Source of the DNA: an uncultured Clostridia bacterium
GTDB lineage: Bacteria > Bacillota > Clostridia > UBA1381
Assembly: GCA_910585795.1 (NCBI GenBank)
Contig: CAJUFV010000171.1
Coordinates: 8,501 to 72,500 of the forward strand
Reading direction: 5' to 3'
Length of the DNA stretch: 64,000 nucleotides
Both the position numbers and the translations under genes were made by a program. Positions 1 through 64,000 of this stretch are shown one piece after another (within the stretch, counting starts at the first letter, position 1; every line of letters begins with the position of its first letter). Under the pieces are notes generated by a model. That model was not told the origin of the DNA, made no database searches, and saw nothing but the letters and a program-made list of their open reading frames with translations.

Positions 1-215
1 TCCGTCCGGAGGACATTAAGCTTGTAAAACCGGACGAAGCGCAAATTTCCGGAGTAGTGCAGTCAGTCACCTTTAAAGGCGTTCACTATGAGATGCTTAT
101 AGAAGCGTATGACCACAACTGGCTTGTACATTCTACTAAAGCAGCCGTAGCCGGTTCTACTGTGGGCCTCACCTTTGACCCATACGATATACATATAATG
201 AACAAAATGATATAA
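1..215 (+). CDS. potA: Spermidine/putrescine ABC transporter ATPase PotA, C-terminal fragment (5' end outside window)
   Basis: Frame 3 reads ...RPEDIKLVKPDEAQISGVVQSVTFKGVHYEMLIEAYDHNWLVHSTKAAVAGSTVGLTFDPYDIHIMNKMI with stop TAA at 213-215. It resembles the C-terminal regulatory domain of PotA-type ATPases. potB-potC-potD follow 15 nt downstream. Confidence 0.7.
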   Translation, partial: RPEDIKLVKPDEAQISGVVQSVTFKGVHYEMLIEAYDHNWLVHSTKAAVAGSTVGLTFDPYDIHIMNKMI

Positions 216-229
216 GGGGGGGTGACAAT

Positions 230-1036
230 ATGAGAAAATTAATTTCTGCCCCCTATCTGCTATGGATGGCAGTATTTATTATTGTGCCGCTTGTAATGGT
301 GGCTTATTTCGCTGTCACAACCGCTGACGGCCATTTTACCCTTGATTATCTTGCGGCAGTATCGCAGTATTCAAATATATTTATACGCTCAATATGGCTT
401 GCGGCAATCGCAACGGTGATATGTCTTATCATAGCGTATCCGCTTGCGCTTATACTTGCACGCATGGATAAAAGCTACCAAAGTACTGTACTTATGATTG
501 TAATGCTTCCAATGTGGATGAACTTTCTTTTAAGGACATATGCATGGATGACTATTCTGGGCAACAACGGTATTATAAACAGCTTTTTGGAGCTTTTCGG
601 CCTTGGCCCGTTTAAAATGCTTAACACACAGGGCGCTGTAGTTCTCGGCATGGTCTATAATTACCTGCCGTATATGATTCTGCCGCTTTATAATGTGCTC
701 GCGAAGCTTGATAAAAGCATCATTGAAGCCGCTCAGGATTTAGGCTGCAATAACGCGAAAACACTGATAAAGGTAACACTTCCGCTAAGCATGCCCGGAA
801 TCATGTCTGGTATAACAATGGTATTCGTACCCGCAATCAGTACATTTATCATATCACGAATGCTTGGAGGAGGCTCTAATCTGCTCATCGGTGACCTGAT
901 TGAAATGCAGTTTCTCGGAACTTCATATAATCCGAACCTCGGAGCGGCAATCTCACTTGTACTCATGGTAATTATACTGCTTATTATGACAATTCTTAAT
1001 CAGTTCGACGAAGATGACGACAGAGTTCTCATGTAG
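230..1036 (+). CDS. potB: Spermidine/putrescine ABC transporter permease PotB
   Basis: 268-aa polytopic membrane protein carrying the ABC permease EAA-type motif (IEAAQDLGCNNAKTLIKVTLPLSMPG). RBS GGGGGG/GTGA lies upstream. It sits in a potABCD arrangement. Confidence 0.9.
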   Translation: MRKLISAPYLLWMAVFIIVPLVMVAYFAVTTADGHFTLDYLAAVSQYSNIFIRSIWLAAIATVICLIIAYPLALILARMDKSYQSTVLMIVMLPMWMNFLLRTYAWMTILGNNGIINSFLELFGLGPFKMLNTQGAVVLGMVYNYLPYMILPLYNVLAKLDKSIIEAAQDLGCNNAKTLIKVTLPLSMPGIMSGITMVFVPAISTFIISRMLGGGSNLLIGDLIEMQFLGTSYNPNLGAAISLVLMVIILLIMTILNQFDEDDDRVLM

Positions 1037-1113
1037 AAAGAAGCAGCTTAAAAGCACAGTACATACTCTGCTTTAATTATGAGATATTACCGTAGAAAGG
1101 ACGTGGGATTAAA

Positions 1114-1908
1114 TTGAAAAAAATATCAAAAATATATTTATCACTTGTAATGCTGTTTCTGTATATGCCGATTGTTGTGCTTGTCATATTCTCATTTAAC
1201 GTGTCAAAAAGTCATTCGGTCTTTTCAGGCTTCACACTGGACTGGTATATAAAACTATTTCATAATGAAATCATTATGAAATCACTTTTACATACAATTA
1301 TTGTTGCCGCGGCGGCGTCTATAGCCGCAACAGTACTTGGTACCGCAGCGGCAATAGGAATAAACAAAATGAAAAAGCTGCCTAAAATGATTATTATGCA
1401 GGGAACAAATATACCTATTATCAATCCTGAAATTGTAACAGGTGTTTCACTTATGCTGCTGTTTGTATTTTTCGCGGCAAGGATGAATTTTGAATTTGGA
1501 TTTATAACTCTCATCATAGCTCATATCACTTTTAATGTGCCTTACGTTATACTGAATATAATGCCAAAATTCAGACAGATGAATCCTAACATTTACGAGG
1601 CCGCACAGGATTTGGGCTGTAATCCTGTCTCAGCATTTTTCAAGGTGATTCTGCCGGAAATCATGCCGGGCGTCGTATCAGGCTTTCTGATGTCATTTAC
1701 CTTTTCGCTGGATGATTTTGTTATCAGTTATTTTACCAGCGGCGCGACATCGCAGACGCTTCCAATAACTATTTATTCAATGACAAGGCGCAAGGTGAGT
1801 CCGGAAATAAACGCGCTTTCAACAATTATATTTATTGTTGTGCTTATCGTTCTTATTGTAAAAAATATAATAGAGCGCAGAAGCGCTGTAAAGCGGGGTG
1901 TTAAATGA
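1114..1908 (+). CDS. potC: Spermidine/putrescine ABC transporter permease PotC (TTG start)
   Basis: 264-aa membrane protein with the EAA motif (YEAAQDLGCNPVSAFFKVILPEIMPG). RBS GAAAGGACGTGGG lies upstream of TTG 1114. The stop overlaps the potD start (ATGATG at 1905). Confidence 0.9.
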   Translation: MKKISKIYLSLVMLFLYMPIVVLVIFSFNVSKSHSVFSGFTLDWYIKLFHNEIIMKSLLHTIIVAAAASIAATVLGTAAAIGINKMKKLPKMIIMQGTNIPIINPEIVTGVSLMLLFVFFAARMNFEFGFITLIIAHITFNVPYVILNIMPKFRQMNPNIYEAAQDLGCNPVSAFFKVILPEIMPGVVSGFLMSFTFSLDDFVISYFTSGATSQTLPITIYSMTRRKVSPEINALSTIIFIVVLIVLIVKNIIERRSAVKRGVK

Positions 1909-3170
1909 TGAAAAAAATGTTAATTGTCCTGACCGCGCTTACGGCAGTATTCATCTGCGGCTGTTCGCATATTGAAGAATACGCAGAAAACACAGAAACA
2001 TCAAATAGTGTTGAAATAACCTCTGTCAATGTTGAAAATCCTGATTACTACTCACGCTTTAACGGGCAGGATATTTCCATTAACGTATACAATTGGGGAG
2101 AATATATGCCGGATGGCAGTGAAGAAGGTGTTTTAAATCTAAACTCTGAATTTACAAAGCTCACAGGAATTAAAGTAAATTACAGTACCTATGCTACAAA
2201 TGAGGAATTATACGCAAAGCTAAAGGGCGGCGGTTCTACCTATGACATTATCATTCCTTCTGACTACATGATTTCAAGAATGATTAAAGAGGATATGCTT
2301 GAACCGCTTAATATGTCTGACATACCAAATTTTAAAAATATTATGGAAAAGTTCCGCAATCCGGAATATGACCCAAACTCAATGTATTCTGTTCCTTATA
2401 CATGGGGAACCGTAGGAATTATTTATGACAGCACAGTTGTAGATGAAAATGAAATAGGCTGGGACATTCTTTGGAATGAGGATTACGCCGGAAACATACT
2501 CATGTTTGACAATCCCCGCGACGCATTTGCCATTGCTGAAAATATGCTTGGATATTCACTTAATACGGAAAACACTGAAGAGCTTACTAAGGCAGCTCAG
2601 AAGCTCAAGGAGCAGAAAAAAGTCGTTCAGGCATATGTCATGGATGAAATTTTTGACAAGATGGGAGCAGGTGAAGCCATTATAGCGCCTTATTACGCGG
2701 GAGACGCTATTACACTTATGGATGAATTTGAGGAGCTCGCTTTTGTCATTCCGGAAAGCGGCACCAATTTGTTTATAGACGCGGTTTGTATTCCGAAAGG
2801 CTGCCGAAATAAAGATGCGGCTCAAATGTATATAAACTTCCTGTGTGAAAAAGACACCGCATATGCTGTAACCGATTTCATAGGCTATTCCACACCCAAT
2901 CAGAAAGCATATGAAATGCTCCCGGAAGAGGTGAAACACGATGGTATTTCATATCCTGACGATGATTTTATAGAAAAGAAAACCACAATTTTCCGTAACC
3001 TATCCGATGAAGCAAATCTTAAAATGCAGACATTGTGGACTGAAATGAAATCCTCTGAGGAACAGACCCCTAATCGTGTAATTGTTCCGGCATTTATGTC
3101 AATTTGTATCATCGCTTCTCTATTGATATTGATACAGCGGTATATAAAAAAGAAAAAAGATATGTTTTAA
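1905..3170 (+). CDS. potD: Spermidine/putrescine-binding lipoprotein PotD with an extra C-terminal transmembrane segment
   Basis: The N-terminus has a signal peptide plus lipobox-like VFICGC. The body resembles PotD/PotF family binding proteins (YNWGEYM..., PYTWGTVGIIY). The C-terminus carries a hydrophobic helix followed by a basic tail (VIVPAFMSICIIASLLILIQRYIKKKKDMF). Confidence 0.85.
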   Translation: MMKKMLIVLTALTAVFICGCSHIEEYAENTETSNSVEITSVNVENPDYYSRFNGQDISINVYNWGEYMPDGSEEGVLNLNSEFTKLTGIKVNYSTYATNEELYAKLKGGGSTYDIIIPSDYMISRMIKEDMLEPLNMSDIPNFKNIMEKFRNPEYDPNSMYSVPYTWGTVGIIYDSTVVDENEIGWDILWNEDYAGNILMFDNPRDAFAIAENMLGYSLNTENTEELTKAAQKLKEQKKVVQAYVMDEIFDKMGAGEAIIAPYYAGDAITLMDEFEELAFVIPESGTNLFIDAVCIPKGCRNKDAAQMYINFLCEKDTAYAVTDFIGYSTPNQKAYEMLPEEVKHDGISYPDDDFIEKKTTIFRNLSDEANLKMQTLWTEMKSSEEQTPNRVIVPAFMSICIIASLLILIQRYIKKKKDMF

Positions 3171-3250
3171 TATAATAAAAGGCTGTTCACAATAGACACA
3201 GTTAAAACATCAAACTGTTTATCTGTATAACTATATCAATTTTAAATATA

Positions 3251-3283
3251 AAAAAACCGATAGAATAAAATCTATCGGTTTTT
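3251..3283. terminator. Bidirectional Rho-independent terminator between potD and the convergent membrane-protein gene
   Basis: Perfect 8-bp stem ccgataga (3257-3264) / tctatcgg (3271-3278) with a 6-nt loop. It is flanked by an A6 run on the left and a T5 run on the right. Confidence 0.65.
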
Positions 3284-3331
3284 CTATCTTAACCGTATCC
3301 GCCAAAAACAGCATTTTTATCATATAACCCT

Positions 3332-4114
3332 TTAAAGCTTTGTACCGCATTTAGTGCAAAACTTTTTGTCCGAATTATTATTAAATCCGCACTGCGGACA
3401 TGTGACTGATTCTCCGTCAGATATAGAGCCGGCAGCACTTACTGTATATGAATATGACGAAGACACAGGCTTTTTCGCATATTCATAAAAACCCGCCCGC
3501 ACAAGTCCAAGGAACAGCGGGGCAAATACACTATACGCAATTGACAGTATAACAGAAATAACTGTAAATATAACACCCGCAAACGGAATTAGCGCAAGCA
3601 GAGCAAGAATAAAACTAATTACCATATACGCGGCCGGAATAATAATACTCGCACAAAACATATTCAGCTTATAGCCCTTTGTGTCAATCATTGACTTTCT
3701 AAGCGCTTCTGTCGCATTCACATTAGGCTCACGCATTAAGATATAAGGCGTAAACGCATACGAATAACTCTTTATCACCGCAATAACAGGTCCCGCTATG
3801 GGAACAAGGAACCACAATAAAATCCACAAAGACTTCCAGCACATACCGCCGGCAACATGCGGAAATTTTTTAAAGCCTTCAAAAAGCTGGTCAGAATAGA
3901 CCTCTCTGCCGTTATAGCCGTCAAGATAAATAACCGCCAAGCCGGCGTTTATTGCGGCAATAACAGGTATTGTTATAATCGGCAAAACACCAAAAATAAG
4001 AATAATTATTGTCAGGAATCCGCCCAATAATGAAAGTCCCCAAAGCCGAAGCGGCTTATTTTTAAGAATATTAAACGACCGTCTGTAAATACTTTTTATC
4101 ATAATAATTTCCAT
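3332..4114 (-). CDS. Polytopic membrane protein (DUF975-like) with C-terminal zinc-ribbon
   Basis: Several predicted TM helices. The C-terminus has CPQCGFNNNSDKKFCTKCGTKL (CxxC-N10-CxxC zinc ribbon). The start is uncertain: GTG 4129, ATG 4114 or ATG 4102. Confidence 0.6.
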   Translation of the reverse strand: MEIIMIKSIYRRSFNILKNKPLRLWGLSLLGGFLTIIILIFGVLPIITIPVIAAINAGLAVIYLDGYNGREVYSDQLFEGFKKFPHVAGGMCWKSLWILLWFLVPIAGPVIAVIKSYSYAFTPYILMREPNVNATEALRKSMIDTKGYKLNMFCASIIIPAAYMVISFILALLALIPFAGVIFTVISVILSIAYSVFAPLFLGLVRAGFYEYAKKPVSSSYSYTVSAAGSISDGESVTCPQCGFNNNSDKKFCTKCGTKL

Positions 4115-4287
4115 AGCCTTTCTGCCCACAAATAGTAATTAAAAATCTTAACCATTCCTGCCTGTGGGCTGACAAGGCGTTAAATGGAAATTATGTCCAT
4201 GCGCGTTCGCCGTAAGCGAAAAATCACACGGGCAATTAAATTAGTTAACGTGATTTAGCACGTTAATACCTCACTGTTAGTATATAA

Positions 4288-4980
4288 TTATTTTCCCTGT
4301 CCGTAATACGCGTTTGCTCCGTGCTTTCTGTAATAATGCTTATCCTGAAGCTCCCGCGGAGCGGGCTTTACATTCGGATTTATTGCCTCTGTATGCACTG
4401 CCATCTTTGCCACCTCTTCAAGAACCACCGCGTTATGCACAGCGTCTATACCGTCTTTTCCCCATGTAAACGGCCCGTGATTTTTACACAGCACCGCCGG
4501 AACAGCCTCATAATCTTTATCTTTAAAGAAATCAGCTATTAATACACCTGTATTTTTTTCATAACCGCTGTCAATTTCTTCTTGTGTCAGATTCCTGACA
4601 CATGGAATTTCACCATACATATAGTCGGCATGTGTTGTGCCATAGCACGGAATACCTCGTCCGGCCTGCGCCCAGCTTGTCGCCCACGGTGAATGAGTAT
4701 GCACAATACCGCCTATATTCAAAAAAGCCCTGTATAGCTCCGCATGTGTCGCTGTATCTGACGAAGGATTATACTCACCCTCAATTTTATCGCCGTTAAG
4801 GTCAACGATAACCATATCCTCCGGCCTTAGCTTGTCATAGTCAACTCCCGACGGCTTAATTGCGAAATATCCTGTCTCTCTGTCAATCTCACTGACATTT
4901 CCCCATGTAAACGTCACTAATCCGTGTTTTGGAAGCTGCATATTTGCCTCGTAAACTCTTTTTTTCAGTTCTTCTAACAT
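4288..4980 (-). CDS. araD: L-ribulose-5-phosphate 4-epimerase
   Basis: 230 aa from the class II aldolase/adducin family with typical AraD blocks ([50 protein letters not shown]). Confidence 0.9.
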
Positions 4981-5001
4981 ATTAATAATCTCCCTTGTTT
5001 A

Positions 5002-6594
5002 TTACTTCATATTTTCAACTGCCGCTTTTTCGATAGGCAAGCCGCATGCGTAACGCTCCGCAAAGACATTAAAGCCGTCAACATCAGCCTTATCAGGCTT
5101 AATAGAATATACCTCTCCTTTTGCGAACACCTTGCTGTCAAGAAAATCCATAAGCGTTTCTCCGTCGGATTTTGTAAGCATATATGACGCGAGAAGCGCG
5201 ATACCCCACGCTCCGCCCTCGCCTGCTGTTTCCATCAATGAAACAGGCGTATTTATAGCTGCCGCCATAAATTTCTGGCCGACGTCCTTAGTTTTAAACA
5301 ACCCCCCGTGACCAAACATTCTGTCAATTTTTACATCCTCTTCCGAAAGAATATCCATACCCAGCTTAAGAGTACCCAGTGACGAATACAGATGCGTACG
5401 CATCATATTAGCAAGATTAAATTTACTGTCCGGAGTACGTACAAATAACGGTCTGCCTTCGGATAGTCCTGTTATATTCTCTCCTGAGAAATAATTATAG
5501 GAAAGAAGTCCGCCGCAGTCAGCGTCACCCTCCAGCGCCTTGAAATAGAGTGTATCATACAGCTTTGGCGTGCTTATATCAACGCCCAGCTCCTCGGCAA
5601 ACTCACGGAATATACCAACCCACGCATTAATATCCGAAGTACAGTTGTTTACATGCACCATAGCGACATCGTCTCCTACAGGAGTTGTTACAATATCAAT
5701 TTCAGGATACGCGTTTTTAAGAGGCTTTTCAAGAACAACCATAGCAAACACAGAGGTACCGGCAGACACATTGCCCGTACGCTTTGTAATACTGTTTGTT
5801 GCTGCCATACCTGTTCCCGCGTCGCCCTCCGGCGGACAAAGAGGGATTCCGCTTCTAAGCTTACCCGAAGCATCAAGCAGCTTCGCTCCCTCCTCCGATA
5901 AATTACCGGCATTGTCTCCCGCGACAAGCACTTTAGGGAGAATATCATAAATACTCCACGGATATTTTTTGACAGAATCAATAGCATTAAATTTATCAAG
6001 CATTTGTTTGTTATAGTCTTTTATACCGCTGTCTATCGGAAACATACCCGAAGCCTCTCCGATACCAAGAACAAACCTGCCCGTTAGCTTCCAGTGTATA
6101 TATCCGGCAAGAGTTGTCAGATATTTAATATCGCGGACATGCTTCTCACCGTTTAAGACTGCCTGATAAAGATGAGCAATACTCCAGCGTTCAGGAATAT
6201 TAAAATTAAACAGCTCTGTAAGCTCCTCCGCGGCTTTTCCAGTTATACTATTTCTCCATGTACGAAACGGAACAAGCAGCTCTCCGTTTTTATCAAACGC
6301 CATGTAGCCGTGCATCATTGCGCTGAAGCCTATCGCGCCGATTGATGTGATTTCCGCGCCGTATTTTTCTTTTACGTCCCTTGTCATATCACTGTAGCAA
6401 TCCTGAAGCCCTGTCCATATATCGTCTAAAGTATATGTCCATATACCGTCTGTAAGACGGTTTTCCCAGTCATGACTGCCGGACGCTAAAGGATTATTGT
6501 TTTCATCAATAAGTACAGCCTTTATACGAGTTGAGCCAAACTCAATCCCCAGCACAGTTTTTCCGTCTTCAATCGCCTGTTTTATGTTTTCCAT
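5002..6594 (-). CDS. FGGY-family sugar kinase, likely the clostridial-type ribulokinase (AraK-like)
   Basis: FGGY N- and C-domains ([15 protein letters not shown]..., GGLFKT). It lies immediately upstream of araD in the same operon. I chose the start at MENIKQ because of the strong RBS AAGGAGG 6 nt upstream. The longer ORF to 6654 has no RBS. Confidence 0.75.
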
Positions 6595-6680
6595 AATATC
6601 CTCCTTAATAATTAATATTTCTTTAAATTCACTACAGTTATACCAATTTACCAAATCTTACTTAATTGTCCTTATTTTTT

Positions 6681-6708
6681 ATTATAACATTTTTACGGAA
6701 TTTAGCAA
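6681..6708 (-). promoter_or_regulatory. Candidate sigma-A promoter for the kinase-araD operon
   Basis: The minus strand reads TTGCTA-N16-TATAAT. On plus-strand coordinates the -35 is 6703-6708 and the -10 is 6681-6686. Confidence 0.5.
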
Positions 6709-6781
6709 TATAAAATAAAAAAAATATTAAATTAATTTATTCCGTGCCTGACTCCGGCAGAGCAAAATTATTTCGCGTATC

Positions 6782-6810
6782 TTGACATAGCAATGGATTT
6801 TTTATATAAT
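6782..6810 (+). promoter_or_regulatory. Consensus sigma-A promoter for alaS
   Basis: TTGACA (6782-6787), exactly 17 nt, then TATAAT (6805-6810). The leader is only about 40 nt, so there is no room for a T-box. Confidence 0.65.
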
Positions 6811-6853
6811 AATAGGAAGAATTAACAATTGAACGAAGGAGATTAAATAAATT

Positions 6854-9496
6854 ATGAAACCGATGGGTATAAATGAAATACGAGAAAAATTTCTCAGCTT
6901 TTTTGAATCGAAAAGCTGTTTAAGACTTGACAGCTTTCCTCTTATTCCGAAAAATGACGCAAGTCTGCTGCTTATAAATTCAGGCATGGCTCCCATGAAG
7001 CCATGGTTCCAGAACCCTGAAACCGCACCGAAAAGACGTGTTACCACCTGTCAGAAATGCATAAGAACCGGCGATATTGAAAACGTGGGAAAAACCGCGC
7101 GCCACGGAACTTTTTTTGAAATGCTGGGCAACTTCTCCTTCGGAGATTATTTCAAGCATGAAGCGACATCATGGGCATGGGAATTCTTTACAAAGGTTAT
7201 GGAAATACCGGAGGAGCGCCTCTGGATTTCCGTTTATGAAGAGGATGATGAGGCGCGCGACATATGGATAAACGAAGTCGGCGTTGACCCGTCCCATATT
7301 GTCAAGCTTGGAAAGAGCGATAATTTCTGGGAGCATGGCACAGGTCCATGCGGTCCTTGCAGCGAGATTTACTATGACCGCGGCGAGGAATACGGCTGCG
7401 GCAGTCCCGACTGCGGCGTTGGCTGTGAATGTGACCGCTTCATGGAAGTCTGGAATCTGGTATTTACGCAGTTCGACAAGGACGAAGACGGTAACTACAA
7501 TCCACTGCCTAATCCAAATATTGATACAGGTATGGGGCTTGAACGTCTTGCGGTTGTTATGCAAAGCGTTGACAATCTGTTTGAGGTTGACACCGTTCAA
7601 GACGTAATGAAGCATATCTGCTCAATAGCGGGACTGGAATACAAAAAGGATGATAAAAAAGATGTTTCACTGCGTGTTATTACTGACCATATCAGAAGCA
7701 CGGTTATGATGGTGTCAGACGGCGTTATTCCGTCCAACGAGGGCAGAGGCTATGTTCTGCGCCGTCTTTTAAGACGCGCGGCTCGTCATGGAAAGCTTCT
7801 TAATATTAACAAACAATTTCTGTTTGAAGTGGCGGACACAGTTATAAACTGCTCAAAAGACGCGTATCCTGAGCTTGAAGAAAAAAGAGATTATATTAAA
7901 AAAATTATACAAAAGGAAGAGGAACGCTTTGACGCTACTATTGACAACGGTCTTGTAGTTCTTAACGGCTATATTGAAGAAGCTAAAAAGGACGGCAGAA
8001 AGAGCCTTACGGGCGATGAAGCCTTCAAGCTGCATGATACCTACGGCTTTCCCCTTGATTTAACAATTGAAATGGCGCAGGAACAAGGACTTGAAGTTGA
8101 CACAGATGGTTTTAACACAGCAATGCAGGAGCAGAAGGAAACAGCAAGAAACGCGAGAGAGGACGGCTCAAGCTGGGACGGCGACGAAGCCTATGTATTT
8201 GAAAACGCTAAACCGACTGTATTTACAGGCTATGACGCGCTTGAAGCCGAAGCAAAAATCACCGGTATCGTTGTTGAGGGTGAGGGCGTTTCACAGGCTA
8301 TATGCACAGAACAAAATGGATTTATAGTAACTGACATAACACCGTTTTACGCGGAAATGGGCGGTCAGACAGGTGACACAGGTATAGTATCTGTAAACGG
8401 AAAAGCCGCGGCGGATATTGTAAACACGACAAAGACAGCCGATGGATATTATATGCATGAAATACATGTGAGCGACGGAGCGTTAAGTGTGGGTGACACA
8501 GTTACGCTTACAGTTGATAAAGCGCGCAGAATGGCGATATGCCGTAATCATACCGCAACACACATTCTTGATAAAGCGTTACGCGAGGTTTTAGGCTCTC
8601 ATGTGGCTCAGGCTGGTTCGCTTGTCGAGGACAACAGACTGCGTTTTGACTTTTCACATTTTGAGGCAATGACTTCTGAACAGATAAAACAAACAGAAGA
8701 GCTTGTCAACAAAAAAATTCTTGAAAGCATTGATGTTACCGTCCGTGAGCTTCCTATTGAGGAAGCTAAAAAGCTTGGCGCGATTGCTCTGTTCGGAGAG
8801 AAATACGGGGATATTGTAAGAGTTGTTTCCATCGGCGATTACAGCGTAGAATTCTGCGGCGGTACACATCTTACCAATTCGGCGCAGTGCGGATTATTCA
8901 AAATCATTTCAGAAAGCGGAGTCGCTGCTGGCACGAGACGTATTGAGGCCGTTACAGGACAAGGAGTACTTGAATATATAAATAACAACGACAGACTTAT
9001 CGCGGAAACCGCTGCCGCTCTTAAAACAAATCAGATACACGAGATTAACAAAAAAGCGGAAAGTCTGTTTATCCAAAACAGAGAGCTTGAAAAACAGATT
9101 GACAGCTTCAAAGAAAAAATGGCTGCCGCAAAGGTAAGCAACATTATGGCCGGTATCAAGCATATTGGCAATATAAATCTTCTTACCGCGCAGGTTGACG
9201 GTATGAGCGCGGACGAGATGAAAACAATGGCGGACAAGGTTAAGGCGGACGTTCAAAACAGTGTTGCCGTTATGGGCTCGCTGACAGACGGCAAAATCAC
9301 GTTTGTAGCAATGGCTTCAAAGGACGCTGTTAAAGCCGGTGTGCACTGCGGAAATATAATTAAGGAAATAACTGCTATTGCCGGCGGACGAGGCGGCGGC
9401 AAGCCTGATATGGCACAAGGCGGCGGAGCAGACGCAAACAAAATTGATGACGCTCTTGCGCGGGTTGATGAAATAGTAGAAGCACAAATAAAATAA
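6854..9496 (+). CDS. alaS: Alanine--tRNA ligase
   Basis: 880-aa full-length AlaRS. It has class II motifs (RHGTFFEMLGNFSFGDYFK), the editing-domain motifs HTATHIL and CGGTH, and a C-terminal DHHA1-type domain (GGRGGGKPDMAQGG). Confidence 0.97.
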   Translation: MKPMGINEIREKFLSFFESKSCLRLDSFPLIPKNDASLLLINSGMAPMKPWFQNPETAPKRRVTTCQKCIRTGDIENVGKTARHGTFFEMLGNFSFGDYFKHEATSWAWEFFTKVMEIPEERLWISVYEEDDEARDIWINEVGVDPSHIVKLGKSDNFWEHGTGPCGPCSEIYYDRGEEYGCGSPDCGVGCECDRFMEVWNLVFTQFDKDEDGNYNPLPNPNIDTGMGLERLAVVMQSVDNLFEVDTVQDVMKHICSIAGLEYKKDDKKDVSLRVITDHIRSTVMMVSDGVIPSNEGRGYVLRRLLRRAARHGKLLNINKQFLFEVADTVINCSKDAYPELEEKRDYIKKIIQKEEERFDATIDNGLVVLNGYIEEAKKDGRKSLTGDEAFKLHDTYGFPLDLTIEMAQEQGLEVDTDGFNTAMQEQKETARNAREDGSSWDGDEAYVFENAKPTVFTGYDALEAEAKITGIVVEGEGVSQAICTEQNGFIVTDITPFYAEMGGQTGDTGIVSVNGKAAADIVNTTKTADGYYMHEIHVSDGALSVGDTVTLTVDKARRMAICRNHTATHILDKALREVLGSHVAQAGSLVEDNRLRFDFSHFEAMTSEQIKQTEELVNKKILESIDVTVRELPIEEAKKLGAIALFGEKYGDIVRVVSIGDYSVEFCGGTHLTNSAQCGLFKIISESGVAAGTRRIEAVTGQGVLEYINNNDRLIAETAAALKTNQIHEINKKAESLFIQNRELEKQIDSFKEKMAAAKVSNIMAGIKHIGNINLLTAQVDGMSADEMKTMADKVKADVQNSVAVMGSLTDGKITFVAMASKDAVKAGVHCGNIIKEITAIAGGRGGGKPDMAQGGGADANKIDDALARVDEIVEAQIK

Positions 9497-9512
9497 TGCT
9501 TTTCCAAATGAA

Positions 9513-9536
9513 AAGGGCTGTCTTGTGACAGCCCTT
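9513..9536 (+). terminator. Hairpin downstream of alaS (terminator-like, no clear U-tract)
   Basis: 10-bp perfect stem aagggctgtc / gacagccctt with loop ttgt, 17 nt after the alaS stop. It is followed by aagcataaaa rather than a T-run. Confidence 0.45.
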
Positions 9537-9856
9537 AAGCATAAAATGTATGATTTCGCGGTTTCTCAGACGCGCATAAGAAACTCGCCGCCCGCCATGC
9601 TTTATGAACTGAGCAGCGCGTAAAAAATACAAGGCTCAGATTAATTGCTAAATAAATCTTGAATCACAACTATATTAATTATAATTTTACATGTGTAAAA
9701 AGCCCGCATTTTTTTACAATAAAATATATGTAAAAAATAGTAACCATATAACATAGTTAAAACAGTCAAACTATTTAAAATTTATTTAGCAGATATATAA
9801 TCACATATTATTACTTAAGTGTAAATAGCTTAATCAAAAATTTAGGAGGAATAAAC

Positions 9857-10192
9857 ATGGATTGTCTGTTTTGTAAAATTATAAGCGGTGAAATTCCGTC
9901 AACAAAGGTATATGAGGATGATATGCTTCTAGCGTTCCTCGACATCAACCCGCAGGCGCCGAAGCATATCGTGATTGTACCTAAAACACATATTCAGAGC
10001 GCAAATGAAATAAACGGGACAAATCTTAAATATGTGGCGGCAATATGGGAAAAAATCCCTCAGCTTGCAAAGGATTTAAGTTTTGCTGAAAATGGCTATA
10101 GAGTAATAAACAACTGCGGCAGCGACGGCGGGCAAACAGTCCCGCATCTGCATTTCCACCTTCTCGGCGGAAAACAGTTTACTGATTTTTAA
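9857..10192 (+). CDS. HIT-family (histidine triad) nucleotide hydrolase
   Basis: 111 aa with CLFCKII at the N-terminus and the histidine triad HLHFHLLGG. RBS AGGAGG lies upstream. Confidence 0.9.
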   Translation: MDCLFCKIISGEIPSTKVYEDDMLLAFLDINPQAPKHIVIVPKTHIQSANEINGTNLKYVAAIWEKIPQLAKDLSFAENGYRVINNCGSDGGQTVPHLHFHLLGGKQFTDF

Positions 10193-10202
10193 TACAGGTA
10201 TT

Positions 10203-10236
10203 AAAAAAGCGGATAAAAATTTTATCCGTTTTTTTT
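10203..10236. terminator. Bidirectional terminator shared by the HIT gene and the convergent radical-SAM gene
   Basis: Stem cggataaa (10210-10217) / tttatccg (10221-10228), with an A6 run before and a T8 run after. The stop codon of the minus-strand gene lies inside the stem. Confidence 0.6.
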
Positions 10237-11166
10237 ATATTTTGCTCCCTGATATGTGTCCAGTTTTAGCATAAGCTTATCAATTTCATTTAATACAACA
10301 AATTTTTTCAAGCTCCATTCTGGACCTATAAGCGAATCCCGTCCCCCATCTCCGGTCAAACGCTGGATAACTGTTTCCTCTGGAAACAATTCAAGCTGAC
10401 TGACAATGGTATCAACATAAGCTTCAAGCGTCATAAGCTCAAATTCACCTTTTTCATACATTTCAGCAAGACGGGTATTCTTCAGCACATGCAGTAAATG
10501 CAGCTTCACACAATGCGGATTAAGCGCGGCAACAGCGCGCGCGCTGTCAAGCATCATTTCTTTTGTCTCACCCGGAAGACCGTCTATAAGATGCACGCAA
10601 ATATTTATTCCTAACTTACGCAGCTTTTCATACCCTTCCAGAAAATCCGCGTAAGTATGACAGCGGTTTATAAGCTCTCCCGTTTTATCATAAATAGTCT
10701 GTAACCCCAGCTCAACAATAAGATATGTTCGCTCATTCAGCTCTGATAAGTATTCCATCACATCATCTTCCAGACAATCCGCGCGCGTCGCTATACTAAG
10801 TCCCACAACATTATCCTGCGCCAGCGCACATTCAAAACGTTCACGCAGAACCTCTGCCGGCGCATATGTATTAGTATGCGCCTGAAAATACGGAATATAT
10901 TTTGCGTTACTCCATTTCTTATGCATGCGCTCCCTGACCTCGTTAAACTGTGTCAAAATATTATGGGACGGGTCACCCGCAAAATCACCGCTGCCGCCGG
11001 AGCAGTATATACAGCCGCCCACGCCCTTGCTCCCGTCAATATTCGGACATGTAAAGCCTCCGTTTAAGGCAACCTTAAACACCTTCCCCCCAAACCTTCT
11101 TTGAAGATGATAATTCCATGTATAATAACGTTTATTATCATTTGAGTATTTAAAACTATTTTTCAT
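10222..11166 (-). CDS. Radical SAM protein, TIGR01212 (YhcC-like) family
   Basis: 314 aa with N-terminal YYTWNYHLQRRFGGKVFKVALNGGFTCPNIDGSKGVGGCIYC, which is typical of this family. Confidence 0.85.
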   Translation of the reverse strand: MKNSFKYSNDNKRYYTWNYHLQRRFGGKVFKVALNGGFTCPNIDGSKGVGGCIYCSGGSGDFAGDPSHNILTQFNEVRERMHKKWSNAKYIPYFQAHTNTYAPAEVLRERFECALAQDNVVGLSIATRADCLEDDVMEYLSELNERTYLIVELGLQTIYDKTGELINRCHTYADFLEGYEKLRKLGINICVHLIDGLPGETKEMMLDSARAVAALNPHCVKLHLLHVLKNTRLAEMYEKGEFELMTLEAYVDTIVSQLELFPEETVIQRLTGDGGRDSLIGPEWSLKKFVVLNEIDKLMLKLDTYQGAKYKKNG

Positions 11167-11231
11167 AATAATTAACCGCTCCTCCGCAAAGCAGATGGAG
11201 CGGTTATTCCTCCTATCAGTATAAAAAGGAT

Positions 11232-12350
11232 TTAACTGTTGTAGTTGTTATAAACAATAATATCAGTTGCGGTTCCGTTTACTATTCTTGCAAGCGCATA
11301 GTTATAGCTATAATCACTTGTCAGCTCCGCAGCGCCTGTCTGTGAAAACGCGCTTTTTGGAATTGTTGTTCGTATATCAGCTATAGTACCTATTTCAAGC
11401 TCATATTCCTTTGCGCTGACATCACATGTATATACAATTGTGTCCTTCTGCATATCGACCTCAACACATTTATCCTCGCTGCCTTCCTTATTTATAAGCG
11501 TAAGCGTATTACCGTCCTTTTTGCCTACTATACCAAAAGCATACTGATATTTGTCCGACGAAGCCTTTTCACCGTATTTTCTGAATGTCCATTTACCGGC
11601 AACCTTACTATCCGAAACAAACAGCTTCTCAAAGTTTGTTCCGTAATCTGCCGTGCCCGTAGCAATGTCCGCCTCGGTTGGTCTGAATATAAAATCAACC
11701 GTCTTAATTGTATCTCCTGACGGATTGGCCGCAAGACATATAATATCTCCCTTTTGCAGCGAAGCCACAGTTTGACCCTGCATGTATGAATATTCCTCAG
11801 GCGCTGTTGCAATCGCAAGGTCAGCCTCAATTCCTATTATTTTTTCCTCGCCATGCTGCATCAGCGTTACCGCATACATATCTTCGTTATCATTATTTAC
11901 ACGTGTCTCTATATCCTTTACAAGCGCCGGAGCATAAATAGCGTCAACCTCACGCTCATAAACTGATGGATATTTTGAAGGTGATGAAGGCCCATTTGTC
12001 GGCTTCGGAGTCGCTGACGCGTCCGGTTTATCTGTCACGGACGGCTTACTTGTAGGCTTCGGAGTCGCTGACGCGTCCGGAGCCTCATTCGCTTTAACAT
12101 CCATAAAAGTTTCTGTATCAACAAAGTAAATCTTTTTCTTTGTACTATCATACTGTGACGGCACATTAATATTAAACTCGCCGTCCTCTGCTTTATACAT
12201 ACTGCTGTATACAAGCCTGCCGTTATCATCATAACACATAAGAATGGCTTTTGTATCATCCGCGCTTACAACACTGAACGGCTCCGCAAATGCCGTGCCG
12301 CTCATGACTGCTGAAGCCGCTAATACTAATGCCAAAATCTTTTTTTTCAT
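11232..12350 (-). CDS. Secreted protein of unknown function with duplicated Pro/Thr/Ser-rich linker
   Basis: Signal peptide MKKKILALVLAASAVMSGTAFA. The linker is DASATPKPTSKPSVTDKP-DASATPKPTNGPSSPSK. I recognised no family. Confidence 0.6.
   Translation of the reverse strand: MKKKILALVLAASAVMSGTAFAEPFSVVSADDTKAILMCYDDNGRLVYSSMYKAEDGEFNINVPSQYDSTKKKIYFVDTETFMDVKANEAPDASATPKPTSKPSVTDKPDASATPKPTNGPSSPSKYPSVYEREVDAIYAPALVKDIETRVNNDNEDMYAVTLMQHGEEKIIGIEADLAIATAPEEYSYMQGQTVASLQKGDIICLAANPSGDTIKTVDFIFRPTEADIATGTADYGTNFEKLFVSDSKVAGKWTFRKYGEKASSDKYQYAFGIVGKKDGNTLTLINKEGSEDKCVEVDMQKDTIVYTCDVSAKEYELEIGTIADIRTTIPKSAFSQTGAAELTSDYSYNYALARIVNGTATDIIVYNNYNS
12001..12080. repeat. 26-nt perfect direct repeat (period 54 nt) inside the secreted-protein gene
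   Basis: ggcttcggagtcgctgacgcgtccgg occurs at 12001-12026 and again at 12055-12080. It encodes the duplicated PDASATPKP linker unit on the minus strand. Confidence 0.9.
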
Positions 12351-12371
12351 TTTACATCTTCCCTTTCCAAA

Positions 12372-13517
12372 TTATTTAGAAATATATGAGGTTACAAACT
12401 GCTTCGCGCACCTTGCGCTTCTTCCTCCGTAATTCATCTGCCAGACTACCGCCTGTTTTTCTATATCGCCATTCATTTCTATTCCATACTTCTTCAGCAT
12501 CTCAGAAACAATGTTCAGATATTCTTTCTGCGTAGGCGCGGAAAAGACCAGACTTATCCCGAACCTTTCCGAAAGAGACAGTGTCTCCTGCATATGGTCG
12601 TTTACATGGATTTCTCCGCCCTCTCTGTCAGACCAGTTCTCACGTATAAGGTGCCTGCGATTTGATGTCGCGTATATAAGCACATTTTCAGGATTTGCCT
12701 GAAGCTGTCCTTCCATTGCCACCTTCAGGTCTCTGTATTCCGACTCATGCTTTTCAAAAGTAAGGTCGTCTAAGAAAATTATGTACTTATTCGGACTCTC
12801 CGCCAGCTTCTTTGAAAGCTTCGGAATATCCTTTATGCAGTGCTTAGGCATTTCAATCATACGCAGTCCGTCATCACGAAACATATTCAAAAGCGCTTTT
12901 ACAGATGAAGATTTTCCAGTTCCTCTGTCACCAAAAAGCAACACATTATTTGCCGCTTTTCCGTTTACAAACGCTTTTGTATTATCAATCAGGGTTTGCT
13001 TCTGATATTCAATTCCCACAAGGTCAGCAAATGTAATGGAATCCGTTTCTCCCACTCCCGTAAGCTCACCATCATATTTAAACGCAGTATATTTAGAAAG
13101 TATTCCGTTACCCAAAGTTCTGTAATGCTTTATCAAGCGGTCAAGAAGCTCGCCGGCAGATTTTGAATCTGTTATAGATTTTATGGAATTAACATATCCG
13201 TCATAAAAATCAATTTTATTTCCGGAAGGCGAATACTTAATCTGTATTGAAAACAGCTTTTTATAAACCTGCTCAATATCAAGCAGAGCAAGCTTATACA
13301 AATCATCGCCAATCTGCTTGTCCGACTGAGCCAGACGTGACAGTATATTATCATCATTCGCGAGACGCGTTGCCACATACTCCTTTATTGCACTGCTCGT
13401 AACTCCCTCTGTTTCAGAAAATTCTATGATATTACGCAATACCGCGACATTATCCTTCTCCAGAACTCCCTTTATACAGCAATCTTTTTCTATCTTGTTA
13501 AATATAAGTAAATCCAC
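12372..13517 (-). CDS. DUF815-family AAA-type ATP-binding protein
   Basis: 381 aa with Walker A LLFGDRGTGKSS and Walker B IIFLDDL. The overall layout matches DUF815 proteins. Confidence 0.8.
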   Translation of the reverse strand: MDLLIFNKIEKDCCIKGVLEKDNVAVLRNIIEFSETEGVTSSAIKEYVATRLANDDNILSRLAQSDKQIGDDLYKLALLDIEQVYKKLFSIQIKYSPSGNKIDFYDGYVNSIKSITDSKSAGELLDRLIKHYRTLGNGILSKYTAFKYDGELTGVGETDSITFADLVGIEYQKQTLIDNTKAFVNGKAANNVLLFGDRGTGKSSSVKALLNMFRDDGLRMIEMPKHCIKDIPKLSKKLAESPNKYIIFLDDLTFEKHESEYRDLKVAMEGQLQANPENVLIYATSNRRHLIRENWSDREGGEIHVNDHMQETLSLSERFGISLVFSAPTQKEYLNIVSEMLKKYGIEMNGDIEKQAVVWQMNYGGRSARCAKQFVTSYISK

Positions 13518-13613
13518 CTATGTCACCTTCCACCAATCTATATCACAATTCAGTATAACATAATATTCTTAAAAATGCAACGTTCAAAATTTATTGCAAT
13601 TTTTTTCTAAATT

Positions 13614-14147
13614 TTATCCCAATATTGCTTTTGCCTTAAGAATAGCGATAGCCGTTTTTGCGTCATAGATTTTATTGCCCATTACCATACTATATAATTC
13701 ATCAAGGTCATATTTCCTGACATTTAAAAATTCACCATCGTCAAGCTGCTGTCCTACAAATTCAAGATTTTCCGCAAGATAAATATTCAATTTCTCCTCA
13801 CAATAACCTGGAGTCGCGTAATACTCACCAAGATGTATAAACTCACCGCCTTTATAGCCTGTTTCCTCAATAAGCTCTCGTTTTCCGCACTCCAGCGGGT
13901 CCTCGCCGTACTCCAGCTTACCAGCCGGAATTTCCAGCATCATTGAGCGCGCGGCGATTCTGTACTGCTCAACCATAAAAACCTGACGGTTTTCATCTAC
14001 AGCTATAACACCCACACCGCCTGAATGCGCGATAAGCTCACGGTCTGCCGTTTTGCCGTCCGGCAGCTTAACTATTTCTTTGCGTACCTTTATTACTCTT
14101 CCGTCATAAATACTTTCCGTTGATATTGTTTTTTCCTCAAAATTCAT
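13614..14147 (-). CDS. ADP-ribose pyrophosphatase (NUDIX hydrolase)
   Basis: Nudix box GKLEYGEDPLECGKRELIEETGY. I chose the start at MNFEEK because of RBS AGGAGA. The longer ORF to 14177 would overlap the upstream gene. Confidence 0.85.
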   Translation of the reverse strand: MNFEEKTISTESIYDGRVIKVRKEIVKLPDGKTADRELIAHSGGVGVIAVDENRQVFMVEQYRIAARSMMLEIPAGKLEYGEDPLECGKRELIEETGYKGGEFIHLGEYYATPGYCEEKLNIYLAENLEFVGQQLDDGEFLNVRKYDLDELYSMVMGNKIYDAKTAIAILKAKAILG

Positions 14148-14164
14148 AGCTATTCTCCTATTCT

Positions 14165-15226
14165 CTATTGAAAACACCTGAAAACCTCTACACTATCTGT
14201 ACCATTAAAAGCATAATATCTGCTTTTACGCTCCCACATACCGCAATAAGAATTTGTTATATATCCATAATCATATGTAATTTTGCCATTTTCCCATTCA
14301 CCAGCGCTTATATCAAGTCTTCCATAAGAATTAAAAAACGTATAAATGCCCATTCCGTCATGTTTACCGTTCTCAAACATTCCATTATATGTACTGTAGC
14401 CTCTGTCTGACACCATATTTACATATTCCATCCAAATCCTTCCGTATCCATCGGGTCTCCCATTCTTTAATTCACCTTTATAATAGACACAAGCGCCTTC
14501 TCTCCCTATCAGCTCCGGAAGCGGAGGAGGATATAAATTGTCATCTACCAAACCACCACCACGAACTGAAAATTCATTTTTCCAATAGTCCTGGTCTATA
14601 TATACATCTACTTTTTTTCCGTCCATATCATACGCAATAAAACTACCCATAACTTTTTGGACAATATAACATTCTGTCTCACAATTTCCAACATCAAGCT
14701 CCATTGTAACCACAGCGGCTTTCTCATCCCAAACATATCTTCCGAAACGCTGTAATTCATCAATCATAATAACAGTATTTCCCTCAATATTATAGGAATT
14801 AAGCTCCTCTCCGTCAATATACACCTTTATATCAGTATATAATACATTAAGCTCCTCGTATCTGGGAAGCTTCATTGTATGGTTTGGTCTTTTAAAAGAA
14901 TCACGGTTAAATTGACTATATTCTTTCTCTTCAAACTCATTTTTGTATTCATCAATCAACACAGGCAATTCATCATAATTCCTTGTTATATTAACAACTC
15001 GATTTTCCGCGTCCCATTCCACATCAAAGCCGTATTTGTCTAAATCTGCCGACCTTATATAAGTATAGCCGTTGATATTATAGTTGTCGATTGGCTGATA
15101 AAATATATACGCGCATATATCCGGCCTTACCGCAGTATTTACCACATCTCCTATTTCATATGCACTTACCGCATTACCGAATATCAACAAGCTTACCGCC
15201 GCTATTATTAGTTTTTTTATACTCAT
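14165..15226 (-). CDS. Secreted protein with MORN-like repeats
   Basis: Signal peptide MSIKKLIIAAVSLLIFGNAVSA. The C-terminal half has YxGxxxxGxxxGxG-type repeats (YYKGELKNGRPDGYGRIW, YNGMFENGKHDGMGIYTF, GEWENGKITYDYG). Confidence 0.6.
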   Translation of the reverse strand: MSIKKLIIAAVSLLIFGNAVSAYEIGDVVNTAVRPDICAYIFYQPIDNYNINGYTYIRSADLDKYGFDVEWDAENRVVNITRNYDELPVLIDEYKNEFEEKEYSQFNRDSFKRPNHTMKLPRYEELNVLYTDIKVYIDGEELNSYNIEGNTVIMIDELQRFGRYVWDEKAAVVTMELDVGNCETECYIVQKVMGSFIAYDMDGKKVDVYIDQDYWKNEFSVRGGGLVDDNLYPPPLPELIGREGACVYYKGELKNGRPDGYGRIWMEYVNMVSDRGYSTYNGMFENGKHDGMGIYTFFNSYGRLDISAGEWENGKITYDYGYITNSYCGMWERKSRYYAFNGTDSVEVFRCFQ

Positions 15227-16371
15227 ATCTCCTTTAAAAAACGTTCAATAGCAGGATTTACATTTAGCATATGCTTTAAATTTTCATAATCACGCGCGGA
15301 TTTTTCATTTTTTTTTCCTGTATAAACAGCTCTTATCATAATATTTTTGGGTGTTTCAAGCGGTGAAATATACTCAATCATACTAACCTTATATCCCACG
15401 CCTTCAAGATATGCCGCTCGTATACCGTCCGTAAGCGTATCCGCAAGACGCGCTTTTAAGATGCCATGCTTCGTAATAGCCTCAAACGGCTCATATGAAT
15501 ATTGCTTTAAAATATCCTTATGACAGCATGGCACTGAAACTATGGCGCGGGATTTTAGACGTATTCCAAGTCCCAGAGCCATATCGGTAGCAGTATCGCA
15601 CGCGTGCAGAGACACGACTATATCCGGACGAATTGCGGGTGTATACTCCGTCAAATCCGCCTGTATAAATTTCATATTATTGTATCCAAGATTTTTCGCC
15701 ATACGTTTTGACGCGTCAATAACGACAGGTGAATAATCGACGCAAATAAAATGACACTTCTTTTTAAGTATTTCCCTCATATAAAAATTAAGAACAAAGG
15801 ACAAATAGCTTTTTCCGCAGGCAGCGTCGAGTATAACATACTCGTCACGCTCACCGATTTCTTTCAGAACACCCTGCATCAGTTCCACAAAATAATCAAT
15901 CTGATTATATTTACGGATTTTATCGTTCTTAATTTTCCCGTTCTTTGCCAGTATTCCTATTTCCGTCAGTAAATCCTTCGCCAACGCCGGATTTACCACA
16001 TATTCACGTCCTGTCTGAACAACGCTCGTCTTACTGACCTCCGAGGCAGTATCTTCATGACGCATAGTAACCTTTTTGTCACTGGCGTCAATCACTATTC
16101 TTGCGCCGCGCTCACTGTAAATTATCTGCGCCTCATCATATTTGGGCAGTTCATCCGAAAGTATACTCCATATACCATCTATATTCATCTTACGTTTTAC
16201 CGCCTGATAATCAAGAGTAACATCACCGTCATATAATATCTTTGCCGGAAAAGCTTTCGTTCCTGATTTTAAATTTATAGTTATATCCGTAAAAAAATCT
16301 TTATTTTCATCCATACGGGAAAGCAATCCCGAAAAAAACAAATTTATTTTGGATACTGTTTTCTTGTTCAT
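15223..16371 (-). CDS. Class I SAM-dependent methyltransferase
   Basis: Motif I ILDAACGKSYLSF plus a downstream acidic motif (CVDYS). Its stop overlaps the start of the next gene by 4 nt. Confidence 0.7.
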   Translation of the reverse strand: MNKKTVSKINLFFSGLLSRMDENKDFFTDITINLKSGTKAFPAKILYDGDVTLDYQAVKRKMNIDGIWSILSDELPKYDEAQIIYSERGARIVIDASDKKVTMRHEDTASEVSKTSVVQTGREYVVNPALAKDLLTEIGILAKNGKIKNDKIRKYNQIDYFVELMQGVLKEIGERDEYVILDAACGKSYLSFVLNFYMREILKKKCHFICVDYSPVVIDASKRMAKNLGYNNMKFIQADLTEYTPAIRPDIVVSLHACDTATDMALGLGIRLKSRAIVSVPCCHKDILKQYSYEPFEAITKHGILKARLADTLTDGIRAAYLEGVGYKVSMIEYISPLETPKNIMIRAVYTGKKNEKSARDYENLKHMLNVNPAIERFLKEI

Positions 16372-16393
16372 ATCAATTCCTCATTTATCAAAA

Positions 16394-16415
16394 CGGACTG
16401 TTTTTAAACAGTCCG
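16394..16415 (-). terminator. Terminator after the dCMP deaminase gene
   Basis: Stem cggactgt / acagtccg. On the minus strand it is followed by TTTTGA. It starts 9 nt downstream of the stop. Confidence 0.55.
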
Positions 16416-16423
16416 AAATATTT

Positions 16424-16906
16424 TTATAAATCGATGGTCAGCCTTCTGCCTGTAGGCTGATAGCGGCGATACTTTGCCCCTACCATATCAAACATTCTCT
16501 TTGACGCAATAGTATTAGAAGAATCAGCGTATTTATCAGACATATATACTATTTCACGTATACCGGACTGGATAATAGCCTTGGCGCACTCATTACACGG
16601 AAACAGAGTTACATACAACTTAGCTTCTTCTAATGAGCCGGAGCTTCTGTTTAAAATCGCGTTCAACTCCGCGTGGCAGACGTACATGTATTTTGTATCC
16701 ACAGGGTCAGCCGCTTCACGCTCCCACGGCATAGAGTCATCATTACAGCCTATAGGCATACCGTTGTAGCCGAGAGACAGAATTTTATTTTCATTACTGA
16801 CTATACATGCGCCCACCTGGGTATTGCTGTCCTTCGACCTCTGTGCGCTCAAAAGCGCAATACCCATAAAATATTCGTCCCATGATATGTAGTCATTTCG
16901 TTTCAT
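16424..16906 (-). CDS. comEB: dCMP deaminase (ComEB-type)
   Basis: Cytidine/deoxycytidylate deaminase zinc motifs HAELNAI and PCNECAKAI. The start is at MKRNDYISWDEYFM with RBS AGGAGA. The longer ORF to 16945 overlaps the upstream gene. Confidence 0.85.
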   Translation of the reverse strand: MKRNDYISWDEYFMGIALLSAQRSKDSNTQVGACIVSNENKILSLGYNGMPIGCNDDSMPWEREAADPVDTKYMYVCHAELNAILNRSSGSLEEAKLYVTLFPCNECAKAIIQSGIREIVYMSDKYADSSNTIASKRMFDMVGAKYRRYQPTGRRLTIDL

Positions 16907-16916
16907 TGCTATTCTC

Positions 16917-17867
16917 CTATTCCCAAAATACTGTATCATCTCCACTCATTTCCCAATTAGCTGGGTTTGTAGAGTTTTTGTTAAAATTTATACTTTTATT
17001 ATATGTATCCTGAGGTGTTTTCCATTTGAAAATAAAACTTATTCTTTCATCACTATTTTCTAATATCTCAAAATCATCTATATAACTACTTCGCCATATG
17101 TGATGTTTTACAGTTTCATTTGTTTTGTAATTATATATTGTAAGCACACTCCAATTAGTAGCGTTACCAGCTTCATAATTTACATAATATATATATTCAT
17201 CATCAATGTATGCTCTATGCAACATAGAAAATCTAGTAAGATTTTCTCCGTCCTGTGTATTTTCGTTATTATTAAATGAAAGCTTTGTAATATAGCCATA
17301 TGGTCCATACTTATAAGGATAGCTGTCAACAGTACCGCAAATATCACTGTTCAGTAATTTTACAAAATAAATCGCGTCATCAGTTATACCAATATCGTCT
17401 GAGCCTATTTGATATATGCGTTCAAAGCCTCTTATTTTATCTTTTACTCCAAGATAAGAAATATCACAATACTCTTTATCATATGAATTATATACGCTGG
17501 CTTTAAACTTATAATAAGTCCATACATTTCCGTTTTTGTCAGGCTTTTCAGCAACCGCTTTCACGTCCTTTTGCTCACCTGTCATTGACACCGTTTTACT
17601 GTCGCCGTTCCAGTATATTTTCTGTCCATTAAGCTCTCCCAGCTTCCGCATTGGCAGATACGTTGTACCTTTGTACAATATACTTGACGGCACTGCTTCG
17701 CCGTCATCAAGCTCTATATCCTCGCCCCACTGCATTCTGTCGGCTCCGCTAACATTTATACGTACCTGATTGAACAATAAATCTATATTCTCCGCCACCG
17801 CAGGAAGCGCGGACAATATCGCACCGATTAAAAGACCTGTGATAACACCCTTTATATAATTTTTCAC
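16917..17867 (-). CDS. Secreted protein of unknown function (beta-rich)
   Basis: N-terminal signal/anchor MKNYIKGVITGLLIGAILSALPAVA. The N-terminal domain resembles copper-amine-oxidase-like stalk domains (YKGTTYLPMRKLGELNGQKIYWNG). I could not confirm a family. Confidence 0.5.
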   Translation of the reverse strand: MKNYIKGVITGLLIGAILSALPAVAENIDLLFNQVRINVSGADRMQWGEDIELDDGEAVPSSILYKGTTYLPMRKLGELNGQKIYWNGDSKTVSMTGEQKDVKAVAEKPDKNGNVWTYYKFKASVYNSYDKEYCDISYLGVKDKIRGFERIYQIGSDDIGITDDAIYFVKLLNSDICGTVDSYPYKYGPYGYITKLSFNNNENTQDGENLTRFSMLHRAYIDDEYIYYVNYEAGNATNWSVLTIYNYKTNETVKHHIWRSSYIDDFEILENSDERISFIFKWKTPQDTYNKSINFNKNSTNPANWEMSGDDTVFWE

Positions 17868-17907
17868 GCTTACCTCCCGCGGTCATCGTATATATCATCT
17901 TATAATA

Positions 17908-19080
17908 TTAATGGTGGAAAAGACGTATCCCTGTAAATGCCATTGCAATATTATATTTATTACAGGTTCCTATAACGTTATCATCACGAATTGAACCGCC
18001 CGGCTGCGCAATCACTGTAACACCAGACTTCTTTGCCCTCTCGATATTATCACCGAACGGGAAAAACGCGTCTGAACCAAGCGCAACATCCGTGTTTTTG
18101 TCAAGCCATGCCCTCTGTTCTTCCTTCGTGAATACATCTGGTTTTATCTTAAAGGTTTTTTCCCATACTCCGTCAGCAAGCACATCCATATATTCATCGG
18201 AAATATAGACATCAATCGCGTTATCTCTGTCCGCGCGTTTAATACCATCCACAAATTGCAGCGAAAGCACCTGCGGAGCCTGACGAAGCCACCATATATC
18301 AGCCTTATTTCCCGCAAGACGCGTACAATGTATTCTTGACTGCTGACCGGCTCCAATACCTATTGCCTGTCCGTCCTTAACGTAACAAACACTGTTGGAC
18401 TGTGTATACTTTAGTGTAATCAGCGCAATTTTAAGGTCACGTTTAGCCTCTTCTGACAGGCTTTTATTATCAGTAACAATATTTGATAAAAGCTCATCAT
18501 TAATATCAAGCTCATTTCTGCCCTGTTCAAAGGTTACTCCGAAAACCTGCTTGCATTCAATTTCTGCCGGAATATAGTTTTCATCTATTTTAATAATATT
18601 GTAATTACCGTTTTTCTTCGCCTTTAATATTTCAAGGGCTTCGTCACTATATGCCGGAGCAATTACGCCGTCTGAAACTTCTTTTTTTATCAACAGCGCA
18701 GTTGCTTTGTCACATTCATCAGAAAGAGCAATAAAATCGCCAAATGATGACATTCTGTCCGCTCCTCTTGCTCGGGCATAAGCGTTCGCAAGCGGTGTAA
18801 GCTCCACATCGTCAACAAAATAAATCTTTTTAAGCGTGTCGCTTAAAGGAAGTCCGACTGCCGCTCCGGCAGGTGACACATGCTTAAACGAAGCGGCGGC
18901 GGGAAGTCCCGCTGCTTTTTTCAGCTCCTTTACAAGCTGCCATCCGTTAAGCGCATCAAGCAGATTTATATATCCCGGCTTTCCGCATATTACTTCAAAC
19001 GGCAAGCTGCCGCTTTCCATAAATACTCTCGATGGCTTTTGATTCGGATTACAGCCGTATTTTAATTGCATTTCATTCAT
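17908..19080 (-). CDS. purH: AICAR formyltransferase (PurH, transformylase domain only)
   Basis: The 390-aa protein starts directly with the AICARFT domain (LKYGCNPNQKP..., FKHVSPAGAAVG, GIGAGQQSRIH, ALGSDAFFPF, VIAQPGGSIRD). It lacks the N-terminal MGS-like IMP cyclohydrolase domain. Confidence 0.85.
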   Translation of the reverse strand: MNEMQLKYGCNPNQKPSRVFMESGSLPFEVICGKPGYINLLDALNGWQLVKELKKAAGLPAAASFKHVSPAGAAVGLPLSDTLKKIYFVDDVELTPLANAYARARGADRMSSFGDFIALSDECDKATALLIKKEVSDGVIAPAYSDEALEILKAKKNGNYNIIKIDENYIPAEIECKQVFGVTFEQGRNELDINDELLSNIVTDNKSLSEEAKRDLKIALITLKYTQSNSVCYVKDGQAIGIGAGQQSRIHCTRLAGNKADIWWLRQAPQVLSLQFVDGIKRADRDNAIDVYISDEYMDVLADGVWEKTFKIKPDVFTKEEQRAWLDKNTDVALGSDAFFPFGDNIERAKKSGVTVIAQPGGSIRDDNVIGTCNKYNIAMAFTGIRLFHH

Positions 19081-19101
19081 TTTATATCGTCCCTTTCATT
19101 T

Positions 19102-19485
19102 TTATTGTAAACTTTTATAATATTTAATAACAACATATTCATTATAATCCTCCGGACTTACTTTATTGTAATCACTCGGAAATACAGCAAAATCGTCCCA
19201 ATCTTTAAAAAATGGAGAAATATCAATATTTTTCAATTTTCTATCAGTATTATTCTCCTGAATGTATTGATACACACTTTCATAACCACCATCATATTTA
19301 ATTACGCGTTCACCTATAATATGAAATTCATATACATCTAACAAACAGACCTTTGTTTCTATTTCTGTACTGCTCATAGGAACTTCTATGCTTTTTAATT
19401 TACAATATATTGGAACACGCCACAACAATATAATCGCAATAATAAATACAATTGTAATTATAATAATTTTTAATACCTTTTTCAT
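19102..19485 (-). CDS. Small N-terminally anchored membrane protein, unknown function
   Basis: 127 aa with one TM helix (VLKIIIITIVFIIAIILLW). It is wedged between the IMP cyclohydrolase gene and purH, with 6-nt and 21-nt spacers. Confidence 0.5.
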   Translation of the reverse strand: MKKVLKIIIITIVFIIAIILLWRVPIYCKLKSIEVPMSSTEIETKVCLLDVYEFHIIGERVIKYDGGYESVYQYIQENNTDRKLKNIDISPFFKDWDDFAVFPSDYNKVSPEDYNEYVVIKYYKSLQ

Positions 19486-19490
19486 ATCAC

Positions 19491-20204
19491 TTATATATTC
19501 TTATTTACGATTTTCGATTTCACCTCGCCTGTTTCCAAATCAATAAACCGCACAAAAAGCGACACCTTATTATCCTCATTAAGAGCGCTCCATAGACCGT
19601 CTGTAAACTCGTCAATATCGTTTGGAATACCTACCAGCTTCGGCTCACCCTCAAATGACGGAAGCGGATTACCGTCACCCATATATGTATGTATAAAATG
19701 ACCGTCACCGGCAATCGGAGCTTTATATGAAAATGTGTATCGCTGACACGACTCAGGATTTCCGTTTGCGCTCTTTAATATAGACATCGCATAATTAAAT
19801 CCACCGTCCTCCGCTTTTATAATACCTGAAATTCTCGGTGTATAGTTCGGAGCGTCGTCCTCAAACTCACGTACGCGAAGAGACTGCTCAAATGTCATCT
19901 GCTGGTCCATAAGCTCATAAATAGTATCTGTCTGGTCACCGTTTGTAACTATGGTCTTATTTCCAAGAACACGTACAGGAGCATAAATAATCAAATGAGG
20001 GTCTGACAATTTTGACGGGTCAAACGCCTGTGTGCGTATACCGTCACCATCCTCAACAAACACACGGTTACGGCTGTTTACGCTTCTTCCCATAATGAAA
20101 TAAGCTGTAACAGCACTTTTGCCGTCCTCGCTTTTTCCTATCACAATACCTCTGCCGGGATACGAGTTAGCTTTTAATTCCTCGTAAATATCAATTTTTT
20201 TCAT
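19491..20204 (-). CDS. IMP cyclohydrolase, PurO-like (archaeal-type)
   Basis: 237 aa with N-terminal NSYPGRGIVIGKSEDGKSAVTAYFIMGRSVNSRNRVF, which is characteristic of the PurO-like IMP cyclohydrolase family. It lies adjacent to the AICARFT-only purH. Confidence 0.8.
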   Translation of the reverse strand: MKKIDIYEELKANSYPGRGIVIGKSEDGKSAVTAYFIMGRSVNSRNRVFVEDGDGIRTQAFDPSKLSDPHLIIYAPVRVLGNKTIVTNGDQTDTIYELMDQQMTFEQSLRVREFEDDAPNYTPRISGIIKAEDGGFNYAMSILKSANGNPESCQRYTFSYKAPIAGDGHFIHTYMGDGNPLPSFEGEPKLVGIPNDIDEFTDGLWSALNEDNKVSLFVRFIDLETGEVKSKIVNKNI

Positions 20205-20657
20205 TTTATTTCTCCTTTTCTTATATTAATAATATTAATGCCCATGAAAATATCTGTATGAAAACCAATAAAAACATCCGACCATAAATAAACAAAATAA
20301 ATAATATAAGTTCATTTATATGCGCTTTTTTATTTTTTTACCCATTTGTATATTAAAGCAATAATATTAATCACTGTAACAAACACAGATATTATTATTG
20401 AATACCAAAACGCGATACCACTGCCAATGTAATAATTTTATATATGAATTCATTTTCAAAATCAAGCATTAATACAGTTGAAAGTGACCACCCATATGCA
20501 ATATCATTTAATCCACACAATATCCACAAAATACTATTCTTTATTTTAATCATTTCACATCTCATAAGGCTGAAAAAAATTTGTTCAGATTGCCGCTTTG
20601 CAAACAAGGCGCCGCATGTATATACTTCCTTTGTCAAAAACCAGTTATATGGGCAAA

Positions 20658-21251
20658 TTAATCAGACGAACAAACTAACTCCACTGCTTTTGGTAATATC
20701 TTCCATTCGGCCTGTTCCATAACACGCTTCTGCAATATTTCAGGCGTGTCACCGTCCTCTATATACACAGCCTTCTGCATCAAAATCCGGCCTCCGTCGA
20801 CAACCTCATTAACCATATGCACAGTCGCGCCTGTAACCTTTACTCCATACTCAAGAGCGGCTTCATGAACATGCAGTCCATACATTCCCTTACCGCAGAA
20901 GGACGGAATAAGTGACGGATGAATATTTATAATCCTATCCGCATATTCCTTGAGCAGTTCTCCTCCGCATATCGACATAAAGCCCGCAAGCACAATAATA
21001 TCAACCCGCATTTTTTTCATATAATCACAGATTTGACGGCTGAATTCATCTGTATCACCGCCGCAGTCAGCGTTTTTACGTATAATCTTAGTCGGAATAC
21101 CTGCTTTTTTAGCTCGTTCTAAACCGTACGCGTCAGCATTGTTTGAACATACACATACAATCGTCCCCGATGTTAGCACACTTCCCTGCGAGTCAATAAG
21201 CGCCTGCAAATTAGTACCGCCGCCAGAAATTAAAACCCCGATTTTTTTCAT
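20658..21251 (-). CDS. purN: Phosphoribosylglycinamide formyltransferase
   Basis: [20 protein letters not shown] plus the NIHPSLIPSF motif. Confidence 0.92.
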   Translation of the reverse strand: MKKIGVLISGGGTNLQALIDSQGSVLTSGTIVCVCSNNADAYGLERAKKAGIPTKIIRKNADCGGDTDEFSRQICDYMKKMRVDIIVLAGFMSICGGELLKEYADRIINIHPSLIPSFCGKGMYGLHVHEAALEYGVKVTGATVHMVNEVVDGGRILMQKAVYIEDGDTPEILQKRVMEQAEWKILPKAVELVCSSD

Positions 21252-22315
21252 TATTTTATAACCTCACCTGTCATATCGTCTATTATTTCAACACCTTTTT
21301 CACCATTAACCAATTCGCCGATGATATACGCCTTTTCACCTGAGTTTTCAAGACATTTTACCGCCGCGTCAGCCTTATCGGCATCTACCGCGACAACCAT
21401 ACCAATACCCATGTTAAAGGTATTATACATATCCCGTTCAGGAATATCAGCCTTTTTCCGCATGAGGTCAAAAACAGGAAGAACATTCCATGTACCTTTT
21501 CTGATAACCGCCTTTAACCCGTCCGGAAGCATTCTCGGCACATTTTCAATAAAGCCTCCGCCGGTAATATGCGAAACAGTATTAATACCGATTTCATCAA
21601 TCAGCTTTAAAAGCGGCTTAACATAAATTCTTGTCGGTGTTAAAAGCTCCTCTCCGACTGTTTTGCCAAGCTCATCCGAATATGTATTTAATATTTCCTT
21701 TGCGTTATCGTTATTAAGACCGAATACCTTTCTTACAAGTGAATATCCATTTGAATGAACACCGCTTGAAGCTATGCCTATAAGCATGTTTCCGGCAGAG
21801 GCTTTTTCACCGTCAGTAATTTTGCTTTTTTCAACAATACCTACACTGAATCCGCCGAGGTCGTATTCATCCTCCGGCATAAGGTCAGGATGCTCCGCGG
21901 TTTCGCCGCCCACAAGCGCGCAGCCCGCCAAAACACAGCCATCCGCAACGCCTTTTACTATTTTCGCGACCTTTTCAGGAACATTCTTGCCTATAGCAAG
22001 ATAATCGAGGAAAAACAGTGGCTTTGCGCCGGAGCAAGCGATGTCATTTACACACATTGCGACGCAGTCCTGACCTATTGTGTCATGCTTGTCCATTAAA
22101 AACGCCACTTTTATTTTTGTTCCGACACCATCTGTACCTGAAACAAGCACAGGATTCTCATATCCATTTGGTATCTCAAACAAACCTCCGAAGCCGCCTA
22201 TTCCTCCAAGGACTCCCTCAATTGCCGTCTTTTTTACATCCTCTTTAATAAGTCTTACCGACTCATAGCCTGCCTCAACATCAACCCCCGCCTGCTTGTA
22301 CGCATTCTCACTCAT
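21251..22315 (-). CDS. purM: Phosphoribosylformylglycinamidine cyclo-ligase (AIR synthetase)
   Basis: [29 protein letters not shown] and GLGHSNGYSL-like blocks. Its stop overlaps the purN start. Confidence 0.95.
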
Positions 22316-22342
22316 TGCTTTATCTCCTTTTTATTTTTTTAG

Positions 22343-23605
22343 TCAATTATATTTTTTAATACCAATATCGCTTCTGTGAAATTCATCCTTAAACGAAATT
22401 TTATCAACGCCTTTATACGCGTTTTTAATTGCCTCGTCAAGGTCATTTCCCACAGCGGTAACTCCCAGAACTCGTCCGCCATTTGTAACAATTTTGCCGT
22501 CCTTTAACGCGGTACCGGCATGAAATACAGTTAAGTCGCCAACATTGTCAAGACCTGTAATTTCATAGCCCTTTTTATAGCTTACAGGATAACCTCCGGA
22601 TGCCATAACAACACATACCGCCGCGTTATCCTCCCATTCAATTTCTATTTCGTCAAGCCGTTCATCAATAACGGCATCCATAATCTCCACAAGGTCGGTC
22701 TTTAATCTAGGAAGCACAACCTGTGTTTCAGGGTCTCCGAAACGGCAGTTATATTCAATAACCTTGACTCCGTTTTTCGTCATCATAAGCCCAAAGTATA
22801 AAACACCCTTAAACGGTCTGCCCTCCGCGCTCATCGCCTTTATTGTCGGCAGGAAAATATTGTCCATACATTCCTTAGCCTTTTCATCATCATACAAGCG
22901 GCTCGGCGAAAATGTTCCCATACCGCCTGTATTCAAACCCTTATCATTATCATAGGCTCTTTTATGGTCCTGCGCGCTTACCATTGGCTTTACTGTTTTT
23001 CCGTCTGTGAACGCCAGCACGCTAACCTCCGGACCCGTAAGAAATTCTTCGATAACAACACGATTTCCGCTTGCGCCGAACTTTCCGCCGTCAATCATAT
23101 CACGCACAGCGGCTTCCGCTTCTGTTAAATCCTGAGCTATTATAACCCCTTTTCCGAGAGCCAGTCCGTCAGCCTTTATAACAGCAGGAAATGTATTTTT
23201 ATTTTTTATGTATTCAACTGCTGAATTACTGTCTGTAAACACCTCATATTCCGCTGTGGGAATACCGTATTTTTTCATAAGCTCCTTTGAAAATGCCTTG
23301 CTTCCCTCAATAACCGCCGCATTTGCGCGGGGACCGAAAGAACGTATACCCGCGTTTTCCATAGCGTCAACCATACCCATAACCAACGGGTCATCCGGTG
23401 CCACCATCACGAGGTCAACCTCTTTTTCCTTTGCGAATTTAACCATATTATCTATATCTGTCGCGCCAATATCAACACATTCCGCCAATTCCGCAATACC
23501 GCCGTTTCCGGGCGCGCAGTAAATTTTATCAACCTTAGGCGACTGCGCTATTTTCCACACAATCGCATGCTCGCGGCCGCCTCCGCCCACAACTAATATC
23601 TTCAT
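22343..23605 (-). CDS. purD: Phosphoribosylamine--glycine ligase
   Basis: MKILVVGGGGREHAIVWK, ATP-grasp blocks, and FHAGT...TNGGRVLGVTA near the C-terminus. Confidence 0.95.
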   Translation of the reverse strand: MKILVVGGGGREHAIVWKIAQSPKVDKIYCAPGNGGIAELAECVDIGATDIDNMVKFAKEKEVDLVMVAPDDPLVMGMVDAMENAGIRSFGPRANAAVIEGSKAFSKELMKKYGIPTAEYEVFTDSNSAVEYIKNKNTFPAVIKADGLALGKGVIIAQDLTEAEAAVRDMIDGGKFGASGNRVVIEEFLTGPEVSVLAFTDGKTVKPMVSAQDHKRAYDNDKGLNTGGMGTFSPSRLYDDEKAKECMDNIFLPTIKAMSAEGRPFKGVLYFGLMMTKNGVKVIEYNCRFGDPETQVVLPRLKTDLVEIMDAVIDERLDEIEIEWEDNAAVCVVMASGGYPVSYKKGYEITGLDNVGDLTVFHAGTALKDGKIVTNGGRVLGVTAVGNDLDEAIKNAYKGVDKISFKDEFHRSDIGIKKYN

Positions 23606-23744
23606 AATTCTGACCTCCTAATAATTTCTGTTTTCCTCCGCCTCATGGTCTTAAAGCGGCCTTTATTTTTTGATTTAACATATACCTGTACTGAAATCCG
23701 GACTATGTACCAGAGCCGTATTTTTATCCACGCGCTGTTTCGTT

Positions 23745-24002
23745 TTACAAAAATCTGAAAATACCAAACAGCTTGTCTAAAGCCAATATCACAAGCACAG
23801 CTGCGACGGCAATATCAATCCACATCCACAGCTTCTTATCCTTTTTAAAATCCAATACAGCCTCAATACCGACAATCATACCAAGTATAATCAACACTAT
23901 GTTAACCCCTATCGCCGGATTAATAACCTTAAACAGTCCAAGCAGACATATGATTAGTGCTGTTACGGCAATAATTTTCTTCACTAAATTAAGCTTTCTC
24001 AC
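23745..24002 (-). CDS. Small three-TM membrane protein, unknown function
   Basis: 85-aa hydrophobic protein. It overlaps the stop of the upstream GNAT gene by 4 nt. Confidence 0.5.
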   Translation of the reverse strand: MRKLNLVKKIIAVTALIICLLGLFKVINPAIGVNIVLIILGMIVGIEAVLDFKKDKKLWMWIDIAVAAVLVILALDKLFGIFRFL

Positions 24003-24523
24003 ATTATACTCCTTTCAACACAGTATACAAGATGCGGCATATCCATTTTATAGTAATTTTTTACAATTGTTTTTACTATTTTCATACCATTACGCTGAGC
24101 AACCTTTTGCGACGCATAATTATTATCACGGATAATTGAATAAACCTTGTTAAAGCCAAGTACATTAAAAGCATATTCCCTGCACCCCTGCGATGCCTCG
24201 GCAGCATAACCGTTATGCCAATATTTACGCTTAAACAAATATCCGATTTCGGGCACATTTTCATCACCGCAATTCTGCCATGTAATACCGCACTGTCCCA
24301 GAAATACTCCGCTTTCCTTGTCTATAACCGCCCACAAGCCAAAACCGTCATTTTTATATCTGCTTAGCTGACGGTCAAGCCATTCATGAACTTCTTCATC
24401 CGAAAAGGCATGTTCATACGCATACATTGTTTTTTCGTCCTGCAAAATCTCACATAAATCCGCATAGTCATCATATGTCATCTCCCGCAGATAAAGCCGC
24501 CGTACTGCGAGTATTTTCTTCAT
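23999..24523 (-). CDS. GNAT-family N-acetyltransferase (RimJ/RimL-like)
   Basis: 174 aa with LYLREMTYDD, FGLWAVIDKESGVFLGQCG and YWHNGYAAEA blocks typical of Acetyltransf_3/GNAT. Confidence 0.85.
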   Translation of the reverse strand: MKKILAVRRLYLREMTYDDYADLCEILQDEKTMYAYEHAFSDEEVHEWLDRQLSRYKNDGFGLWAVIDKESGVFLGQCGITWQNCGDENVPEIGYLFKRKYWHNGYAAEASQGCREYAFNVLGFNKVYSIIRDNNYASQKVAQRNGMKIVKTIVKNYYKMDMPHLVYCVERSIM

Positions 24524-24589
24524 AACAGTCCCTCCGAAACCTTATTTCACACGCATGCAATGATATTTCCAACCCCCAATACTGATACA

Positions 24590-25087
24590 TTAAATTTCAG
24601 CCGCTAATTCCTTAACCCTTACATTTTTCTTTTCAACACCCTCTGCCATATTCAGCTTCGCCGCTTTCAGGGCGTCCTTTAAATAAGTGTATTTTATCGC
24701 TAGCATCTGCGCGGCAAGAATAGCGGCATTTGTACCGTTATCTATACCAACTGTAGCAACGGGTATTCCCGGCGGCATCTGAACTGTTGCCAGAAGCGCG
24801 TCCATACCGTCAAGCGTTGATTTAATTGGTATGCCGATTACAGGAACTGTTGTATGCGCCGCTATTACTCCGCCAAGATGCGCCGCCATACCTGCCGCGC
24901 AGATTATAACCTCTATCCCTTTCTCTTCAGCGTTCTTTGCGAATTCCGCCGCCTTATCAGGCGTTCTATGTGCGGAAATAACATTCACATCCACATCAAT
25001 GTCAAATTCCTTCAGCTTGGCAATACATCCCTTCAATTTTTCAAAATCAGAATCACTGCCCATTATTAATGCTGCCTTTGGAGTCAT
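24590..25087 (-). CDS. purE: 5-(carboxyamino)imidazole ribonucleotide mutase (PurE)
   Basis: 165 aa with IMGSDSD, SAHRTP, AAGMAAHLGGVIAA and PVIGIP blocks. Confidence 0.95.
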   Translation of the reverse strand: MTPKAALIMGSDSDFEKLKGCIAKLKEFDIDVDVNVISAHRTPDKAAEFAKNAEEKGIEVIICAAGMAAHLGGVIAAHTTVPVIGIPIKSTLDGMDALLATVQMPPGIPVATVGIDNGTNAAILAAQMLAIKYTYLKDALKAAKLNMAEGVEKKNVRVKELAAEI

Positions 25088-25314
25088 TTTTAATCACCTT
25101 TTCCTTTCAACACAATATCCATTTAGACTGAAAGAAAACCGTCCTGCCGATACTATAAAGCCTCTTGCTTCCATAAGCGCAGTCCGCATGAAGAATACCT
25201 CTTAAAAATACCATATATTACAGCGAATACTGTTGTGATATCTGCTGCGTTATACAGGCGCTTTTATTCAGACTAATACATAATAATAGTATCAAAATTT
25301 GACATTATTGTCAA
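25088..25314 (-). promoter_or_regulatory. purE promoter and roughly 190-nt leader with an SD-sequestering helix
   Basis: The minus strand reads TTGACA (25309-25314)-N17-TACTAT (25286-25291). The -35 is part of the perfect palindrome TTGACATTATTGTCAA (25299-25314). Within the leader, ttttcctttca (25099-25109, containing the purE SD complement) can pair with tgaaagaaaa (25129-25138). Confidence 0.4.
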
Positions 25315-25338
25315 CATATATTACACAAAGAAGCACGC

Positions 25339-25376
25339 AAAAAAAGCCTGCCGCCGGAAGAAATCCCGCGGCAGGC
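25339..25376 (-). terminator. Rho-independent terminator ending the phage-like late operon
   Basis: 9-bp GC-rich stem gcctgccgc (25346-25354) / gcggcaggc (25368-25376). On the minus strand it is followed by T7, which is the plus-strand A-run at 25339-25345. Confidence 0.8.
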
Positions 25377-25391
25377 AGAAAAATAAAATTT

Positions 25392-26189
25392 CTACTGAAG
25401 CTTCTGTGCCAGACGGTATATAACAACACAAGTCCATAGCTTTGTATTATCGAGACCAAGACCTTCTCCAGTACCTACAATAATACCATTATCCACACAC
25501 CACTGCACCGCTTCATGCGCCCATTCAGGCATATTACTGTCAATGTAATTATAAATAAACGGATTTTGCACCTTATACATTTCATTCTGCAAGACGTCTA
25601 TTCTCGCCTGTTCGGTAGAAATCATATTTTTAAGCTCCTCATACTGAGACATTGTAAGCTCCTCCTCCATTCTTTTTCCTATTATAGCATCGCAAATTGC
25701 CTGCGCGACTTCGTCCGCTCCCACTTTATGATACAGGTCGGCGTCTGACTGAGTATCAACAAAGCACACCTCTATCAGCATTGACCGCGCATTTGTTTTT
25801 CTTATTACATATAAATGCGAACCGTCTTTTATACCGCGGTTAATAAATCCAAGCTCCGCCATATTTTCACAAACAAGCTCAGCCGCTTCAAAACGCTGAC
25901 CGTTATAGGTATATACCTCTGTACCCCTTCCGCCGCCGCTGTTAAAATGTATCGACACAAACAAATCAAGCGGCTGCGCGTTTGCCTTAGCCACAATCTC
26001 CCTAAGATTTTCACCTACAGTTGGAGCATAATCGCTCGCGCAGTCGACAACTGTGACGCCGTTAGCGCGCAGTTTATCCATAAGTCTGTAACCAACCGCG
26101 CGGGTTTCATCACTTTCATTCAAATAACCAACCGCGCCGCTGCCTACAGTACCGCTTACTGTATGTCCGCAGTTTACTCCCACTATCAT
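25392..26189 (-). CDS. Endolysin: N-acetylmuramoyl-L-alanine amidase (Amidase_3) with a C-terminal putative wall-binding domain
   Basis: Amidase_3 blocks (VGVNCGH, FVSIHFNSGGGRGTEVY, LIEVCFVD). The C-terminal approximately 60 aa (PEWAHEAVQWCVDNGIIVGTGEGLGLDNTKLW) looks SLH-like, but that reading is tentative. Confidence 0.88.
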   Translation of the reverse strand: MIVGVNCGHTVSGTVGSGAVGYLNESDETRAVGYRLMDKLRANGVTVVDCASDYAPTVGENLREIVAKANAQPLDLFVSIHFNSGGGRGTEVYTYNGQRFEAAELVCENMAELGFINRGIKDGSHLYVIRKTNARSMLIEVCFVDTQSDADLYHKVGADEVAQAICDAIIGKRMEEELTMSQYEELKNMISTEQARIDVLQNEMYKVQNPFIYNYIDSNMPEWAHEAVQWCVDNGIIVGTGEGLGLDNTKLWTCVVIYRLAQKLQ

Positions 26190-26230
26190 CTATCTTCACC
26201 CCCGTTTTAATAATATGCCTTACTCTATTA

Positions 26231-26635
26231 TTATGTTACATCATTCCTATCTCTTAACTGAAGCAGTATATTTTTTAGTGAATCCGGCATCCTCGCGGAT
26301 GTGGCCGCGACGTTCTCAAGAATTGATATCCCCTCGTTAGCAAGATAAAACATTATAACTATCTCACGCACTGCCGCCGCACCGCCTGTTATAACCTGAA
26401 TTATATTAGCAAGCGCCACAATTATAAGAATAGTTATTTTTTTCAGTATACCCTTATAACCAGTTTCACTTGACAGTTTTTTTGTATATACCGCTTTAAT
26501 AATCCCCGTAATATAATCCATTGCCATAAGTATTACAAGCGCCCATAGTATGGTGTCCCACTGACCGAATATACCCGCGCATATTCCTCCGGCAACGCCT
26601 ATTAACACGCTTGCCGCATTAAAAATTTTATCCAT
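26231..26635 (-). CDS. Holin (phage_holin_4_1 / TcdE-like family)
   Basis: 134 aa with three TM helices and the MAMDYITGIIKA motif typical of this holin family. It lies directly upstream of the endolysin. Confidence 0.85.
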   Translation of the reverse strand: MDKIFNAASVLIGVAGGICAGIFGQWDTILWALVILMAMDYITGIIKAVYTKKLSSETGYKGILKKITILIIVALANIIQVITGGAAAVREIVIMFYLANEGISILENVAATSARMPDSLKNILLQLRDRNDVT

Positions 26636-28049
26636 TTGTAGCTATTTCCTTTCCGTTTATACATAATCTTCCGTTAGCGTTAACATTTATTGTATTTGCG
26701 CCTATTGTTATATTTTCCGCTGTAAGGTCACCGGTAAAATTCATTTTCCCGTCGGCACCGGTCTCAACCGCGCAGTTGCCGGCATTGTCTCTTATACGGC
26801 AGACAAATTGTCCGTTCTGATTTCCAAGCTGTACCTTAATAATACTTCCATTTGAAATTTTCAGCATATCTGAAAGCAGAGATAGCTCACCGGAATTACC
26901 GGAAAGTCTTATCCCTGAATTTGATATAACGCCGGCCACTGACTGCGCCTTCACAGTTCCATTTGATGTAGATATTTTAGCATAGCGTCTTGTAAGCGTT
27001 CCCATCTGTTCAAGATAAAAAAACAAATCACGCTTTACCCTTCCGATAGAAATAACACTGTTATCACTCTGATACGGATAATATTCGACCTTTATAACAC
27101 GCTCATGTATTTCATTTCCGTTATCAATAACTGTTATGCTGTCGCCTATTTCAGCTTTTTCTGCCGAGCCATACTGCGCAAGCTTAGATATATCTGCAAA
27201 TGTACCGGTTATATTAATACCAGGAACGTCAATACGTTCCTCATTCGTGCTGTCAAATTCCCACAAAGCGCGGCGCATAAGCTTGGACGGCTCCATATAA
27301 TCAGAATAGTCACGGTAACCGTCTCTAACTCCGTAAAGCTCCGCGTTCGCGCTCTGTATATAATGAACACCGCCGTTTACACTGCCGATATGAGCGTCAT
27401 CCTTTCCGTACGGATACAGACGCGTTACCATATCTGTTATATCACGCTCTACATTTATATTGCGCATATTTTTTGTAAGGTCAAGACGTATATGATTATC
27501 TCTGCCGATATGCTCAACAAGAGCCACCTTATAATTATCATTATATATCTCGCCTTTTCCGCAGTTTTCTATAACCGCTTTCATAACATCATACGGATTT
27601 GTCTTGTCCGTCGAAAAAAAATCTATCATAAACCCGTCATAATCAACGCGCTTCATACCAAGACGCGTAAGCTCGCTGTCACTCATAAGCGAAAATCTGC
27701 TTCCTGCAAATACCGCCTCCAATACCTCGCGTGGATTTACGCCAATCATGTCGGGAACATTCTGTATATGAATATTCGGGGCGTCCGAATTATAAATATG
27801 ATGACATTCCGCTTCAAGCATATTATCCTCTCCCCTGCTTCTGGAAACTCTGACAATTCGAAACGCCTGTCCCTCGCATACTATAAGCTTATTCTCTTCT
27901 ATCAGTCCTGATTTCTCATTCAGCGGATGTGAAAACTCAAGCATGTATGTACTGTTTATTTCTCTGGTAACCTTTACTCCGAAAGCATCGGGCAAAACTA
28001 TTCCCTTATTAAACGTCACACTGTTAAAAGGTAAAATTTTAAGCATCAT
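26628..28049 (-). CDS. Tail tip protein (Tal / prophage tail endopeptidase-like)
   Basis: 473 aa. The N-terminus (ILPFNSVTFNKGIVLPDAFGVKVTREINSTYMLEFSHP) matches the siphovirus tail-associated/endopeptidase-tail family. Its position after Dit fits that role. Confidence 0.75.
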   Translation of the reverse strand: MMLKILPFNSVTFNKGIVLPDAFGVKVTREINSTYMLEFSHPLNEKSGLIEENKLIVCEGQAFRIVRVSRSRGEDNMLEAECHHIYNSDAPNIHIQNVPDMIGVNPREVLEAVFAGSRFSLMSDSELTRLGMKRVDYDGFMIDFFSTDKTNPYDVMKAVIENCGKGEIYNDNYKVALVEHIGRDNHIRLDLTKNMRNINVERDITDMVTRLYPYGKDDAHIGSVNGGVHYIQSANAELYGVRDGYRDYSDYMEPSKLMRRALWEFDSTNEERIDVPGINITGTFADISKLAQYGSAEKAEIGDSITVIDNGNEIHERVIKVEYYPYQSDNSVISIGRVKRDLFFYLEQMGTLTRRYAKISTSNGTVKAQSVAGVISNSGIRLSGNSGELSLLSDMLKISNGSIIKVQLGNQNGQFVCRIRDNAGNCAVETGADGKMNFTGDLTAENITIGANTINVNANGRLCINGKEIATNG

Positions 28050-28881
28050 AGTCCCCCCAGTCTATTGTATCAAGATTAACCCCGTAATTAAATTCGGGTG
28101 TATACGAAACATCCAGCTTTACTAAATCACTTGTTGAATTTTCAAAATGCAGAATATTATTCCCCGCAGTAAATTCAAAAAATTCTCCGGTCACTCCGAC
28201 ATTGTTTCCGTTTACAGTCACGCTCTGTTTTTCAAAATCCGCTATACAGCTTCCGCCGCTGTCAAAGGAAATTGTTTTCCCGCCTAATGACAGAATAATA
28301 TTTCTGCCGCCATGTATACGTATGCTCGGACGCGCCGGACGCTCACCAAAGTTCCACACGGCAATATCCGTAGCGCCTGAAACTTCATAATGAACAGTCT
28401 CATCAAGCGAAATCGGAATATTATTGTCCAGCTTTATATCCATATCCAGTACAGGCCCGTCTGTACCGAAAATACACTTTCCAAAAGGACGTACACGCAC
28501 AGAAACCTCCAGCGCCGCATTTTTCCCTCCGTGATTCGGCATATAAATTATTTCATCTGATACTCTTCCATACCATACTGTATGAGGCATATCATCAAAA
28601 ATCAGTTCGCCTTTTCCCATAAGCCATCCGGAAATAAGTGACAGCTTATTCTGGAGCGTATATAAATTATCCTCGCACACATTTATAGTAATAATAAATG
28701 TTCTGTCATAAAAATATTCTCGCCCCGCCTGATTGGCCTCTGAAAAATCATACGCTCCGTCACGGCATGGAATATCAAGGGTATGAACCTTCGCTTCCGG
28801 ACGTATCGGTCTTGATTTTGTCTTTACAGTCACACCGAATTCCGAGGAATGCTTGTCCTTAAATTTAAAACCGTTTCTCAA
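28039..28881 (-). CDS. Distal tail protein (Dit, Sipho_tail family)
   Basis: 280 aa with N-terminal FKFKDKHSSEFGVTVKTKSRPIRPEAKVHTLDIPCRDGAYDF, typical of phage tail component/Dit proteins. It directly follows the tape measure gene. Confidence 0.8.
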   Translation of the reverse strand: MRNGFKFKDKHSSEFGVTVKTKSRPIRPEAKVHTLDIPCRDGAYDFSEANQAGREYFYDRTFIITINVCEDNLYTLQNKLSLISGWLMGKGELIFDDMPHTVWYGRVSDEIIYMPNHGGKNAALEVSVRVRPFGKCIFGTDGPVLDMDIKLDNNIPISLDETVHYEVSGATDIAVWNFGERPARPSIRIHGGRNIILSLGGKTISFDSGGSCIADFEKQSVTVNGNNVGVTGEFFEFTAGNNILHFENSTSDLVKLDVSYTPEFNYGVNLDTIDWGDYDA

Positions 28882-28894
28882 TCAATCACACTCC

Positions 28895-30631
28895 CTAGTT
28901 ATACTTACTATGGGCAATTGTTAATCCCACTCTGTTTTTCAGCGCGTCCACAATATCCGACGCGCTCGCGCTGATACTTATATTTCTGTTGTCGCTGAAT
29001 GAGCTCTGAGAAATGCTGATTGATTTTATCGCGCTGATAGTCTGCGCGAAAAGCGCGCTTATTGTATTTTCCAGATTGTTGACATCACAATTTACACTGC
29101 TTACTATTCCTTCTATATTCAGTCCTGACTGTTCAATAGTCGCAAGAAGATATTTTTTGTTTTTTTCAACTATGTCATAGCTGTTTTCCAGCAGCGCGAG
29201 TTTTTCACTATGCTCCTTTTGAAGCGCGAGCATTTCCTCCTCGCGTTTTATCTTCTTCATTTCCTCCTGAAGCGATTTGTATTTCTCAACGCCTCTTTCT
29301 GTTACCGCTCCCTTATATATTTCAAGCTGATGAGCGATTTCCGCCTTTGATTCAGCTCTGTCCGTATTTTTCCACTGCTCTTCAAGCGCCTTTTCCTCAT
29401 CCTCATACTGATTTTTTGTGTCCCTTATATAAGCCTTTTGCTTTAAAAGAAGCTCATCCACCTGCGCCATTTTAGCATCATATAAATTAAGTGTGGCCTC
29501 CATCGTATCATCTCTGTATTCCTGCCAGCCTATATGCTTTCCATCAAACATCTGCTGTATACGCTCTATGCTGCGCTCATAAAACTGAACCGGACTGTCT
29601 CCGGCCTCCTGCCAGTCATCATATGTATCTCGGATATTTTTCCAGTTTTTCGCGTCGCTTTTCCATTTCTCATACACGCCGTAACTTTTTTCATTCTCCA
29701 GCTTGCCTATTTTCAGGTCAACACCTGCTTTATATTCATAAAAATCATTCCATATTGCTTTCATTTCATCAGCGCTGTAAAGAGTCGACGCGGCCATCTC
29801 AGACACCATTGCATTATAATTTTCCTTCTGACGCTGATACGCCGCGATTTGCTCATCCACACCGGCGCCGTTTACCTCAACCTGATACTTTATCCACGCG
29901 TCAGAATTCTTTTTATAATCTGAAAGAGCTTCTGCGCTTTCCTGCTTCTGCGCTTTCCATATTTTCTGCTGCGCAGCAAATACTTCCTCCTGAATCTCTT
30001 TCACAACCTCGCTGTCATAGGAAAACTGCTCCATAAGTTCATTCCACCGTGCAAGCTCTTCCACAGGCGACATATTATGCGTCTTCTTATAATGGTTTAA
30101 ATCAGCTTTTTCAAATTCATAGAATTCATTATTTTTACCTCCGGCATAATGCGGTAGACCCATACCCTTCATAATTGCTTTTGTCTCGTCAGCGGTATAA
30201 ACCCTGTCTCCTCCGGACAGCGGTACAATAACATCACGTCCGCTGAACATCATAAGAGAACCGTTATGCTCAACAAGCTCCCTAGGGTCGCTTTTACCTC
30301 TTTCATCATTAATGACGGCAAGGCCTTCATCGGCATTACGCGTACCGCCTGCGAGAGCTGGCATACCCGCAACATTATACCGCACAGAGATTGTAACTGT
30401 CTTATCTGAAATACTGTTGATTTTAGCTCTTGCTGACTCAACTCCCGCGGCTGTATTATCAGCCGCGGTTAAATTAATTTTTGCCTCTTTTCCGCCAAAA
30501 TCCGTCATCACCTTACCGGCAGATGAATTGAGACGCGCTATCGCCGCTTCTGCCGCGCTAAGTGAGCTTAAAAGCCCTGACGCGTCACCGGTTATACTGA
30601 CAGATAAACTGGCCGCCTCTGCCATAATCAT
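28895..30631 (-). CDS. Tail tape measure protein (short, 578 aa)
   Basis: Largest ORF of the cluster and rich in helical/coiled-coil sequence. It lies immediately downstream of the G/GT chaperone pair and upstream of Dit. Confidence 0.75.
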   Translation of the reverse strand: MIMAEAASLSVSITGDASGLLSSLSAAEAAIARLNSSAGKVMTDFGGKEAKINLTAADNTAAGVESARAKINSISDKTVTISVRYNVAGMPALAGGTRNADEGLAVINDERGKSDPRELVEHNGSLMMFSGRDVIVPLSGGDRVYTADETKAIMKGMGLPHYAGGKNNEFYEFEKADLNHYKKTHNMSPVEELARWNELMEQFSYDSEVVKEIQEEVFAAQQKIWKAQKQESAEALSDYKKNSDAWIKYQVEVNGAGVDEQIAAYQRQKENYNAMVSEMAASTLYSADEMKAIWNDFYEYKAGVDLKIGKLENEKSYGVYEKWKSDAKNWKNIRDTYDDWQEAGDSPVQFYERSIERIQQMFDGKHIGWQEYRDDTMEATLNLYDAKMAQVDELLLKQKAYIRDTKNQYEDEEKALEEQWKNTDRAESKAEIAHQLEIYKGAVTERGVEKYKSLQEEMKKIKREEEMLALQKEHSEKLALLENSYDIVEKNKKYLLATIEQSGLNIEGIVSSVNCDVNNLENTISALFAQTISAIKSISISQSSFSDNRNISISASASDIVDALKNRVGLTIAHSKYN

Positions 30632-30858
30632 ACCTCCTCACCGTAAAACATTCTCAAATGCTCATTTTTATATTCCTTCTCCGTATCATCCTCCATAGCG
30701 TCAAGCATACGGAACATAACCCACGGATTTTGTCTGCCCACCTCGTCAGGCAGCAAATGATGGCACTGGAACAAAATAGGATAAATATCTCTCAAAGTGC
30801 CTCTGCCGCCTGACGTCACCCGTTTTTTGCGCTTAGAGCGTCTACATAAAAGCCCCAT
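30628..30858 (-). CDS. Tail assembly chaperone, T-extension ORF (expressed as a G-T fusion by -1 frameshift)
   Basis: This ORF is in the -1 frame relative to the upstream G ORF and overlaps it by 43 nt. It has no independent RBS, and its stop overlaps the tape measure start. Confidence 0.6.
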   Translation of the reverse strand: MGLLCRRSKRKKRVTSGGRGTLRDIYPILFQCHHLLPDEVGRQNPWVMFRMLDAMEDDTEKEYKNEHLRMFYGEEV

Positions 30859-31085
30859 AACTCAATGCACATCTTTGCTCTTTCGCCTATATCCAGACTG
30901 TCAATAATATCCTGTGTGGCTTCTGTCCCCTCAAACATATAATCCACCGCTTCACGGCAGATATTCAAAGGACCGTTTTTTTTATCGTCATTATGCGCGT
31001 CATTTATAATACACATAGCCTCAAAATCGAACGGCTTTGAAATATATTTCTGTTTATCTTTTGTAAATGTCAATGTGTGCTGCAT
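30816..31085 (-). CDS. Tail assembly chaperone (gpG-like)
   Basis: 89-aa acidic protein lying between the major tail gene and the tape measure gene. It carries the slippery site at its 3' end. Confidence 0.75.
   Translation of the reverse strand: MQHTLTFTKDKQKYISKPFDFEAMCIINDAHNDDKKNGPLNICREAVDYMFEGTEATQDIIDSLDIGERAKMCIELWGFYVDALSAKNG
30822..30828 (-). promoter_or_regulatory. Programmed -1 ribosomal frameshift slippery heptamer A_AAA_AAC
   Basis: The minus strand reads gcA AAA AAC ggg tga in the G frame. A -1 slip gives aaa aaa cgg gtg acg, which is the T frame. The site is 2 codons before the G stop. Confidence 0.65.
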
Positions 31086-31143
31086 ATTTTTCTCCTTTGT
31101 TTCTTATTACTAATTATTATCTAAAGTATAATGTTATTTTTAT

Positions 31144-31168
31144 CAGGCGCGGTCACTGACCGCACCTG
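31144..31168 (-). other. Intercistronic RNA hairpin after the major tail protein gene
   Basis: On the minus strand, caggtgcgg / ccgcgcctg forms a 9-bp stem including one G-U pair that is valid only in the minus-strand transcript. The loop is 7 nt. There is no U-tract. Confidence 0.4.
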
Positions 31169-31197
31169 TAATTGCAAATATAATCAATAATTTTATC

Positions 31198-31797
31198 TTA
31201 CTGTACTTCCGGATAATAGTTCATATCCGTAAACCAGTTTTCCTCAAAGCTCTCTCTTGAAATCCCCTCAGGCAGGTCGCTTTCGTCAAAGTACGCGTAA
31301 TAATTATTATCAAAATCACGCTGAAGAGCCGTATATGTCGCTTTAGCCGTCTGTCTGTCAATACTTCCATTGGACGGTTTTGTTTTACCGCCCACATTTG
31401 AAGCAAAGCTGTATGAGCCTTTATAATATCTAACATAACGGTATGAACCGTCCGACTTTAATATTCTCCACGCAACGCCAAAGTAAACCGTCTTTGTATC
31501 GTTGCCCACCTCAACAACGCCATTTTTCTGTGTAAGACCTCTCCACATTGCGTCAACCTCAGGCGGAATGTCAGCGTTTGTTATATCATGTCCAAGCTTT
31601 TCAATATAGCTTGTTGTCTCATACGCGCCGTTATCCGCGTCAAACACGTCAGCTCCGCCGGCGTCTGTCGGCGTAATCTCGACAGTTCCCTTTAGGTTGT
31701 AGGCCTCGCCGTACTGAACGCCGCTTTCCGCGTCAGACATCAGTTTAAAAAATGTATACTTGTCCACACCGATTGTAGGTAATGGTCTTTTAATCAT
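31198..31797 (-). CDS. Major tail protein (phi13/TP901-1-like family)
   Basis: 199 aa with N-terminal GVDKYTFFKLMSDAESGVQYGEAYNLKGTVEITPT, typical of the phi13-family major tail proteins of non-contractile tails. Confidence 0.85.
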   Translation of the reverse strand: MIKRPLPTIGVDKYTFFKLMSDAESGVQYGEAYNLKGTVEITPTDAGGADVFDADNGAYETTSYIEKLGHDITNADIPPEVDAMWRGLTQKNGVVEVGNDTKTVYFGVAWRILKSDGSYRYVRYYKGSYSFASNVGGKTKPSNGSIDRQTAKATYTALQRDFDNNYYAYFDESDLPEGISRESFEENWFTDMNYYPEVQ

Positions 31798-31859
31798 ATA
31801 TTCTTCCTCCGTTTATTATTTTTTTGTCTTAAGTAATTTTTAAAGCGTTTTAAGTTCAT

Positions 31860-32207
31860 TTATAAAGTAAAGTACTTTTGAAATCTCATTGTTCTGTGAT
31901 AAACCTTTTCATTTCTTTTGGGAACATCCATAGACATCTCCCTCGTCCAGCCGTCTTTCTCCATTACACTATTCACCCGCACAGAAATATCAGCACATTC
32001 TTTAGGAACCGCTGACCATATATCAACCTGTACATAGCCGTTTTGTATACACTCGCTGTTATCCGCATAAAAAGCGCCTTTTTCTTTAAGATTATAATAG
32101 CTTATAACCGGCAGTCTGTTAAATGCTTCCGGATACTGATATACAACCTTGCAGTTAAGCTCTGAAAGTGTTCTTTGGGCTTCAGTATTTATATCAATCA
32201 TAAGCAA
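31860..32207 (-). CDS. Tail terminator / tail completion protein (positional call)
   Basis: 115-aa ORF between the HK97 gp10-like gene and the major tail gene. Size and position fit a tail terminator. I recognised no decisive motif. Confidence 0.5.
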   Translation of the reverse strand: MLMIDINTEAQRTLSELNCKVVYQYPEAFNRLPVISYYNLKEKGAFYADNSECIQNGYVQVDIWSAVPKECADISVRVNSVMEKDGWTREMSMDVPKRNEKVYHRTMRFQKYFTL

Positions 32208-32214
32208 GTCCTCC

Positions 32215-32550
32215 TTAAATATCAGTTATTGCCTGAGCCATAGCCTCAAGCACTGCCGCTTCACTATCTATAAGAGACGGAATCAGATACGGCTGCGGAG
32301 ACATTTTCGAGGTACCGAATTCAACATATGCGGCATAATCTGTGTCTGCGTAAATTTCCGCTCTTCTGCCGTCACATTCCGCTCCTATTGACTCTCTAAG
32401 TGTTCCGGTATCAACAGGACATGCCGCTTTCGCATTATCACATACACACTGCGCTCCCGCGGCAATGATTGTTTCTATACTTTCTGATAATCTCGCGGAT
32501 ACCTCAGATAAACCCCCGTCATATGTAATATCAATGCCCATCCTCAACAC
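32215..32550 (-). CDS. HK97 gp10-family head-tail joining protein
   Basis: VDTGTLRESI ... YAAYVEFGTSKMSPQPYLIPSL matches the HK97 gp10 family signature. Confidence 0.8.
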   Translation of the reverse strand: MLRMGIDITYDGGLSEVSARLSESIETIIAAGAQCVCDNAKAACPVDTGTLRESIGAECDGRRAEIYADTDYAAYVEFGTSKMSPQPYLIPSLIDSEAAVLEAMAQAITDI

Positions 32551-32851
32551 CTCTCATCACTGCGGTAAGACCTAAACGACATTTGTCACTTCTTACAATT
32601 CTATACCAGTCTCCGCTGAACAAAACATATCTTCCAGCTATTAAAATATCATTTTTATCCGTAAATATTTTATAAGCCTTGTTTTCCGCAAAGCCGTATT
32701 CACTGCTTTCCATATCTCCTCCACAATGCTGTACATCACACGCGATTGTCCCGATAAAATTTTTTTCGCCTTTTCTTTCGTATGTGTTTTCTTCTGCCTC
32801 ATACACGTTTATTTCGGTATCATAAAATCTGTTAAACGGATTCATTGTCAC
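32531..32851 (-). CDS. Head closure / head-tail adaptor protein
   Basis: 106 aa ending in a WYRIVRSD-type motif common in phage head-tail adaptor (gp16/gp7-like) proteins. It overlaps both neighbouring genes. Confidence 0.7.
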   Translation of the reverse strand: MTMNPFNRFYDTEINVYEAEENTYERKGEKNFIGTIACDVQHCGGDMESSEYGFAENKAYKIFTDKNDILIAGRYVLFSGDWYRIVRSDKCRLGLTAVMRGVEDGH

Positions 32852-33200
32852 TCTCCTTTACAGCAATATCGGACGGCAGCTTTACATTCCTTGACACAAA
32901 AGGCTTAAGACGCTCCGCGTATTCACTCAAAAAATTATTTTTTCCTTCCGCATATTCCACACGTCTTTCTCCCTCTGTAACAGATTTTACACCCTCCCGC
33001 ATATTCAGCCGATAGCGCTCGGCAGTAAGCGTAGGAATAAGGCTGACAAGCGTACGAGGAAGCACATCAAGACGACAGTACGAAAGTACAGCGTTCACAG
33101 TATCATCAATCAGAAGCATAAGCAATTCATCATTTTTTTCATCTTTTATTTCCAGAAGCGTTTTCGCCGCATCAAGAATTTCTATTTTAGTGTCCTCCAC
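32832..33200 (-). CDS. gp6-like head-tail connector protein
   Basis: 122 aa with N-terminal AKTLLEIKDEKNDELLMLLIDDTVNAVLSYCRL, typical of the Phage_connect_1/gp6-like family. It lies directly after the capsid gene. Confidence 0.75.
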   Translation of the reverse strand: MEDTKIEILDAAKTLLEIKDEKNDELLMLLIDDTVNAVLSYCRLDVLPRTLVSLIPTLTAERYRLNMREGVKSVTEGERRVEYAEGKNNFLSEYAERLKPFVSRNVKLPSDIAVKESDNESV

Positions 33201-33223
33201 AATTCACACAGCCTTTCTTTTTA

Positions 33224-34084
33224 TTACGCGCCGGTAGCTTTTGAAGCCTCTGAAGTGCCTGCCGAGGCCGTACTTTTAAACACATAAATTGATTTTTTCT
33301 TATTATTGAGCACGAATGCGTCATAATACACTCTTCCCTCTACAAGCCAGCCATTTATTCCGGGAGGGTTATCATGAATTTTATACTCAGACAGCTTTAC
33401 CGGAGATGTTGTGGCAGCCTGATTTACTATAATAAGCTCAACACCCTCAGGGAAATATGACGAAGGAACAATAACAACTGGAATACCGTCAACAGTACCC
33501 ACCTGACCCTTTATAAGCATTTCCTGCGACATATCGCCGTTTCTTATAAAGCTTGAGTCCTCCTTAATATTTTTATAAAAACTTGGAGATACAAACGCGC
33601 AGCATCCCGCAAGCGGAACATTCTCTTCAATAAGCGCGGCTGTTCCTGTAAGGAATATATCATATGCCGTTGTTTTTGACACTGTTCCCGTAGCTGTAGT
33701 TCCCGCGCCGGCACAAATTTTTTCAAAACGATACTTGTCAATCTCAGGTATAACCACCTCGCGGAGTTGTCTCTGGAGAGCCGCCCCCGCCGCGTTTGAC
33801 ATCTGCGTATCATTATATGTCCCCCTGTCAATTGTAAATGTAAAACTCCTGTCCTGCGACATTGTCATTTCCTGTATAGTATTGTCCAGCTCCTGCGGAG
33901 TTCCGTAGCGACTTGTTCCGCTTACGGAATAATCATTCATCTTAGCCGTAGGAACACTGTATACATTAACTGTTTTCGCACCGACAAAATCATAATCATT
34001 ATTTACTGCCTGTGAAGTCATTGATTCTCTGGCAAATTTTTCGTCAATTTTCTGAGCATATTTGCTTGCATAGTTTATAGCCAT
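33224..34084 (-). CDS. Major capsid protein
   Basis: 286-aa ORF immediately after the scaffold gene, preceded by a strong RBS region. Its composition and position are typical of SPP1-like, protease-less head modules. Confidence 0.8.
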   Translation of the reverse strand: MAINYASKYAQKIDEKFARESMTSQAVNNDYDFVGAKTVNVYSVPTAKMNDYSVSGTSRYGTPQELDNTIQEMTMSQDRSFTFTIDRGTYNDTQMSNAAGAALQRQLREVVIPEIDKYRFEKICAGAGTTATGTVSKTTAYDIFLTGTAALIEENVPLAGCCAFVSPSFYKNIKEDSSFIRNGDMSQEMLIKGQVGTVDGIPVVIVPSSYFPEGVELIIVNQAATTSPVKLSEYKIHDNPPGINGWLVEGRVYYDAFVLNNKKKSIYVFKSTASAGTSEASKATGA

Positions 34085-34111
34085 TATATTTTCATCCTTT
34101 CCGTATATAAA

Positions 34112-34675
34112 TTACATTCCGAGTCCTGTTAAAAATGGGTCACCCGCTTGTTCGCTTTCTCTCGAAACACGCGGCGGATTTCCTTTTAGTCTGTGGGAAA
34201 GTCCGTCTTCAATCGCTTTCATGTATTCCGCCTTGAAAATGCTGATGTTTTCCATCATAACCTCTTTGTCATTATCAGCAATCATTCCCGCAAAGCTTAC
34301 AGGAAGATTCTGAGCAGCAAGCTCCTTAGCCGCTTCAAATTCAGCTCTTTCACTCATATACTGCTGTCTTTCTGTCTCAAAATTCTTCTCTCTTTTATCC
34401 ATTTCAGCTCTGGCCCTTTCCTCTGACGACATAGTCGCCAGCTTTGCGGCCTCCTCGCGTTCAGAGCTTATTCTAGCTTCAAAATCCTTTTCCCATAAGC
34501 CTCTTTCATTCTTAACAGCCTCACTGACATATTTTTCAATAAGTGATTTTAACTCGTTGTTTTTATGTCCCCCATTATTCTCGGAAGCATTATTTTTCTC
34601 TTTTTCATTTTCTTTAAGATTATTTAGTGTCCCTTTATTTTTTCTTTCGTTCATTTTTTCTGTAACTCCTTTCAT
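34112..34675 (-). CDS. Scaffolding protein (DUF4355-like)
   Basis: 187 aa, highly charged and helical (EREEAAKLATMSSEERARAEMDKREKNFETERQQY). It sits between the portal and capsid genes. Confidence 0.75.
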   Translation of the reverse strand: MKGVTEKMNERKNKGTLNNLKENEKEKNNASENNGGHKNNELKSLIEKYVSEAVKNERGLWEKDFEARISSEREEAAKLATMSSEERARAEMDKREKNFETERQQYMSERAEFEAAKELAAQNLPVSFAGMIADNDKEVMMENISIFKAEYMKAIEDGLSHRLKGNPPRVSRESEQAGDPFLTGLGM

Positions 34676-34709
34676 AAAACATCACAGCGTAAAATATTTT
34701 AGCGTCCCC

Positions 34710-36023
34710 TTACTCTGACGCGGCATTCATATTTTCATTTAGCATGCGTTCCTTTGAAGCAAGCTGCGCTTCCTCCTTAGGGTCGCCGACAAATGAAAGC
34801 TGTGAAAGCAGTGTCTCGCTTGTGGCAATCCCTGACAGATTGCGTATCATCTGTGAAACCTCAAGCTCGTTAACCGGCAGATTTCTTGTAAACACAACGT
34901 CAATCCTGTGCATCGGAACGTATTCCATCGCGCCCTTTAGTGAAAGAAAATTCACATACAGCTCAAAGCGTCTTTTCAGTGATTTTGTAAAATACCGCTC
35001 CTTATTTCTCACATGCTGCTCAAAGCCCATAAGCTTATATTTTATCGCCACACCCGATAAATTTGTTCCAAAGGTTTGTTCTGTAAGGTCCGGTATCATT
35101 GAAAAACGATGTATATCCATTTTAAGACTGTTTTTCAGCACCTCAATATCACTTTCAGACATAACCTTTGACAAATATCTTGCGTCCGCGCCTTCATAAC
35201 CCATAAGTATTCGTTCCTCACGCAGCTTTCTGGCCTGCTCGCTGTCAATATCAATATTAGTCAGAAATAAAAACGCGTCCACAAACTGTTCTTTATCGTT
35301 CACTCTGTCTGACTCCAGAATATTATAGGCGTCTATAAGAGGAATAAGCTGTTCAAAATCCCCCTGCCTCTCCTCGTTATTACGATACTCCACAAGCGGC
35401 ATAGCTCCGAAATAATGACGCTGCTTTTCCGCAAGACGCATATTCGAGAAGCTGTCGGTATCGTTTTCATATGTATAAATCATATTTGCATCGCAGACAA
35501 CACAGCATACTCCGGTAATATTTCCGTCAATATCACGCTTTCTGTAATAATGTATGCCGTAAAGAGGCATTTCGCCAACACCCGCTCCATACACGATAAA
35601 TGTGTTAGTCGGAGGCAGAGACACACTTTTAGGCTGCGACATATCATCCGCGCATATCAGTTCATATGCTTTACCGTAAATGCTCATATTTTTTTCAAGC
35701 TCGGCGTCAATGCTTGCCATATCCTGAACGGAAAAGCTATTCTTAACCGCCTCAATATCATACCCGTCGGAACAGGTATATGAAACAGGATTACCCACAA
35801 GATAGCTTTTCGCAATATCAACTATATATTTTGCATGATTGCATACTACCCTGTTATTTGCGACAGCTCCGCTGTAACGCCGGCGTTCGCATATAGCATG
35901 CTTTCCTATATAATAATTATATAATTTTTCATATCGCTCCTGCTCCAGAGCATGCCTTGAAATCAGCTTGGCAAGTATTGTACCGGTAATACCGTCCTTT
36001 AGAATTTCTTCATCAATAATCAT
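34710..36023 (-). CDS. Portal protein (SPP1 gp6-like family)
   Basis: 437 aa with blocks such as YYIGKHAI, NHAKYIVDIAKSYLVGNPVSY and GVAIKYKLMGFE. It follows the large terminase gene. Confidence 0.9.
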   Translation of the reverse strand: MIIDEEILKDGITGTILAKLISRHALEQERYEKLYNYYIGKHAICERRRYSGAVANNRVVCNHAKYIVDIAKSYLVGNPVSYTCSDGYDIEAVKNSFSVQDMASIDAELEKNMSIYGKAYELICADDMSQPKSVSLPPTNTFIVYGAGVGEMPLYGIHYYRKRDIDGNITGVCCVVCDANMIYTYENDTDSFSNMRLAEKQRHYFGAMPLVEYRNNEERQGDFEQLIPLIDAYNILESDRVNDKEQFVDAFLFLTNIDIDSEQARKLREERILMGYEGADARYLSKVMSESDIEVLKNSLKMDIHRFSMIPDLTEQTFGTNLSGVAIKYKLMGFEQHVRNKERYFTKSLKRRFELYVNFLSLKGAMEYVPMHRIDVVFTRNLPVNELEVSQMIRNLSGIATSETLLSQLSFVGDPKEEAQLASKERMLNENMNAASE

Positions 36024-36051
36024 TTGTACATTCCTTTCTGTAAACTTAATA

Positions 36052-37329
36052 CTATATGTTCAGTTCACTTCTTTTGATAATTCTTGCTTTTCTGTGATTA
36101 ATTTCCTCTTCCAGCGCGTAACGCACGGCATCAATAGTATGATTGTTTTTATCGGGATAATCTGACCTGAATTCACCGTCTGTACCGCGCTCAAGCTCAT
36201 ACTCAGAAAACTCTCTTGCCGCATTTGGACATGTGACAGGGTCAATAATAATTTTCCTGAGTCCCTGCAAAAAATGTATTCCGTACTCAATACTGTCAGG
36301 ACCTTTTTTAGCGCCTCTTGCTCTAAGTCCAAATGACCTTAAATCATTTATACTCTTCGGCTCCGCGCTGTCACAAATAATTATCCTGTCTGTAAAGGCT
36401 TTTTCATAGATTTTTTCCGCGGCCGCGCTGTTGCTCATTCCCTTCGCGTAAATTTCGTCCAGAATAAATAAAACATCGTTATGAAAATAACATACCATAT
36501 ATACAAAGGGGTCAGCCGCAAATCCAAAATCTATTCCGCATTTCACATTATCAAACATATTTCTTTCAGAATCCGTAATTTCGCGTATATCAAGATTATC
36601 AAAAATCTCTCCGCCGGTACCTGTAACTTCACCGAGATATTCATGCCTGTACCTATCAGGATATAACTTTTTTAGATACTCTGCTTCCAAAAAAAATTGT
36701 TCTCCCAGCCACTTACGAGGCACATCAAGGTAAGTACTTTTATGTATAAGCATATCGTCTCTTTCATTAAGAGCTTCACGATTCACCCAGCTGCGACGGT
36801 TTTGAGGAGGATTATATGAATAGAAAACAGTATATTTTTCACCGCCGCGCATCATTGATTGATTAATTGAGCGAATTTCTCTCATTCCGTAAAATTCGTC
36901 CAGCTCCTCATACCAGATATATCTTATATAACCGTTTGTTACCTTTGTTGACTTTAGCTTCTGCACCTTATCCGCACCGCGGAACAAAATTTTCTGTCCC
37001 GTTTTTTTATAAATCATTTCAGGGATGCTGGGTTTTATATCCCATAAATCTGATACTCCCAGCTTTTCTATAGCCCATTCCAGCTGTGCGAACACGCTGT
37101 CACGCAGATATGCTCCTACCTTTCTCAAGGCAACAGCATTTGTAAGAGGATTTTTCATTATTCCGAGGATAATTTCAATACTGACAAAGCTTGATTTTGT
37201 CGACCCTCGTCCGCCGCAAAGCCAGAAATGCGTATAATCCTCTATAGACATATGTACTGTATAAAAGGCAGGCGCAATAATCAAATCAAGACTGCGTTTT
37301 TCTGATTTTTTCCGCAATGTTATCCACAA
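36052..37329 (-). CDS. Terminase large subunit (PBSX/Terminase_3-like)
   Basis: Walker A CGGRGSTKSS, Walker B-like IWYEELDEF, and C-terminal nuclease blocks (GIDFGFAADP, HTIDAVRYAL). The start is uncertain (TTG 37329 or a downstream TTG). The ORF overlaps the TerS fragment by up to 44 nt. Confidence 0.9.
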   Translation of the reverse strand: MWITLRKKSEKRSLDLIIAPAFYTVHMSIEDYTHFWLCGGRGSTKSSFVSIEIILGIMKNPLTNAVALRKVGAYLRDSVFAQLEWAIEKLGVSDLWDIKPSIPEMIYKKTGQKILFRGADKVQKLKSTKVTNGYIRYIWYEELDEFYGMREIRSINQSMMRGGEKYTVFYSYNPPQNRRSWVNREALNERDDMLIHKSTYLDVPRKWLGEQFFLEAEYLKKLYPDRYRHEYLGEVTGTGGEIFDNLDIREITDSERNMFDNVKCGIDFGFAADPFVYMVCYFHNDVLFILDEIYAKGMSNSAAAEKIYEKAFTDRIIICDSAEPKSINDLRSFGLRARGAKKGPDSIEYGIHFLQGLRKIIIDPVTCPNAAREFSEYELERGTDGEFRSDYPDKNNHTIDAVRYALEEEINHRKARIIKRSELNI

Positions 37330-37543
37330 TCACAACATCACTGACTTCATTCTGATGTCTGTCTCCAAACATTCCGTAATACTTGCCCAGAAGCTCCGCC
37401 GCCTTAAAGGAATCAGAAAATTTTATATTTTCCTCGGCATAGCCCTCCTGCCGCATTACATCAGTAAAAAACTCCAGAATTTCTTTTTCATCAGCAATAG
37501 TTATAATTATCATTCCTTTCATTGTAATAAAGAAATAAAACAC
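37286..37543 (-). CDS. Small terminase fragment: C-terminal half of a Terminase_2-type TerS, N-terminal HTH domain absent
   Basis: ADEKEILEFFTDVMRQEGYAEE...SFKAAELLGKYYGMFGDR matches the conserved core/C-terminal motif (..ELLGK..GMF..) of Terminase_2 small subunits. The ORF has at most 85 codons and no convincing SD for any of its candidate starts. Confidence 0.55.
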   Translation of the reverse strand: MFYFFITMKGMIIITIADEKEILEFFTDVMRQEGYAEENIKFSDSFKAAELLGKYYGMFGDRHQNEVSDVVIVDNIAEKIRKTQS

Positions 37544-37582
37544 CGTAATCTAATACACAGTTCATTTTCATATCACTTCCTT

Positions 37583-37783
37583 TTAAAATAAAACATCTGT
37601 CCTGTACACACATTCACTGCAGCCTATACATTCCTCATCCTCATCCATATAATAGAATTCAGGCGTTTCAGCTTTGCATACAGGACATACGCTTACATGT
37701 CTGTCATCACAGCTTCCGTAATTTTCCGTACGCTCCATTTCCATTGCAAGAAGCGCCATCGGGTCATCATTTGTATAAATCAT
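37583..37783 (-). CDS. Small Cys-rich zinc-ribbon protein, first gene of the late operon
   Basis: 66 aa with CPVCKAE...CIGCSEC (two CxxC pairs). A strong RBS (GAAAGGAG) lies 5 nt upstream of the ATG. Confidence 0.55.
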   Translation of the reverse strand: MIYTNDDPMALLAMEMERTENYGSCDDRHVSVCPVCKAETPEFYYMDEDEECIGCSECVYRTDVLF

Positions 37784-37865
37784 TTGTACTCCTTTCTATC
37801 TTTTTCAGATACTTTCGCTTTAAAAATTTTTATCATAAGTGCCGGCTATTCCTTAAGATATTGTG

Positions 37866-37894
37866 ATTATATCATAAAAAGATACTTTAGTCAA
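37866..37894 (-). promoter_or_regulatory. Near-consensus sigma-A promoter for the phage-like late operon
   Basis: The minus strand reads TTGACT (37889-37894)-N17-TATAAT (37866-37871). Repeat copies at 37881-37888 and 37893-37900 fall in the spacer and over the -35. Confidence 0.55.
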
Positions 37895-37964
37895 TACTTT
37901 GTATAATTTTAGGATACTTTGTACAATATTCTGTTGTATTTTCAGATACTTTTTTGTTTATCTA

Positions 37965-37993
37965 TTGCAAAAAGTTTCAAATTATGATACTAT
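37965..37993 (+). promoter_or_regulatory. Candidate promoter for the repressor gene
   Basis: TTGCAA (37965-37970)-N17-TACTAT (37988-37993). The -10 coincides with the sixth repeat copy. Confidence 0.4.
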
Positions 37994-38077
37994 ATATATG
38001 AAAACTAATAAAATCTCATAAATTATCAATATACATATACAAAACACCTGACTGAAAAAAACAAAGGAGAATATTAT

Positions 38078-38704
38078 ATGACTACAGGAGAAAGAATTAA
38101 AAGACTTCGCAAGGAACATAATTTAACTCAGGAAGAGCTTGGAGCACATCTGGGCATACAGAAAGCCGCGATACAAAAATATGAAAAGGGTACTGTAACA
38201 AACATTAAACGTGACTCTCTTATAAAGCTTGCGCAAATTCTGGACACAACACCGGAATATCTCTTAGGCTGGGAAGACACACCATCTAATATTGAAGCCT
38301 TTGACACGTCGGATTTTATAAATATACCTATAATAGGCAGAGTTGCCGCCGGTACTACCTGTTTTGCAGATAATAATATCGTAGATTATGAACCGGTACA
38401 TAGAAGCAATATAACAAACGGTGAACAATACGCTTTTTTGAGAGTTGTGGGCGACAGTATGTATCCTGTATTTATGGAGGGTGACCTTGTGCTTGTGCGC
38501 TGTCAATCCTCCGTAGACAACGGCAGCTACGCAGTAGTTACGATTGACGGCGAGGACGGCGTTGTAAAAAAAATCATATATGGAAATGATTTTATTGAGC
38601 TTCATTCCATAAATCCGATGTACCCGCCGCGGCGTTTTGAAGGTGAGGAGGTTCTGCGAATACGTGTATTCGGCCTTGTCAAGGAAATTAAAAGAAAATT
38701 TTAG
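38078..38704 (+). CDS. cI/LexA-like self-cleaving repressor (XRE HTH + S24 peptidase)
   Basis: N-terminal HTH_XRE (ERIKRLRKEHNLTQEELGAHLGIQKAAIQKYEKG). It carries a LexA-type cleavage region IPIIGRVAAGTT (Ala-Gly), the Ser nucleophile in VVGDSMYP and Lys in GVVKKI. RBS AAAGGAG lies upstream. Confidence 0.88.
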   Translation: MTTGERIKRLRKEHNLTQEELGAHLGIQKAAIQKYEKGTVTNIKRDSLIKLAQILDTTPEYLLGWEDTPSNIEAFDTSDFINIPIIGRVAAGTTCFADNNIVDYEPVHRSNITNGEQYAFLRVVGDSMYPVFMEGDLVLVRCQSSVDNGSYAVVTIDGEDGVVKKIIYGNDFIELHSINPMYPPRRFEGEEVLRIRVFGLVKEIKRKF

Positions 38705-38779
38705 AAAAAAACGTTAAAAACGGAACAAACACAGATAAATTTACGTCTAATTAATATATAGATAAAAAGGAGCATAATA

Positions 38780-40030
38780 TTGTATCAGTACAAAACTCTC
38801 AGCAACGGGATACGAGTAGTTGCGGAAAAAATCACATATTTAAAATCCATTTCTATAGGCATATGGGTTGGAAACGGTTCAAGATACGAAAGTAAAAGAG
38901 AAAACGGTATTTCTCATTTTATTGAGCACATGCTATTTAAAGGAACACAGAACCGAAGCGCCGCTCAGATTGCGGGTGAAATAGACGCGGTCGGAGGGCA
39001 GCTTGACGCTTTTACCACACGTGAATACACTTGCTTTTATACAAAAACTCTTGACGAGCATATTCCGATAGCATTGGACATACTTTCCGATATGCTCCAT
39101 AATCCCAGACTTGACGCGGGAGATATGACTCTGGAAAGACAGGTTATAAAGGAAGAAATACGGATGTATGAGGACAGTCCTGAAGACCTTGTATATGATT
39201 TGTCGTCATATGCCGTTTGGGGCGATACTCCGATGGGCAGGACAATCCTTGGCACATATGAAAGCCTTGACGGAATAAATCCCGATATTATGCGCTCATA
39301 TATGCATAATCATTACACAAGCGCCAATACTATAATATCAGTATCAGGAAATTTTAATGATAATTTCTTTGACCTGCTTGAAAAATATTTCGGTCAATCC
39401 GATATTACAGATACAGTTCCGTCACTTCCAGAAGCGCCGTATCTCAGCAGACGCAATATTGTGCGTACAAAGGATATTGAACAGGTACAGCTTGTATCAA
39501 CCTTCCGTGGTATTGACGTAATGGATGAAAGTGTATACAGCCTTCTTGTATTCAATAATATATTCGGCAGCGGAATGTCGTCAAGACTGTTTCAGAATAT
39601 ACGCGAACAGCGCGGTCTTGTATACTCAATCAGTGCGGGTCACAGCGCGTATATCAATACAGGTGTATTTGATATATGCGCGGGAATGAGTCCGGAAAGT
39701 CTTGAAGAGGTAGCCTCGCTGATTTCAAAGGAAATAAATACAATAAAACGCTTTAAGCTTACAAAGGACGAGGTTGAACGCTCAAAGGAACAGCTCAAGG
39801 GAAATTATATACTCGCGGGTGAAAGCACAGGCGCAAGAATGCAGGGCGCCGGACGCTCACTGCTGCTCGGAAAACCCATATATACACAGGATGAGGTTAT
39901 ACGCAAAATTGAAGCGGTAAATACCGCCTCCGTCGCGGACATTATCGACTGCGTGCTTGACAGCAGTACACTATGCGTATCTGCCGTCGGACCGGTTGAT
40001 AATGTCGAAAACCTGTTTACACTCGATTAA
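38780..40030 (+). CDS. M16-family zinc peptidase (insulinase-like), TTG start
   Basis: 416 aa with the inverted zinc motif HFIEHMLFKG (HxxEH). RBS AAAGGAG lies 8 nt before TTG. Confidence 0.85.
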   Translation: MYQYKTLSNGIRVVAEKITYLKSISIGIWVGNGSRYESKRENGISHFIEHMLFKGTQNRSAAQIAGEIDAVGGQLDAFTTREYTCFYTKTLDEHIPIALDILSDMLHNPRLDAGDMTLERQVIKEEIRMYEDSPEDLVYDLSSYAVWGDTPMGRTILGTYESLDGINPDIMRSYMHNHYTSANTIISVSGNFNDNFFDLLEKYFGQSDITDTVPSLPEAPYLSRRNIVRTKDIEQVQLVSTFRGIDVMDESVYSLLVFNNIFGSGMSSRLFQNIREQRGLVYSISAGHSAYINTGVFDICAGMSPESLEEVASLISKEINTIKRFKLTKDEVERSKEQLKGNYILAGESTGARMQGAGRSLLLGKPIYTQDEVIRKIEAVNTASVADIIDCVLDSSTLCVSAVGPVDNVENLFTLD

Positions 40031-40152
40031 AAATTACAAAAAAGATAAATTTTATATAAATTTTTTAATTAAACACTTGCAATTTGCTTGTTTTTGTAAT
40101 ATCCTATATCTAGTGGATTGCTATGTATAATACAATGAAAGGGTGAATAATC

Positions 40153-40404
40153 ATGGAATTTAACGAGACAATGAAAATCAACCTTGAGTTCGACAAGGAA
40201 CAAGAGGTAAAAGAAATAGTTTCTAAAGTATATGAAGCTCTGAAAATTAAAGGCTATGACCCTATCAGTCAGATAGTCGGATATATTCTTTCCGGTGACC
40301 CGACCTACATAACCAGCTACAACGGTGCGAGAGGTCTTATCGTCAAGATTGAACGTGATGAACTGCTTGAAGAGTTCGCAAAGACCTATATCAGAACACT
40401 TTAA
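40153..40404 (+). CDS. ireB: IreB-family regulatory phosphoprotein (UPF0297)
   Basis: 83 aa. [38 protein letters not shown] is the hallmark UPF0297/IreB sequence. Confidence 0.85.
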
Positions 40405-40436
40405 TATACTGCAAAACAATACTATGAAAAATATCT

Positions 40437-40478
40437 AAAAGACAAGGGTGTCAAAGTATCCTTGTCTTTTTATTTTTT
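40437..40478 (+). terminator. Rho-independent terminator after ireB
   Basis: Stem gacaagg (40441-40447) / ccttgtc (40460-40466), extended by A/T pairs, then TTTTTATTTTTT. Confidence 0.75.
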
Positions 40479-40498
40479 ATGAAAGATAATAAAAAGTG

Positions 40499-40527
40499 TT
40501 GAATTTTGAATAAAAACAGTATATAAT
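40499..40527 (+). promoter_or_regulatory. Candidate sigma-A promoter for purF
   Basis: TTGAAT (40499-40504)-N17-TATAAT (40522-40527). The leader to the purF ATG is about 55 nt, so no riboswitch-sized element fits. Confidence 0.55.
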
Positions 40528-40591
40528 TAAATAGCATTAGAATTTTTATACAAAGCAAAGGCGTTTTGTTATTTGAGGGAGTGTAAAAATT

Positions 40592-41977
40592 ATGCAAAAA
40601 GACAGAAGAATTGGTGAGGAATGCGGAGTATTCGCTATATATGACCCTGACGGTGAATGCGCGAAAAACACATATTACGGACTTTACGCGCTTCAGCACA
40701 GAGGACAGGAAAGCTGTGGCATAGCGGTTAACAATAATCGTAATATTACACATTACAAGGATATGGGGCTTGTAAATGACGTGTTTAATGATAAAATACT
40801 CACCAAGCTCAGCGGCACAATGGCAGTGGGGCATGTCCGCTATTCCACGACGGGAGAAAGTATGCGTGAAAACGCGCAGCCGCTTGTTTTGCGGTACAGC
40901 AAGGGCAATATTGCCATTGCACATAACGGAAATCTCGTTAACAAAGATACTCTTGCTCGTGAGCTGAGTATTACAGGCGCTATTTTTCAAACAACAACCG
41001 ATACAGAAATGATTGCGTATACCATAGCCAAGGAACGGCTCAAATCAGGAAGTATAGAAGCGGCTGTAGAAAAATCAATAAATCGGCTTATCGGCTCATT
41101 TTCACTTATTGTTATGAGTCCGCAAAAGCTGATAGCGGCACGCGACCCATGGGGGTTCAGACCGTTATGCATGGGCAGAAAAGGAAACGCTGTTATCTTT
41201 GCTTCAGAAAGCTGCGCTCTAGACTCCATAGGCGCAGATTTTGAGCGTGATTTGCTGCCTGGTGAAATTATAATTGTAAAAAACGGCGAAATCAAAAGCA
41301 TAACAACACATACAAACAAAAAACCTCATTCAATGTGTATATTTGAATATCTTTATTTTGCCCGTCCCGACAGTATAATTGAGGGACAATCCGTGCATGA
41401 CTCGCGAATGCTTGCAGGTAAATATTTAGCGCAGGAATATCCGGCTGAAGCAGATGTAGTAATAGGAGTGCCGGATTCCGGACTAAGCGCGGCAATGGGC
41501 TTCGCCAAGGAATCAAAAATCCCGTACGGCATCGGCTTTGTAAAAAATAAATACATAGGCAGAACCTTCATTCAGCCGTCACAGTCAATGCGTGAAAATT
41601 CGGTAAGAATCAAGCTGAATGTTTTAAAAAGTACCGTGGAAAACAAACGTGTTGTTATGGTAGATGATTCTATTGTCCGCGGAACGACTTCAAAAAGGAT
41701 TGTAAAGCTTCTAAGAAGCTTCGGCGCGAATGAGGTACATGTACGCTCGTCAGCTCCGCCGTTTATGTGGCCGTGCTATTTCGGAACTGACATTCCGTCC
41801 CGTGACCAGCTTGTGGCGTGTAAATACAACATGGAAGAAATACGGAAGCTTATCGGCGCGGACAGTATAGGATTTTTAAGCACAGACGCGCTGAAAAAAA
41901 TTATTCCCGACGCGCGCTGCGGTTATTGTGACGGATGCTTCAGCGGCAGGTATCCTGTTGATATACAGACAGAATAA
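40592..41977 (+). CDS. purF: Amidophosphoribosyltransferase (canonical, [4Fe-4S]-type with propeptide)
   Basis: The propeptide MQKDRRIGEE is followed by the catalytic CGVFAIY. Also present are YYGLYALQHRGQES, the AHNGNLVN oxyanion block, the PRPP motif VVMVDDSIVRGTT, and Cys ligands (MCIFEY, WPCYFG, CGYCDGC). Confidence 0.95.
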   Translation: MQKDRRIGEECGVFAIYDPDGECAKNTYYGLYALQHRGQESCGIAVNNNRNITHYKDMGLVNDVFNDKILTKLSGTMAVGHVRYSTTGESMRENAQPLVLRYSKGNIAIAHNGNLVNKDTLARELSITGAIFQTTTDTEMIAYTIAKERLKSGSIEAAVEKSINRLIGSFSLIVMSPQKLIAARDPWGFRPLCMGRKGNAVIFASESCALDSIGADFERDLLPGEIIIVKNGEIKSITTHTNKKPHSMCIFEYLYFARPDSIIEGQSVHDSRMLAGKYLAQEYPAEADVVIGVPDSGLSAAMGFAKESKIPYGIGFVKNKYIGRTFIQPSQSMRENSVRIKLNVLKSTVENKRVVMVDDSIVRGTTSKRIVKLLRSFGANEVHVRSSAPPFMWPCYFGTDIPSRDQLVACKYNMEEIRKLIGADSIGFLSTDALKKIIPDARCGYCDGCFSGRYPVDIQTE

Positions 41978-42025
41978 TAAAACAATTCAAAATAAATTTA
42001 TAACAAAATAAGAAAGGGGCTTTTT

Positions 42026-43444
42026 ATGGGAGGTATATTCGGCGTAATAAGCAAAAAAAACTGCGTATTGGATTTGTTCTTTGGTATTGACTATCATTCA
42101 CATCTGGGAACAAAACGCGGCGGCATGGTAGTGTATGGTAAGGACGGCTTCAACCGTTCGATACATAATATTGAAAATTCACCGTTCCGCACAAAATTTG
42201 AACGTGACGTGAATGAAATGGAAGGTAATTCAGGCATAGGCTGTATTTCAGACAACGAACCCCAGCCGCTTATTGTGCGTTCGCATCTGGGTAATTTTGC
42301 GATTACTACCGTAGGACTTATAAGCAATACGGACGAGCTTCTGGAAATGGCTTATAAAAAGGGCAATCCGCATTTTCTTGAGCAAAGCGGCGGCAATATT
42401 AACCAGACGGAGCTTGTCGCGTCTATAATCAATCAGGAGGATGACATTGTCAAGGGTATTCAGCTTGCGCAGAGCGTGATAAAAGGCTCAATGAGCATGC
42501 TTGTACTCACTCCTAAAGGCATGTACGCCGCGCGTGATAAAATGGGTCGTACGCCTATTATTATCGGTCATAAGGAGGACAGCTTCTGCGCGTCCTTTGA
42601 AAGCTTCGCGTATCTGAATCTTGGTTATACGGATTATAAAAACCTCGGCCCCGCTGAGATTGTTTTTATAACACCGGACGGCGTGGAAACTGTTTCACCG
42701 CCTGCCGATGAAATGAAAATATGTACCTTCCTCTGGATTTACTACGGATACCCGACATCATGCTATGAAGGAATAAACGTGGAAAATATGCGTTACCGCT
42801 GCGGCGAAAAATTAGCGGCACGCGACAGAGAGGACGGCAATGTAAAGCCTGATATAGTAGCAGGTGTGCCTGATTCAGGTATTGCTCATGCCATCGGCTA
42901 CGCGAACAAATCAGGTATCCCGTTCGCAAGACCATTTATTAAGTATACACCCACATGGCCCCGTTCATTTATGCCTCCAAGTCAGATGCAGAGAAATCTT
43001 ATAGCAAAAATGAAGCTTATTCCGGTGGAAGAGCTTATTCATGATAAAAGCCTTCTGCTCATAGATGATTCCATTGTACGAGGCACACAGCTCCGTGAAA
43101 CAACAGAATTTCTGTATGACAGCGGAGCAAAGGAAGTGCACATACGTCCAGCGTGTCCTCCCATTATGTTTGGCTGCAAATATCTGAATTTTTCACGCTC
43201 AACATCTGAGCTTGACCTTATTGCGAGACGGATTATAAAGAAACGCGAGGGTGACGATGTTCCGAAAGAAGTGCTTGAGGATTACGCGAACCCAGAAAGT
43301 CAGAATTACAAAGAAATGCTGAACGAAATTTGTCAGGAACTTAATTTCACTTCGCTTCGTTTTCACAGACTCGATGACATGATTGAATCCGTCGGCCTGC
43401 CTGAATGTAAGCTCTGCACATACTGCTGGAACGGAAAAGAATAA
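42026..43444 (+). CDS. PurF-like amidophosphoribosyltransferase paralog lacking the N-terminal catalytic cysteine
   Basis: The protein starts MGGIFGV (atg gga ggt), so the Ntn Cys is replaced by Gly. The LQHRGQ and HNGN blocks are degenerate. The PRTase motif LLLIDDSIVRGTQ and the Cys positions equivalent to the Fe-S ligands are retained (KICTFLW, FGCKYLNF, CKLCTYC). RBS GAAAGGGG lies upstream. Confidence 0.85.
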   Translation: MGGIFGVISKKNCVLDLFFGIDYHSHLGTKRGGMVVYGKDGFNRSIHNIENSPFRTKFERDVNEMEGNSGIGCISDNEPQPLIVRSHLGNFAITTVGLISNTDELLEMAYKKGNPHFLEQSGGNINQTELVASIINQEDDIVKGIQLAQSVIKGSMSMLVLTPKGMYAARDKMGRTPIIIGHKEDSFCASFESFAYLNLGYTDYKNLGPAEIVFITPDGVETVSPPADEMKICTFLWIYYGYPTSCYEGINVENMRYRCGEKLAARDREDGNVKPDIVAGVPDSGIAHAIGYANKSGIPFARPFIKYTPTWPRSFMPPSQMQRNLIAKMKLIPVEELIHDKSLLLIDDSIVRGTQLRETTEFLYDSGAKEVHIRPACPPIMFGCKYLNFSRSTSELDLIARRIIKKREGDDVPKEVLEDYANPESQNYKEMLNEICQELNFTSLRFHRLDDMIESVGLPECKLCTYCWNGKE

Positions 43445-43465
43445 TTAAAAAGAGAGATTAAGGAA

Positions 43466-44803
43466 ATGATTACTGATTTAACCGAGGGAAAGCCCTCAAA
43501 AGTATTATGGAGCTTTTCAATACCAATGCTGTTAAGTGTGGTATTTCAGCAGCTTTATAATATTGTTGACAGTGTCGTAGCCGGAAAATTTGTAGGCGCC
43601 CGCGCATTAGCCGCAGTGGGCGCTTCTTATCCGATTACGATGATTTTTATGGCAGTTGCTACAGGCGCGAATGTTGGAGCGGCGGTTATAATTTCGCAGT
43701 TTTTCGGCGCGAAAAAATTTGAAAAGCTGAAAACCTCAGTTTTTACCTCTGTCATTTCAATAGTTGTTCTTGCGGCGGCGTTAACAATATTCGGAATTAT
43801 ATTCTGCGGCAGTATGCTGAATATGCTGAATACACCAGAAGAAATTTTTGAAGATTCGTCACTGTATCTGAATATTTACATATACGGCCTTATATTTTTG
43901 TTTTTATATAACATATGCACCGGCATATTCACTGCTCTGGGCGACAGTAAAACTCCTCTGTATTTTCTTATAGCGTCCTCTGTGGGAAATATTATTCTTG
44001 ACCTTGTTTTTGTAATTACATTTAATATGGGCGTTGCCGGAGTTGCGTGGGCGACCTTTATGGCTCAGGGACTTTCATCACTGCTCGCGTTTTTTGTAAT
44101 GCTTAAAAGGATAAGAGCTATAAAATCCGGACAATATAAAAAATTCTCATTCTCTATGCTTGGACGTATTTCACGCGTCGCAGTTCCGAGTATTTTACAG
44201 CAAAGCTTTGTATCAGTAGGAAATCTATTTATACAAAGCCGTGTAAATAGCTTCGGCGCAGACGTAATCGCCGGATACAGCGCGGCAATAAAGCTGAACA
44301 CTTTTGCGATAACAAGCTTCTCGACACTTGGAAACGCAATGTCCAGCTATACAGCGCAGAACATAGGCGCTCAAAAACTGAAACGTATTCCTCAGGGGCT
44401 AAAAGCCGGAATAATTATGCTTATTGTAGTAGCAATACCATTTTTTATCGCTTATTTCTTCTGCTCAAACGCTATGATGAATGTATTTGTAAACAGAAGT
44501 GAAACAAATATCATAGACGCGGGAAAAATTTTCCTCAGAATAGTCGCTCCGTTTTATTTTATTATAGCGATAAAGCTAGTAGCGGACGGTATACTTCGCG
44601 GCGCCGGACTTATGAAAGCATTTATGACAGCAACATTTTCAGATTTACTTCTGCGCGTTGTGCTTGCGTATGTTCTGTCATACACAATGAATTCAGAAAT
44701 CGGAATATGGCTGTCATGGCCTGTAGGCTGGACTATAGCGATGATTCTTTCATGCGTATTTTACGGGCAGTATTATAAAAATATTATAATAAAAAACAGA
44801 TAA
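43466..44803 (+). CDS. MATE-family efflux transporter
   Basis: 445 aa with 12 predicted TM helices. The N-terminal KVLWSFSIPMLLSVVFQQLYNIVDSVVAGKFVG is typical of MATE/NorM-like proteins. Confidence 0.9.
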   Translation: MITDLTEGKPSKVLWSFSIPMLLSVVFQQLYNIVDSVVAGKFVGARALAAVGASYPITMIFMAVATGANVGAAVIISQFFGAKKFEKLKTSVFTSVISIVVLAAALTIFGIIFCGSMLNMLNTPEEIFEDSSLYLNIYIYGLIFLFLYNICTGIFTALGDSKTPLYFLIASSVGNIILDLVFVITFNMGVAGVAWATFMAQGLSSLLAFFVMLKRIRAIKSGQYKKFSFSMLGRISRVAVPSILQQSFVSVGNLFIQSRVNSFGADVIAGYSAAIKLNTFAITSFSTLGNAMSSYTAQNIGAQKLKRIPQGLKAGIIMLIVVAIPFFIAYFFCSNAMMNVFVNRSETNIIDAGKIFLRIVAPFYFIIAIKLVADGILRGAGLMKAFMTATFSDLLLRVVLAYVLSYTMNSEIGIWLSWPVGWTIAMILSCVFYGQYYKNIIIKNR

Positions 44804-44823
44804 CAGATGTTATCTGTTTTTTT
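44795..44823 (+). terminator. Rho-independent terminator after the MATE gene
   Basis: 10-bp perfect stem aacagataac / gttatctgtt with loop agat, followed by a T-run. The stop codon lies inside the stem. Confidence 0.75.
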
Positions 44824-45299
44824 ATCACTCATCTTCAAAATATTCTTTAACAGCGTATAAATACTCTGAAACTGTTTTTAAAATTCTTCTCGCCGTAATA
44901 TGATAATACACAGCTAAATATATTTGACATGTCATCGCCTTTTTCTTTGTTTTCTTCCTTTTATTTGGTTATTACAGTAAAGCTTAAACTTACGAAGAAG
45001 CTGAGTATTCCACAAAAAATTAAGTTCTCCATTGACTGTTTTAAGAAGTTTCCAAAAAGGTGAATCAAAATCTCTCCTTGGGATTTTTGCTTCTTTTTAC
45101 CGCAAAAAGAAGCAAGCTACATACAAAAAATACAATAATACCGTAAAAAAAATAATATGCTTTGTTCATAGAAAAGCACAATAATACAGGAAAAAATTTC
45201 TTTCATAAAAATTTGTATTTTTTTGCAATAATTGACTACTCCGGATTGTATAATATATGTATTTGCAAATACGGTAAGTAACAGAAAGGAGCGAACAAA

Positions 45300-45788
45300 A
45301 TGACCGACAGCGAAAAGCAGTACTTTTCGAATATGTATGAAGCATACGCAAAAGCTGTTTACGGCGTATGTCTATTGTATCTCAAAAACAAAGACGACGC
45401 TGAAGAAGCAGCTGGCGAAGCGTTTATACGGCTTATGGAAAGTAAGCCCGAATTCAAAAATGACAGTCACGCGAAAGCGTATCTTATAAAGACTTCTGTT
45501 AATATATGCAAGAATTTATTAAAATCTGGCTGGAGGAAAAATGTAGTCCATGACGAGGATGTACTAATGTACATGACCACCTCTGAGGAAAGAGGTATCA
45601 TGGAGGAAATTTTATCACTGCCCCCAAAATACAGGGTTACATTATACATGCATTATTATCAGGGCTACACGGCACAGGAAATTGCCGATATTATGAATAT
45701 ATCTCTTTCGGCGGTACTGTCCCGTCTGTCACGCGGGCGCAAACGGCTGAAGGACATTTTAACAGAGGGAGGTTTTTACTATGCATAA
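45300..45788 (+). CDS. ECF-type sigma-70 family RNA polymerase sigma factor
   Basis: 162 aa with region 2 (DAEEAAGEAFIRL) and a region 4 HTH (GYTAQEIADIMNISLSAVLSRLSRGRKRL). RBS AAAGGAG lies upstream. Confidence 0.9.
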   Translation: MTDSEKQYFSNMYEAYAKAVYGVCLLYLKNKDDAEEAAGEAFIRLMESKPEFKNDSHAKAYLIKTSVNICKNLLKSGWRKNVVHDEDVLMYMTTSEERGIMEEILSLPPKYRVTLYMHYYQGYTAQEIADIMNISLSAVLSRLSRGRKRLKDILTEGGFYYA

Positions 45789-47253
45789 CAGCGATTTTGA
45801 AAATATATTTTCCAAAATTGAACCCGATGACGCTCTTAAAAGCAGAATAATGGATAGAATGGAGAATGGCGAAATGAAAAAGAGTACGCGCAATAATATA
45901 AGACGCATGGTTGCCATAGCGGCTTGCGTTGCTATAGCAGGCATAAGCACAGCATTCGCGACCGGCAGTGTTATTTCTTACTTTCAGTCGGATAGAGCCG
46001 TTGATATTACCAGTATGGAAGCGCTTGCCCAATACAATGACGAGGTAGGCGCTACAGTGTCTAACTTCGGATATACGCTGACGCTTGATAATCTGGCGAC
46101 TGACGACAACTTTATGCATATTTTCTACACGCTGAAAAAAGACAACGCCGCTATGACAGAGGAAGATTATTATAATTTCTGGTTCCTCTGCCGTATAAAC
46201 GGAAAACTGGCAAATTTTGGTAATCACAATGAGGAAAAAGCTTATACTACAGAGGACGGAGCCTACAGGGGCGTCATCAAGCTGAACATAGCTGATATGG
46301 AAGTCCCTGACACCTTTACGCTGGAAATGTACAGCGAGCCGGTAACAATGACAAAGGAAAACAGCAGCTTTGAGGGAGATTACCTCTTTAATGATAACAC
46401 CGTTCTTACAGACGATGACAAGGCAAAGCTTTTATATGTTTCAACTACGGCTAAGAAATCAAGCGTTGAAACAAAAAGCGTTGTAAAAGAGGTAAACAAA
46501 AAGTTCCCGTTCATATATTATGATGAAATTTATGATGAGAACGGTAATGAATCTTCAGTAGAAAAGCAGGGCGAGGGAGAAATTTCAAAGGTTGTATTCT
46601 CTCCCTTCGGAAGCCAGCTTGTTGTAAAGGACAGATTTGAAGGCTATGGCGGAATGAAAGTAAGCGGCAGCGCAATATTTGACGAGAACGGTCAAAGCTT
46701 GGATGTTCTTAACACTGATTTAAGCGGAGGCAGAGTAGGCATCGACTGTACAAACAAAATTGAATTCCTGAAGGCTGACGCGAATACAAAAGCTCTTAAA
46801 ATTGTTCCTTTAAAGAATACTATGAGTTATAATGATGAAAAAACTACAGTTCAACAGATTGGCACATATCCGCTTACCTTTAAGACAAGCGATTACGGCA
46901 GTGTTGTTGTAACAAATATACGCTTCTCGGACGGCGCTTTTGAGATTGACTATTACAAGGACGGTTTCTCACTGTATGACCCGGCTTTCCATACAATGGA
47001 TAAGGACGGAAACATCATAGAGCCAGGCGGTAAATTAGGCTGCTTATTTACTACAATAGTGCATCATGACACGAACTCATACACTGCTAAATACGAATAT
47101 TGTGGCGAATATGACGAAAACGGAAACATACTACCGTTTGACATGAGTACTATCAGTAAAGAAAAGCTTGAGCAGGCGTTTACACATCTGAGCATAAATT
47201 ATTATGATTTTGAACTGGATTACGATAACGCAATTGACATTGACCTGAAATAA
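45781..47253 (+). CDS. Membrane-anchored putative anti-sigma factor (DUF4179-like) with a large extracytoplasmic domain
   Basis: It overlaps the sigma gene by 8 nt. A short cytoplasmic N-terminus is followed by one TM helix (MVAIAACVAIAGISTAFA) and an approximately 420-aa external domain. Confidence 0.65.
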   Translation: MHNSDFENIFSKIEPDDALKSRIMDRMENGEMKKSTRNNIRRMVAIAACVAIAGISTAFATGSVISYFQSDRAVDITSMEALAQYNDEVGATVSNFGYTLTLDNLATDDNFMHIFYTLKKDNAAMTEEDYYNFWFLCRINGKLANFGNHNEEKAYTTEDGAYRGVIKLNIADMEVPDTFTLEMYSEPVTMTKENSSFEGDYLFNDNTVLTDDDKAKLLYVSTTAKKSSVETKSVVKEVNKKFPFIYYDEIYDENGNESSVEKQGEGEISKVVFSPFGSQLVVKDRFEGYGGMKVSGSAIFDENGQSLDVLNTDLSGGRVGIDCTNKIEFLKADANTKALKIVPLKNTMSYNDEKTTVQQIGTYPLTFKTSDYGSVVVTNIRFSDGAFEIDYYKDGFSLYDPAFHTMDKDGNIIEPGGKLGCLFTTIVHHDTNSYTAKYEYCGEYDENGNILPFDMSTISKEKLEQAFTHLSINYYDFELDYDNAIDIDLK

Positions 47254-47300
47254 ATATGTCATTTAATACACCTGAAATATCTATTTGCAATTCACTCACA

Positions 47301-47330
47301 AGGGACGCTCAATGAGCGTCCCTGCTTTGT
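47301..47330. terminator. Hairpin shared by the convergent anti-sigma and tadA genes
   Basis: 9-bp stem agggacgct / agcgtccct with a 5-nt loop, followed on the plus strand by gctttgtttctt. It overlaps the last codons of tadA. Confidence 0.5.
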
Positions 47331-47824
47331 TTCTTATGTTTTCTCAGCTCACGAAAAAATGATGATAAAATCTCCGCGCATTCTTTTTCCATTATACCGC
47401 CGATAACATTGACATTATGATTAAATAATCCGTTCTCAAACAAATTCACATTACTCCCCGCGCAGCCAGATTTTTTATCATAAGCGCCAAAATACACATT
47501 ATTAATACGCGCGTTTATAATAGCTCCGGAACACATCGGACACGGTTCAAGCGTAATGTATATATCACATTCAGGCAGTCTCCAGCCACCTAGCTTACGG
47601 CACGCCTTATCTATCGCCGTTATCTCCGCATGCATAAGCGCATTCTTTTTTGTTTCCCGCCTATTATAGCCGCGCGCTATAATTTTTCCATGCTGTACAA
47701 TTACCGCTCCAACAGGTGTTTCACCAATTTCAGCGGCTTTTTTTGCCTGCGCCGCCGCCTCTTTCATAAACTTTTCTTCCATAATTTTCTCCGCATCAGT
47801 TTTTATGTATTTTATCATATTCAT
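47309..47824 (-). CDS. tadA: tRNA adenosine(34) deaminase
   Basis: CDA zinc motifs HAEITAI and PCPMCSGAI, plus GETPVGAVIV. The start is uncertain: ATG 47824, or the internal MEEKFMKEA at 47782. Confidence 0.85.
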   Translation of the reverse strand: MNMIKYIKTDAEKIMEEKFMKEAAAQAKKAAEIGETPVGAVIVQHGKIIARGYNRRETKKNALMHAEITAIDKACRKLGGWRLPECDIYITLEPCPMCSGAIINARINNVYFGAYDKKSGCAGSNVNLFENGLFNHNVNVIGGIMEKECAEILSSFFRELRKHKKQSRDAH

Positions 47825-47863
47825 GATAAATCTGTCAACAAATACAAATTTTTAAAATACCTC

Positions 47864-47894
47864 TTGACAAATTATACTATGTATTGTATAGTAT
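47864..47894 (+). promoter_or_regulatory. PadR operon promoter with an overlapping inverted repeat (candidate PadR operator)
   Basis: TTGACA (47864-47869)-N17-TATAGT (47887-47892). The inverted repeat ATACTAT (47874-47880)-N7-ATAGTAT (47888-47894) spans the spacer and the -10. Confidence 0.5.
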
Positions 47895-47910
47895 TATGTG
47901 AAAGGGGGCA

Positions 47911-48240
47911 TTGCATATGGACGCACAGCTCAAACGCGGACTGCTTGACGTCTGCGTTTTAACAGCAATTAAACATGAAGATTCCTATGGATATAAAATT
48001 ATCAAGGATATTTCACCGTACATGCCAATATCTGAATCCACATTGTATCCTATTCTGAAACGTCTTGAAAACGCCGGATTTATCACGGTATACAGCGTGG
48101 AGCACAACAGCCGTCTAAGAAAGTATTATCACATCACAGAGACAGGTATAAGAAAAATATTTGAATTTCTTGAGGAATGGAAGGACGTCATGAAGGCGTA
48201 TGATTTTATAAAGGGGTGTTATGACAATGACAAAGAATGA
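47911..48240 (+). CDS. PadR-family transcriptional regulator
   Basis: 109 aa. LKRGLLDVCVLTAIKHEDSYGYKIIKDI...STLYPILKRLENAGFI is a classic PadR winged helix. Confidence 0.9.
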   Translation: MHMDAQLKRGLLDVCVLTAIKHEDSYGYKIIKDISPYMPISESTLYPILKRLENAGFITVYSVEHNSRLRKYYHITETGIRKIFEFLEEWKDVMKAYDFIKGCYDNDKE

Positions 48241-48820
48241 ATTTTTAGATAAACTGAGAAGCGCGCTTGCCGGACTGCCTCAGGAGGAAATAGAAAAGAC
48301 AATTGATTACTACTGTGAGATAATTGATGACGCTATTGAAGACGGCGAGGATGAGCAAAGTGTTATCAGCAGAATGAGTATAGAAGATATTGTAGAAAAA
48401 ATAATAAATGAAACTCCAATACGCAAATTTGTACAGGAAGATGTAAAACGCCGTAATCTGAGCGCGTCATTTATAATACTTCTTATTCTTGCTTCGCCGA
48501 TATGGTTTCCTGTTCTGACAGCATTACTGACTGTCGCATTTACATTCTATATAGTTATATGGACAATTGTAGCGGTATTGTTCATTGTATTTGCCGCTCT
48601 GGCTGTGAGCAGTGTAGCCATGCTGATAGCAGCGCCTCTGATGACAATAGCACGCCCAATTAAGGCAATGCTCGCGTTTGGTCTTGCGCTGGCCAGTGCA
48701 GGTATGGCAGTGTTCATGTTTTATCTGTCAATATTCTGCGCAAAACTGACAATCAAATTCACGCTGTTAAGTATAAGAGGCATAAAAAATGTTTTTATAA
48801 AAAGGAGTGACGCGAGATGA
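48221..48820 (+). CDS. DUF1700-family membrane protein (PadR-associated)
   Basis: The N-terminus (NEFLDKLRSALAGLPQEEIEKTIDYYCEIIDDA) is typical of DUF1700, followed by TM helices. It overlaps padR by 20 nt. Confidence 0.75.
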   Translation: MTMTKNEFLDKLRSALAGLPQEEIEKTIDYYCEIIDDAIEDGEDEQSVISRMSIEDIVEKIINETPIRKFVQEDVKRRNLSASFIILLILASPIWFPVLTALLTVAFTFYIVIWTIVAVLFIVFAALAVSSVAMLIAAPLMTIARPIKAMLAFGLALASAGMAVFMFYLSIFCAKLTIKFTLLSIRGIKNVFIKRSDAR

Positions 48821-49674
48821 AGGTAAATAAAATATTAATTACAACAGCTGGACTGTTTATATTAGCGGGAATAATAATTGCAGGTATAGCTATTATGCTG
48901 ACAGCTAAATCAGCGGAACCCAACGCGCGTATGGAAACACGGGAAATAAGCGAAAAAATTTCAAAAATAGATATATCCGCTGATATGAGCAACATAGAAA
49001 TCATTCCAGCTATTGGTACAGATAAAATTACGCTGGCTTATTTTACAGACGATACAAACAAATATGACATATCATCGGACAACGGAACACTGTCAGTAAA
49101 ATACGAAAAATTTAGTAAAGATAAAGCAAAATGGTATGATTATTTTTTCAGCTTTGATTTTAAAAGAGACCATGACATCCTTCTTCAGGTTCCGGAAAAT
49201 TTAATTGCTGATTTTCAGCTTAACACCAACTATGGAGATATTGCGGCAAGAAGTATCACAGGAGGCAGTGTAAATATTCATACCAACCTTGGTGATATGG
49301 ATATAAAACAGTGTAAATTTAAAACAATGGAATGTACAACTGACTATGGAGATATTGATATAGAACACTGTGTGGGCGATATACTTAAAAGCAGTACCGA
49401 TTACGGAGATATTGATATGAAAGAATGTGTAGGAAAACTGGATTGCGGCACTGATTATGGTGATATTGAATTTAAAAGAATTTCAGGCGACAGTATATTA
49501 ATGAATACCGCCTGCGGTAATATTGAAGGCAGCATTGACGGCAGAGAAACAGACTATACTATTAATACCAAAACAAGTCTTGGAGATAACAATATACAGA
49601 ACAGAACAGGCGGAGAAAAGCTTTTAGATTTAAAAACAGATATGGGTGATATTGAAATAATTTTTCTAAAATAA
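48817..49674 (+). CDS. DUF4097-family beta-repeat protein (putative adhesin-like, PadR-associated)
   Basis: N-terminal TM anchor. It carries repeated TDYGDIDIEHCVGD / TDYGDIDMKECVGK / TDYGDIEFKRISGD units. It is the third member of the conserved PadR-DUF1700-DUF4097 triad. Confidence 0.75.
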   Translation: MKVNKILITTAGLFILAGIIIAGIAIMLTAKSAEPNARMETREISEKISKIDISADMSNIEIIPAIGTDKITLAYFTDDTNKYDISSDNGTLSVKYEKFSKDKAKWYDYFFSFDFKRDHDILLQVPENLIADFQLNTNYGDIAARSITGGSVNIHTNLGDMDIKQCKFKTMECTTDYGDIDIEHCVGDILKSSTDYGDIDMKECVGKLDCGTDYGDIEFKRISGDSILMNTACGNIEGSIDGRETDYTINTKTSLGDNNIQNRTGGEKLLDLKTDMGDIEIIFLK

Positions 49675-49720
49675 CATAGAAATAAAAAAAACAGAACGTA
49701 AAACAGTTATGCCTGAAAAA

Positions 49721-49757
49721 TCATAAAAATAGTCCTATAACAGGACTATTTTTATGA
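49721..49757. terminator. Bidirectional terminator between the DUF4097 gene and pheA
   Basis: 15-bp perfect stem tcataaaaatagtcc / ggactatttttatga with a 7-nt loop. Confidence 0.75.
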
Positions 49758-49769
49758 TTATATAAATTA

Positions 49770-50582
49770 TCAGTATGAATATGAACCAAGGAATTTATAA
49801 AAAAACGTATTCTGACGTACCTTGTCAAGCGCGAAATAAATTCCGGCTTCATCAATATTGCCGTCTATGTCAATAAAAAACACATATTTACCAAGCTCAT
49901 GCTTCATAGGACGTGACTCGATTTTTGTCATGTTAATTCCGGACTTTGCCAGAAGCTCAATCGCGTTATAAAGACTGCCGGGTCTGTTATCTATAGCAAA
50001 CACAATAGAGGTTTTGTCATGCTCCGTTACAGCCATACACGGTTCTTTCTCAATAATAACAAAACGCGTCGAATTATTTGCTTCATCTCCGCAGTCAGGA
50101 TAAAGAATTTCAAGATCATACAGCTTTGCACTGCTTGGAGACGCAATGCATGCTACAGAGCCGTCAGACAGAGCCGTTTTCTGAGCGGCAAAAGCAGTCG
50201 AATCGGCAAATTCAATCTTCGTGCCGGTAAATTCATATGAAAGAAGGCGAGAGCATTGTCCTATAGGCTGGGGATGTGATGTTATAATCTTTATATCTTC
50301 TTTTTTTGTTCCCCTTTTAACCATCAGATTTTGACTGATATGCAGAATATATTCACCTGTAATATATAAATCCACATCAAAAGCAAGCGTATCAAGAGTC
50401 AAATTCACACTTCCCTCAATAGAATTTTCAATGGGAACAATCGCCCTGTCTATCTCTCCTTTTTCAACAGCATTAATCGCGGCGTAAATCGTGGGATACT
50501 CTTTTAGCTTCTCACTTTCATGTGACCATTCTACTGCCGCCTGATGCGAAAAAGTCCCGCTTGGTCCCAAATAACCTAACAT
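49770..50582 (-). CDS. pheA: Prephenate dehydratase (PDT + ACT domains)
   Basis: GYLGPSGTFSHQAA and TRFVII are present, together with an ACT domain (TSIVFAIDNRPGSLYNAIELLAKSGINMTKIESRP). I prefer the ATG at 50582, which has AAAGGAG upstream. The alternative GTG at 50609 has no RBS. Confidence 0.85.
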   Translation of the reverse strand: MLGYLGPSGTFSHQAAVEWSHESEKLKEYPTIYAAINAVEKGEIDRAIVPIENSIEGSVNLTLDTLAFDVDLYITGEYILHISQNLMVKRGTKKEDIKIITSHPQPIGQCSRLLSYEFTGTKIEFADSTAFAAQKTALSDGSVACIASPSSAKLYDLEILYPDCGDEANNSTRFVIIEKEPCMAVTEHDKTSIVFAIDNRPGSLYNAIELLAKSGINMTKIESRPMKHELGKYVFFIDIDGNIDEAGIYFALDKVRQNTFFYKFLGSYSY

Positions 50583-50614
50583 GTTCGATTTTTTAGCTCC
50601 TTTCAGCACACTGT

Positions 50615-51634
50615 TTACAAAAGCTCCTTCCCCACTGCCTTTGCAATAGGGTCAAGCTCCTTCATCAGTTTATCAAACTTCTCAGGAGTAAGCGACTGCT
50701 CTCCGTCTGAAGCAGCTTTTTCAGGACAATTATGTACTTCAATCATAAGTCCGTCTGCGCCGGCCGCTACTGCGCCCTTTGCGACTGCGGGCACGTATTT
50801 GTATGTTCCTGTGGCGTGGCTTGGGTCAGCAATAATAGGAAGATGTGAAAGCTCCTTTGAAACAGGAATGGCGCTTAAATCAAAAGTATTTCTGGTGGAT
50901 GTCTCATATGTTCTTATACCTCTTTCGCAGAGAATAACATCCTCATTGCCCTCAGACATAATATACTCGGCAGCCATCAGCCATTCCTCCATTGTACAGG
51001 CAAGACCGCGCTTTAACAAAATAGGCTTATTGCACTTCCCCACTTCGCGAAGCAACTTAAAATTCTGCATGTTTCTTGCGCCTATCTGCATTACATCCGC
51101 ATATTTTGCCACAAGCTCAACATCTCTTGTATCCAGCACCTCTGTGCAAATAGGCATACCAAGCTCCTGACCGCTGTTATACATTATTTTAAGACCGTCT
51201 CCCTCCAGTCCCTGAAACGAATACGGAGAAGAACGCGGCTTAAACGCTCCGCCTCTTAAAATATTTGCTCCTGATGCTTTAACGGCGGCGCTTACCTGTG
51301 TAAACTGCTCCTGACTTTCAATAGCGCACGGGCCGGCAAAAACGGCAAGCTGTTTTCCGCCTACAGTTACTCCATGACCTACATCAATCACCGACTGGTC
51401 TTTATGCAGTTCTTTTGATGCCAGCTTATATGGCTTCATAATCGGCACGACATTGTCAACACCGTCCATCATAAGTATCTGATTCATACTTAACAGACGC
51501 TTATCGCCTATTGCGCCGATAACTGTTTTCTTTTCGCCGTAAATCGGATGCGTCTGAAATCCAACGTCCGCAAGTATTTTCTCGACCGCGCCGATTTCCT
51601 TTGCGGAGGCGCTGTCTTTCATAATAATAATCAT
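50615..51634 (-). CDS. aroF: 3-deoxy-7-phosphoheptulonate (DAHP) synthase, type I-beta with an N-terminal regulatory domain
   Basis: 339 aa. An N-terminal ferredoxin-like domain (IIIMKDSASAKEIGAVEKIL) is fused to a KDO8P/DAHP synthase barrel (AGPCAIES, LRGGAFKPRSSPYSFQGL, KRG, DPSHATG). Confidence 0.9.
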   Translation of the reverse strand: MIIIMKDSASAKEIGAVEKILADVGFQTHPIYGEKKTVIGAIGDKRLLSMNQILMMDGVDNVVPIMKPYKLASKELHKDQSVIDVGHGVTVGGKQLAVFAGPCAIESQEQFTQVSAAVKASGANILRGGAFKPRSSPYSFQGLEGDGLKIMYNSGQELGMPICTEVLDTRDVELVAKYADVMQIGARNMQNFKLLREVGKCNKPILLKRGLACTMEEWLMAAEYIMSEGNEDVILCERGIRTYETSTRNTFDLSAIPVSKELSHLPIIADPSHATGTYKYVPAVAKGAVAAGADGLMIEVHNCPEKAASDGEQSLTPEKFDKLMKELDPIAKAVGKELL

Positions 51635-51703
51635 TTATATTCACATTCTTTCTTTAAATTAATTCTAAAATACAGTATAGCAAAAAAGTATATTTTTTGC
51701 AAG

Positions 51704-52792
51704 TTAATTTCCTACAATATCTGAAATATCAGCAAATACCGCCTCGGTTTTATATTTGTCTCCATCCTTGCATATCCTGTTAAAATAAAGCCGTTTTCCG
51801 TCACATGAAAACGACGGATTTGGATGCACCTGCAATTTCCATGTTATATATTCGTCATGAGGTATTTCAAGCACAGCAGCAGGAGTTTTATTTCCACGCC
51901 GGTATAGATATACATTAGCCGCATAGTCAGGGTAACACCTGTCACCGGCAAACCATTGTCTGTCCGCGCTGCCGTCCATATGATTTGATATGCCGCCCAG
52001 TATCTCCAGCTCTTCTCCGTCCTTAGAAAACCTCGCGATATAGCTTGTTTCCATTTCAATACGCTTTCCCTGATTGAATTGACGCGTCGCCATATATGTA
52101 TCATCATCAAACCACAGCTGATGCACCGGTTTATCCGGAATAACATGAGCCTTACCTGTGGCAAGGTCAATACAGCCAAGAGCGCCGAATACTGGACAAT
52201 CATCTACTCCCAGACGCATCATAACTGAATCAGCCGAAGGATTAAGCTGTACATGACTTACCGAAGCAGTATATTCATTAGGAGTAAGACCGTGCTCACG
52301 CACCATGCTTAATATATCTTGCTCCGAAACGATAAGCGTTATTTTACCGCTCATCACATCAAGAATATAAATACCGCATTTATCAATTTCAGGATAATCA
52401 GGATTTTTACCGATAAATTCTCTTGAAACGGAAAACGGATATTTTCCGCTCTCGGCACAGTGACTTTCTTTAGCGCATATTTCATATTTAACCTCGCCCG
52501 TATCAATATCCATAATACGGAATACAGGTAAATTATTTACGCTGTCACGGAATACAATCAGGTTTTCAGTTATAAACGAGGCAGAGGGGCCGTTATGATT
52601 ACCGCAATTCACATCAAATATTTTTCTGTGATTTTCAAGATTTCTGTCACAAACCCATATTTCTGTTTCATTTTTCTCAAGGTCAGTCTTACGAGCATAT
52701 ACTATACGCCGCGCAGCAGGACTTTCAACCGTTCCTCCGTTCATACCAAGCAAGGTTGAATATTCACCTTCAGAGATTTTCCTAATTTCCAT
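51704..52792 (-). CDS. Beta-propeller protein of unknown function (TolB/oligogalacturonate-lyase-like fold suspected)
   Basis: About 362 aa with repeated beta-blade-like segments (FRIMDIDTGEVKYEI, IYILDVMSGKITLIV, GCIDLATGKAHVI). I prefer the ATG at 52792 with RBS GAGGTGA. The family assignment is tentative. Confidence 0.45.
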   Translation of the reverse strand: MEIRKISEGEYSTLLGMNGGTVESPAARRIVYARKTDLEKNETEIWVCDRNLENHRKIFDVNCGNHNGPSASFITENLIVFRDSVNNLPVFRIMDIDTGEVKYEICAKESHCAESGKYPFSVSREFIGKNPDYPEIDKCGIYILDVMSGKITLIVSEQDILSMVREHGLTPNEYTASVSHVQLNPSADSVMMRLGVDDCPVFGALGCIDLATGKAHVIPDKPVHQLWFDDDTYMATRQFNQGKRIEMETSYIARFSKDGEELEILGGISNHMDGSADRQWFAGDRCYPDYAANVYLYRRGNKTPAAVLEIPHDEYITWKLQVHPNPSFSCDGKRLYFNRICKDGDKYKTEAVFADISDIVGN

Positions 52793-52837
52793 ATATATCA
52801 CCTCAATTGCAGATATTTTAATATTACAATTTTCTTA

Positions 52838-52871
52838 TAAAAACAGACGCCGCCAAGAGGACAGCGCCTGT
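52838..52871 (-). terminator. Terminator after the AlkD-like gene
   Basis: The minus-strand RNA acaggcgctgtc/ggcggcgtctgt forms a 12-bp stem with three G-U pairs, followed by TTTTT. Confidence 0.6.
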
Positions 52872-52875
52872 ATAT

Positions 52876-53583
52876 TTATTTCTTAAACTGCTTCGCAAGC
52901 TCCTTATCCTCTTTTGAAATCCTGTTAGATTCACGTATTTTACGCACGGCCATATTCTGTGTAACCGCGTTTAAATCATTATTTTCAAGGAACGCAAAAG
53001 TTTTATCGCGGCATTTAGCGGCGGCAGTGGCAACAAGCCAGCCCTGCATCATCTGCACGTAATAAAAATCTGAATTTACTGAATTCACATATTTTAAGAC
53101 ATCATCTATATATTCTTCAGTAAGATAGAATTCCAGCAGCATACCGAAGCCGTACCTTATAACCCAGTTATTATCGTTATAAATAAAATATTCTATATCA
53201 TTCCAGAGCTGTGGCAGGAATTTTTTCATCCCTTTAAATGAAACTACATCGCATGTTTCCCAGCTTGTAATCTTATCCGCATATGTCTTTATATATTCAA
53301 GCATCTGCGAATAATCACATTTCACAAGCGCCATTACAAGTCCCTCCAGCATAATTTCTTCACGGTATACGCCCTTTTTACATTCCAGAAACTCAGCGTA
53401 ATTACCCTTTGAAATCTCCTTTGCCGTCTGACGCAATAAAGGTATCCTTATCCCCAATGAAGCCCCCACCCCAGGGACGAGCGAATCACTGAAAGCCTTA
53501 TACTTTTCATCCGCAATGGATTTAAGATAGTCCGTAAGCTCCTTATAATCCCTTCGCGTCCAATGCTCTCTTTTTAATTCCAT
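52876..53583 (-). CDS. DNA alkylation repair protein (AlkD-like HEAT-repeat glycosylase family)
   Basis: 235 aa. YKAFSDSLVPGVGASLGIRIPLLRQTAKEI and the WVIRYGF...L blocks resemble the DNA_alkylation family. Confidence 0.75.
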   Translation of the reverse strand: MELKREHWTRRDYKELTDYLKSIADEKYKAFSDSLVPGVGASLGIRIPLLRQTAKEISKGNYAEFLECKKGVYREEIMLEGLVMALVKCDYSQMLEYIKTYADKITSWETCDVVSFKGMKKFLPQLWNDIEYFIYNDNNWVIRYGFGMLLEFYLTEEYIDDVLKYVNSVNSDFYYVQMMQGWLVATAAAKCRDKTFAFLENNDLNAVTQNMAVRKIRESNRISKEDKELAKQFKK

Positions 53584-53585
53584 AA

Positions 53586-55124
53586 TTAAATATCCGCTTT
53601 CCTTACTGATTCAAATTCGCTTATAACCTCTTCCGACGGAGCTTTTGTCAGAAGTGATACAACAAATATACATATAAATGAAATTACGGCTCCCGGTATA
53701 ATCTCATACACAGTGAATATAGCCGGAATATCCGCTCCCCATATCAAAGCCGGCACATACGCCCACAGAAGAGCTGTCGCGCCTCCTGAAATAACTCCTG
53801 CAAGTGCACCGTTTTCATTACAGCGTTTCCAGAACAGACTGCATAGAATAATCGGGCCAAACGCCGCACCAAAACCGGCCCATGCGTGAGCAACTATTTC
53901 AAACACCGATGAATTCGGGTCAATCGCCAGCACAAACGCAATAGCAGCAATTACTATAATAGCCAGACGGCTTATTAAAAGCAATTTTTTCTCAGACGCG
54001 TTTTTATTGAATATAGTATTATATATATCTGAGGAGAAAGAAGATGACGCGACAAGAAGCTGTGAATCAGCAGTCGACATAATTGCCGCAAGCACTGCTG
54101 CAAGCAGTACACCGGCAATAATAGTCGGGAACATATGCTGAATAAGCACCATAAATACCTTTTCACTGTCGGCAAGCATACCGTCCGCGCCAAGAACTCC
54201 GGCCGGAAGCTGTCCTGTAGCCATAAGTTGCTTTAAAAACGGATTCGCGAGCATACCGATAATAACAGCAAGAGCAAGACTTATAATAACCCATACCATG
54301 GCGATTATTCTTGCTGGCTTAATTTCCTTTGATGACCTTATCGCCATAAATCTTGTAAGAATATGCGGCTGTCCGAAATATCCGAAGCCCCATGCTATAG
54401 CGCTTACTATACCCATCGCTCCAAAGCCCTTTGTAATTCCCAATGATATATCTCCCAGCTGTGACCAGACAAAGCCCGTTCCGTTCAAATCTCTGTACAT
54501 AAATACCGCGACAATAATTATCGCAAAAAACATAAGGAGTCCCTGAAAAAGGTCTGTCCAGCATACCGCTTTGAATCCGCCCAGATATGTATACACAGCA
54601 ACTACTACAACACTTAATATAAGAGCCGGCAAATAGCCCATATCAAAAATATAATCAAACAGCTTTGCTCCGGCCGCAAACATTGACGACGTATAAACCG
54701 TAAAAAATATAAGTATAAACAATGCGGCAAACACGCGCAGAACATTTGATTTTGAACGGAAACGGTTTTGCAGAAAATCAGGAATGGTTATAGAATTACC
54801 GGCAATCTGCGTATATTTGCGAAGAGGCTTCGCTACAATAAGCCAGTTCAGATATGTACCTATCGCAAGTCCAATAGCTGTCCATGCCGCTTCCGTTGTA
54901 CCCGCGCCAAGCAGATACGCTGTTCCGGGCAGTCCCATCAGCAGCCAGCCGCTCATATCCGATGCCTGCGCGCTCATTGACGTTACCCATATATTCATTC
55001 CTCTGCCTCCGAGTATATAGTCGGCATGGGTAGTATTCTTTTTATAAAAAATAAATCCCACCATTATCATTGCCACAAGATACAGCAGAAGAACTATACC
55101 CTGTATAATACTTTGTGATGTCAT
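53586..55124 (-). CDS. putP: Sodium:proline symporter (SSS family)
   Basis: 512 aa with about 13 TM helices. YILGGRGMN, SAQASDMSGWLLMGLPG and GFGYFGQPHILTRFMA are typical PutP blocks. Confidence 0.85.
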   Translation of the reverse strand: MTSQSIIQGIVLLLYLVAMIMVGFIFYKKNTTHADYILGGRGMNIWVTSMSAQASDMSGWLLMGLPGTAYLLGAGTTEAAWTAIGLAIGTYLNWLIVAKPLRKYTQIAGNSITIPDFLQNRFRSKSNVLRVFAALFILIFFTVYTSSMFAAGAKLFDYIFDMGYLPALILSVVVVAVYTYLGGFKAVCWTDLFQGLLMFFAIIIVAVFMYRDLNGTGFVWSQLGDISLGITKGFGAMGIVSAIAWGFGYFGQPHILTRFMAIRSSKEIKPARIIAMVWVIISLALAVIIGMLANPFLKQLMATGQLPAGVLGADGMLADSEKVFMVLIQHMFPTIIAGVLLAAVLAAIMSTADSQLLVASSSFSSDIYNTIFNKNASEKKLLLISRLAIIVIAAIAFVLAIDPNSSVFEIVAHAWAGFGAAFGPIILCSLFWKRCNENGALAGVISGGATALLWAYVPALIWGADIPAIFTVYEIIPGAVISFICIFVVSLLTKAPSEEVISEFESVRKADI

Positions 55125-55192
55125 ATTTTGATACCTCTCTTTTTTATAGTAATAGTAATAATTATACCAGAAAACGCATAATTTTGCAATAT

Positions 55193-55852
55193 TTATTTTC
55201 TGTTATCCTCCCAGCCGAGATAGGTGGCTTCAAGTCTGTAGATAGGCATTCCGGCCTCTGAAAACCGCTGCTCATACTCCGTCATGACATTTCCTTCAAA
55301 ATCCGAATTATGAAGGTCAAGACTGATATTTTCCAGCTTATAATTTTCCTGAGCAAACGAATTCAGAGAAAAATCAAACAATGCCTTATTATCTGTTTTG
55401 AACCATATATAATCTCCCTGCGTCAGCACAGATTTATAGCGGTCAAGAAAACGCTTATGTGTAAGACGGCGTTTAGCCTGCTTTTTCTTTTTCCAAGGGT
55501 CGGAAAAATTCAGATAAATACGGCGTATTTCACCTAATTCAAATACTTCTTCTATTTTTTCCGCATCCATATCCATAAACAAAACATTTTTAAGGCCGGC
55601 TGTTTTTGTTTTTTCCATTGCCATAACAATGACATCCTCAACCTTCTCTATCGCGATAAAATTAATATCAGGATATTTCCGCGCCATACCAACAATAAAA
55701 TTACCTTTACCGCAGCCTATTTCGATATGAATAGGATTATCATTGCCGAATAAATCCTCCCATTTTCCCTTATATTCCCGCGGATTTTTTATCCATATGT
55801 CACTGCATCGCTCCATTCGAGCGTCACAGTTCTTTTTCTTTCTCATTCTCAT
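55193..55852 (-). CDS. trmB: tRNA (guanine-N7)-methyltransferase
   Basis: IHIEIGCGKGNF (SAM motif I), NFSDPWPKK-like NFSDPWKKKKQAKRRL, and FKTDN. Confidence 0.9.
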   Translation of the reverse strand: MRMRKKKNCDARMERCSDIWIKNPREYKGKWEDLFGNDNPIHIEIGCGKGNFIVGMARKYPDINFIAIEKVEDVIVMAMEKTKTAGLKNVLFMDMDAEKIEEVFELGEIRRIYLNFSDPWKKKKQAKRRLTHKRFLDRYKSVLTQGDYIWFKTDNKALFDFSLNSFAQENYKLENISLDLHNSDFEGNVMTEYEQRFSEAGMPIYRLEATYLGWEDNRK

Positions 55853-55912
55853 AAAATACTGTACCTCAAATTTTATATTTACCGTGCAGTCTCACCACAC
55901 AATAATCATGAA

Positions 55913-58321
55913 TTATTTACCAAAAAACTCTTTCGCATAATTAACAGAAGAAAGAGCGTCCTTACAATACTTATCCGCGCCAATCATATCTGCATATTCC
56001 TGAGTAAGCACCGCGCCTCCTACCCATACCTTCGCATCCAGACCGGCATTGCGTATTGCCCTGATAGTTTCCTCCATGCTTACAACCGTTGTTGTCATAA
56101 GCGCGGAAAGCCCGCACAAATGAATATCATTTTCCCTCATAACCGTAACGATTGTTTCAGGAGGAACATCTTTACCGAGGTCATAAACATCATAACCGTA
56201 ATTTTCAAGCAATACTCGAACGATGTTTTTGCCTATATCATGAATATCACCCTTAACGGTTGCCAGAGCAATTTTACCCTTACTTTCCTGAACTGCTCCG
56301 GAGCTTTGTATGTGCTCCTTTATAGCCTCGAACGAATTACTGACTGTTTCCGCGCTCATCATAAGCTGCGGAAGAAACATTGTGCCTTTTTCAAATTCAC
56401 GTCCTACAACATTAAGCGCTTCCACAAGAATATTATTTATAATATCCATCGGGTCTGTTGTTTTAAGCTGTTTCACCGTTTCATTATAAGACTGCTCCTT
56501 AAGTCCTTTTATTATAATATCAAACAAAGGATTGACATGCTCAGTCTGTTCTTCTCCCTGAATTTCACGCGTCACCGTAATCTGAGATTTTGTTCCGGCA
56601 TATGCGTTTATATACTCTTTGCAATCCTTATCGAAGCAGGACAGCGCCATAAATGCCCTGTAGGTATTAATCATCACGTCCGCGCAAGGATTTATTATAC
56701 ACGCGTCCAAACCGCTCTGAAGAGCCAGCGCAAAAAATGTTCCGTTTACAATTTCACGTCTGGGGAGTCCGAAGGAAATATTAGACACACCCAGCGTTGT
56801 GCATATCCCAAGCTCATCCTTAATTCGTTTCAGCGCCTTTATTGTCTCGGCAGACTCCGCCTGCTGGGCGGAAATTGTCAGTGTAAGAGCGTCCATAACA
56901 AGATTTTTTGATTTAATACCATAAGAAGCCGCCATATCACGTATATACTCTGCAATCTCAAATCTCTGCTCAGCCTTTGGAGGAATACCGTTTTCATCCA
57001 GACACAGACCGACAAGCACACCACCATATTTTTTTACTATAGGCATTATAGCCTCAATACTTTCCCTTTTACCGTTAACAGAATTTACCATCGGCTTGCC
57101 GTTATATATACGAAGAGCGCGCTCAATAGTAGCAGGATCAGAGCTGTCTATCTGAAGCGGAAGATTTACTGCCGCGCTTATTGCCTTCACTGCCTTTTCC
57201 ATAGTGGCGCATTCATCTATTTCCGGCAGTCCGACATTCACATCAAGTATATGAGCTCCAGCGTCACGCTGAGCAAAAGCCTCACCCAAAATATAATTTA
57301 TATCGCCGTTTCTAAGAGCCTCTTTAAATTTCTTCTTACCGGTCGGATTTATACGTTCTCCGACTATTACCGGCCCATTCCCCAGTACAACCGTTTTTGA
57401 ATATGACGCTATAACCGTAATATTCTTTTCTTCAACAACAGGCTTATATTTACCGCACATCTCCACAAGAGAGCGGATATGCGCCGGAGTTGTGCCGCAG
57501 CAGCCTCCAAGGGCGGATACTCCCAAACGGGCCATTTGTTCACACTGTCTGCCAAACTGCTTCGGAGACACATTATAAACTGTTTCACCGTTTTCAATCT
57601 GGGGCAGTCCGGCATTAGGCTGTGCCATAATTGGTATTGAGGAAATTTCCGTCAGCTTAATCATCATTTCAGTAATCTGTTCAGGACCCAAACCGCAGTT
57701 AATTCCCACACAGTCGACATTCAGTCCTTCCATAACTGCGGACATCACAGCCACGTCCCCTCCCGTAAGAGTTTTATAGCTTTCATCAAAAGTCATTGTG
57801 CAGAAAACAGGGAGCGATGTGTTTTCCTTTACAGCCAGAACAGCGGCCTTCGCTTCAAGCGTATCTGACATTGTTTCTATAATTACAAGGTCACAGCCGC
57901 ATTTTTCGGCAGTAACCGCAATTTCAGCAAACGCGTTATAGCAATCGTCAAAAGAAAGTCCGCCAAGCGGTTCCAAAAGCTTTCCGCAGGGTCCCATATC
58001 AAAAGCGACAAAACGCGGTTTATCATCTGATGAAAAACTAACAGCCGACTTTTTTGCTATACCAATTGCTGACGCGATTATTATATCCAGACTTATATCC
58101 GTTTCAAGCTTGAGCGGATTTGCGCCGAATGTATTGGCTGTTATAATATCCGCTCCCGCTTCAAGATATTCTTTGTGTATTTTTTCAACAATCTCAGGCC
58201 TTGTGATATTTAAAAGCTCAGGAATCTCTCCCGTGCCCATTCCGCTTTTTTGCAGCATAGTTCCCATACCGCCGTCAAAAAACAGCATTTTTTTACCGAG
58301 ATATTGTCTTATATTCTCCAT
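55913..58321 (-). CDS. metH: Methionine synthase, cobalamin-dependent, short form (Hcy-MT + pterin-binding + B12-binding; no AdoMet activation domain)
   Basis: 802 aa. It has an N-terminal homocysteine S-methyltransferase domain (FDGGMGT, GGCCGTTP) and a pterin-binding barrel. The B12-binding domain carries DxHxxG (GDIHDIGKNIV). The protein ends about 400 aa short of E. coli-type MetH. Confidence 0.9.
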   Translation of the reverse strand: MENIRQYLGKKMLFFDGGMGTMLQKSGMGTGEIPELLNITRPEIVEKIHKEYLEAGADIITANTFGANPLKLETDISLDIIIASAIGIAKKSAVSFSSDDKPRFVAFDMGPCGKLLEPLGGLSFDDCYNAFAEIAVTAEKCGCDLVIIETMSDTLEAKAAVLAVKENTSLPVFCTMTFDESYKTLTGGDVAVMSAVMEGLNVDCVGINCGLGPEQITEMMIKLTEISSIPIMAQPNAGLPQIENGETVYNVSPKQFGRQCEQMARLGVSALGGCCGTTPAHIRSLVEMCGKYKPVVEEKNITVIASYSKTVVLGNGPVIVGERINPTGKKKFKEALRNGDINYILGEAFAQRDAGAHILDVNVGLPEIDECATMEKAVKAISAAVNLPLQIDSSDPATIERALRIYNGKPMVNSVNGKRESIEAIMPIVKKYGGVLVGLCLDENGIPPKAEQRFEIAEYIRDMAASYGIKSKNLVMDALTLTISAQQAESAETIKALKRIKDELGICTTLGVSNISFGLPRREIVNGTFFALALQSGLDACIINPCADVMINTYRAFMALSCFDKDCKEYINAYAGTKSQITVTREIQGEEQTEHVNPLFDIIIKGLKEQSYNETVKQLKTTDPMDIINNILVEALNVVGREFEKGTMFLPQLMMSAETVSNSFEAIKEHIQSSGAVQESKGKIALATVKGDIHDIGKNIVRVLLENYGYDVYDLGKDVPPETIVTVMRENDIHLCGLSALMTTTVVSMEETIRAIRNAGLDAKVWVGGAVLTQEYADMIGADKYCKDALSSVNYAKEFFGK

Positions 58322-58658
58322 ATGAGTTGTCCTTTCAGCTTATTTCTTTATCAATTTAACAAAACACACTATAATTAATAAACAAAATTCAATATTATTG
58401 TAAAAAATAAGTGTATTTTTGTGTTCATATAAAAATACATGCTCTTTTTTTATATACTTGTTCTTTACGTGGCTAGAAATTTTTTAGCAACTATCGAAGC
58501 AATGTATTTTTTAACGCGCGATTAAATACATAAGAAGAATGATTTTTACCAATTACACGTATTGCCTCTATGCGTGCCGCCAAACAAAATGTAAAACCTA
58601 AAATTATGAAAGGGCTGTTTTTAACAGCCTTTTCAAATATAAAAAATTCAATGCTTTA

Positions 58659-59525
58659 TCAGAACAGATAACTTATAGACTCAACAATTTTCTCCGCGGT
58701 TTCCGGCTTATTCATCGTATACAGATGAATACCGTCCGTATCATTGGCAAGCAAGTCAATAATCTGGTCAACAGCATACGCAATACCGGCCTGCTTCAGC
58801 GCCTCCGGATTGTCCTGATATTTCGCAAACATACGAACAAATTTAGCCGGCATTGACGCGCCTCCGGACAAAACAGCCATACGCTGGATTTGTCCGGCAT
58901 TTGTAAGCGGCATAATGCCGGCGTTTATAGGCACGTCTATTCTCTTCCGCGCACATTTGTCACGGAATTTATAAAATTCATTATTATCAAAAAACATCTG
59001 TGTGACAAGAAAATCCACACCGGAATCTACCTTAATTTTCAAATTTTCAATATCTTTCTCCTGTGTGGATGAATCCGGGTGACATTCAGGATAACAAGCG
59101 CCTCCCACACAAAAACCGCCGAATTGCTTTATATCCTCGACAAGCTCGCTCGCATATTTGTATCCGGGGAAAATTTCTCCATTATAATCCTTTGGTTTAT
59201 CGCCGCGCAGCGCAAGAATATTTTCAAGCCCCTGTTCCCTGTATTCAATTAGCTGGTTAAGCACAGCTTCTCTTGTATTTGCTACACATGTTAAATGAGC
59301 AAGAGACGGTATTGACAGTTTATTTTTCATATGCGACGCCACCTGAGCGGTATTTTTTGAATTACTGCCGCCCGCGCCGTATGTAACGCTCATATAGTCA
59401 ATCGGTAATACGGACATTTTATCTACCGCCGCTAAAACTGCCTCAAGACCTGAATCCTGCTTCGGCGGAAACACCTCAAAGGACAGAACCGGTTTTTTTC
59501 GCGTAAATATATCTTTTATAAACAT
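58659..59525 (-). CDS. metF: Methylenetetrahydrofolate reductase
   Basis: SFEVFPPK, YMSVTYGAGGS and HLTC blocks. The start is at MFIKDIF (59525) with RBS GGGGAGA 9 nt upstream. The 44 extra N-terminal codons of the ORF track lack an RBS. Confidence 0.9.
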   Translation of the reverse strand: MFIKDIFTRKKPVLSFEVFPPKQDSGLEAVLAAVDKMSVLPIDYMSVTYGAGGSNSKNTAQVASHMKNKLSIPSLAHLTCVANTREAVLNQLIEYREQGLENILALRGDKPKDYNGEIFPGYKYASELVEDIKQFGGFCVGGACYPECHPDSSTQEKDIENLKIKVDSGVDFLVTQMFFDNNEFYKFRDKCARKRIDVPINAGIMPLTNAGQIQRMAVLSGGASMPAKFVRMFAKYQDNPEALKQAGIAYAVDQIIDLLANDTDGIHLYTMNKPETAEKIVESISYLF

Positions 59526-59559
59526 TTTGAAAAATCTCCCCGCAATAAATTTATCATAT

Positions 59560-59599
59560 CTATTGTTATTATAACAGTTTTGCTGTATAATGACAATAG
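59560..59599. promoter_or_regulatory. Face-to-face overlapping divergent promoters (metF and galU) forming a 40-bp imperfect palindrome
   Basis: Plus strand: TTGTTA (59563-59568)-N17-TATAAT (59586-59591). Minus strand: TTGTCA (59591-59596)-N17-TATAAT (59568-59573). Each -35 abuts or overlaps the -10 of the opposite promoter. Confidence 0.55.
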
Positions 59600-59700
59600 A
59601 TATAACTAAAATTTTAAGTCTGCATAAAATCATAAGACAGGCATACATATTATTCAATATGATTTTTCAGTCTTAACCAAGTAAAGAAAGGAATGAACTT

Positions 59701-60570
59701 ATGAAAATACGCAAAGCAGTAATACCGGCCGCAGGCTTTGGTACAAGATTTTTACCGGCAACAAAAGCAGTACCCAAAGAAATGCTTCCCATTATCGACA
59801 AACCTACTATCCAGTATATTGTAGAGGAAGCTGTCAACGCCGGTATAGAGGATTTACTGATAATTACTTCACGCGGCAAAGACGCGCTTATAAATCATTT
59901 TGACAAGGCCTTTGAACTTGAAACTATTCTTGAGCGTGACGGAAAAGAAGAAATGCTCTCGGCGGTACGTGACATTTCATATAAAATAAACGTGCATTTT
60001 ATTCGTCAGCAGGAGCAAAAAGGATTGGGTCACGCTGTTTTATACGCAAAAAGCTTTATCGGCCGCGAACCGTTTGCCGTTATGCTGGGCGATGATGTCG
60101 TAGTATCGGACAAGCCCTGTATAGGACAGCTTATTGAGCAGTATGAGCAATGCGGAGCAAGTATTCTGGGCGTTCAAAAAGTCGGTATGGAGCATGTTTC
60201 AAAATACGGAATCGTAGACTGTGAAAACGCAGGCGAAAGACTGTATACGCTTAAAGGCATGGTTGAAAAACCAAAAAAAGAAGATGCTCCCTCAGATATG
60301 GCAGTCCTTGGAAGATATATCATAACACCCGCTATATTCGACTGTCTCGAAAAAACACCAAAAGGCGCCGGCGGAGAAATACAGCTTACAGACGCTCTTG
60401 TAATGCTTGCAAAAAAGGAAAAAATATACGCTTATGACTTTATCGGAAAAAGATATGATATAGGCAGCAAACAAGGATTCTTACAGGCCACAGTTGATTT
60501 CGCTCTTTCAAGACCCGATTTGAAAGATGATTTTTCGGCATATCTTAAAAATATCACTCAAAAAATCTGA
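59701..60570 (+). CDS. galU: UTP--glucose-1-phosphate uridylyltransferase
   Basis: IRKAVIPAAGFGTRFLPATKAVPKEMLPIIDKPTIQYIVEEA is the canonical GalU N-terminus. The protein is 289 aa. Confidence 0.92.
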   Translation: MKIRKAVIPAAGFGTRFLPATKAVPKEMLPIIDKPTIQYIVEEAVNAGIEDLLIITSRGKDALINHFDKAFELETILERDGKEEMLSAVRDISYKINVHFIRQQEQKGLGHAVLYAKSFIGREPFAVMLGDDVVVSDKPCIGQLIEQYEQCGASILGVQKVGMEHVSKYGIVDCENAGERLYTLKGMVEKPKKEDAPSDMAVLGRYIITPAIFDCLEKTPKGAGGEIQLTDALVMLAKKEKIYAYDFIGKRYDIGSKQGFLQATVDFALSRPDLKDDFSAYLKNITQKI

Positions 60571-60578
60571 TAAAAACA

Positions 60579-60614
60579 AAGGCAGTACAGATTATAAAAA
60601 TACTGTACTGCCTT
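60579..60614 (+). terminator. Hairpin after galU (terminator-like)
   Basis: 12-bp perfect stem aaggcagtacag / ctgtactgcctt with a 12-nt loop. No strong U-tract follows it. Confidence 0.5.
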
Positions 60615-60751
60615 ATGCCATAAAAAATTATTGAGAACATAATTAATTATAACTCAATTTTTGATTAAATCAATAGCATACAGCATATTTCGTCAGCAAT
60701 AGCGCAAAATTTGTCAGCTTGTGTCAGATAAAGCCACGCAGTCACTTTATA

Positions 60752-60803
60752 CAAAAGAAAAAAGTCACAGCTTTATCGGAAAACATATCCAACTGTGACT
60801 TTT
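60752..60803 (-). terminator. Rho-independent terminator downstream of the phosphoesterase gene
   Basis: Stem gtcacag / ctgtgac extended by A/T pairs, with a 22-nt loop. On the minus strand it is followed by TTTTTTCTTTT. Confidence 0.6.
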
Positions 60804-60871
60804 TGTATATCATTACTATATTTTTGAGTGCAACGTACTTCTAATCCTTCCGTGATTTTTAACATATTTTA

Positions 60872-61342
60872 TTAAAGCTCCATTATATTTATTTTGGTCA
60901 TACCGTTTTCTATTTCCGCTACAGCATACGTTGCAGAAAAACGTATACTTCCGGGATTAATCATTGTCAGTCCGCAGTCATATGAGGTATACGGAATATG
61001 CGTATGGCCGAATACCGCAATATCAGCATTTTCCTTTTCCGCCGCGCCGCGCAAGGTTCGGTAATCCGACTCATATTTTACACGCTGTTCATGACCGTGA
61101 GTGATATATATGCGTACTCCGTCCACAATGACCGTCGTATACGACGGAGCGGACGAGAAAAAATCATTATTGCCTTTTACATAATAAATCGGCAAATCAG
61201 AATATATAGATTGAAGGTCCTCCGCGTCATTAGCATAATCCCCGGCATGAATAACCGCATATAAATTATCGCATGAGTTTATTATATCTAAACACCGGTT
61301 TATGTCACCATGTGAATCCGAAAAAATAAGTATTTTTTTCAT
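60872..61342 (-). CDS. YfcE/MJ0936-family metallophosphoesterase
   Basis: 156 aa with MKKILIFSDSHGD, HAGD, GNND and GHTH motifs. Confidence 0.85.
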   Translation of the reverse strand: MKKILIFSDSHGDINRCLDIINSCDNLYAVIHAGDYANDAEDLQSIYSDLPIYYVKGNNDFFSSAPSYTTVIVDGVRIYITHGHEQRVKYESDYRTLRGAAEKENADIAVFGHTHIPYTSYDCGLTMINPGSIRFSATYAVAEIENGMTKINIMEL

Positions 61343-61514
61343 ATCTCAATATCCTCCTATTTTCAGAGTATAGCATACAATCCATATTTTGTCAAAATAC
61401 GCTGTCGAAATATTTTTACCGCTCGACAACGAAAAACGACAAATTTATTCAATATGTAATGGTATAATATCCCTATTATGGTACAATACCCCTGTTGTGG
61501 AGGAGGATAAATAT

Positions 61515-63815
61515 ATGAGTCAGCCAGGGATAAAAGAACAAAGAAACATCGAGACGCTTCGAGCGCCTGTCATAAAGGATATCGGAATAAGCCTTCTGCT
61601 TCTGCTTGCTTCGCGGGCGTCGCTGCTTGGTATGTTTCCGTTTGGAGCAGCTTTTTTTGCGGCCTGCTTTGATAAAAGCATTGCTTACATAGGAATTACG
61701 GTAATTGCAGCCGCTCTTTTAACAACAGCCGGAAAAGCAGCTTTGGTCAAATATATGATTGCTGTACTGGTATTCTGGATATACACCAGATTTCGCACAA
61801 AAAACAATACTGTTGCGGACGCGGCCTGCTGCGGAGGCTCAATGTTTATAGGCGGACTGGCGTATCTTATATATAATTTTGCCGGCGTATATGACATACT
61901 TATTCTTCTTATTGAGTCCCTTGTGACCTCTGTAATGTTTATTATTTTCCAGAAGGCGTACGGACTAATGGAAAACCGACATAAACGGACTCAGACCGCC
62001 CAGGACGAGCTTATAAGCATCGCCATAAGTGTAGGTGTCATTATCACAGGCCTTTCTGGAATAGTATTTCCCCATAATATAAGCCTTGCCAATATTGTGT
62101 CAGTATATGCAGTAATGTGTATCGCGCTGCACGGAGGATTAGCGGCCGCTGGCAGCGGTGGACTTTGCATAGGCTTTATGTCATCTATGTCATCACCCGC
62201 GGCAGTGATTATGATGGGTATTTTCGGGATAAGCTCTCTTTTCGGAAATCTTCTAAAATCCTTTGGCAAATTCGGCGTAGCAATCGGATTTTTGGGCGGC
62301 AGCGCTGTCGCGCTTCTTTACGCGGGCAATACCTTTTCTCTGCCGCTGTCAGTTATAGAAACTGCTGTCGGAGCTTTATTATTTATCATTACTCCCAAGA
62401 AAATACATAATATTGTAAACGGTTTTTTCTCACGCTCACTTGTCATAGAAAGTCTTAGCCCAGATGTACGTATAAGAGAATATCTGTCCATGCAGCTTGA
62501 AAAAACGGCAAAAGCATTCAAAAGTCTTGAGGAATGCTTTGAAAACGCCTCTGAAAAGCGTCTTAAAGCATATAACAAAGACGTTGCGTCACTTTTTGAC
62601 GAGGTTGCTGACAGAGTATGCGAAGGGTGTCCAAACGCTCCCAAATGCTGGCAGAATGAATTCACACGCACTTACAGAAGTATTATGCTCCTGCTTGACA
62701 CCATAGAAACAAAGGGTATACTCTCGCTGGATTCCGTGCCTTTGAGCTTTCGTGAAAAATGTCTAAGATGCGAGCTTTTCGTTGTAGAATTTAATCACGT
62801 ATATGAACTGTACAAAAAAAATCTTGTCCGCATGGGAGAGGCGGTGACAAGCCGTGACCTTGTCGCGCGTCAGTACCGTGAGGTGGCTCATCTTATGGAG
62901 AGCATGTCCGAAGAAATTACAGCGGGATTTTCCTTCCGTGAGGATATGGAGGAACGAATTGTCGCAGAAATGGATAAATCAGGTATTACCGCGTTTGAGG
63001 TAAACGTCGTAGAAAACGGACGCGGAAAAATTGAAGTTTATCTTTCCGTAAATAAAGAAAATGAAACAGGTCTCATGGAAAGGGTTCTTTCAGAGATAAC
63101 AGAAGTACCGATGATATTTGAACAGCGCGTAGCGGGCGGACTTCTTAAATTCGCGGCCGGCGCTAAATTTACAGCAGAAGTTGCTTTAAAGCAAATATGC
63201 CGTGATTACAGCAAAGCATGCGGCGACAGCGCCGACAGCTTCACAACAGAGGACTACAAGCAATATATAATCCTGTCTGACGGTATGGGCAGCGGAAGAA
63301 GAGCTATGTCTGAAAGTCACATCACGCTGAAACTATTAAAGGAATTCCTTCAGTCAGGCTTTGGGGTAAGAACCGCTATTGAAATGATAAATTCAGCCTT
63401 ATGCCTGAAGCTTGACAACGAATGTTTTTCAACTATAGACCTGCTGTGTATAGACCTTATGACTGGCATATGCGAATTCTATAAAATAGGCGGCGCGGAA
63501 AGTATTCTTCTGCGCGGAACAAATGTTGAAACAGTATTTTCTGTATCACTTCCCGTAGGCATGATGTCCGATATAAAAGTACAGGGTCAGGCAAAAAGAC
63601 TCAATGACGGAGATACAGTAATTATGATGACAGACGGAGTAAGCGAAGCCGGATTTGGAACAGTACGAACCGAATGGCTGAAAAATCAAATTAAAATGCC
63701 ATTCGACACTATGGAGGACATGGCCCGTACTATGATTGAAACGGCTGTGAAAAAAAGCCGTGATGCTGTTGTGGATGATATGACCGTTGCCGCAATCAGG
63801 CTTATTGAAAATTAA
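61515..63815 (+). CDS. spoIIE: Stage II sporulation protein E (membrane PP2C phosphatase)
   Basis: About 10 N-terminal TM helices, a central regulatory region and a C-terminal PP2C domain (ILSDGMGSG, MMTDGV, DDMTVAAI). I chose the start at ATG 61515 because of RBS GGAGGAGG. The TTG at 61389 has no RBS. Confidence 0.9.
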   Translation: MSQPGIKEQRNIETLRAPVIKDIGISLLLLLASRASLLGMFPFGAAFFAACFDKSIAYIGITVIAAALLTTAGKAALVKYMIAVLVFWIYTRFRTKNNTVADAACCGGSMFIGGLAYLIYNFAGVYDILILLIESLVTSVMFIIFQKAYGLMENRHKRTQTAQDELISIAISVGVIITGLSGIVFPHNISLANIVSVYAVMCIALHGGLAAAGSGGLCIGFMSSMSSPAAVIMMGIFGISSLFGNLLKSFGKFGVAIGFLGGSAVALLYAGNTFSLPLSVIETAVGALLFIITPKKIHNIVNGFFSRSLVIESLSPDVRIREYLSMQLEKTAKAFKSLEECFENASEKRLKAYNKDVASLFDEVADRVCEGCPNAPKCWQNEFTRTYRSIMLLLDTIETKGILSLDSVPLSFREKCLRCELFVVEFNHVYELYKKNLVRMGEAVTSRDLVARQYREVAHLMESMSEEITAGFSFREDMEERIVAEMDKSGITAFEVNVVENGRGKIEVYLSVNKENETGLMERVLSEITEVPMIFEQRVAGGLLKFAAGAKFTAEVALKQICRDYSKACGDSADSFTTEDYKQYIILSDGMGSGRRAMSESHITLKLLKEFLQSGFGVRTAIEMINSALCLKLDNECFSTIDLLCIDLMTGICEFYKIGGAESILLRGTNVETVFSVSLPVGMMSDIKVQGQAKRLNDGDTVIMMTDGVSEAGFGTVRTEWLKNQIKMPFDTMEDMARTMIETAVKKSRDAVVDDMTVAAIRLIEN

Positions 63816-63860
63816 ATAGAAAAATTGCTCCGAATTTATACTGTTATCCTTAATATTATA

Positions 63861-63889
63861 TTGACAAATCAGTGTAAAAGTAATATAAT
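63861..63889 (+). promoter_or_regulatory. Consensus sigma-A promoter for the downstream metY-like gene
   Basis: TTGACA (63861-63866), exactly 17 nt, then TATAAT (63884-63889). The leader is about 35 nt. Confidence 0.65.
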
Positions 63890-63930
63890 TTTTTTCAAAC
63901 GGATAGATATATAAAGGAGAATTTAAAATA

Positions 63931-64000
63931 ATGGATAACGAACTTGAAAAATACGGATTTGCCACTCAATGTATTCACGCGGGCAATAAGCCTGACGCGG
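63931..64000 (+). CDS. PLP-dependent Cys/Met-metabolism enzyme, N-terminal fragment (O-acetylhomoserine sulfhydrylase-like)
   Basis: MDNELEKYGFATQCIHAGNKPDA. The F.T..IHAG..PD start is typical of MetY/MetB-family enzymes. RBS AAAGGAGA lies upstream. Only 23 codons fall inside the window. Confidence 0.5.
   Translation, partial: MDNELEKYGFATQCIHAGNKPDA

Follow-up and report, generated by a model that had tools for sequence, protein, structure and literature searches.

Gene content of the locus

In this study, a 64-kb stretch of DNA (the window) was analyzed. A minus-strand operon and a divergent gene for an HTH and S24 repressor (Rep) filled positions 25339–38704, about 13 kb of the window. 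The operon ORFs were assigned by profile searches against Pfam, PHROG, and NCBIfam (Table 1). Every gene listed in an earlier sequence-only reading of this DNA was present in the same order and at the same coordinates, and the family matches agreed with it. The left flank carried purE, GNAT, purD, purM, and purN, and the right flank carried M16 peptidase, IreB, two purF-like genes, and MatE. The family scan thus bore out the view that core host genes lie on both sides (purE on the left; M16, ireB, and purF on the right).

No integrase, replication protein, Cro, or antirepressor gene was recognized in the window by the family scan, as had been claimed; the first operon gene, Znr, had no family. 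A tRNA scan of the window found none, and a search around the element found no flanking direct repeats or att repeat. The composition had been called host-like by eye. Computed GC, GC3, and tetranucleotide usage showed no break at the element and matched the host.

Table 1. Positions of the genes and signals of the locus in the window.
Feature	Positions	Strand	Basis
Rep, repressor (XRE-type HTH and S24 self-cleaving peptidase)	38078..38704	+	HTH_3 E=2.4e-14; Peptidase_S24 E=7e-26; phrog_4 E=9e-43
Divergent regulatory region between Rep and operon	37784..38077	.	sequence read; orthologous regions compared
Putative Rep promoter	37965..37993	+	TTGCAA, 17 nt, TGaTACTAT; read from sequence; -10 holds GTATC half-site
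Operon promoter	37866..37894	-	TTGACT, 17-nt spacer, TGaTATAAT (extended -10)
Operator palindrome O1 (predicted)	37870..37885	-	GTATCTTTTTATGATA; overlaps promoter spacer and -10
Operator palindrome O2 (predicted)	37797..37812	-	GTATCTGAAAAAGATA; directly 5' of first gene's ribosome-binding site
Znr, 66-aa very acidic C4 zinc-ribbon protein, first operon gene	37583..37783	-	no family match
Mini-TerS	37286..37522 (ORF to 37543)	-	78 aa from gene-caller ATG; Terminase_2/phrog_51, C-terminal part only
TerL, large terminase (headful type, PBSX/SPP1-like)	36052..37329	-	Terminase_3 E=3.7e-39; Terminase_3C E=4.6e-20
Portal (SPP1 gp6-like)	34710..36023	-	PF05133 E=6.5e-102
Scaffold (DUF4355)	34112..34675	-	PF14265 E=3.5e-25
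Major capsid protein (MCP)	33224..34084	-	phrog_422 E=5e-67
gp6-like head-tail connector	32832..33200	-	PF05135 E=2.8e-9
Head-closure or head protein (weak assignment)	32531..32851	-	phrog_939 E=1.7e-4; position conserved
HK97 gp10-like tail-completion protein	32215..32550	-	PF04883 E=2e-11
Tail terminator	31860..32207	-	phrog_78 E=2.3e-19
Major tail tube (phi13 type, non-contractile)	31198..31797	-	phrog_88 E=2.8e-27; TIGR01603 71.6 vs cutoff 35.2
Tail assembly chaperones G (30816-31085) and T (30628-30858)	30628..31085	-	G-T via predicted -1 frameshift
Tape measure protein (TMP), 578 aa	28895..30631	-	phrog_167 and phrog_1293, E about 4e-17
Distal tail protein (Dit)	28039..28881	-	Sipho_tail/SPP1_Dit; PF05709 E=3e-7; PF22768 E=9e-5
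Tal tail-tip protein (tail-associated lysin type)	26628..28049	-	Prophage_tail/Tal; PF06605 E=8e-27; PF18994 E=1e-8
Holin (Phage_holin_4_1)	26231..26635	-	PF05105 E=1e-37
Endolysin, N-acetylmuramoyl-L-alanine amidase (Amidase_3), weak SLH-like C-terminus	25392..26189	-	PF01520 E=2.8e-27
Operon terminator (intrinsic)	25339..25376	-	GCCTGCCGC, loop, GCGGCAGGC, then TTTTTTT; read by eye, scan caught part

The TerL translation contained the Walker A motif GGRGSTKS, and its TIGR01547 score was 125.4 against a cutoff of 105.05. For the G and T chaperones, a slippery heptamer A_AAA_AAC was located at 30828–30822. The T frame was -1 relative to G in 41 of 41 loci, and 34 loci had an A_AAA_AAN heptamer 6–9 nt 5' of the stop codon of G, consistent with the retained frameshift site noted earlier. 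Tal probably doubles as the receptor-binding protein.

Control region

The self-cleavage residues that had been read as intact in Rep were located at Ala91-Gly92 (cleavage site), Ser127, and Lys164 (catalytic residues). Rep adjoined the operon in 33 loci with 58–88% identity. The intergenic region held 4 copies of RGATACTTT, versus 1.24 expected over the whole window. The operon promoter was the best sigma-70-like match between 25000 and 39000 (11/12, with TG), and 31 of the 33 orthologous regions between Rep and operon contained TTGAC[AT]-17-TA[TA]AAT. The palindrome GTATC-N7-GATA occurred twice in the window, both times between Rep and the operon. The position of O1 was identical in the closest clade; 22 of the 33 intergenic regions had a [GA]TATC-N7-GATA palindrome 28–42 nt 5' of the first gene. 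The 17-bp operator palindrome was conserved across orthologues together with the promoter. The putative Rep promoter (8/12) fell below the scan threshold and is hence inferred, and its block was kept in the close clade.

The near-consensus sequence of the operon promoter, together with the conserved palindrome that overlaps it, supported the proposed logic of one repressor and a single late operon. Rep dimers would bind the GTATC-N7-GATA(C) palindromes, which are present in the sequence, and switch the operon off. Repression would act from two sites, one over the spacer and -10 of the sigma-A promoter and the other before the first ribosome-binding site. The intact S24 domain suggests that RecA, activated by DNA damage, would trigger self-cleavage of Rep. 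A single transcript of about 12.4 kb would then start at 37.87 kb and end at the terminator (25.34 kb).

The first operon gene, Znr, matched no Pfam, PHROG, or NCBIfam family. It was found in every complete locus, and its homologues formed 145 unnamed clusters. In the alignment, 23 columns were invariant. Homologues also occurred in large phage-like contigs, distant from terminase genes within the stretches seen. Since Znr has no assigned role and is also present in large phages, control of the operon may involve more than a plain on-off switch by Rep.

Terminase and capsid

The mini-TerS matched positions 108–139 of 141 in Terminase_2 and 149–238 of 261 in phrog_51. Its profile aligned with residues 83–106 and 123–160 of the 164 residues of SF6 TerS (3ZQP, E=4.8e-10), and the protein aligned with residues 70–139 of the 166-aa TerS of Listeria phage LP-110. 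The ORF was 50–106 aa long with a conserved core of 50–78 aa, and was intact in all loci but L031, for which only a 30-aa C-terminal TerS ORF was listed. In related phages, TerS was 144–153 aa long and the N-terminal domain was present. By sequence, the mini-TerS is a conserved small terminase without the N-terminal DNA-binding domain. It had been called a TerS fragment; this was rejected, as the small gene is conserved across loci and the domain is missing throughout. Known gene transfer agents (GTAs) likewise have a TerS 10–50% shorter than that of phages, directly upstream of TerL (PMC6854486).

MCP was 45–58% identical to the capsid proteins of 34–43-kb phages. At 50–58% identity the genomes were 34–39 kb, so the head is probably normal-sized, with a capacity of about 35–40 kb that exceeds the 13-kb locus. 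These capsid relatives argue against the earlier proposal of particles too small for a full phage genome. Classically, a GTA particle has room for less DNA than the genes that encode it take up. The particle here probably departs from this definition, since the capsid is probably full size. The resemblance to RcGTA in size, offered earlier as support, was judged coincidental.

Distribution and descent

About 40 species-level genomes shared the architecture of about 13 kb, all from a single lineage of gut Clostridia that includes Hominilimicola, Monoglobus, and Ornithomonoglobus. The locus set comprised 33 loci with Rep and operon and about 8 further ones cut by contig ends. The distance from Rep to the lysis genes was 12.6–15.2 kb in most complete loci. 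The loci sat between host genes, and every flank scanned for families consisted of host housekeeping genes.

An inert prophage remnant, surviving by chance after loss of the early region, was considered very improbable. Defective prophages are common, and temperate siphophages carry this gene content as their late region. However, all 18–19 genes were kept intact in about 40 species; the exceptions were L031 TerS and possibly the TMP gene of L005. The dN/dS values of element genes were 0.00–0.51, mostly below 0.3, and those of flanking M16 and purE were 0.05–0.11. Promoter, operators, frameshift site, and terminator were conserved. No decay intermediates were seen among the orthologous loci, except in a single assembly full of indels, whose host M16 gene was broken too. 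The comparison of gene order and dN/dS in relatives, proposed earlier, therefore favored domestication over decay, as did the co-divergence with M16 described below.

An element that is still mobile, such as a helper-dependent mini-phage or a satellite-like element spreading horizontally, was improbable. It would be packaged whole and recombine into homologous flanks, or borrow integrase and replication functions from a helper. The 13-kb locus and its flanks would fit one full-size head of 35–40 kb. Related prophages share genomes with the element (L047 with L006, L035 with L036), a small resolvase lay beside Rep in one locus, and neighboring genes varied among deep clades. However, none of the 33 loci showed an integrase or replication gene in the family scan, or an att site, and composition was fully host-like. 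Element distances followed those of flanking M16 (Mantel r=0.95, 0/5000 permutations); since M16 and the element are linked on the chromosome, this co-divergence is also compatible with the whole region having been transferred as one piece. Element dS was about equal to flank dS. The variation among neighbors suggests that a single ancestral site was rearranged locally: M16 and ireB were kept in 15 loci, and purE was kept in L001, L017, and the window itself. In L022 and L023, Rep was adjoined by a gene that lies about 11 kb off in the window, and L045 had an inversion. In IMG/VR, the element was seen as just two fragments, of which L062 bore the host M16 flank.

Very recent independent insertions were excluded as the origin of the orthologues by synonymous divergence reaching 1–2. 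Purifying selection and co-divergence would also be expected for a PBSX-like killer or for genes kept for another reason.

Among the prophage relatives found, L047 alone was complete; it carried VapE, SNF2, DUF1492, a full-length TerS, MuF, and a 1727-aa TMP; TMP length was similar among the orthologues of the element. L047 was equidistant from all element lineages and served as an outgroup, which excluded it as a recent parent. The sequence-only reading had set domestication against the same module lying inside a complete prophage of close relatives; the position of L047 favored domestication.

Because it is intact and vertically inherited in about 40 species, the locus looks like a domesticated particle-maker (GTA- or PBSX-like) rather than a decaying prophage. 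It is a vertically inherited, probably SOS-induced locus for a siphovirus-type particle.

Proposed function

A domesticated, SOS-induced headed bacteriocin of the PBSX type that kills related strains was possible, although it was not the explanation we preferred. Killing would proceed through tail adsorption and a channel made by the tape measure or Tal, with the DNA as an undelivered by-product. The repressor, late operon, and lysis genes match the PBSX logic, and TerL passed the NCBIfam 'PBSX family' model. The tip proteins were the most divergent (mean distance: Dit 0.47, Tal 0.37; tube, capsid, and portal 0.14–0.19), and their dN/dS was somewhat raised (0.12–0.24 for Dit), as would be expected in receptor arms races; tip and lysis genes were swapped or added in some clades. 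Rapid tip evolution is, however, equally expected for a GTA recognizing its own species. The tail is non-contractile, and no sheath gene was found among the tail ORFs with Pfam and PHROG. Purifying selection on head, portal, terminase, and TerS genes was as strong as on tail genes; keeping them would be a needless cost for a killer that works by its tail alone, although PBSX shows this pattern too.

The explanation we favored, with somewhat better than even confidence, was a domesticated siphovirus cut to virion genes, lysis genes, and a CI/LexA-like repressor, now a fixed part of the chromosome in one lineage of gut Clostridia and acting as a GTA-like transducer. The locus would most likely package host DNA. 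Proheads would be assembled from the portal, DUF4355 scaffold, and capsid protein. The headful PBSX/SPP1-type TerL would pair with the mini-TerS of about 65–78 aa, which retains the oligomerization and C-terminal segments. Since the mini-TerS has no DNA-binding domain, heads may be filled with any DNA present, namely the unexcised, unreplicated host chromosome. Connectors, tube, G/G-T, tape measure, Dit, and Tal would complete a non-contractile tail of about 85–90 nm, and holin and amidase would lyse the producer cell. It follows from these packaging and lysis steps that the particles would serve as a built-in, GTA-like generalized transducer. No paper describing this locus family was found in the literature. 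In gut Clostridia, GTA-like packaging is reported to be prevalent, with most of the responsible gene clusters still to be found (PMC12946183).

Gene Content, Borders, and Composition of the Element

Judged by its genes and their conservation, the 13.4-kb element is probably a domesticated, vertically inherited, siphovirus-type particle locus that would be induced by the SOS response. The gene list and coordinates of the earlier sequence-only reading were reproduced by ORF listing and family scans. The score of TerL against the NCBIfam model TIGR01547 was 125.4, with a curated cutoff of 105.05. The phi13-type tube protein, G/GT chaperones, Dit, and Tal constituted a siphovirus tail, and no sheath gene was found in the locus. 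Searches of Pfam, PHROGs, and NCBIfam gave no match for the zinc-ribbon protein (Znr), G, or T.

Features of the element and of related sequences
Feature	Position	Strand	Remark
Rep, divergent HTH_3 + Peptidase_S24 repressor	38078-38704	plus	
Operon promoter, TTGACT, 17 nt, TGaTATAAT	37894-37866	minus	best sigma-70-like match in the 14-kb region
Palindrome GTATC-N7-GATA, copy 1	37870-37885		overlaps promoter spacer and -10
Palindrome GTATC-N7-GATA, copy 2	37797-37812		just upstream of Znr ribosome-binding site
Zn-ribbon ORF (Znr), 66 aa	37583-37783	minus	operon start, 37783
Short small terminase (mini-TerS)	37286-37522	minus	between Znr and TerL
TerL		minus	Terminase_3 + 3C; passes NCBIfam "PBSX family" model
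SPP1-type portal, DUF4355 scaffold, major capsid protein (phrog_422)		minus	family scans
gp6-like connector, head-closure protein (weak assignment), HK97-gp10-like protein, tail terminator		minus	family scans
phi13-type tube protein, then G/T chaperones		minus	family scans
-1 slippery heptamer A_AAA_AAC	30828-30822	minus	6 nt before G stop codon; T frame continues in -1
Tape measure (578 aa), Dit, Tal		minus	family scans
Holin + Amidase_3 endolysin	operon end, 25392	minus	family scans
Operon terminator, GC-rich hairpin then T7	25376-25339	minus	read from sequence; terminator scan caught part
Znr homologs outside the element	L186:10001-10201, L187:10001-10201, L188:8001-8204, L189:8001-8204		

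The left flank contained purE, a GNAT gene, purD, purM, purN, and IMP cyclohydrolase; the right flank contained M16 peptidase, IreB, two purF-like genes, and MatE. The element was surrounded by purine-biosynthesis genes: purE, purD, purM, and purN to its left and the pair of purF-like genes to its right. The two purF-like genes (GATase + phosphoribosyltransferase) were in tandem at 40592-41977 and 42026-43444. An Rfam scan of the whole window gave no match, including no purine or ZTP riboswitch and none upstream of purE.

No integrase or replication gene was recognized in the window; the sequence-only reading had stated this for the element. A tRNA scan of the whole window found none, and no direct repeats spanning both element borders (candidate att sites) were found. 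Neither Cro nor an antirepressor was recognized in the locus, and Rep was the only lysis-lysogeny switch gene present. The lack of a compositional break, earlier judged by eye, was confirmed by calculation. The GC content was 0.414 in the element and 0.405 in host DNA, the mean GC3 was 0.394 in both, and the tetranucleotide distance of the element fell inside the range of host segments. A replication origin at the GC-skew flip (~38 kb) was considered and rejected, since skew tracked gene strand throughout the window.

Conservation and Inheritance of the Element

A capsid-protein scan of one genome per species (GTDB) gave 52 loci, onto which all window proteins were then mapped by tblastn. Divergent Rep and the operon were found in the same order in 33 loci, and about 8 further loci were the same element cut by contig ends. 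Where no contig end cut the locus, the span from Rep to the lysis genes was mostly 12.6-15.2 kb. The record titles of the carriers were Hominilimicola (placed in Oscillospiraceae by NCBI), Monoglobus, Candidatus Ornithomonoglobus, and unclassified Clostridia MAGs. The unclassified MAGs came from the guts of mice, rabbits, humans, chickens, and ruminants. The record of locus L003 ("Lachnospiraceae bacterium MD329") bears no MAG label and may represent an isolate.

The flanks examined at the 33 loci consisted of host genes on both sides of the element. The neighbor on the Rep side was M16 with IreB in 15 loci, an SNF2-family helicase in four, a homolog of window gene 49770-50609 in two (L022 and L023), and Tgt/QueA, LeuA, DpaA, or class-V aminotransferase in others. 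At the lysis-gene end, purE was kept in the window, in locus L001, and in the more distant L017. No tyrosine or large serine integrase was found in the orthologous loci examined. A 197-aa small serine recombinase (Resolvase domain) adjoined Rep in a single locus (L030:4940-5533). A metagenome scan with M16 for empty sites gave four close relatives, one with the element and the rest too short or poor to judge, together with 76 distant outgroups without the element.

The stop-to-stop ORF lengths were about 1.0 times those of the window for nearly every gene in every locus. dN/dS was calculated by the pairwise Nei-Gojobori method for nine pairs of loci. The values for element genes, Znr, mini-TerS, and Rep included, were 0.00-0.51 and mostly below 0.3, similar to those of the flanking genes (M16, 0.05-0.11; purE, 0.06). 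Low values of this kind and the conserved gene order in relatives are what the sequence-only reading had associated with domestication. Synonymous divergence of the element matched that of the flanks in the same nine-pair comparison. Between the window and L001, M16 and purE had a dS of about 1.0, and most element genes had values of 0.85-1.7. In the 15 taxa with the M16 neighbor, mean element protein distances followed M16 distances (Mantel r=0.95), a value reached in 0 of 5000 permutations. The -1 frameshift site, also described earlier as retained, was present in the window. The T frame was -1 relative to G in 41 of 41 loci examined. In 34 of these, the G stop codon was preceded by an A_AAA_AAN heptamer at a distance of 6-9 nt.

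The locus could alternatively be read as an inert remnant of a prophage. Because the ORFs were intact, dN/dS was low, and fine features were conserved, this reading was excluded for practical purposes. The comparison pointed to vertical inheritance and purifying selection across the host clade, and it argued strongly for domestication.

Deviating loci were also observed. In L005:13373-15107 ("Oscillospiraceae bacterium Zagget12"), the tape-measure match had 0.85 times the length and an internal stop in the aligned stretch, which could be a pseudogene or an assembly error. L005 was the only candidate decay event among good-quality loci. In an M16-adjacent copy of the element (L185:1-12686), every gene was split into short ORFs. 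Since the host M16 was split as well, L185 was regarded as an indel-ridden assembly rather than a case of decay. Extra sequence of 0.9-3.5 kb, possibly fiber or receptor-binding genes, was present between Tal and the holin/lysin in L017 (16476-19199), L018, L028, L031-L033, L036, L038, and L048. L017 also had an Amidase_2+SLH enzyme in place of the Amidase_3 endolysin. The insertions and the endolysin swap indicated that the tip and lysis modules were the plastic part of the element.

Small Terminase and DNA Packaging

A small ORF was located between Znr and TerL in every locus. Its core of 50-78 aa carried the pattern EILEF.T..MR...K.SD..KAAE.L.KYYGMF....VVIVDDI in all loci but L031. A profile of 20 mini-TerS sequences matched residues 83-106 and 123-160 of the 164 residues of the SF6 small terminase 3ZQP (E=4.8e-10). 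The TerS of Listeria phage LP-110 (166 aa) aligned to the window mini-TerS over its own residues 70-139, and BLASTP gave no alignment between mini-TerS and the 115-aa TerS of Clostridium phage XP41-N3. Phages with a TerL 52-63% identical to that of the element had a TerS of 144-153 aa. The first ~65 residues of the phage TerS, which were absent in mini-TerS, aligned to the N-terminal part of SF6 TerS. In SF6 G1P this part is the DNA-binding domain. The sequence-only reading had called the ORF a TerS fragment; the alignments strongly suggested instead that it is a conserved small gene for a TerS without its DNA-binding domain.

The terminase and portal were of PBSX/SPP1-type families, which are headful packagers. 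With a TerS that would lack the DNA-binding domain, the most economical reading was non-specific headful packaging of the unexcised chromosome.

A TerS directly upstream of TerL and 10-50% shorter than phage ones, with the C-terminus kept for TerL contact, was proposed as a hallmark of GTA terminases (PMC6854486). The length and position of mini-TerS agreed with this hallmark. The same trait was reported for the GTA of Faecalibacterium prausnitzii (FpGTA), whose TerS has no obvious DNA-binding domain and lies upstream of the TerL, portal, scaffold, and capsid genes (PMC12946183).

Phage Relatives and Head Capacity

No match was returned when the 13.4-kb region was compared by megablast with 50,697 phage genomes. 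The nearest phage capsid proteins (45-58% identity) belonged to genomes of 34-43 kb, or 34-39 kb at an identity of at least 50%. These phages included Streptococcus Javan phages, Geobacillus phiOH2, and Clostridium phage XP41-N3. XP41-N3 had the nearest characterized TerL (48%), a capsid protein of 50% identity, and about 65 genes, replication and recombination genes among them. The T-number is not readable from sequence, and comparison of the 13.4-kb locus with the 34-43-kb genomes of its capsid relatives suggested that the heads are likely of full size and larger than the locus. The 34-39-kb genomes speak against the earlier expectation of particles too small for a full phage genome. By the classical size criterion, a GTA packages less DNA than is required to encode it; with heads that are likely of full size, this would probably not hold for the element.

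A full prophage-like relative, L047:1-20813, was found on the same MAG contig as locus L006. It encoded a VapE-type primase/helicase, an SNF2 helicase, a DUF1492 regulator, a different TerL, and a full-length 153-aa TerS (GP3_package). Among its structural proteins, the minor head protein was MuF-like, the tape measure was 1727 aa long, and the 293-aa tube protein had an SbsC-like domain at its C-terminus. Identity between L047 and the element was 61-64% for the portal, 64-71% for the capsid, and 68-83% for the tail tube. The tube was 82-83% identical to that of the window clade, much closer than other L047 proteins, which may reflect module exchange.

A complete prophage as close recent parent would speak against domestication, as the sequence-only reading had pointed out. 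The portal and capsid of L047 were about equally distant from all element lineages, so that L047 was an outgroup and not a recent parent. The relationships among these sequences fit a single old domestication. L047, XP41-N3, and the Streptococcus Javan phages shared homologous proteins and structural gene order with the element. The phage relatives had 34-39-kb genomes with replication, recombination, and regulatory genes and a full-length TerS, all of which the element lacked, together with the MuF-like protein, long tape measure, and longer tube of L047. Compared with L047 and XP41-N3, the element had only the repressor of the genes expected in a functional temperate prophage.

Regulation

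A near-consensus promoter, TTGAC[AT]-17-TA[TA]AAT, was present in 31 of 33 orthologous intergenic regions. The GTATC-N7-GATA palindrome occurred twice in the whole 64-kb window, both copies being inside the 294-bp intergenic region, and most of the 33 regions had these palindromes in equivalent positions. More GTATC half-sites ran towards the putative Rep promoter (37965-37993). Rep matched PF00717 (E=7e-26) and had an Ala91-Gly92 site, Ser127, and Lys164; the Ser-Lys spacing of 37 is that of E. coli LexA. The site and the Ser/Lys dyad of Rep indicated a LexA/CI-type self-cleaving repressor. Rep is predicted to bind the GTATC-N7-GATA palindromes, and RecA-stimulated self-cleavage of Rep would derepress the operon directly. 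No late activator gene, whether sigma-like or ArpU/DUF1492, was found in the locus. Identity of Rep with host LexA was rejected. Rep had an XRE-type HTH and not the LexA winged helix, its TIGR00498 score was 70 with a cutoff of 111, and it travelled with the operon when the neighborhood changed.

In locus L045, some 5.7 kb separated the operon from a Rep-M16-IreB block (L045:1-6450) whose relative orientation was reversed, a layout consistent with inversion. By eye, the host genes between the blocks seemed to include DAHP synthase, prephenate dehydratase, and TadA genes. The operon and Rep of L045 were both intact but separated, so Rep would have to act in trans.

In a distant clade (L017, L018, L020-L023, L030-L033, L036, L038, L041, and L052), the palindrome in the promoter spacer was replaced by a conserved CGAAC-N4-GTGTG or CAAAC-N4-GTTCG (CGAACAAATGTGTG or CAAACAAACGTTCG). 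This sequence resembled the Firmicutes LexA (Cheo) box CGAAC-N4-GTTCG, which hints, speculatively, at direct host LexA control in addition to Rep. A phage contig with a TerL of 63% identity carried two perfect GTATC-N7-GATAC palindromes ~42 nt apart (L063:3198-3256); this phage may have a related repressor and operator system.

Zinc-Ribbon Protein Znr

Znr had a C4 ribbon, its net charge was about -12, and a motif at its N-terminus was invariant. Its homologs formed 145 clusters, all unnamed, and most of those examined belonged to this element. Homologs of 50-53% identity were also observed in large phage-like contigs, 118 kb at most, that encoded DnaG, Pol III alpha, NrdD/G, ClpP, Mom, and DNA methylase. 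In every case the gene directly downstream of the Znr homolog encoded a 3D-domain (PF06725) protein, and the stretches seen around it contained no terminase gene.

Znr as a terminase accessory that replaces the lost DNA-binding domain of TerS was considered; this role was weakened by the position of the phage homologs among DNA-metabolism genes. The phage homologs without a nearby terminase pointed rather to a regulator or a host- or defence-directed factor, which Znr probably is. An anti-repressor and a DNA mimic are possibilities. An AlphaFold2 model built on an alignment of 33 sequences reached a mean pLDDT of 59.6, which did not suffice for a fold search.

Comparison with Known Systems

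RcGTA has the genes that it needs for lysis, head spikes, and tail fibers spread over several loci, and its heads are small (~4 kb). It is controlled by the host regulators CtrA and GafA and by quorum sensing, with no phage repressor. The element resembled RcGTA and the alphaproteobacterial GTAs in its vertical inheritance, purifying selection, siphovirus-like tail, and lack of integration and replication genes. Unlike RcGTA, it was self-contained and repressor-controlled, and its head module had a DUF4355 scaffold, whereas that of RcGTA is a protease-type HK97 module. A shortened TerS directly upstream of TerL was common to the element and alphaproteobacterial GTAs (PMC6854486). As expected of a GTA, the gene content in the window and in the flanks of the 33 loci gave no means of self-excision, integration, or replication.

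PBSX of Bacillus subtilis is chromosomal, non-excising, and DNA-damage-inducible; it consists of a repressor, a late operon, and lysis genes, and the producer lyses. It is ~28 kb long and has a contractile tail; its Xre repressor has no S24 domain, the sigma-like factor Pcf/Xpf is required, and the packaged DNA (13 kb) is shorter than PBSX itself. The element, as known from its genes, resembled PBSX in having a repressor, one late morphogenesis operon, lysis genes, and a TerL of the same NCBIfam family (TIGR01547). It differed from PBSX in its 13.4-kb size, its non-contractile tail, the S24 domain of its own repressor, and heads that are probably larger than the locus. The PBSX combination of Xre and a sigma-like factor was absent. 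No sigma-like activator was found in the locus, and the operon had its own near-consensus sigma-70-type promoter. PBSX packages host DNA (PMC12946183).

FpGTA is a phage-derived packaging and head cluster carried almost throughout its host genus (Borodovich et al. 2026, PMC12946183). It is podovirus-like, consists of two operons ~125 kb apart (10.5 kb and ~5 kb), and packages fragments of 8.4-8.9 kb (PMC12946183). The FpGTA sequence is placed at 2536737-2546346 and 2672270-2677176 of CP030777. Compared by description only, the element was similar in its gut Clostridia commensal host and its TerS without DNA-binding domain, and different in its siphovirus type, single operon, own lysis genes and repressor, and host lineage. 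A candidate GTA core cluster was described in Coprocola, a gut Clostridia MAG of the murine gut whose DNA was enriched in virus-like particles (bioRxiv 10.64898/2026.07.08.737213). According to the passages of this preprint used here, the cluster has ~14 kb of terminase and structural genes with no integration or replication genes, and the lysis genes form a separate 3.6-kb cluster. By these descriptions the element was similar in size and content and belonged to another host family. The element had a repressor and comparative evolutionary evidence, neither of which appears for the Coprocola cluster in those passages.

Phage satellites (PICI and capsid-forming PICI) were also compared; the element had no integrase or replication genes and carried a full set of head, tail, and lysis genes. 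An F-type tailocin was contradicted by the capsid, scaffold, portal, TerL, and TerS genes, which were present and under purifying selection. The element would work like PBSX or a GTA and was a member of no described family, being set apart from FpGTA by description. A full-text literature search gave no paper on this element or on Hominilimicola prophages. For other gut Clostridia, two 2026 studies described candidate clusters and packaging of the GTA-like kind (PMC12946183; bioRxiv 10.64898/2026.07.08.737213).

A more far-reaching proposal is offered tentatively and is rather doubtful. The element would be a single-operon, SOS-triggered, siphovirus-type GTA in a whole gut Clostridia lineage, with a terminase without DNA recognition and full-size heads moving host pieces of ~35-40 kb. 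It would form a family independent of RcGTA, BaGTA, VSH-1, PBSX, and FpGTA, in which Znr, shared with large virulent phages, would be a further regulator or an anti-nuclease or anti-defence factor. If this were true, the chromosome would include a high-capacity generalized transducer, with a CI-like repressor of the element itself as the switch.

In gut Clostridia, host DNA is commonly packaged in a GTA-like way, as long reads from gut virus-like particles showed, and FpGTA is so far the only gene cluster tied to such packaging (PMC12946183). The element is a concrete and unusually clean GTA candidate from a different lineage, with one promoter, one repressor, one operon, about 40 orthologs, and a naturally minimal TerS. 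It makes testable the route from phage to host organelle, the role of a TerS without DNA-binding domain, and whether drugs that induce the SOS response promote strain killing or the exchange of genes in large fragments between gut commensals. Such elements are called "incomplete prophage" by prophage predictors. The order Znr, mini-TerS, and PBSX-type TerL beside an HTH-S24 repressor can serve as a search signature. In IMG/VR, all other TerL relatives (at most 63% identity) lay in ordinary phage contigs with different structural modules, and the element itself was represented by two fragments only, one of which (L062) carried the host M16 flank.

Follow-up and report, generated by a model that had tools for sequence, protein, structure and literature searches.

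A conserved small terminase without a DNA-binding domain in a vertically inherited siphovirus-type cassette of gut Clostridia, a candidate gene transfer agent

Is an open reading frame that encodes only the C-terminal half of a small terminase (TerS) a dead remnant, or is it a working gene, and if it works, what DNA would a terminase without a DNA-reading domain package? The question is raised by a stretch of 64,000 nucleotides from an uncultured Clostridia bacterium of the UBA1381 lineage (contig CAJUFV010000171.1; hereafter the window), in which such a frame lies directly upstream of the gene for TerL. A preliminary description of the locus had proposed a TerS core without its HTH domain in a setting that resembles a gene transfer agent (GTA), and the comparative evidence given below strengthens this proposal. 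To our knowledge few GTA-like systems are known outside Alphaproteobacteria, and the first one of human-gut Clostridia was reported only in 2026. We consider it probable that the frame is the functional TerS of a domesticated GTA- or PBSX-like siphovirus cassette (25392-38704), which would be unable to read pac and would package random host DNA. The cassette is a strong candidate GTA, because its HTH-less TerS is a conserved working gene of a vertically inherited element.

The features of the locus are given here in window coordinates, from the repressor to the left end of the element:

38078-38704, plus strand: repressor, XRE-type HTH with S24 (LexA/CI-like) autopeptidase, divergent from the late operon
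37866-37894, minus strand: late promoter, TTGACT-17 nt-TATAAT with extended -10 TG, 11/12 consensus matches
37797-37811, no strand: operator-like palindrome TATC-N7-GATA, just upstream of the first-gene RBS, position conserved across species
37583-37783, minus strand: acidic Cys-rich (Zn-ribbon-like) protein, 66 aa, first gene of the late operon, RBS aaaggag
37491-37571, minus strand: 26-codon upstream ORF, starting at the ancestral SD/ATG position, its TGA end inside TerS codons A-D-E
37286-37522, minus strand: TerS without DNA-binding domain, 78 aa from ATG 37522 (alternative ATG 37513; maximal ORF to GTG 37543)
36052-37329, minus strand: TerL, Terminase_3 (PBSX-type) ATPase with RNase-H-like nuclease (Terminase_3 E=3.7e-39, Terminase_3C E=4.6e-20; PHROG terL families)
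34710-36023, minus strand: SPP1-type portal (Pfam SPP1_portal E=6.5e-102)
33224-34675, minus strand: scaffold at 34112-34675 (Pfam DUF4355 E=3.5e-25) and major capsid protein at 33224-34084 (PHROG phrog_422 major head protein E=5e-67)
31860-33200, minus strand: head-tail joining block, with connector 32832-33200, head protein 32531-32851, HK97 gp10-like protein 32215-32550 and tail terminator 31860-32207
26628-31797, minus strand: siphovirus tail block, with major tail protein 31198-31797, chaperones 30628-31085, tape measure of 578 aa 28895-30631, Dit 28039-28881 and Tal 26628-28049
25392-26635, minus strand: lysis cassette, with holin 26231-26635 (Phage_holin_4_1 E=1e-37) and Amidase_3 endolysin 25392-26189 (E=2.8e-27)

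The coordinates of the small frames first described, with their candidate starts, all hold on re-reading of the sequence. The TerS frame (37286-37543, minus strand) has 85 codons counted from GTG; ATG 37522 (MKGM) gives a protein of 78 aa identical to database protein P0001, ATG 37513 (MIII) gives 75 aa, and the start is probably one of these two. Exactly 39 nt (37544-37582) separate the frame from the 66-aa ORF, while its 3' end is overlapped by TerL, whose own start is uncertain (TTG 37329, 37317 or 37284).

To judge from its profile matches, the frame encodes only the oligomerisation core and C-terminal strand of an SPP1/SF6-type Terminase_2 protein. The alignment to Terminase_2 (PF03592) that had been suggested was run, and it places residues 28-67 on model positions 108-139 of 141 (E=0.0012), with a score of 20.0 bits that falls below the Pfam gathering cut-off of 26.1 bits; other members of the short family score 18-20 bits. 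The PHROG terS family phrog_51 matches with E=1.2e-7 over model positions 149-238 of 261. In PDB the profile of the short-TerS family matches the small terminase of SF6 (3zqp/3zqq) with E=4.8e-9, an alignment confined to residues 87-160 of the 164 in the chain, and it also aligns with the isolated SF6 core construct 3zqm. The oligomerisation core, a helical hairpin, is thus present by both the profile and the AF2 model, which has helices at 12-24 and 35-48 (10-residue blocks over them average pLDDT 76-91) and leaves the C-terminal strand unfolded in the monomer. The segment GDVIIVDNI, nearly invariant across the short family, aligns with SF6 NQVIIVDD. Foldseek with the TerS model also returned the SF6 TerS core as its top matches, at a non-significant E=4, and is excluded as evidence because a protein of two helices is below the size that the method can handle. 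With G1P of SF6/SPP1 (PF03592; PDB 3ZQP/3ZQQ, core 3ZQM-O) the protein therefore shares a homologous core and strand, the motifs E(I/V)LE-LT, KA(A/L)ELLGK and VIIVDD, and a position just ahead of the genes for a headful-type TerL and a portal of SPP1 type. Unlike G1P, it is without the whole N-terminal HTH domain of about 65 residues, its two core helices are joined by a loop with about 16 residues fewer than in SF6, and it is acidic (net charge -5, pI 4.75).

The Pfam match does not reach the HTH domain of Terminase_2 (model positions about 1-55), and full-length relatives show what is missing. These proteins of 141-151 aa, from Paenibacillus and others, match PF03592 over positions 1-139 (E=1e-29 to 1e-34) and read ...HTH...IAKQDEVLEFLTDVMRG, while the short family begins at the boundary IA-x-x-E(I/V)LEFLT, exactly where the full-length relatives have their domain boundary. 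Only the part of these proteins from residue 66/67 onward finds a counterpart in the window (37498-37313); for the 65 residues before it, a six-frame search of the 64 kb gave nothing credible, with E=0.21 for the best match elsewhere. Partial profile coverage and the lack of any HTH-coding remnant in the window thus bear out the earlier claim that the TerS is reduced to its C-terminal half and that the HTH cannot be encoded here. In the phage with the closest TerL (MT835595.1, 56% identity) the accompanying TerS is full-length and bears the HTH, and among 80 relatives in IMG/VR a short TerS occurs in L102 only, which is a fragment of the same element. Two comparisons were set aside: the nearest full-length relative by core identity (L020, 47%) is uninformative on the timing of HTH loss, as the prophage that carries it is another one, with a coat protein of P22 type, and the phiCP13O-type Clostridium phages, with TerL 48% identical, are unhelpful because their TerS is of a different family.

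Conservation of the frame goes far beyond chance. All 55 TerS homologues have 49-100 aa, so that the short form is a real trait, their FKAAELLGK..G.F core is invariant, and the gene order repressor, Cys-rich protein, short TerS, TerL, portal and onward to lysin is kept in at least 13 species. Substitution is low, with dN of 0.12-0.32 against a dS that is saturated, at or above about 1; since dS is saturated in all comparisons, dN/dS can be given as upper bounds only, here at most about 0.26. The preliminary description had also weighed a naturally short TerS family with a DNA-binding surface of its own; the first half of that idea stands, while no such surface is evident in this acidic protein. 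Some relatives have a short basic N-terminal arm (MARTKVAGKRE, MAVSRGSRKIAKE) that could contact DNA, and this arm is absent from the window TerS. By these comparisons the short TerS is a conserved working gene and a fixed trait of its family.

One may still ask whether the window copy is what remains of a full-length terS decaying in a defective prophage, neither translated nor needed any longer, as the first description had allowed with the option of a dead remnant. None of its candidate ATGs has an SD at the proper distance, the ancestral start position is taken up by an upstream ORF in another frame and the Pfam score is under threshold, yet length and sequence are kept in the homologues of at least 13 species, the dN/dS bound is that of a constrained gene, and the 18 head, tail and lysis genes of the element are equally intact. 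We therefore regard decay as very improbable. The earlier statement that no start has a convincing SD is correct for the window, L007 and L099-L101, a sub-clade in which the junction is expanded and the ancestral ATG is now ATA, whereas other species have a strong SD and a start codon 14-17 nt past the upstream gene. Because the window start has no well-spaced SD, expression of TerS in this strain could be low; GGAAAGGAATG is nevertheless unchanged among the members of the weak-SD sub-clade, a further point against decay.

The 26-codon ORF, preceded by AAGGAAGTGAT, does overlap TerS out of register, 1 nt out of phase, as had been noticed. A programmed frameshift from this small ORF into TerS was considered and rejected, because both its sequence and its frame vary between relatives: the L007 equivalent has 25 codons and a different peptide, and the upstream extension is in frame with TerS in some relatives, such as L099 and L100, and out of frame in others. 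An internal duplication at the junction is weakly supported, as 6 of 500 shuffles reach the observed score.

What kind of element carries this gene? The cassette is a single 13.3-kb locus, in which only head, tail, packaging and lysis genes and the Cys-rich ORF lie between the host gene purE (24590-25087, AIRC E=3.7e-59), just beyond the endolysin at the left end, and the repressor. There are no integrase, replication or excision genes among its ORFs, and no tail sheath or baseplate genes; the tail, with major tail protein, tape measure, Dit and Tal, is of non-contractile type. The same gene order and the flank of IreB and M16 peptidase are found in L001-L017 and L019, a fixed chromosomal position that most carrier species share. 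On the left, the purE flank is kept in the close species L037 and not in human-gut species, so the right flank is the only fixed landmark. Across the loci TerL identity follows identity of the host M16 peptidase (r=0.85), all element genes have dN/dS of 0.01-0.35, with dS saturated for element and flank genes alike, and the GC content of the element is 41.4% against 40.1-40.4% in the flanks. Neither a tRNA nor flank repeats of at least 12 nt (att) were found at the element. On these comparisons the cassette is inherited vertically with its host under purifying selection, which agrees with the GTA-like setting first proposed for it. Its carriers are genomes from mouse, rabbit and human gut, and at least one of them, Lachnospiraceae bacterium MD329 (L010), is a cultured isolate. 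Our literature search on the element or its hosts (Hominilimicola, UBA1381, MD329) found nothing.

The same observations bear on the idea of a mobile phage satellite or capsid-forming island, dependent on a helper phage, whose short TerS would redirect packaging. Small size and the possession of terminase and capsid genes are as in capsid-forming islands, and a mouse-gut preprint notes overlap with such islands for some of its own candidates. Against this, the cassette has no integrase, replication gene, att repeat or tRNA, it needs nothing from a helper, having a full set of tail and lysis genes, and it occupies the same chromosomal site in most species, co-diverged with host genes; a satellite is hardly credible here.

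The control region of the cassette is conserved as well. The repressor matches Pfam HTH_3 (E=2.4e-14), Peptidase_S24 (E=7e-26, positions 1-109 of 116) and PHROG phrog_4 (E=9e-43), its sequence has AAG, GDSM and VKK motifs, and it is 67-88% identical in every related locus, adjoining the late operon in all but L009. Besides the palindrome before the first gene, TATC-N7-GATA occurs a second time at 37870-37884, where it overlaps the promoter spacer and -10, and AAAGTATC repeats stand at 37807-37815, 37880-37888, 37912-37920 and 37944-37952. The block TTGAC(A/T)AAAGTATCTTTTTATGATATAAT is common to all relatives, and the promoter and putative operators are kept also where the repressor gene now stands about 6 kb from them.

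From these parts a course of events can be proposed. DNA damage would induce the cassette through RecA-stimulated self-cleavage of the XRE/S24 repressor, which would release the single late promoter, and the operon would then be expressed in the order Cys-rich protein, short TerS, TerL, portal, head, tail, holin and lysin. The short TerS would keep the part that builds the ring and contacts TerL, and headful packaging would follow when the ring activates the PBSX-type TerL at the SPP1-type portal. Since nothing reads the sequence, its start could lie anywhere on the chromosome, lysis would release particles filled with host DNA, and this DNA might then be delivered to other cells. We infer that packaging is random because the HTH is missing and because TerL and portal are of headful type. 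The closest capsid proteins (55-58% identity) belong to phages of 34-38 kb, so the head may hold the whole 13-kb element, and in this capacity the cassette would differ from classical GTAs.

How does the cassette compare with known systems? RcGTA is multi-locus and under CtrA/GafA control, and unlike it the cassette occupies one locus and has a LexA/CI-like repressor; the hosts of the former are Alphaproteobacteria, of the latter Clostridia. Both are phage-derived clusters, vertically inherited and without replication or integration genes. The TerS proteins of GTAs, RcGTA gp1 among them, have no DNA-binding domain and fall short of those of phages by 10-50% in length (PMC6854486, Sherlock et al. 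2019). Compared by that description, the TerS of the cassette is likewise short, immediately upstream of TerL and without recognisable DNA-binding domain (PMC6854486), at 65-78 aa here against 92-125 aa in GTAs. The Faecalibacterium element FpGTA is also from gut Clostridia: its operon opens with a TerS in which no DNA-binding domain is obvious and goes on with TerL, portal, scaffold and capsid, it has no replication genes, and it is conserved across the genus (PMC12946183, Borodovich et al. 2026). FpGTA is podovirus-like, encoded in two loci (10.5 + 5.5 kb), and was experimentally shown to form 40-nm particles with about 9 kb of DNA (PMC12946183), whereas the candidate cassette is siphovirus-type and lies in one 13.3-kb locus with repressor and Cys-rich first gene. 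The short TerS is a further case of the kind known from RcGTA gp1 and FpGTA TerS. A TerS pattern scan of 185,579 species genomes gave no Faecalibacterium locus, and so the cassette and FpGTA are probably of independent origin.

With PBSX of Bacillus subtilis the cassette shares a single repressor-controlled locus that is non-replicating and fixed in the chromosome, a Terminase_3 TerL of the PBSX family, and its own holin and lysin. PBSX, however, is about 28 kb, has a contractile tail and packages 13.4-kb fragments, while the tail of the cassette is non-contractile. The PBSX TerS (XtmA) is long and not truncated; since PBSX packages randomly with such a TerS, loss of the HTH is not needed for random packaging and may not be its cause here. 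The likeness in architecture leaves a modest chance that the product is a particle for killing like that of PBSX, in effect a bacteriocin that has a head, which the host would keep against competitors or for lysis; packaging by the short TerS and TerL would then only mature heads for tail attachment, and no DNA would be delivered. Non-contractile tails of this type, with tape measure, Dit and Tal and no sheath, are not known to us to kill in the PBSX manner, and the alternative concerns the purpose of the particle, the identity of TerS being unaffected. On its side, RcGTA TerS is reported to be required for tail attachment and capsid maturation (PMC6854486), and the authors of the FpGTA study leave the same option open (PMC12946183).

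The first gene of the late operon touches the question whether packaging is random at all. As first described, the 66-aa ORF has a strong RBS and the motifs CPVC...CIGCSEC. Its 38 homologues all have 65-70 aa, and five Cys are invariant in 24 aligned; the two CxxC knuckles (C33-P-x-C36, C55-x-x-C58) are invariant also in distant phage homologues without C52, those in large phages retaining only CPxC + CxxC. Searches gave no Pfam or PDB family, only weak Cys-motif matches to ferredoxin, PsaC and hydrogenase, and the AF2 model is of low confidence (pLDDT 60). A 4Fe-4S or ferredoxin-like reading of the CP...CxxCxxC pattern was downgraded because C52 is absent from the distant homologues. All examined members of the element family have this gene immediately before that of the short TerS, and packaging might on this ground still be sequence-specific, with the Cys-rich protein, a host factor or a basic N-terminal arm of the kind seen in some TerS relatives supplying recognition, so that a defined region is preferred. 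We hold this to be improbable. The Cys-rich protein has a net charge of -12 and pI 4.05, the window TerS is itself acidic and without basic arm, and the element has no replication or excision genes to amplify a pac-containing region; homologues of the Cys-rich protein in large phages (46% identity) lie amid ligase, kinase and NrdD genes with no terminase nearby. Its charge and the placing of these homologues make the suggested role as surrogate DNA binder unlikely.

A bolder form of the favoured reading would have an active, SOS-triggered siphovirus-type GTA in a widespread lineage of gut Clostridia, in which the smallest known TerS, a bare core, and an acidic Zn-binding protein together act in place of pac recognition, as an initiator or switch of two parts, and in which the acidic protein might be a DNA mimic or a modulator of the repressor or of TerL. 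We think this rather unlikely in its full form. As an independent, siphovirus-type, single-locus GTA candidate in a different gut lineage, the cassette is directly testable by induction, since its carriers include the cultured isolate MD329. Because its ancestry from a family of solved structure can be traced residue by residue, the TerS is a natural minimal construct for the roles of such proteins other than DNA reading. Every database copy with a source name is annotated as hypothetical protein, and the TerS of one carrier species is present on at least 1000 public contigs; the signature M-x-I-A-x-E-E[IV]LE[FY]LT...FKAAELLGK...VIIVD is a possible search key for GTA-like elements in Clostridia.

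All genes of the TerS locus lie on the minus strand, and the features at the packaging end of the late operon are the following.

37583-37783, minus strand: Cys-rich ORF of 66 aa with a strong RBS and the motifs CPVC...CIGCSEC, ending 39 nt upstream of the TerS ORF
37491-37571, minus strand: small ORF of 26 codons, preceded by AAGGAAGTGAT and 1 nt out of phase with the TerS frame
37286-37543, minus strand: short TerS ORF, 85 codons from GTG, with in-frame ATGs at 37522 (MKGM) and 37513 (MIII)
36052-37329, minus strand: TerL, a Terminase_3 large terminase (E=3.7e-39), downstream of TerS
downstream of TerS, minus strand: portal, SPP1-type (E=6.5e-102)

This layout of an 85-codon TerS ORF, a 39-nt gap, a 66-aa Zn-ribbon ORF and an overlapping 26-codon ORF had been drawn in the preliminary description, and its coordinates were confirmed. 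A 78-aa version of the window TerS is identical to P0001, the protein called in public assemblies. The preliminary description had also taken the protein to be the C-terminal half of a small terminase without the HTH, and profile coverage and the six-frame search agree with it. Only model positions 108-139 of 141 of Pfam Terminase_2 are covered (E=0.0012), at 20 bits and thus below the cut-off of 26.1 bits, and PHROG phrog_51 (terS) is matched at positions 149-238 of 261 (E=1.2e-7). The family profile matches the solved SF6 small terminase 3zqp/3zqq (E=4.8e-9) at chain residues 87-160 of 164, a region made up of the oligomerisation core and the C-terminal VIIVDD strand, with the difference that the inter-helix core loop is about 16 residues shorter in the short TerS. 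The AlphaFold2 model is a helical hairpin (helices 12-24 and 35-48, with mean pLDDT 76-91 in the 10-residue blocks over both) with a poorly defined C-terminus, and Foldseek ranked the SF6 core first, without significance (E=4). Full-length relatives of 141-151 aa from Paenibacillus, an Erysipelotrichaceae MAG and Christensenella span Terminase_2 positions 1-139 (E=1e-29 to 1e-34) and read ...HTH...IAKQDEVLEFLTDVMRG, and the short proteins start at exactly that boundary. When the whole window was searched in six frames with these relatives, nothing credible was found for the HTH part, the alignments running from residues 66/67 onward only. The HTH is therefore absent from the window TerS, neither frameshifted nor hidden.

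The short form is a trait of the family. A search of 5.8 billion proteins gave 55 homologues, all of 49-100 aa and mostly 65-78 aa, with 47-88% identity to the window TerS (P0001 left out); the core FKAAELLGK..G.F shows no variation, and E(I/V)LE(F/Y)LT and GDVIIVDNI hardly any. These lengths, together with a TerS dN/dS of at most 0.26, speak against the earlier suggestion of a dead remnant. With the profile, 1014 relatives were found among 1.84 billion cluster representatives; in the best 150 of them lengths are bimodal, short proteins being matched from residue 1-30 and those of 105-215 aa from about residue 50-77. In IMG/VR, one of 80 viral contigs with TerS relatives has a short ORF, and this contig (L102) is a fragment of the window's own element type; the others have 40-110 in-frame residues upstream, with the HTH signature KQKxFA..Y in those printed, and contig L153 is an ambiguous case. 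The closest phage-like TerL (56% identity) is on the faecal virome contig MT835595.1, where the gene before it encodes a full-length TerS with HTH and is cut off by the contig end. As for single entries, P0249 in the cluster of P0023 has 608 aa and is probably a TerS-TerL fusion call from an assembly or frameshift artefact, and the exact sequence of the 75-aa human-gut variant P0242 occurs on at least 1000 public contigs, the named members of its cluster being annotated as "hypothetical protein" only.

The weak SD ascribed to the TerS start is real in one sub-clade, consisting of the window and the related loci L007, L099, L100 and L101, and does not extend to most species, which have a strong SD (GAGGTGA, AGGAGGTGA or AAAGGAG) and a start codon 14-17 nt past the stop of the upstream gene. 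The Cys-rich/TerS junction of the sub-clade (window 37491-37582) is longer by about 55 nt or more, ATA or ATC stands at the ancestral TerS ATG position, and the sole canonical start is an ATG within the invariant GGAAAGGAATG. The small ORF now starts from the ancestral SD and ATG and is out of frame with TerS in the window, L007 and L101 (the last with a further insert of about 50 nt) and in frame in L099 and L100, where 87-89-aa products result. The peptide differs between the window and L007 and the frame is variable, which disfavours both a functional leader peptide and programmed frameshifting, the latter an option of the preliminary description. TerS initiation in the sub-clade is likely to proceed by translational coupling or to be weak, and weak self-similarity suggests a duplication at the junction.

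The Cys-rich protein, encoded by the first gene of the late operon, has 38 homologues, all of 65-70 aa. Across 24 aligned homologues the mean column identity is 71%, five Cys are invariant, and the N-terminus reads MIYSNDDPMALLAME.ERTGNYG. Searches of Pfam and PDB found no family for it, and AF2 gave no reliable model. More remote homologues, at 46% identity, are found in large-phage contigs of up to 151 kb (IMG/VR L184-L192), for example at L186 6001-6204, among neighbours such as NAD-dependent DNA ligase, SH3/3D cell-wall hydrolase, guanylate kinase and an intein-containing NrdD, with no terminase near them. They retain CPxC and CxxC only, that is four of the five Cys, which supports a putative four-Cys Zn-ribbon. 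The absence of a nearby terminase in these phages speaks against the protein binding DNA or needing TerS as its partner, and the surrogate DNA binder proposed earlier is further disfavoured by a net charge of -12 (pI 4.05; TerS -5, pI 4.75). A protein-binding regulator or DNA-mimic-like factor is more likely than a pac reader.

The cassette (window 25392-38704) holds short TerS, TerL, portal, DUF4355 scaffold and major capsid protein; connector, head protein, HK97-gp10-like protein and tail terminator; major tail protein, chaperones, a 578-aa tape measure, Dit and Tal; holin and Amidase_3 lysin; and a divergent XRE-HTH/S24 repressor and the Cys-rich ORF, and nothing beyond these. Integrase, excisionase and replication genes are lacking among its genes, no tRNA was found in the 64-kb window and no repeat of 12 nt or more is common to both flanks, and its GC content of 41.4% matches that of the flanks (40.1-40.4%). 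To the left lie purE, a GNAT gene, purD, purM and purN, and to the right M16 peptidase, IreB and purF. Purine-biosynthesis genes surround it (window 19491-25087 and 40592-41977), with purE, purD, purM, purN and an IMP cyclohydrolase-like gene (purH-type) on the minus strand to the left and purF on the plus strand to the right, past M16 peptidase and IreB.

The same gene order is repeated in six metagenome contigs (L001-L006) and 13 GTDB species representatives (L007-L019), and the IreB-M16-repressor flank adjoins the element in all of them but L018. Apart from the isolate Lachnospiraceae bacterium MD329, the carriers are uncultured Clostridia of the mouse, rabbit and human gut; one homologue bears the name Hominilimicola sp. 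The left purE flank is present in the close species L037 and absent in human-gut species, whose contigs (L038-L069) have a left flank other than pur genes and about 1.1 kb extra between Tal and holin. Amino-acid identity across relatives is 64-89% for TerL, 67-88% for portal, 71-91% for capsid and 52-77% for TerS, and it follows that of the host M16 peptidase (r=0.85 for TerL, 0.77 for portal). dS is saturated (about 1 or more) in element genes and flanking host genes alike, and dN/dS is 0.01-0.35 over all 18 genes. A defective prophage drifting neutrally is disfavoured, as 18 genes would not stay intact across such divergence; the conservation pattern fits host-maintained, putatively domesticated elements.

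Putative control elements of the late operon lie in the divergent region 37784-38077, whose layout is common to all related species.

37894-37866, minus strand: late promoter, near-consensus TTGACT, 17 nt, TATAAT, with TG
37870-37884: palindrome TATC-N7-GATA over the promoter spacer and -10
37797-37811: palindrome TATC-N7-GATA just before the first RBS

AAAGTATC occurs there as four to five repeats, the repressor promoter (TTGCAA...TACTAT) is conserved as well, and the TTGAC(A/T)AAAGTATCTTTTTATGATATAAT block and the pre-RBS palindrome are kept in all relatives. The S24 domain of the repressor (E=7e-26) is complete and shows the AAG, GDSM and VKK motifs, as in LexA and CI; from this and the conserved promoter and palindromes, SOS-type induction would most likely be the trigger of the element. 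In L009 (3400-9800) an inverted repressor-M16-IreB block lies about 6 kb from the late operon; promoter and operators have stayed with the operon, and the repressor must consequently work in trans there. In the rabbit-gut species L012 and L013, GC-rich inserts of roughly 300-500 nt, built of repeated palindromic (REP-like) units, separate the conserved promoter from the Cys-rich gene.

PBSX-family TerL and SPP1-type portal proteins are members of headful packaging systems, and in SPP1 and SF6 pac is selected by the TerS HTH. The loss of the HTH should leave a ring-forming TerS core able to assemble and to control TerL; with the HTH gone and no replacement basic surface, packaging initiation would be independent of sequence, the expected product being a particle filled with arbitrary host DNA. 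The nearest capsid proteins belong to 34-38-kb phages, which suggests a head capacity of perhaps some three cassette lengths, unlike the small heads of classical GTAs. The predicted particles may serve gene transfer or may mainly be killing/lysis devices. We consider it highly probable that a functional small terminase without DNA-binding domain is encoded in a domesticated element, and the full mechanism including random packaging reasonably likely.

Among known systems, RcGTA gp1 and predicted GTA small terminases (92-125 aa) are without a DNA-binding domain (PMC6854486), and the FpGTA operon of Faecalibacterium is headed by a TerS without an obvious one; its authors see PBSX as the first GTA-like system of Gram-positives and FpGTA as the second (PMC12946183). 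A 2026 preprint adds more GTA-like candidates from mouse-gut Clostridia. Neither the element nor its hosts are mentioned in this RcGTA, FpGTA and mouse-gut literature or in targeted literature searches. The window cassette differs from FpGTA in being siphovirus-type, single-locus and repressor-controlled; tail type and TerS set it apart from PBSX, and ancestry and regulation from RcGTA. We file the cassette as of GTA-like kind with an unusually minimal TerS of clear origin; it is not categorically new but directly testable, and it bears on gene flow in the gut.

Further lineages with a short TerS came out of the genome scan, one of Ornithomonoglobus type (about 78 aa) and one of Ruminiclostridium type (about 71 aa); on this basis, HTH loss seems to have happened repeatedly in packaging modules of Clostridia that are fixed in the chromosome. 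In the Ruminiclostridium MAGs L032-L035 (e.g. L035 9900-12700) short TerS, TerL and portal stand alone among host genes, with a Mur-ligase gene on one side, FRG/ABC-transporter genes on the other and no head, tail or lysis genes nearby; this module may represent a reduced relative of the element, or one spread over several loci. The frame upstream of its TerS starts MIYND..ERYGY, like the N-terminus of the Cys-rich protein. The short TerS-like ORF families of L022 and L024-L030 (Ca. Ornithomonoglobus and other Clostridia MAGs), of 71-78 aa and without HTH (e.g. MSRQRRIATHTEVLEFLTDVMRRD...), have short basic N-terminal arms.
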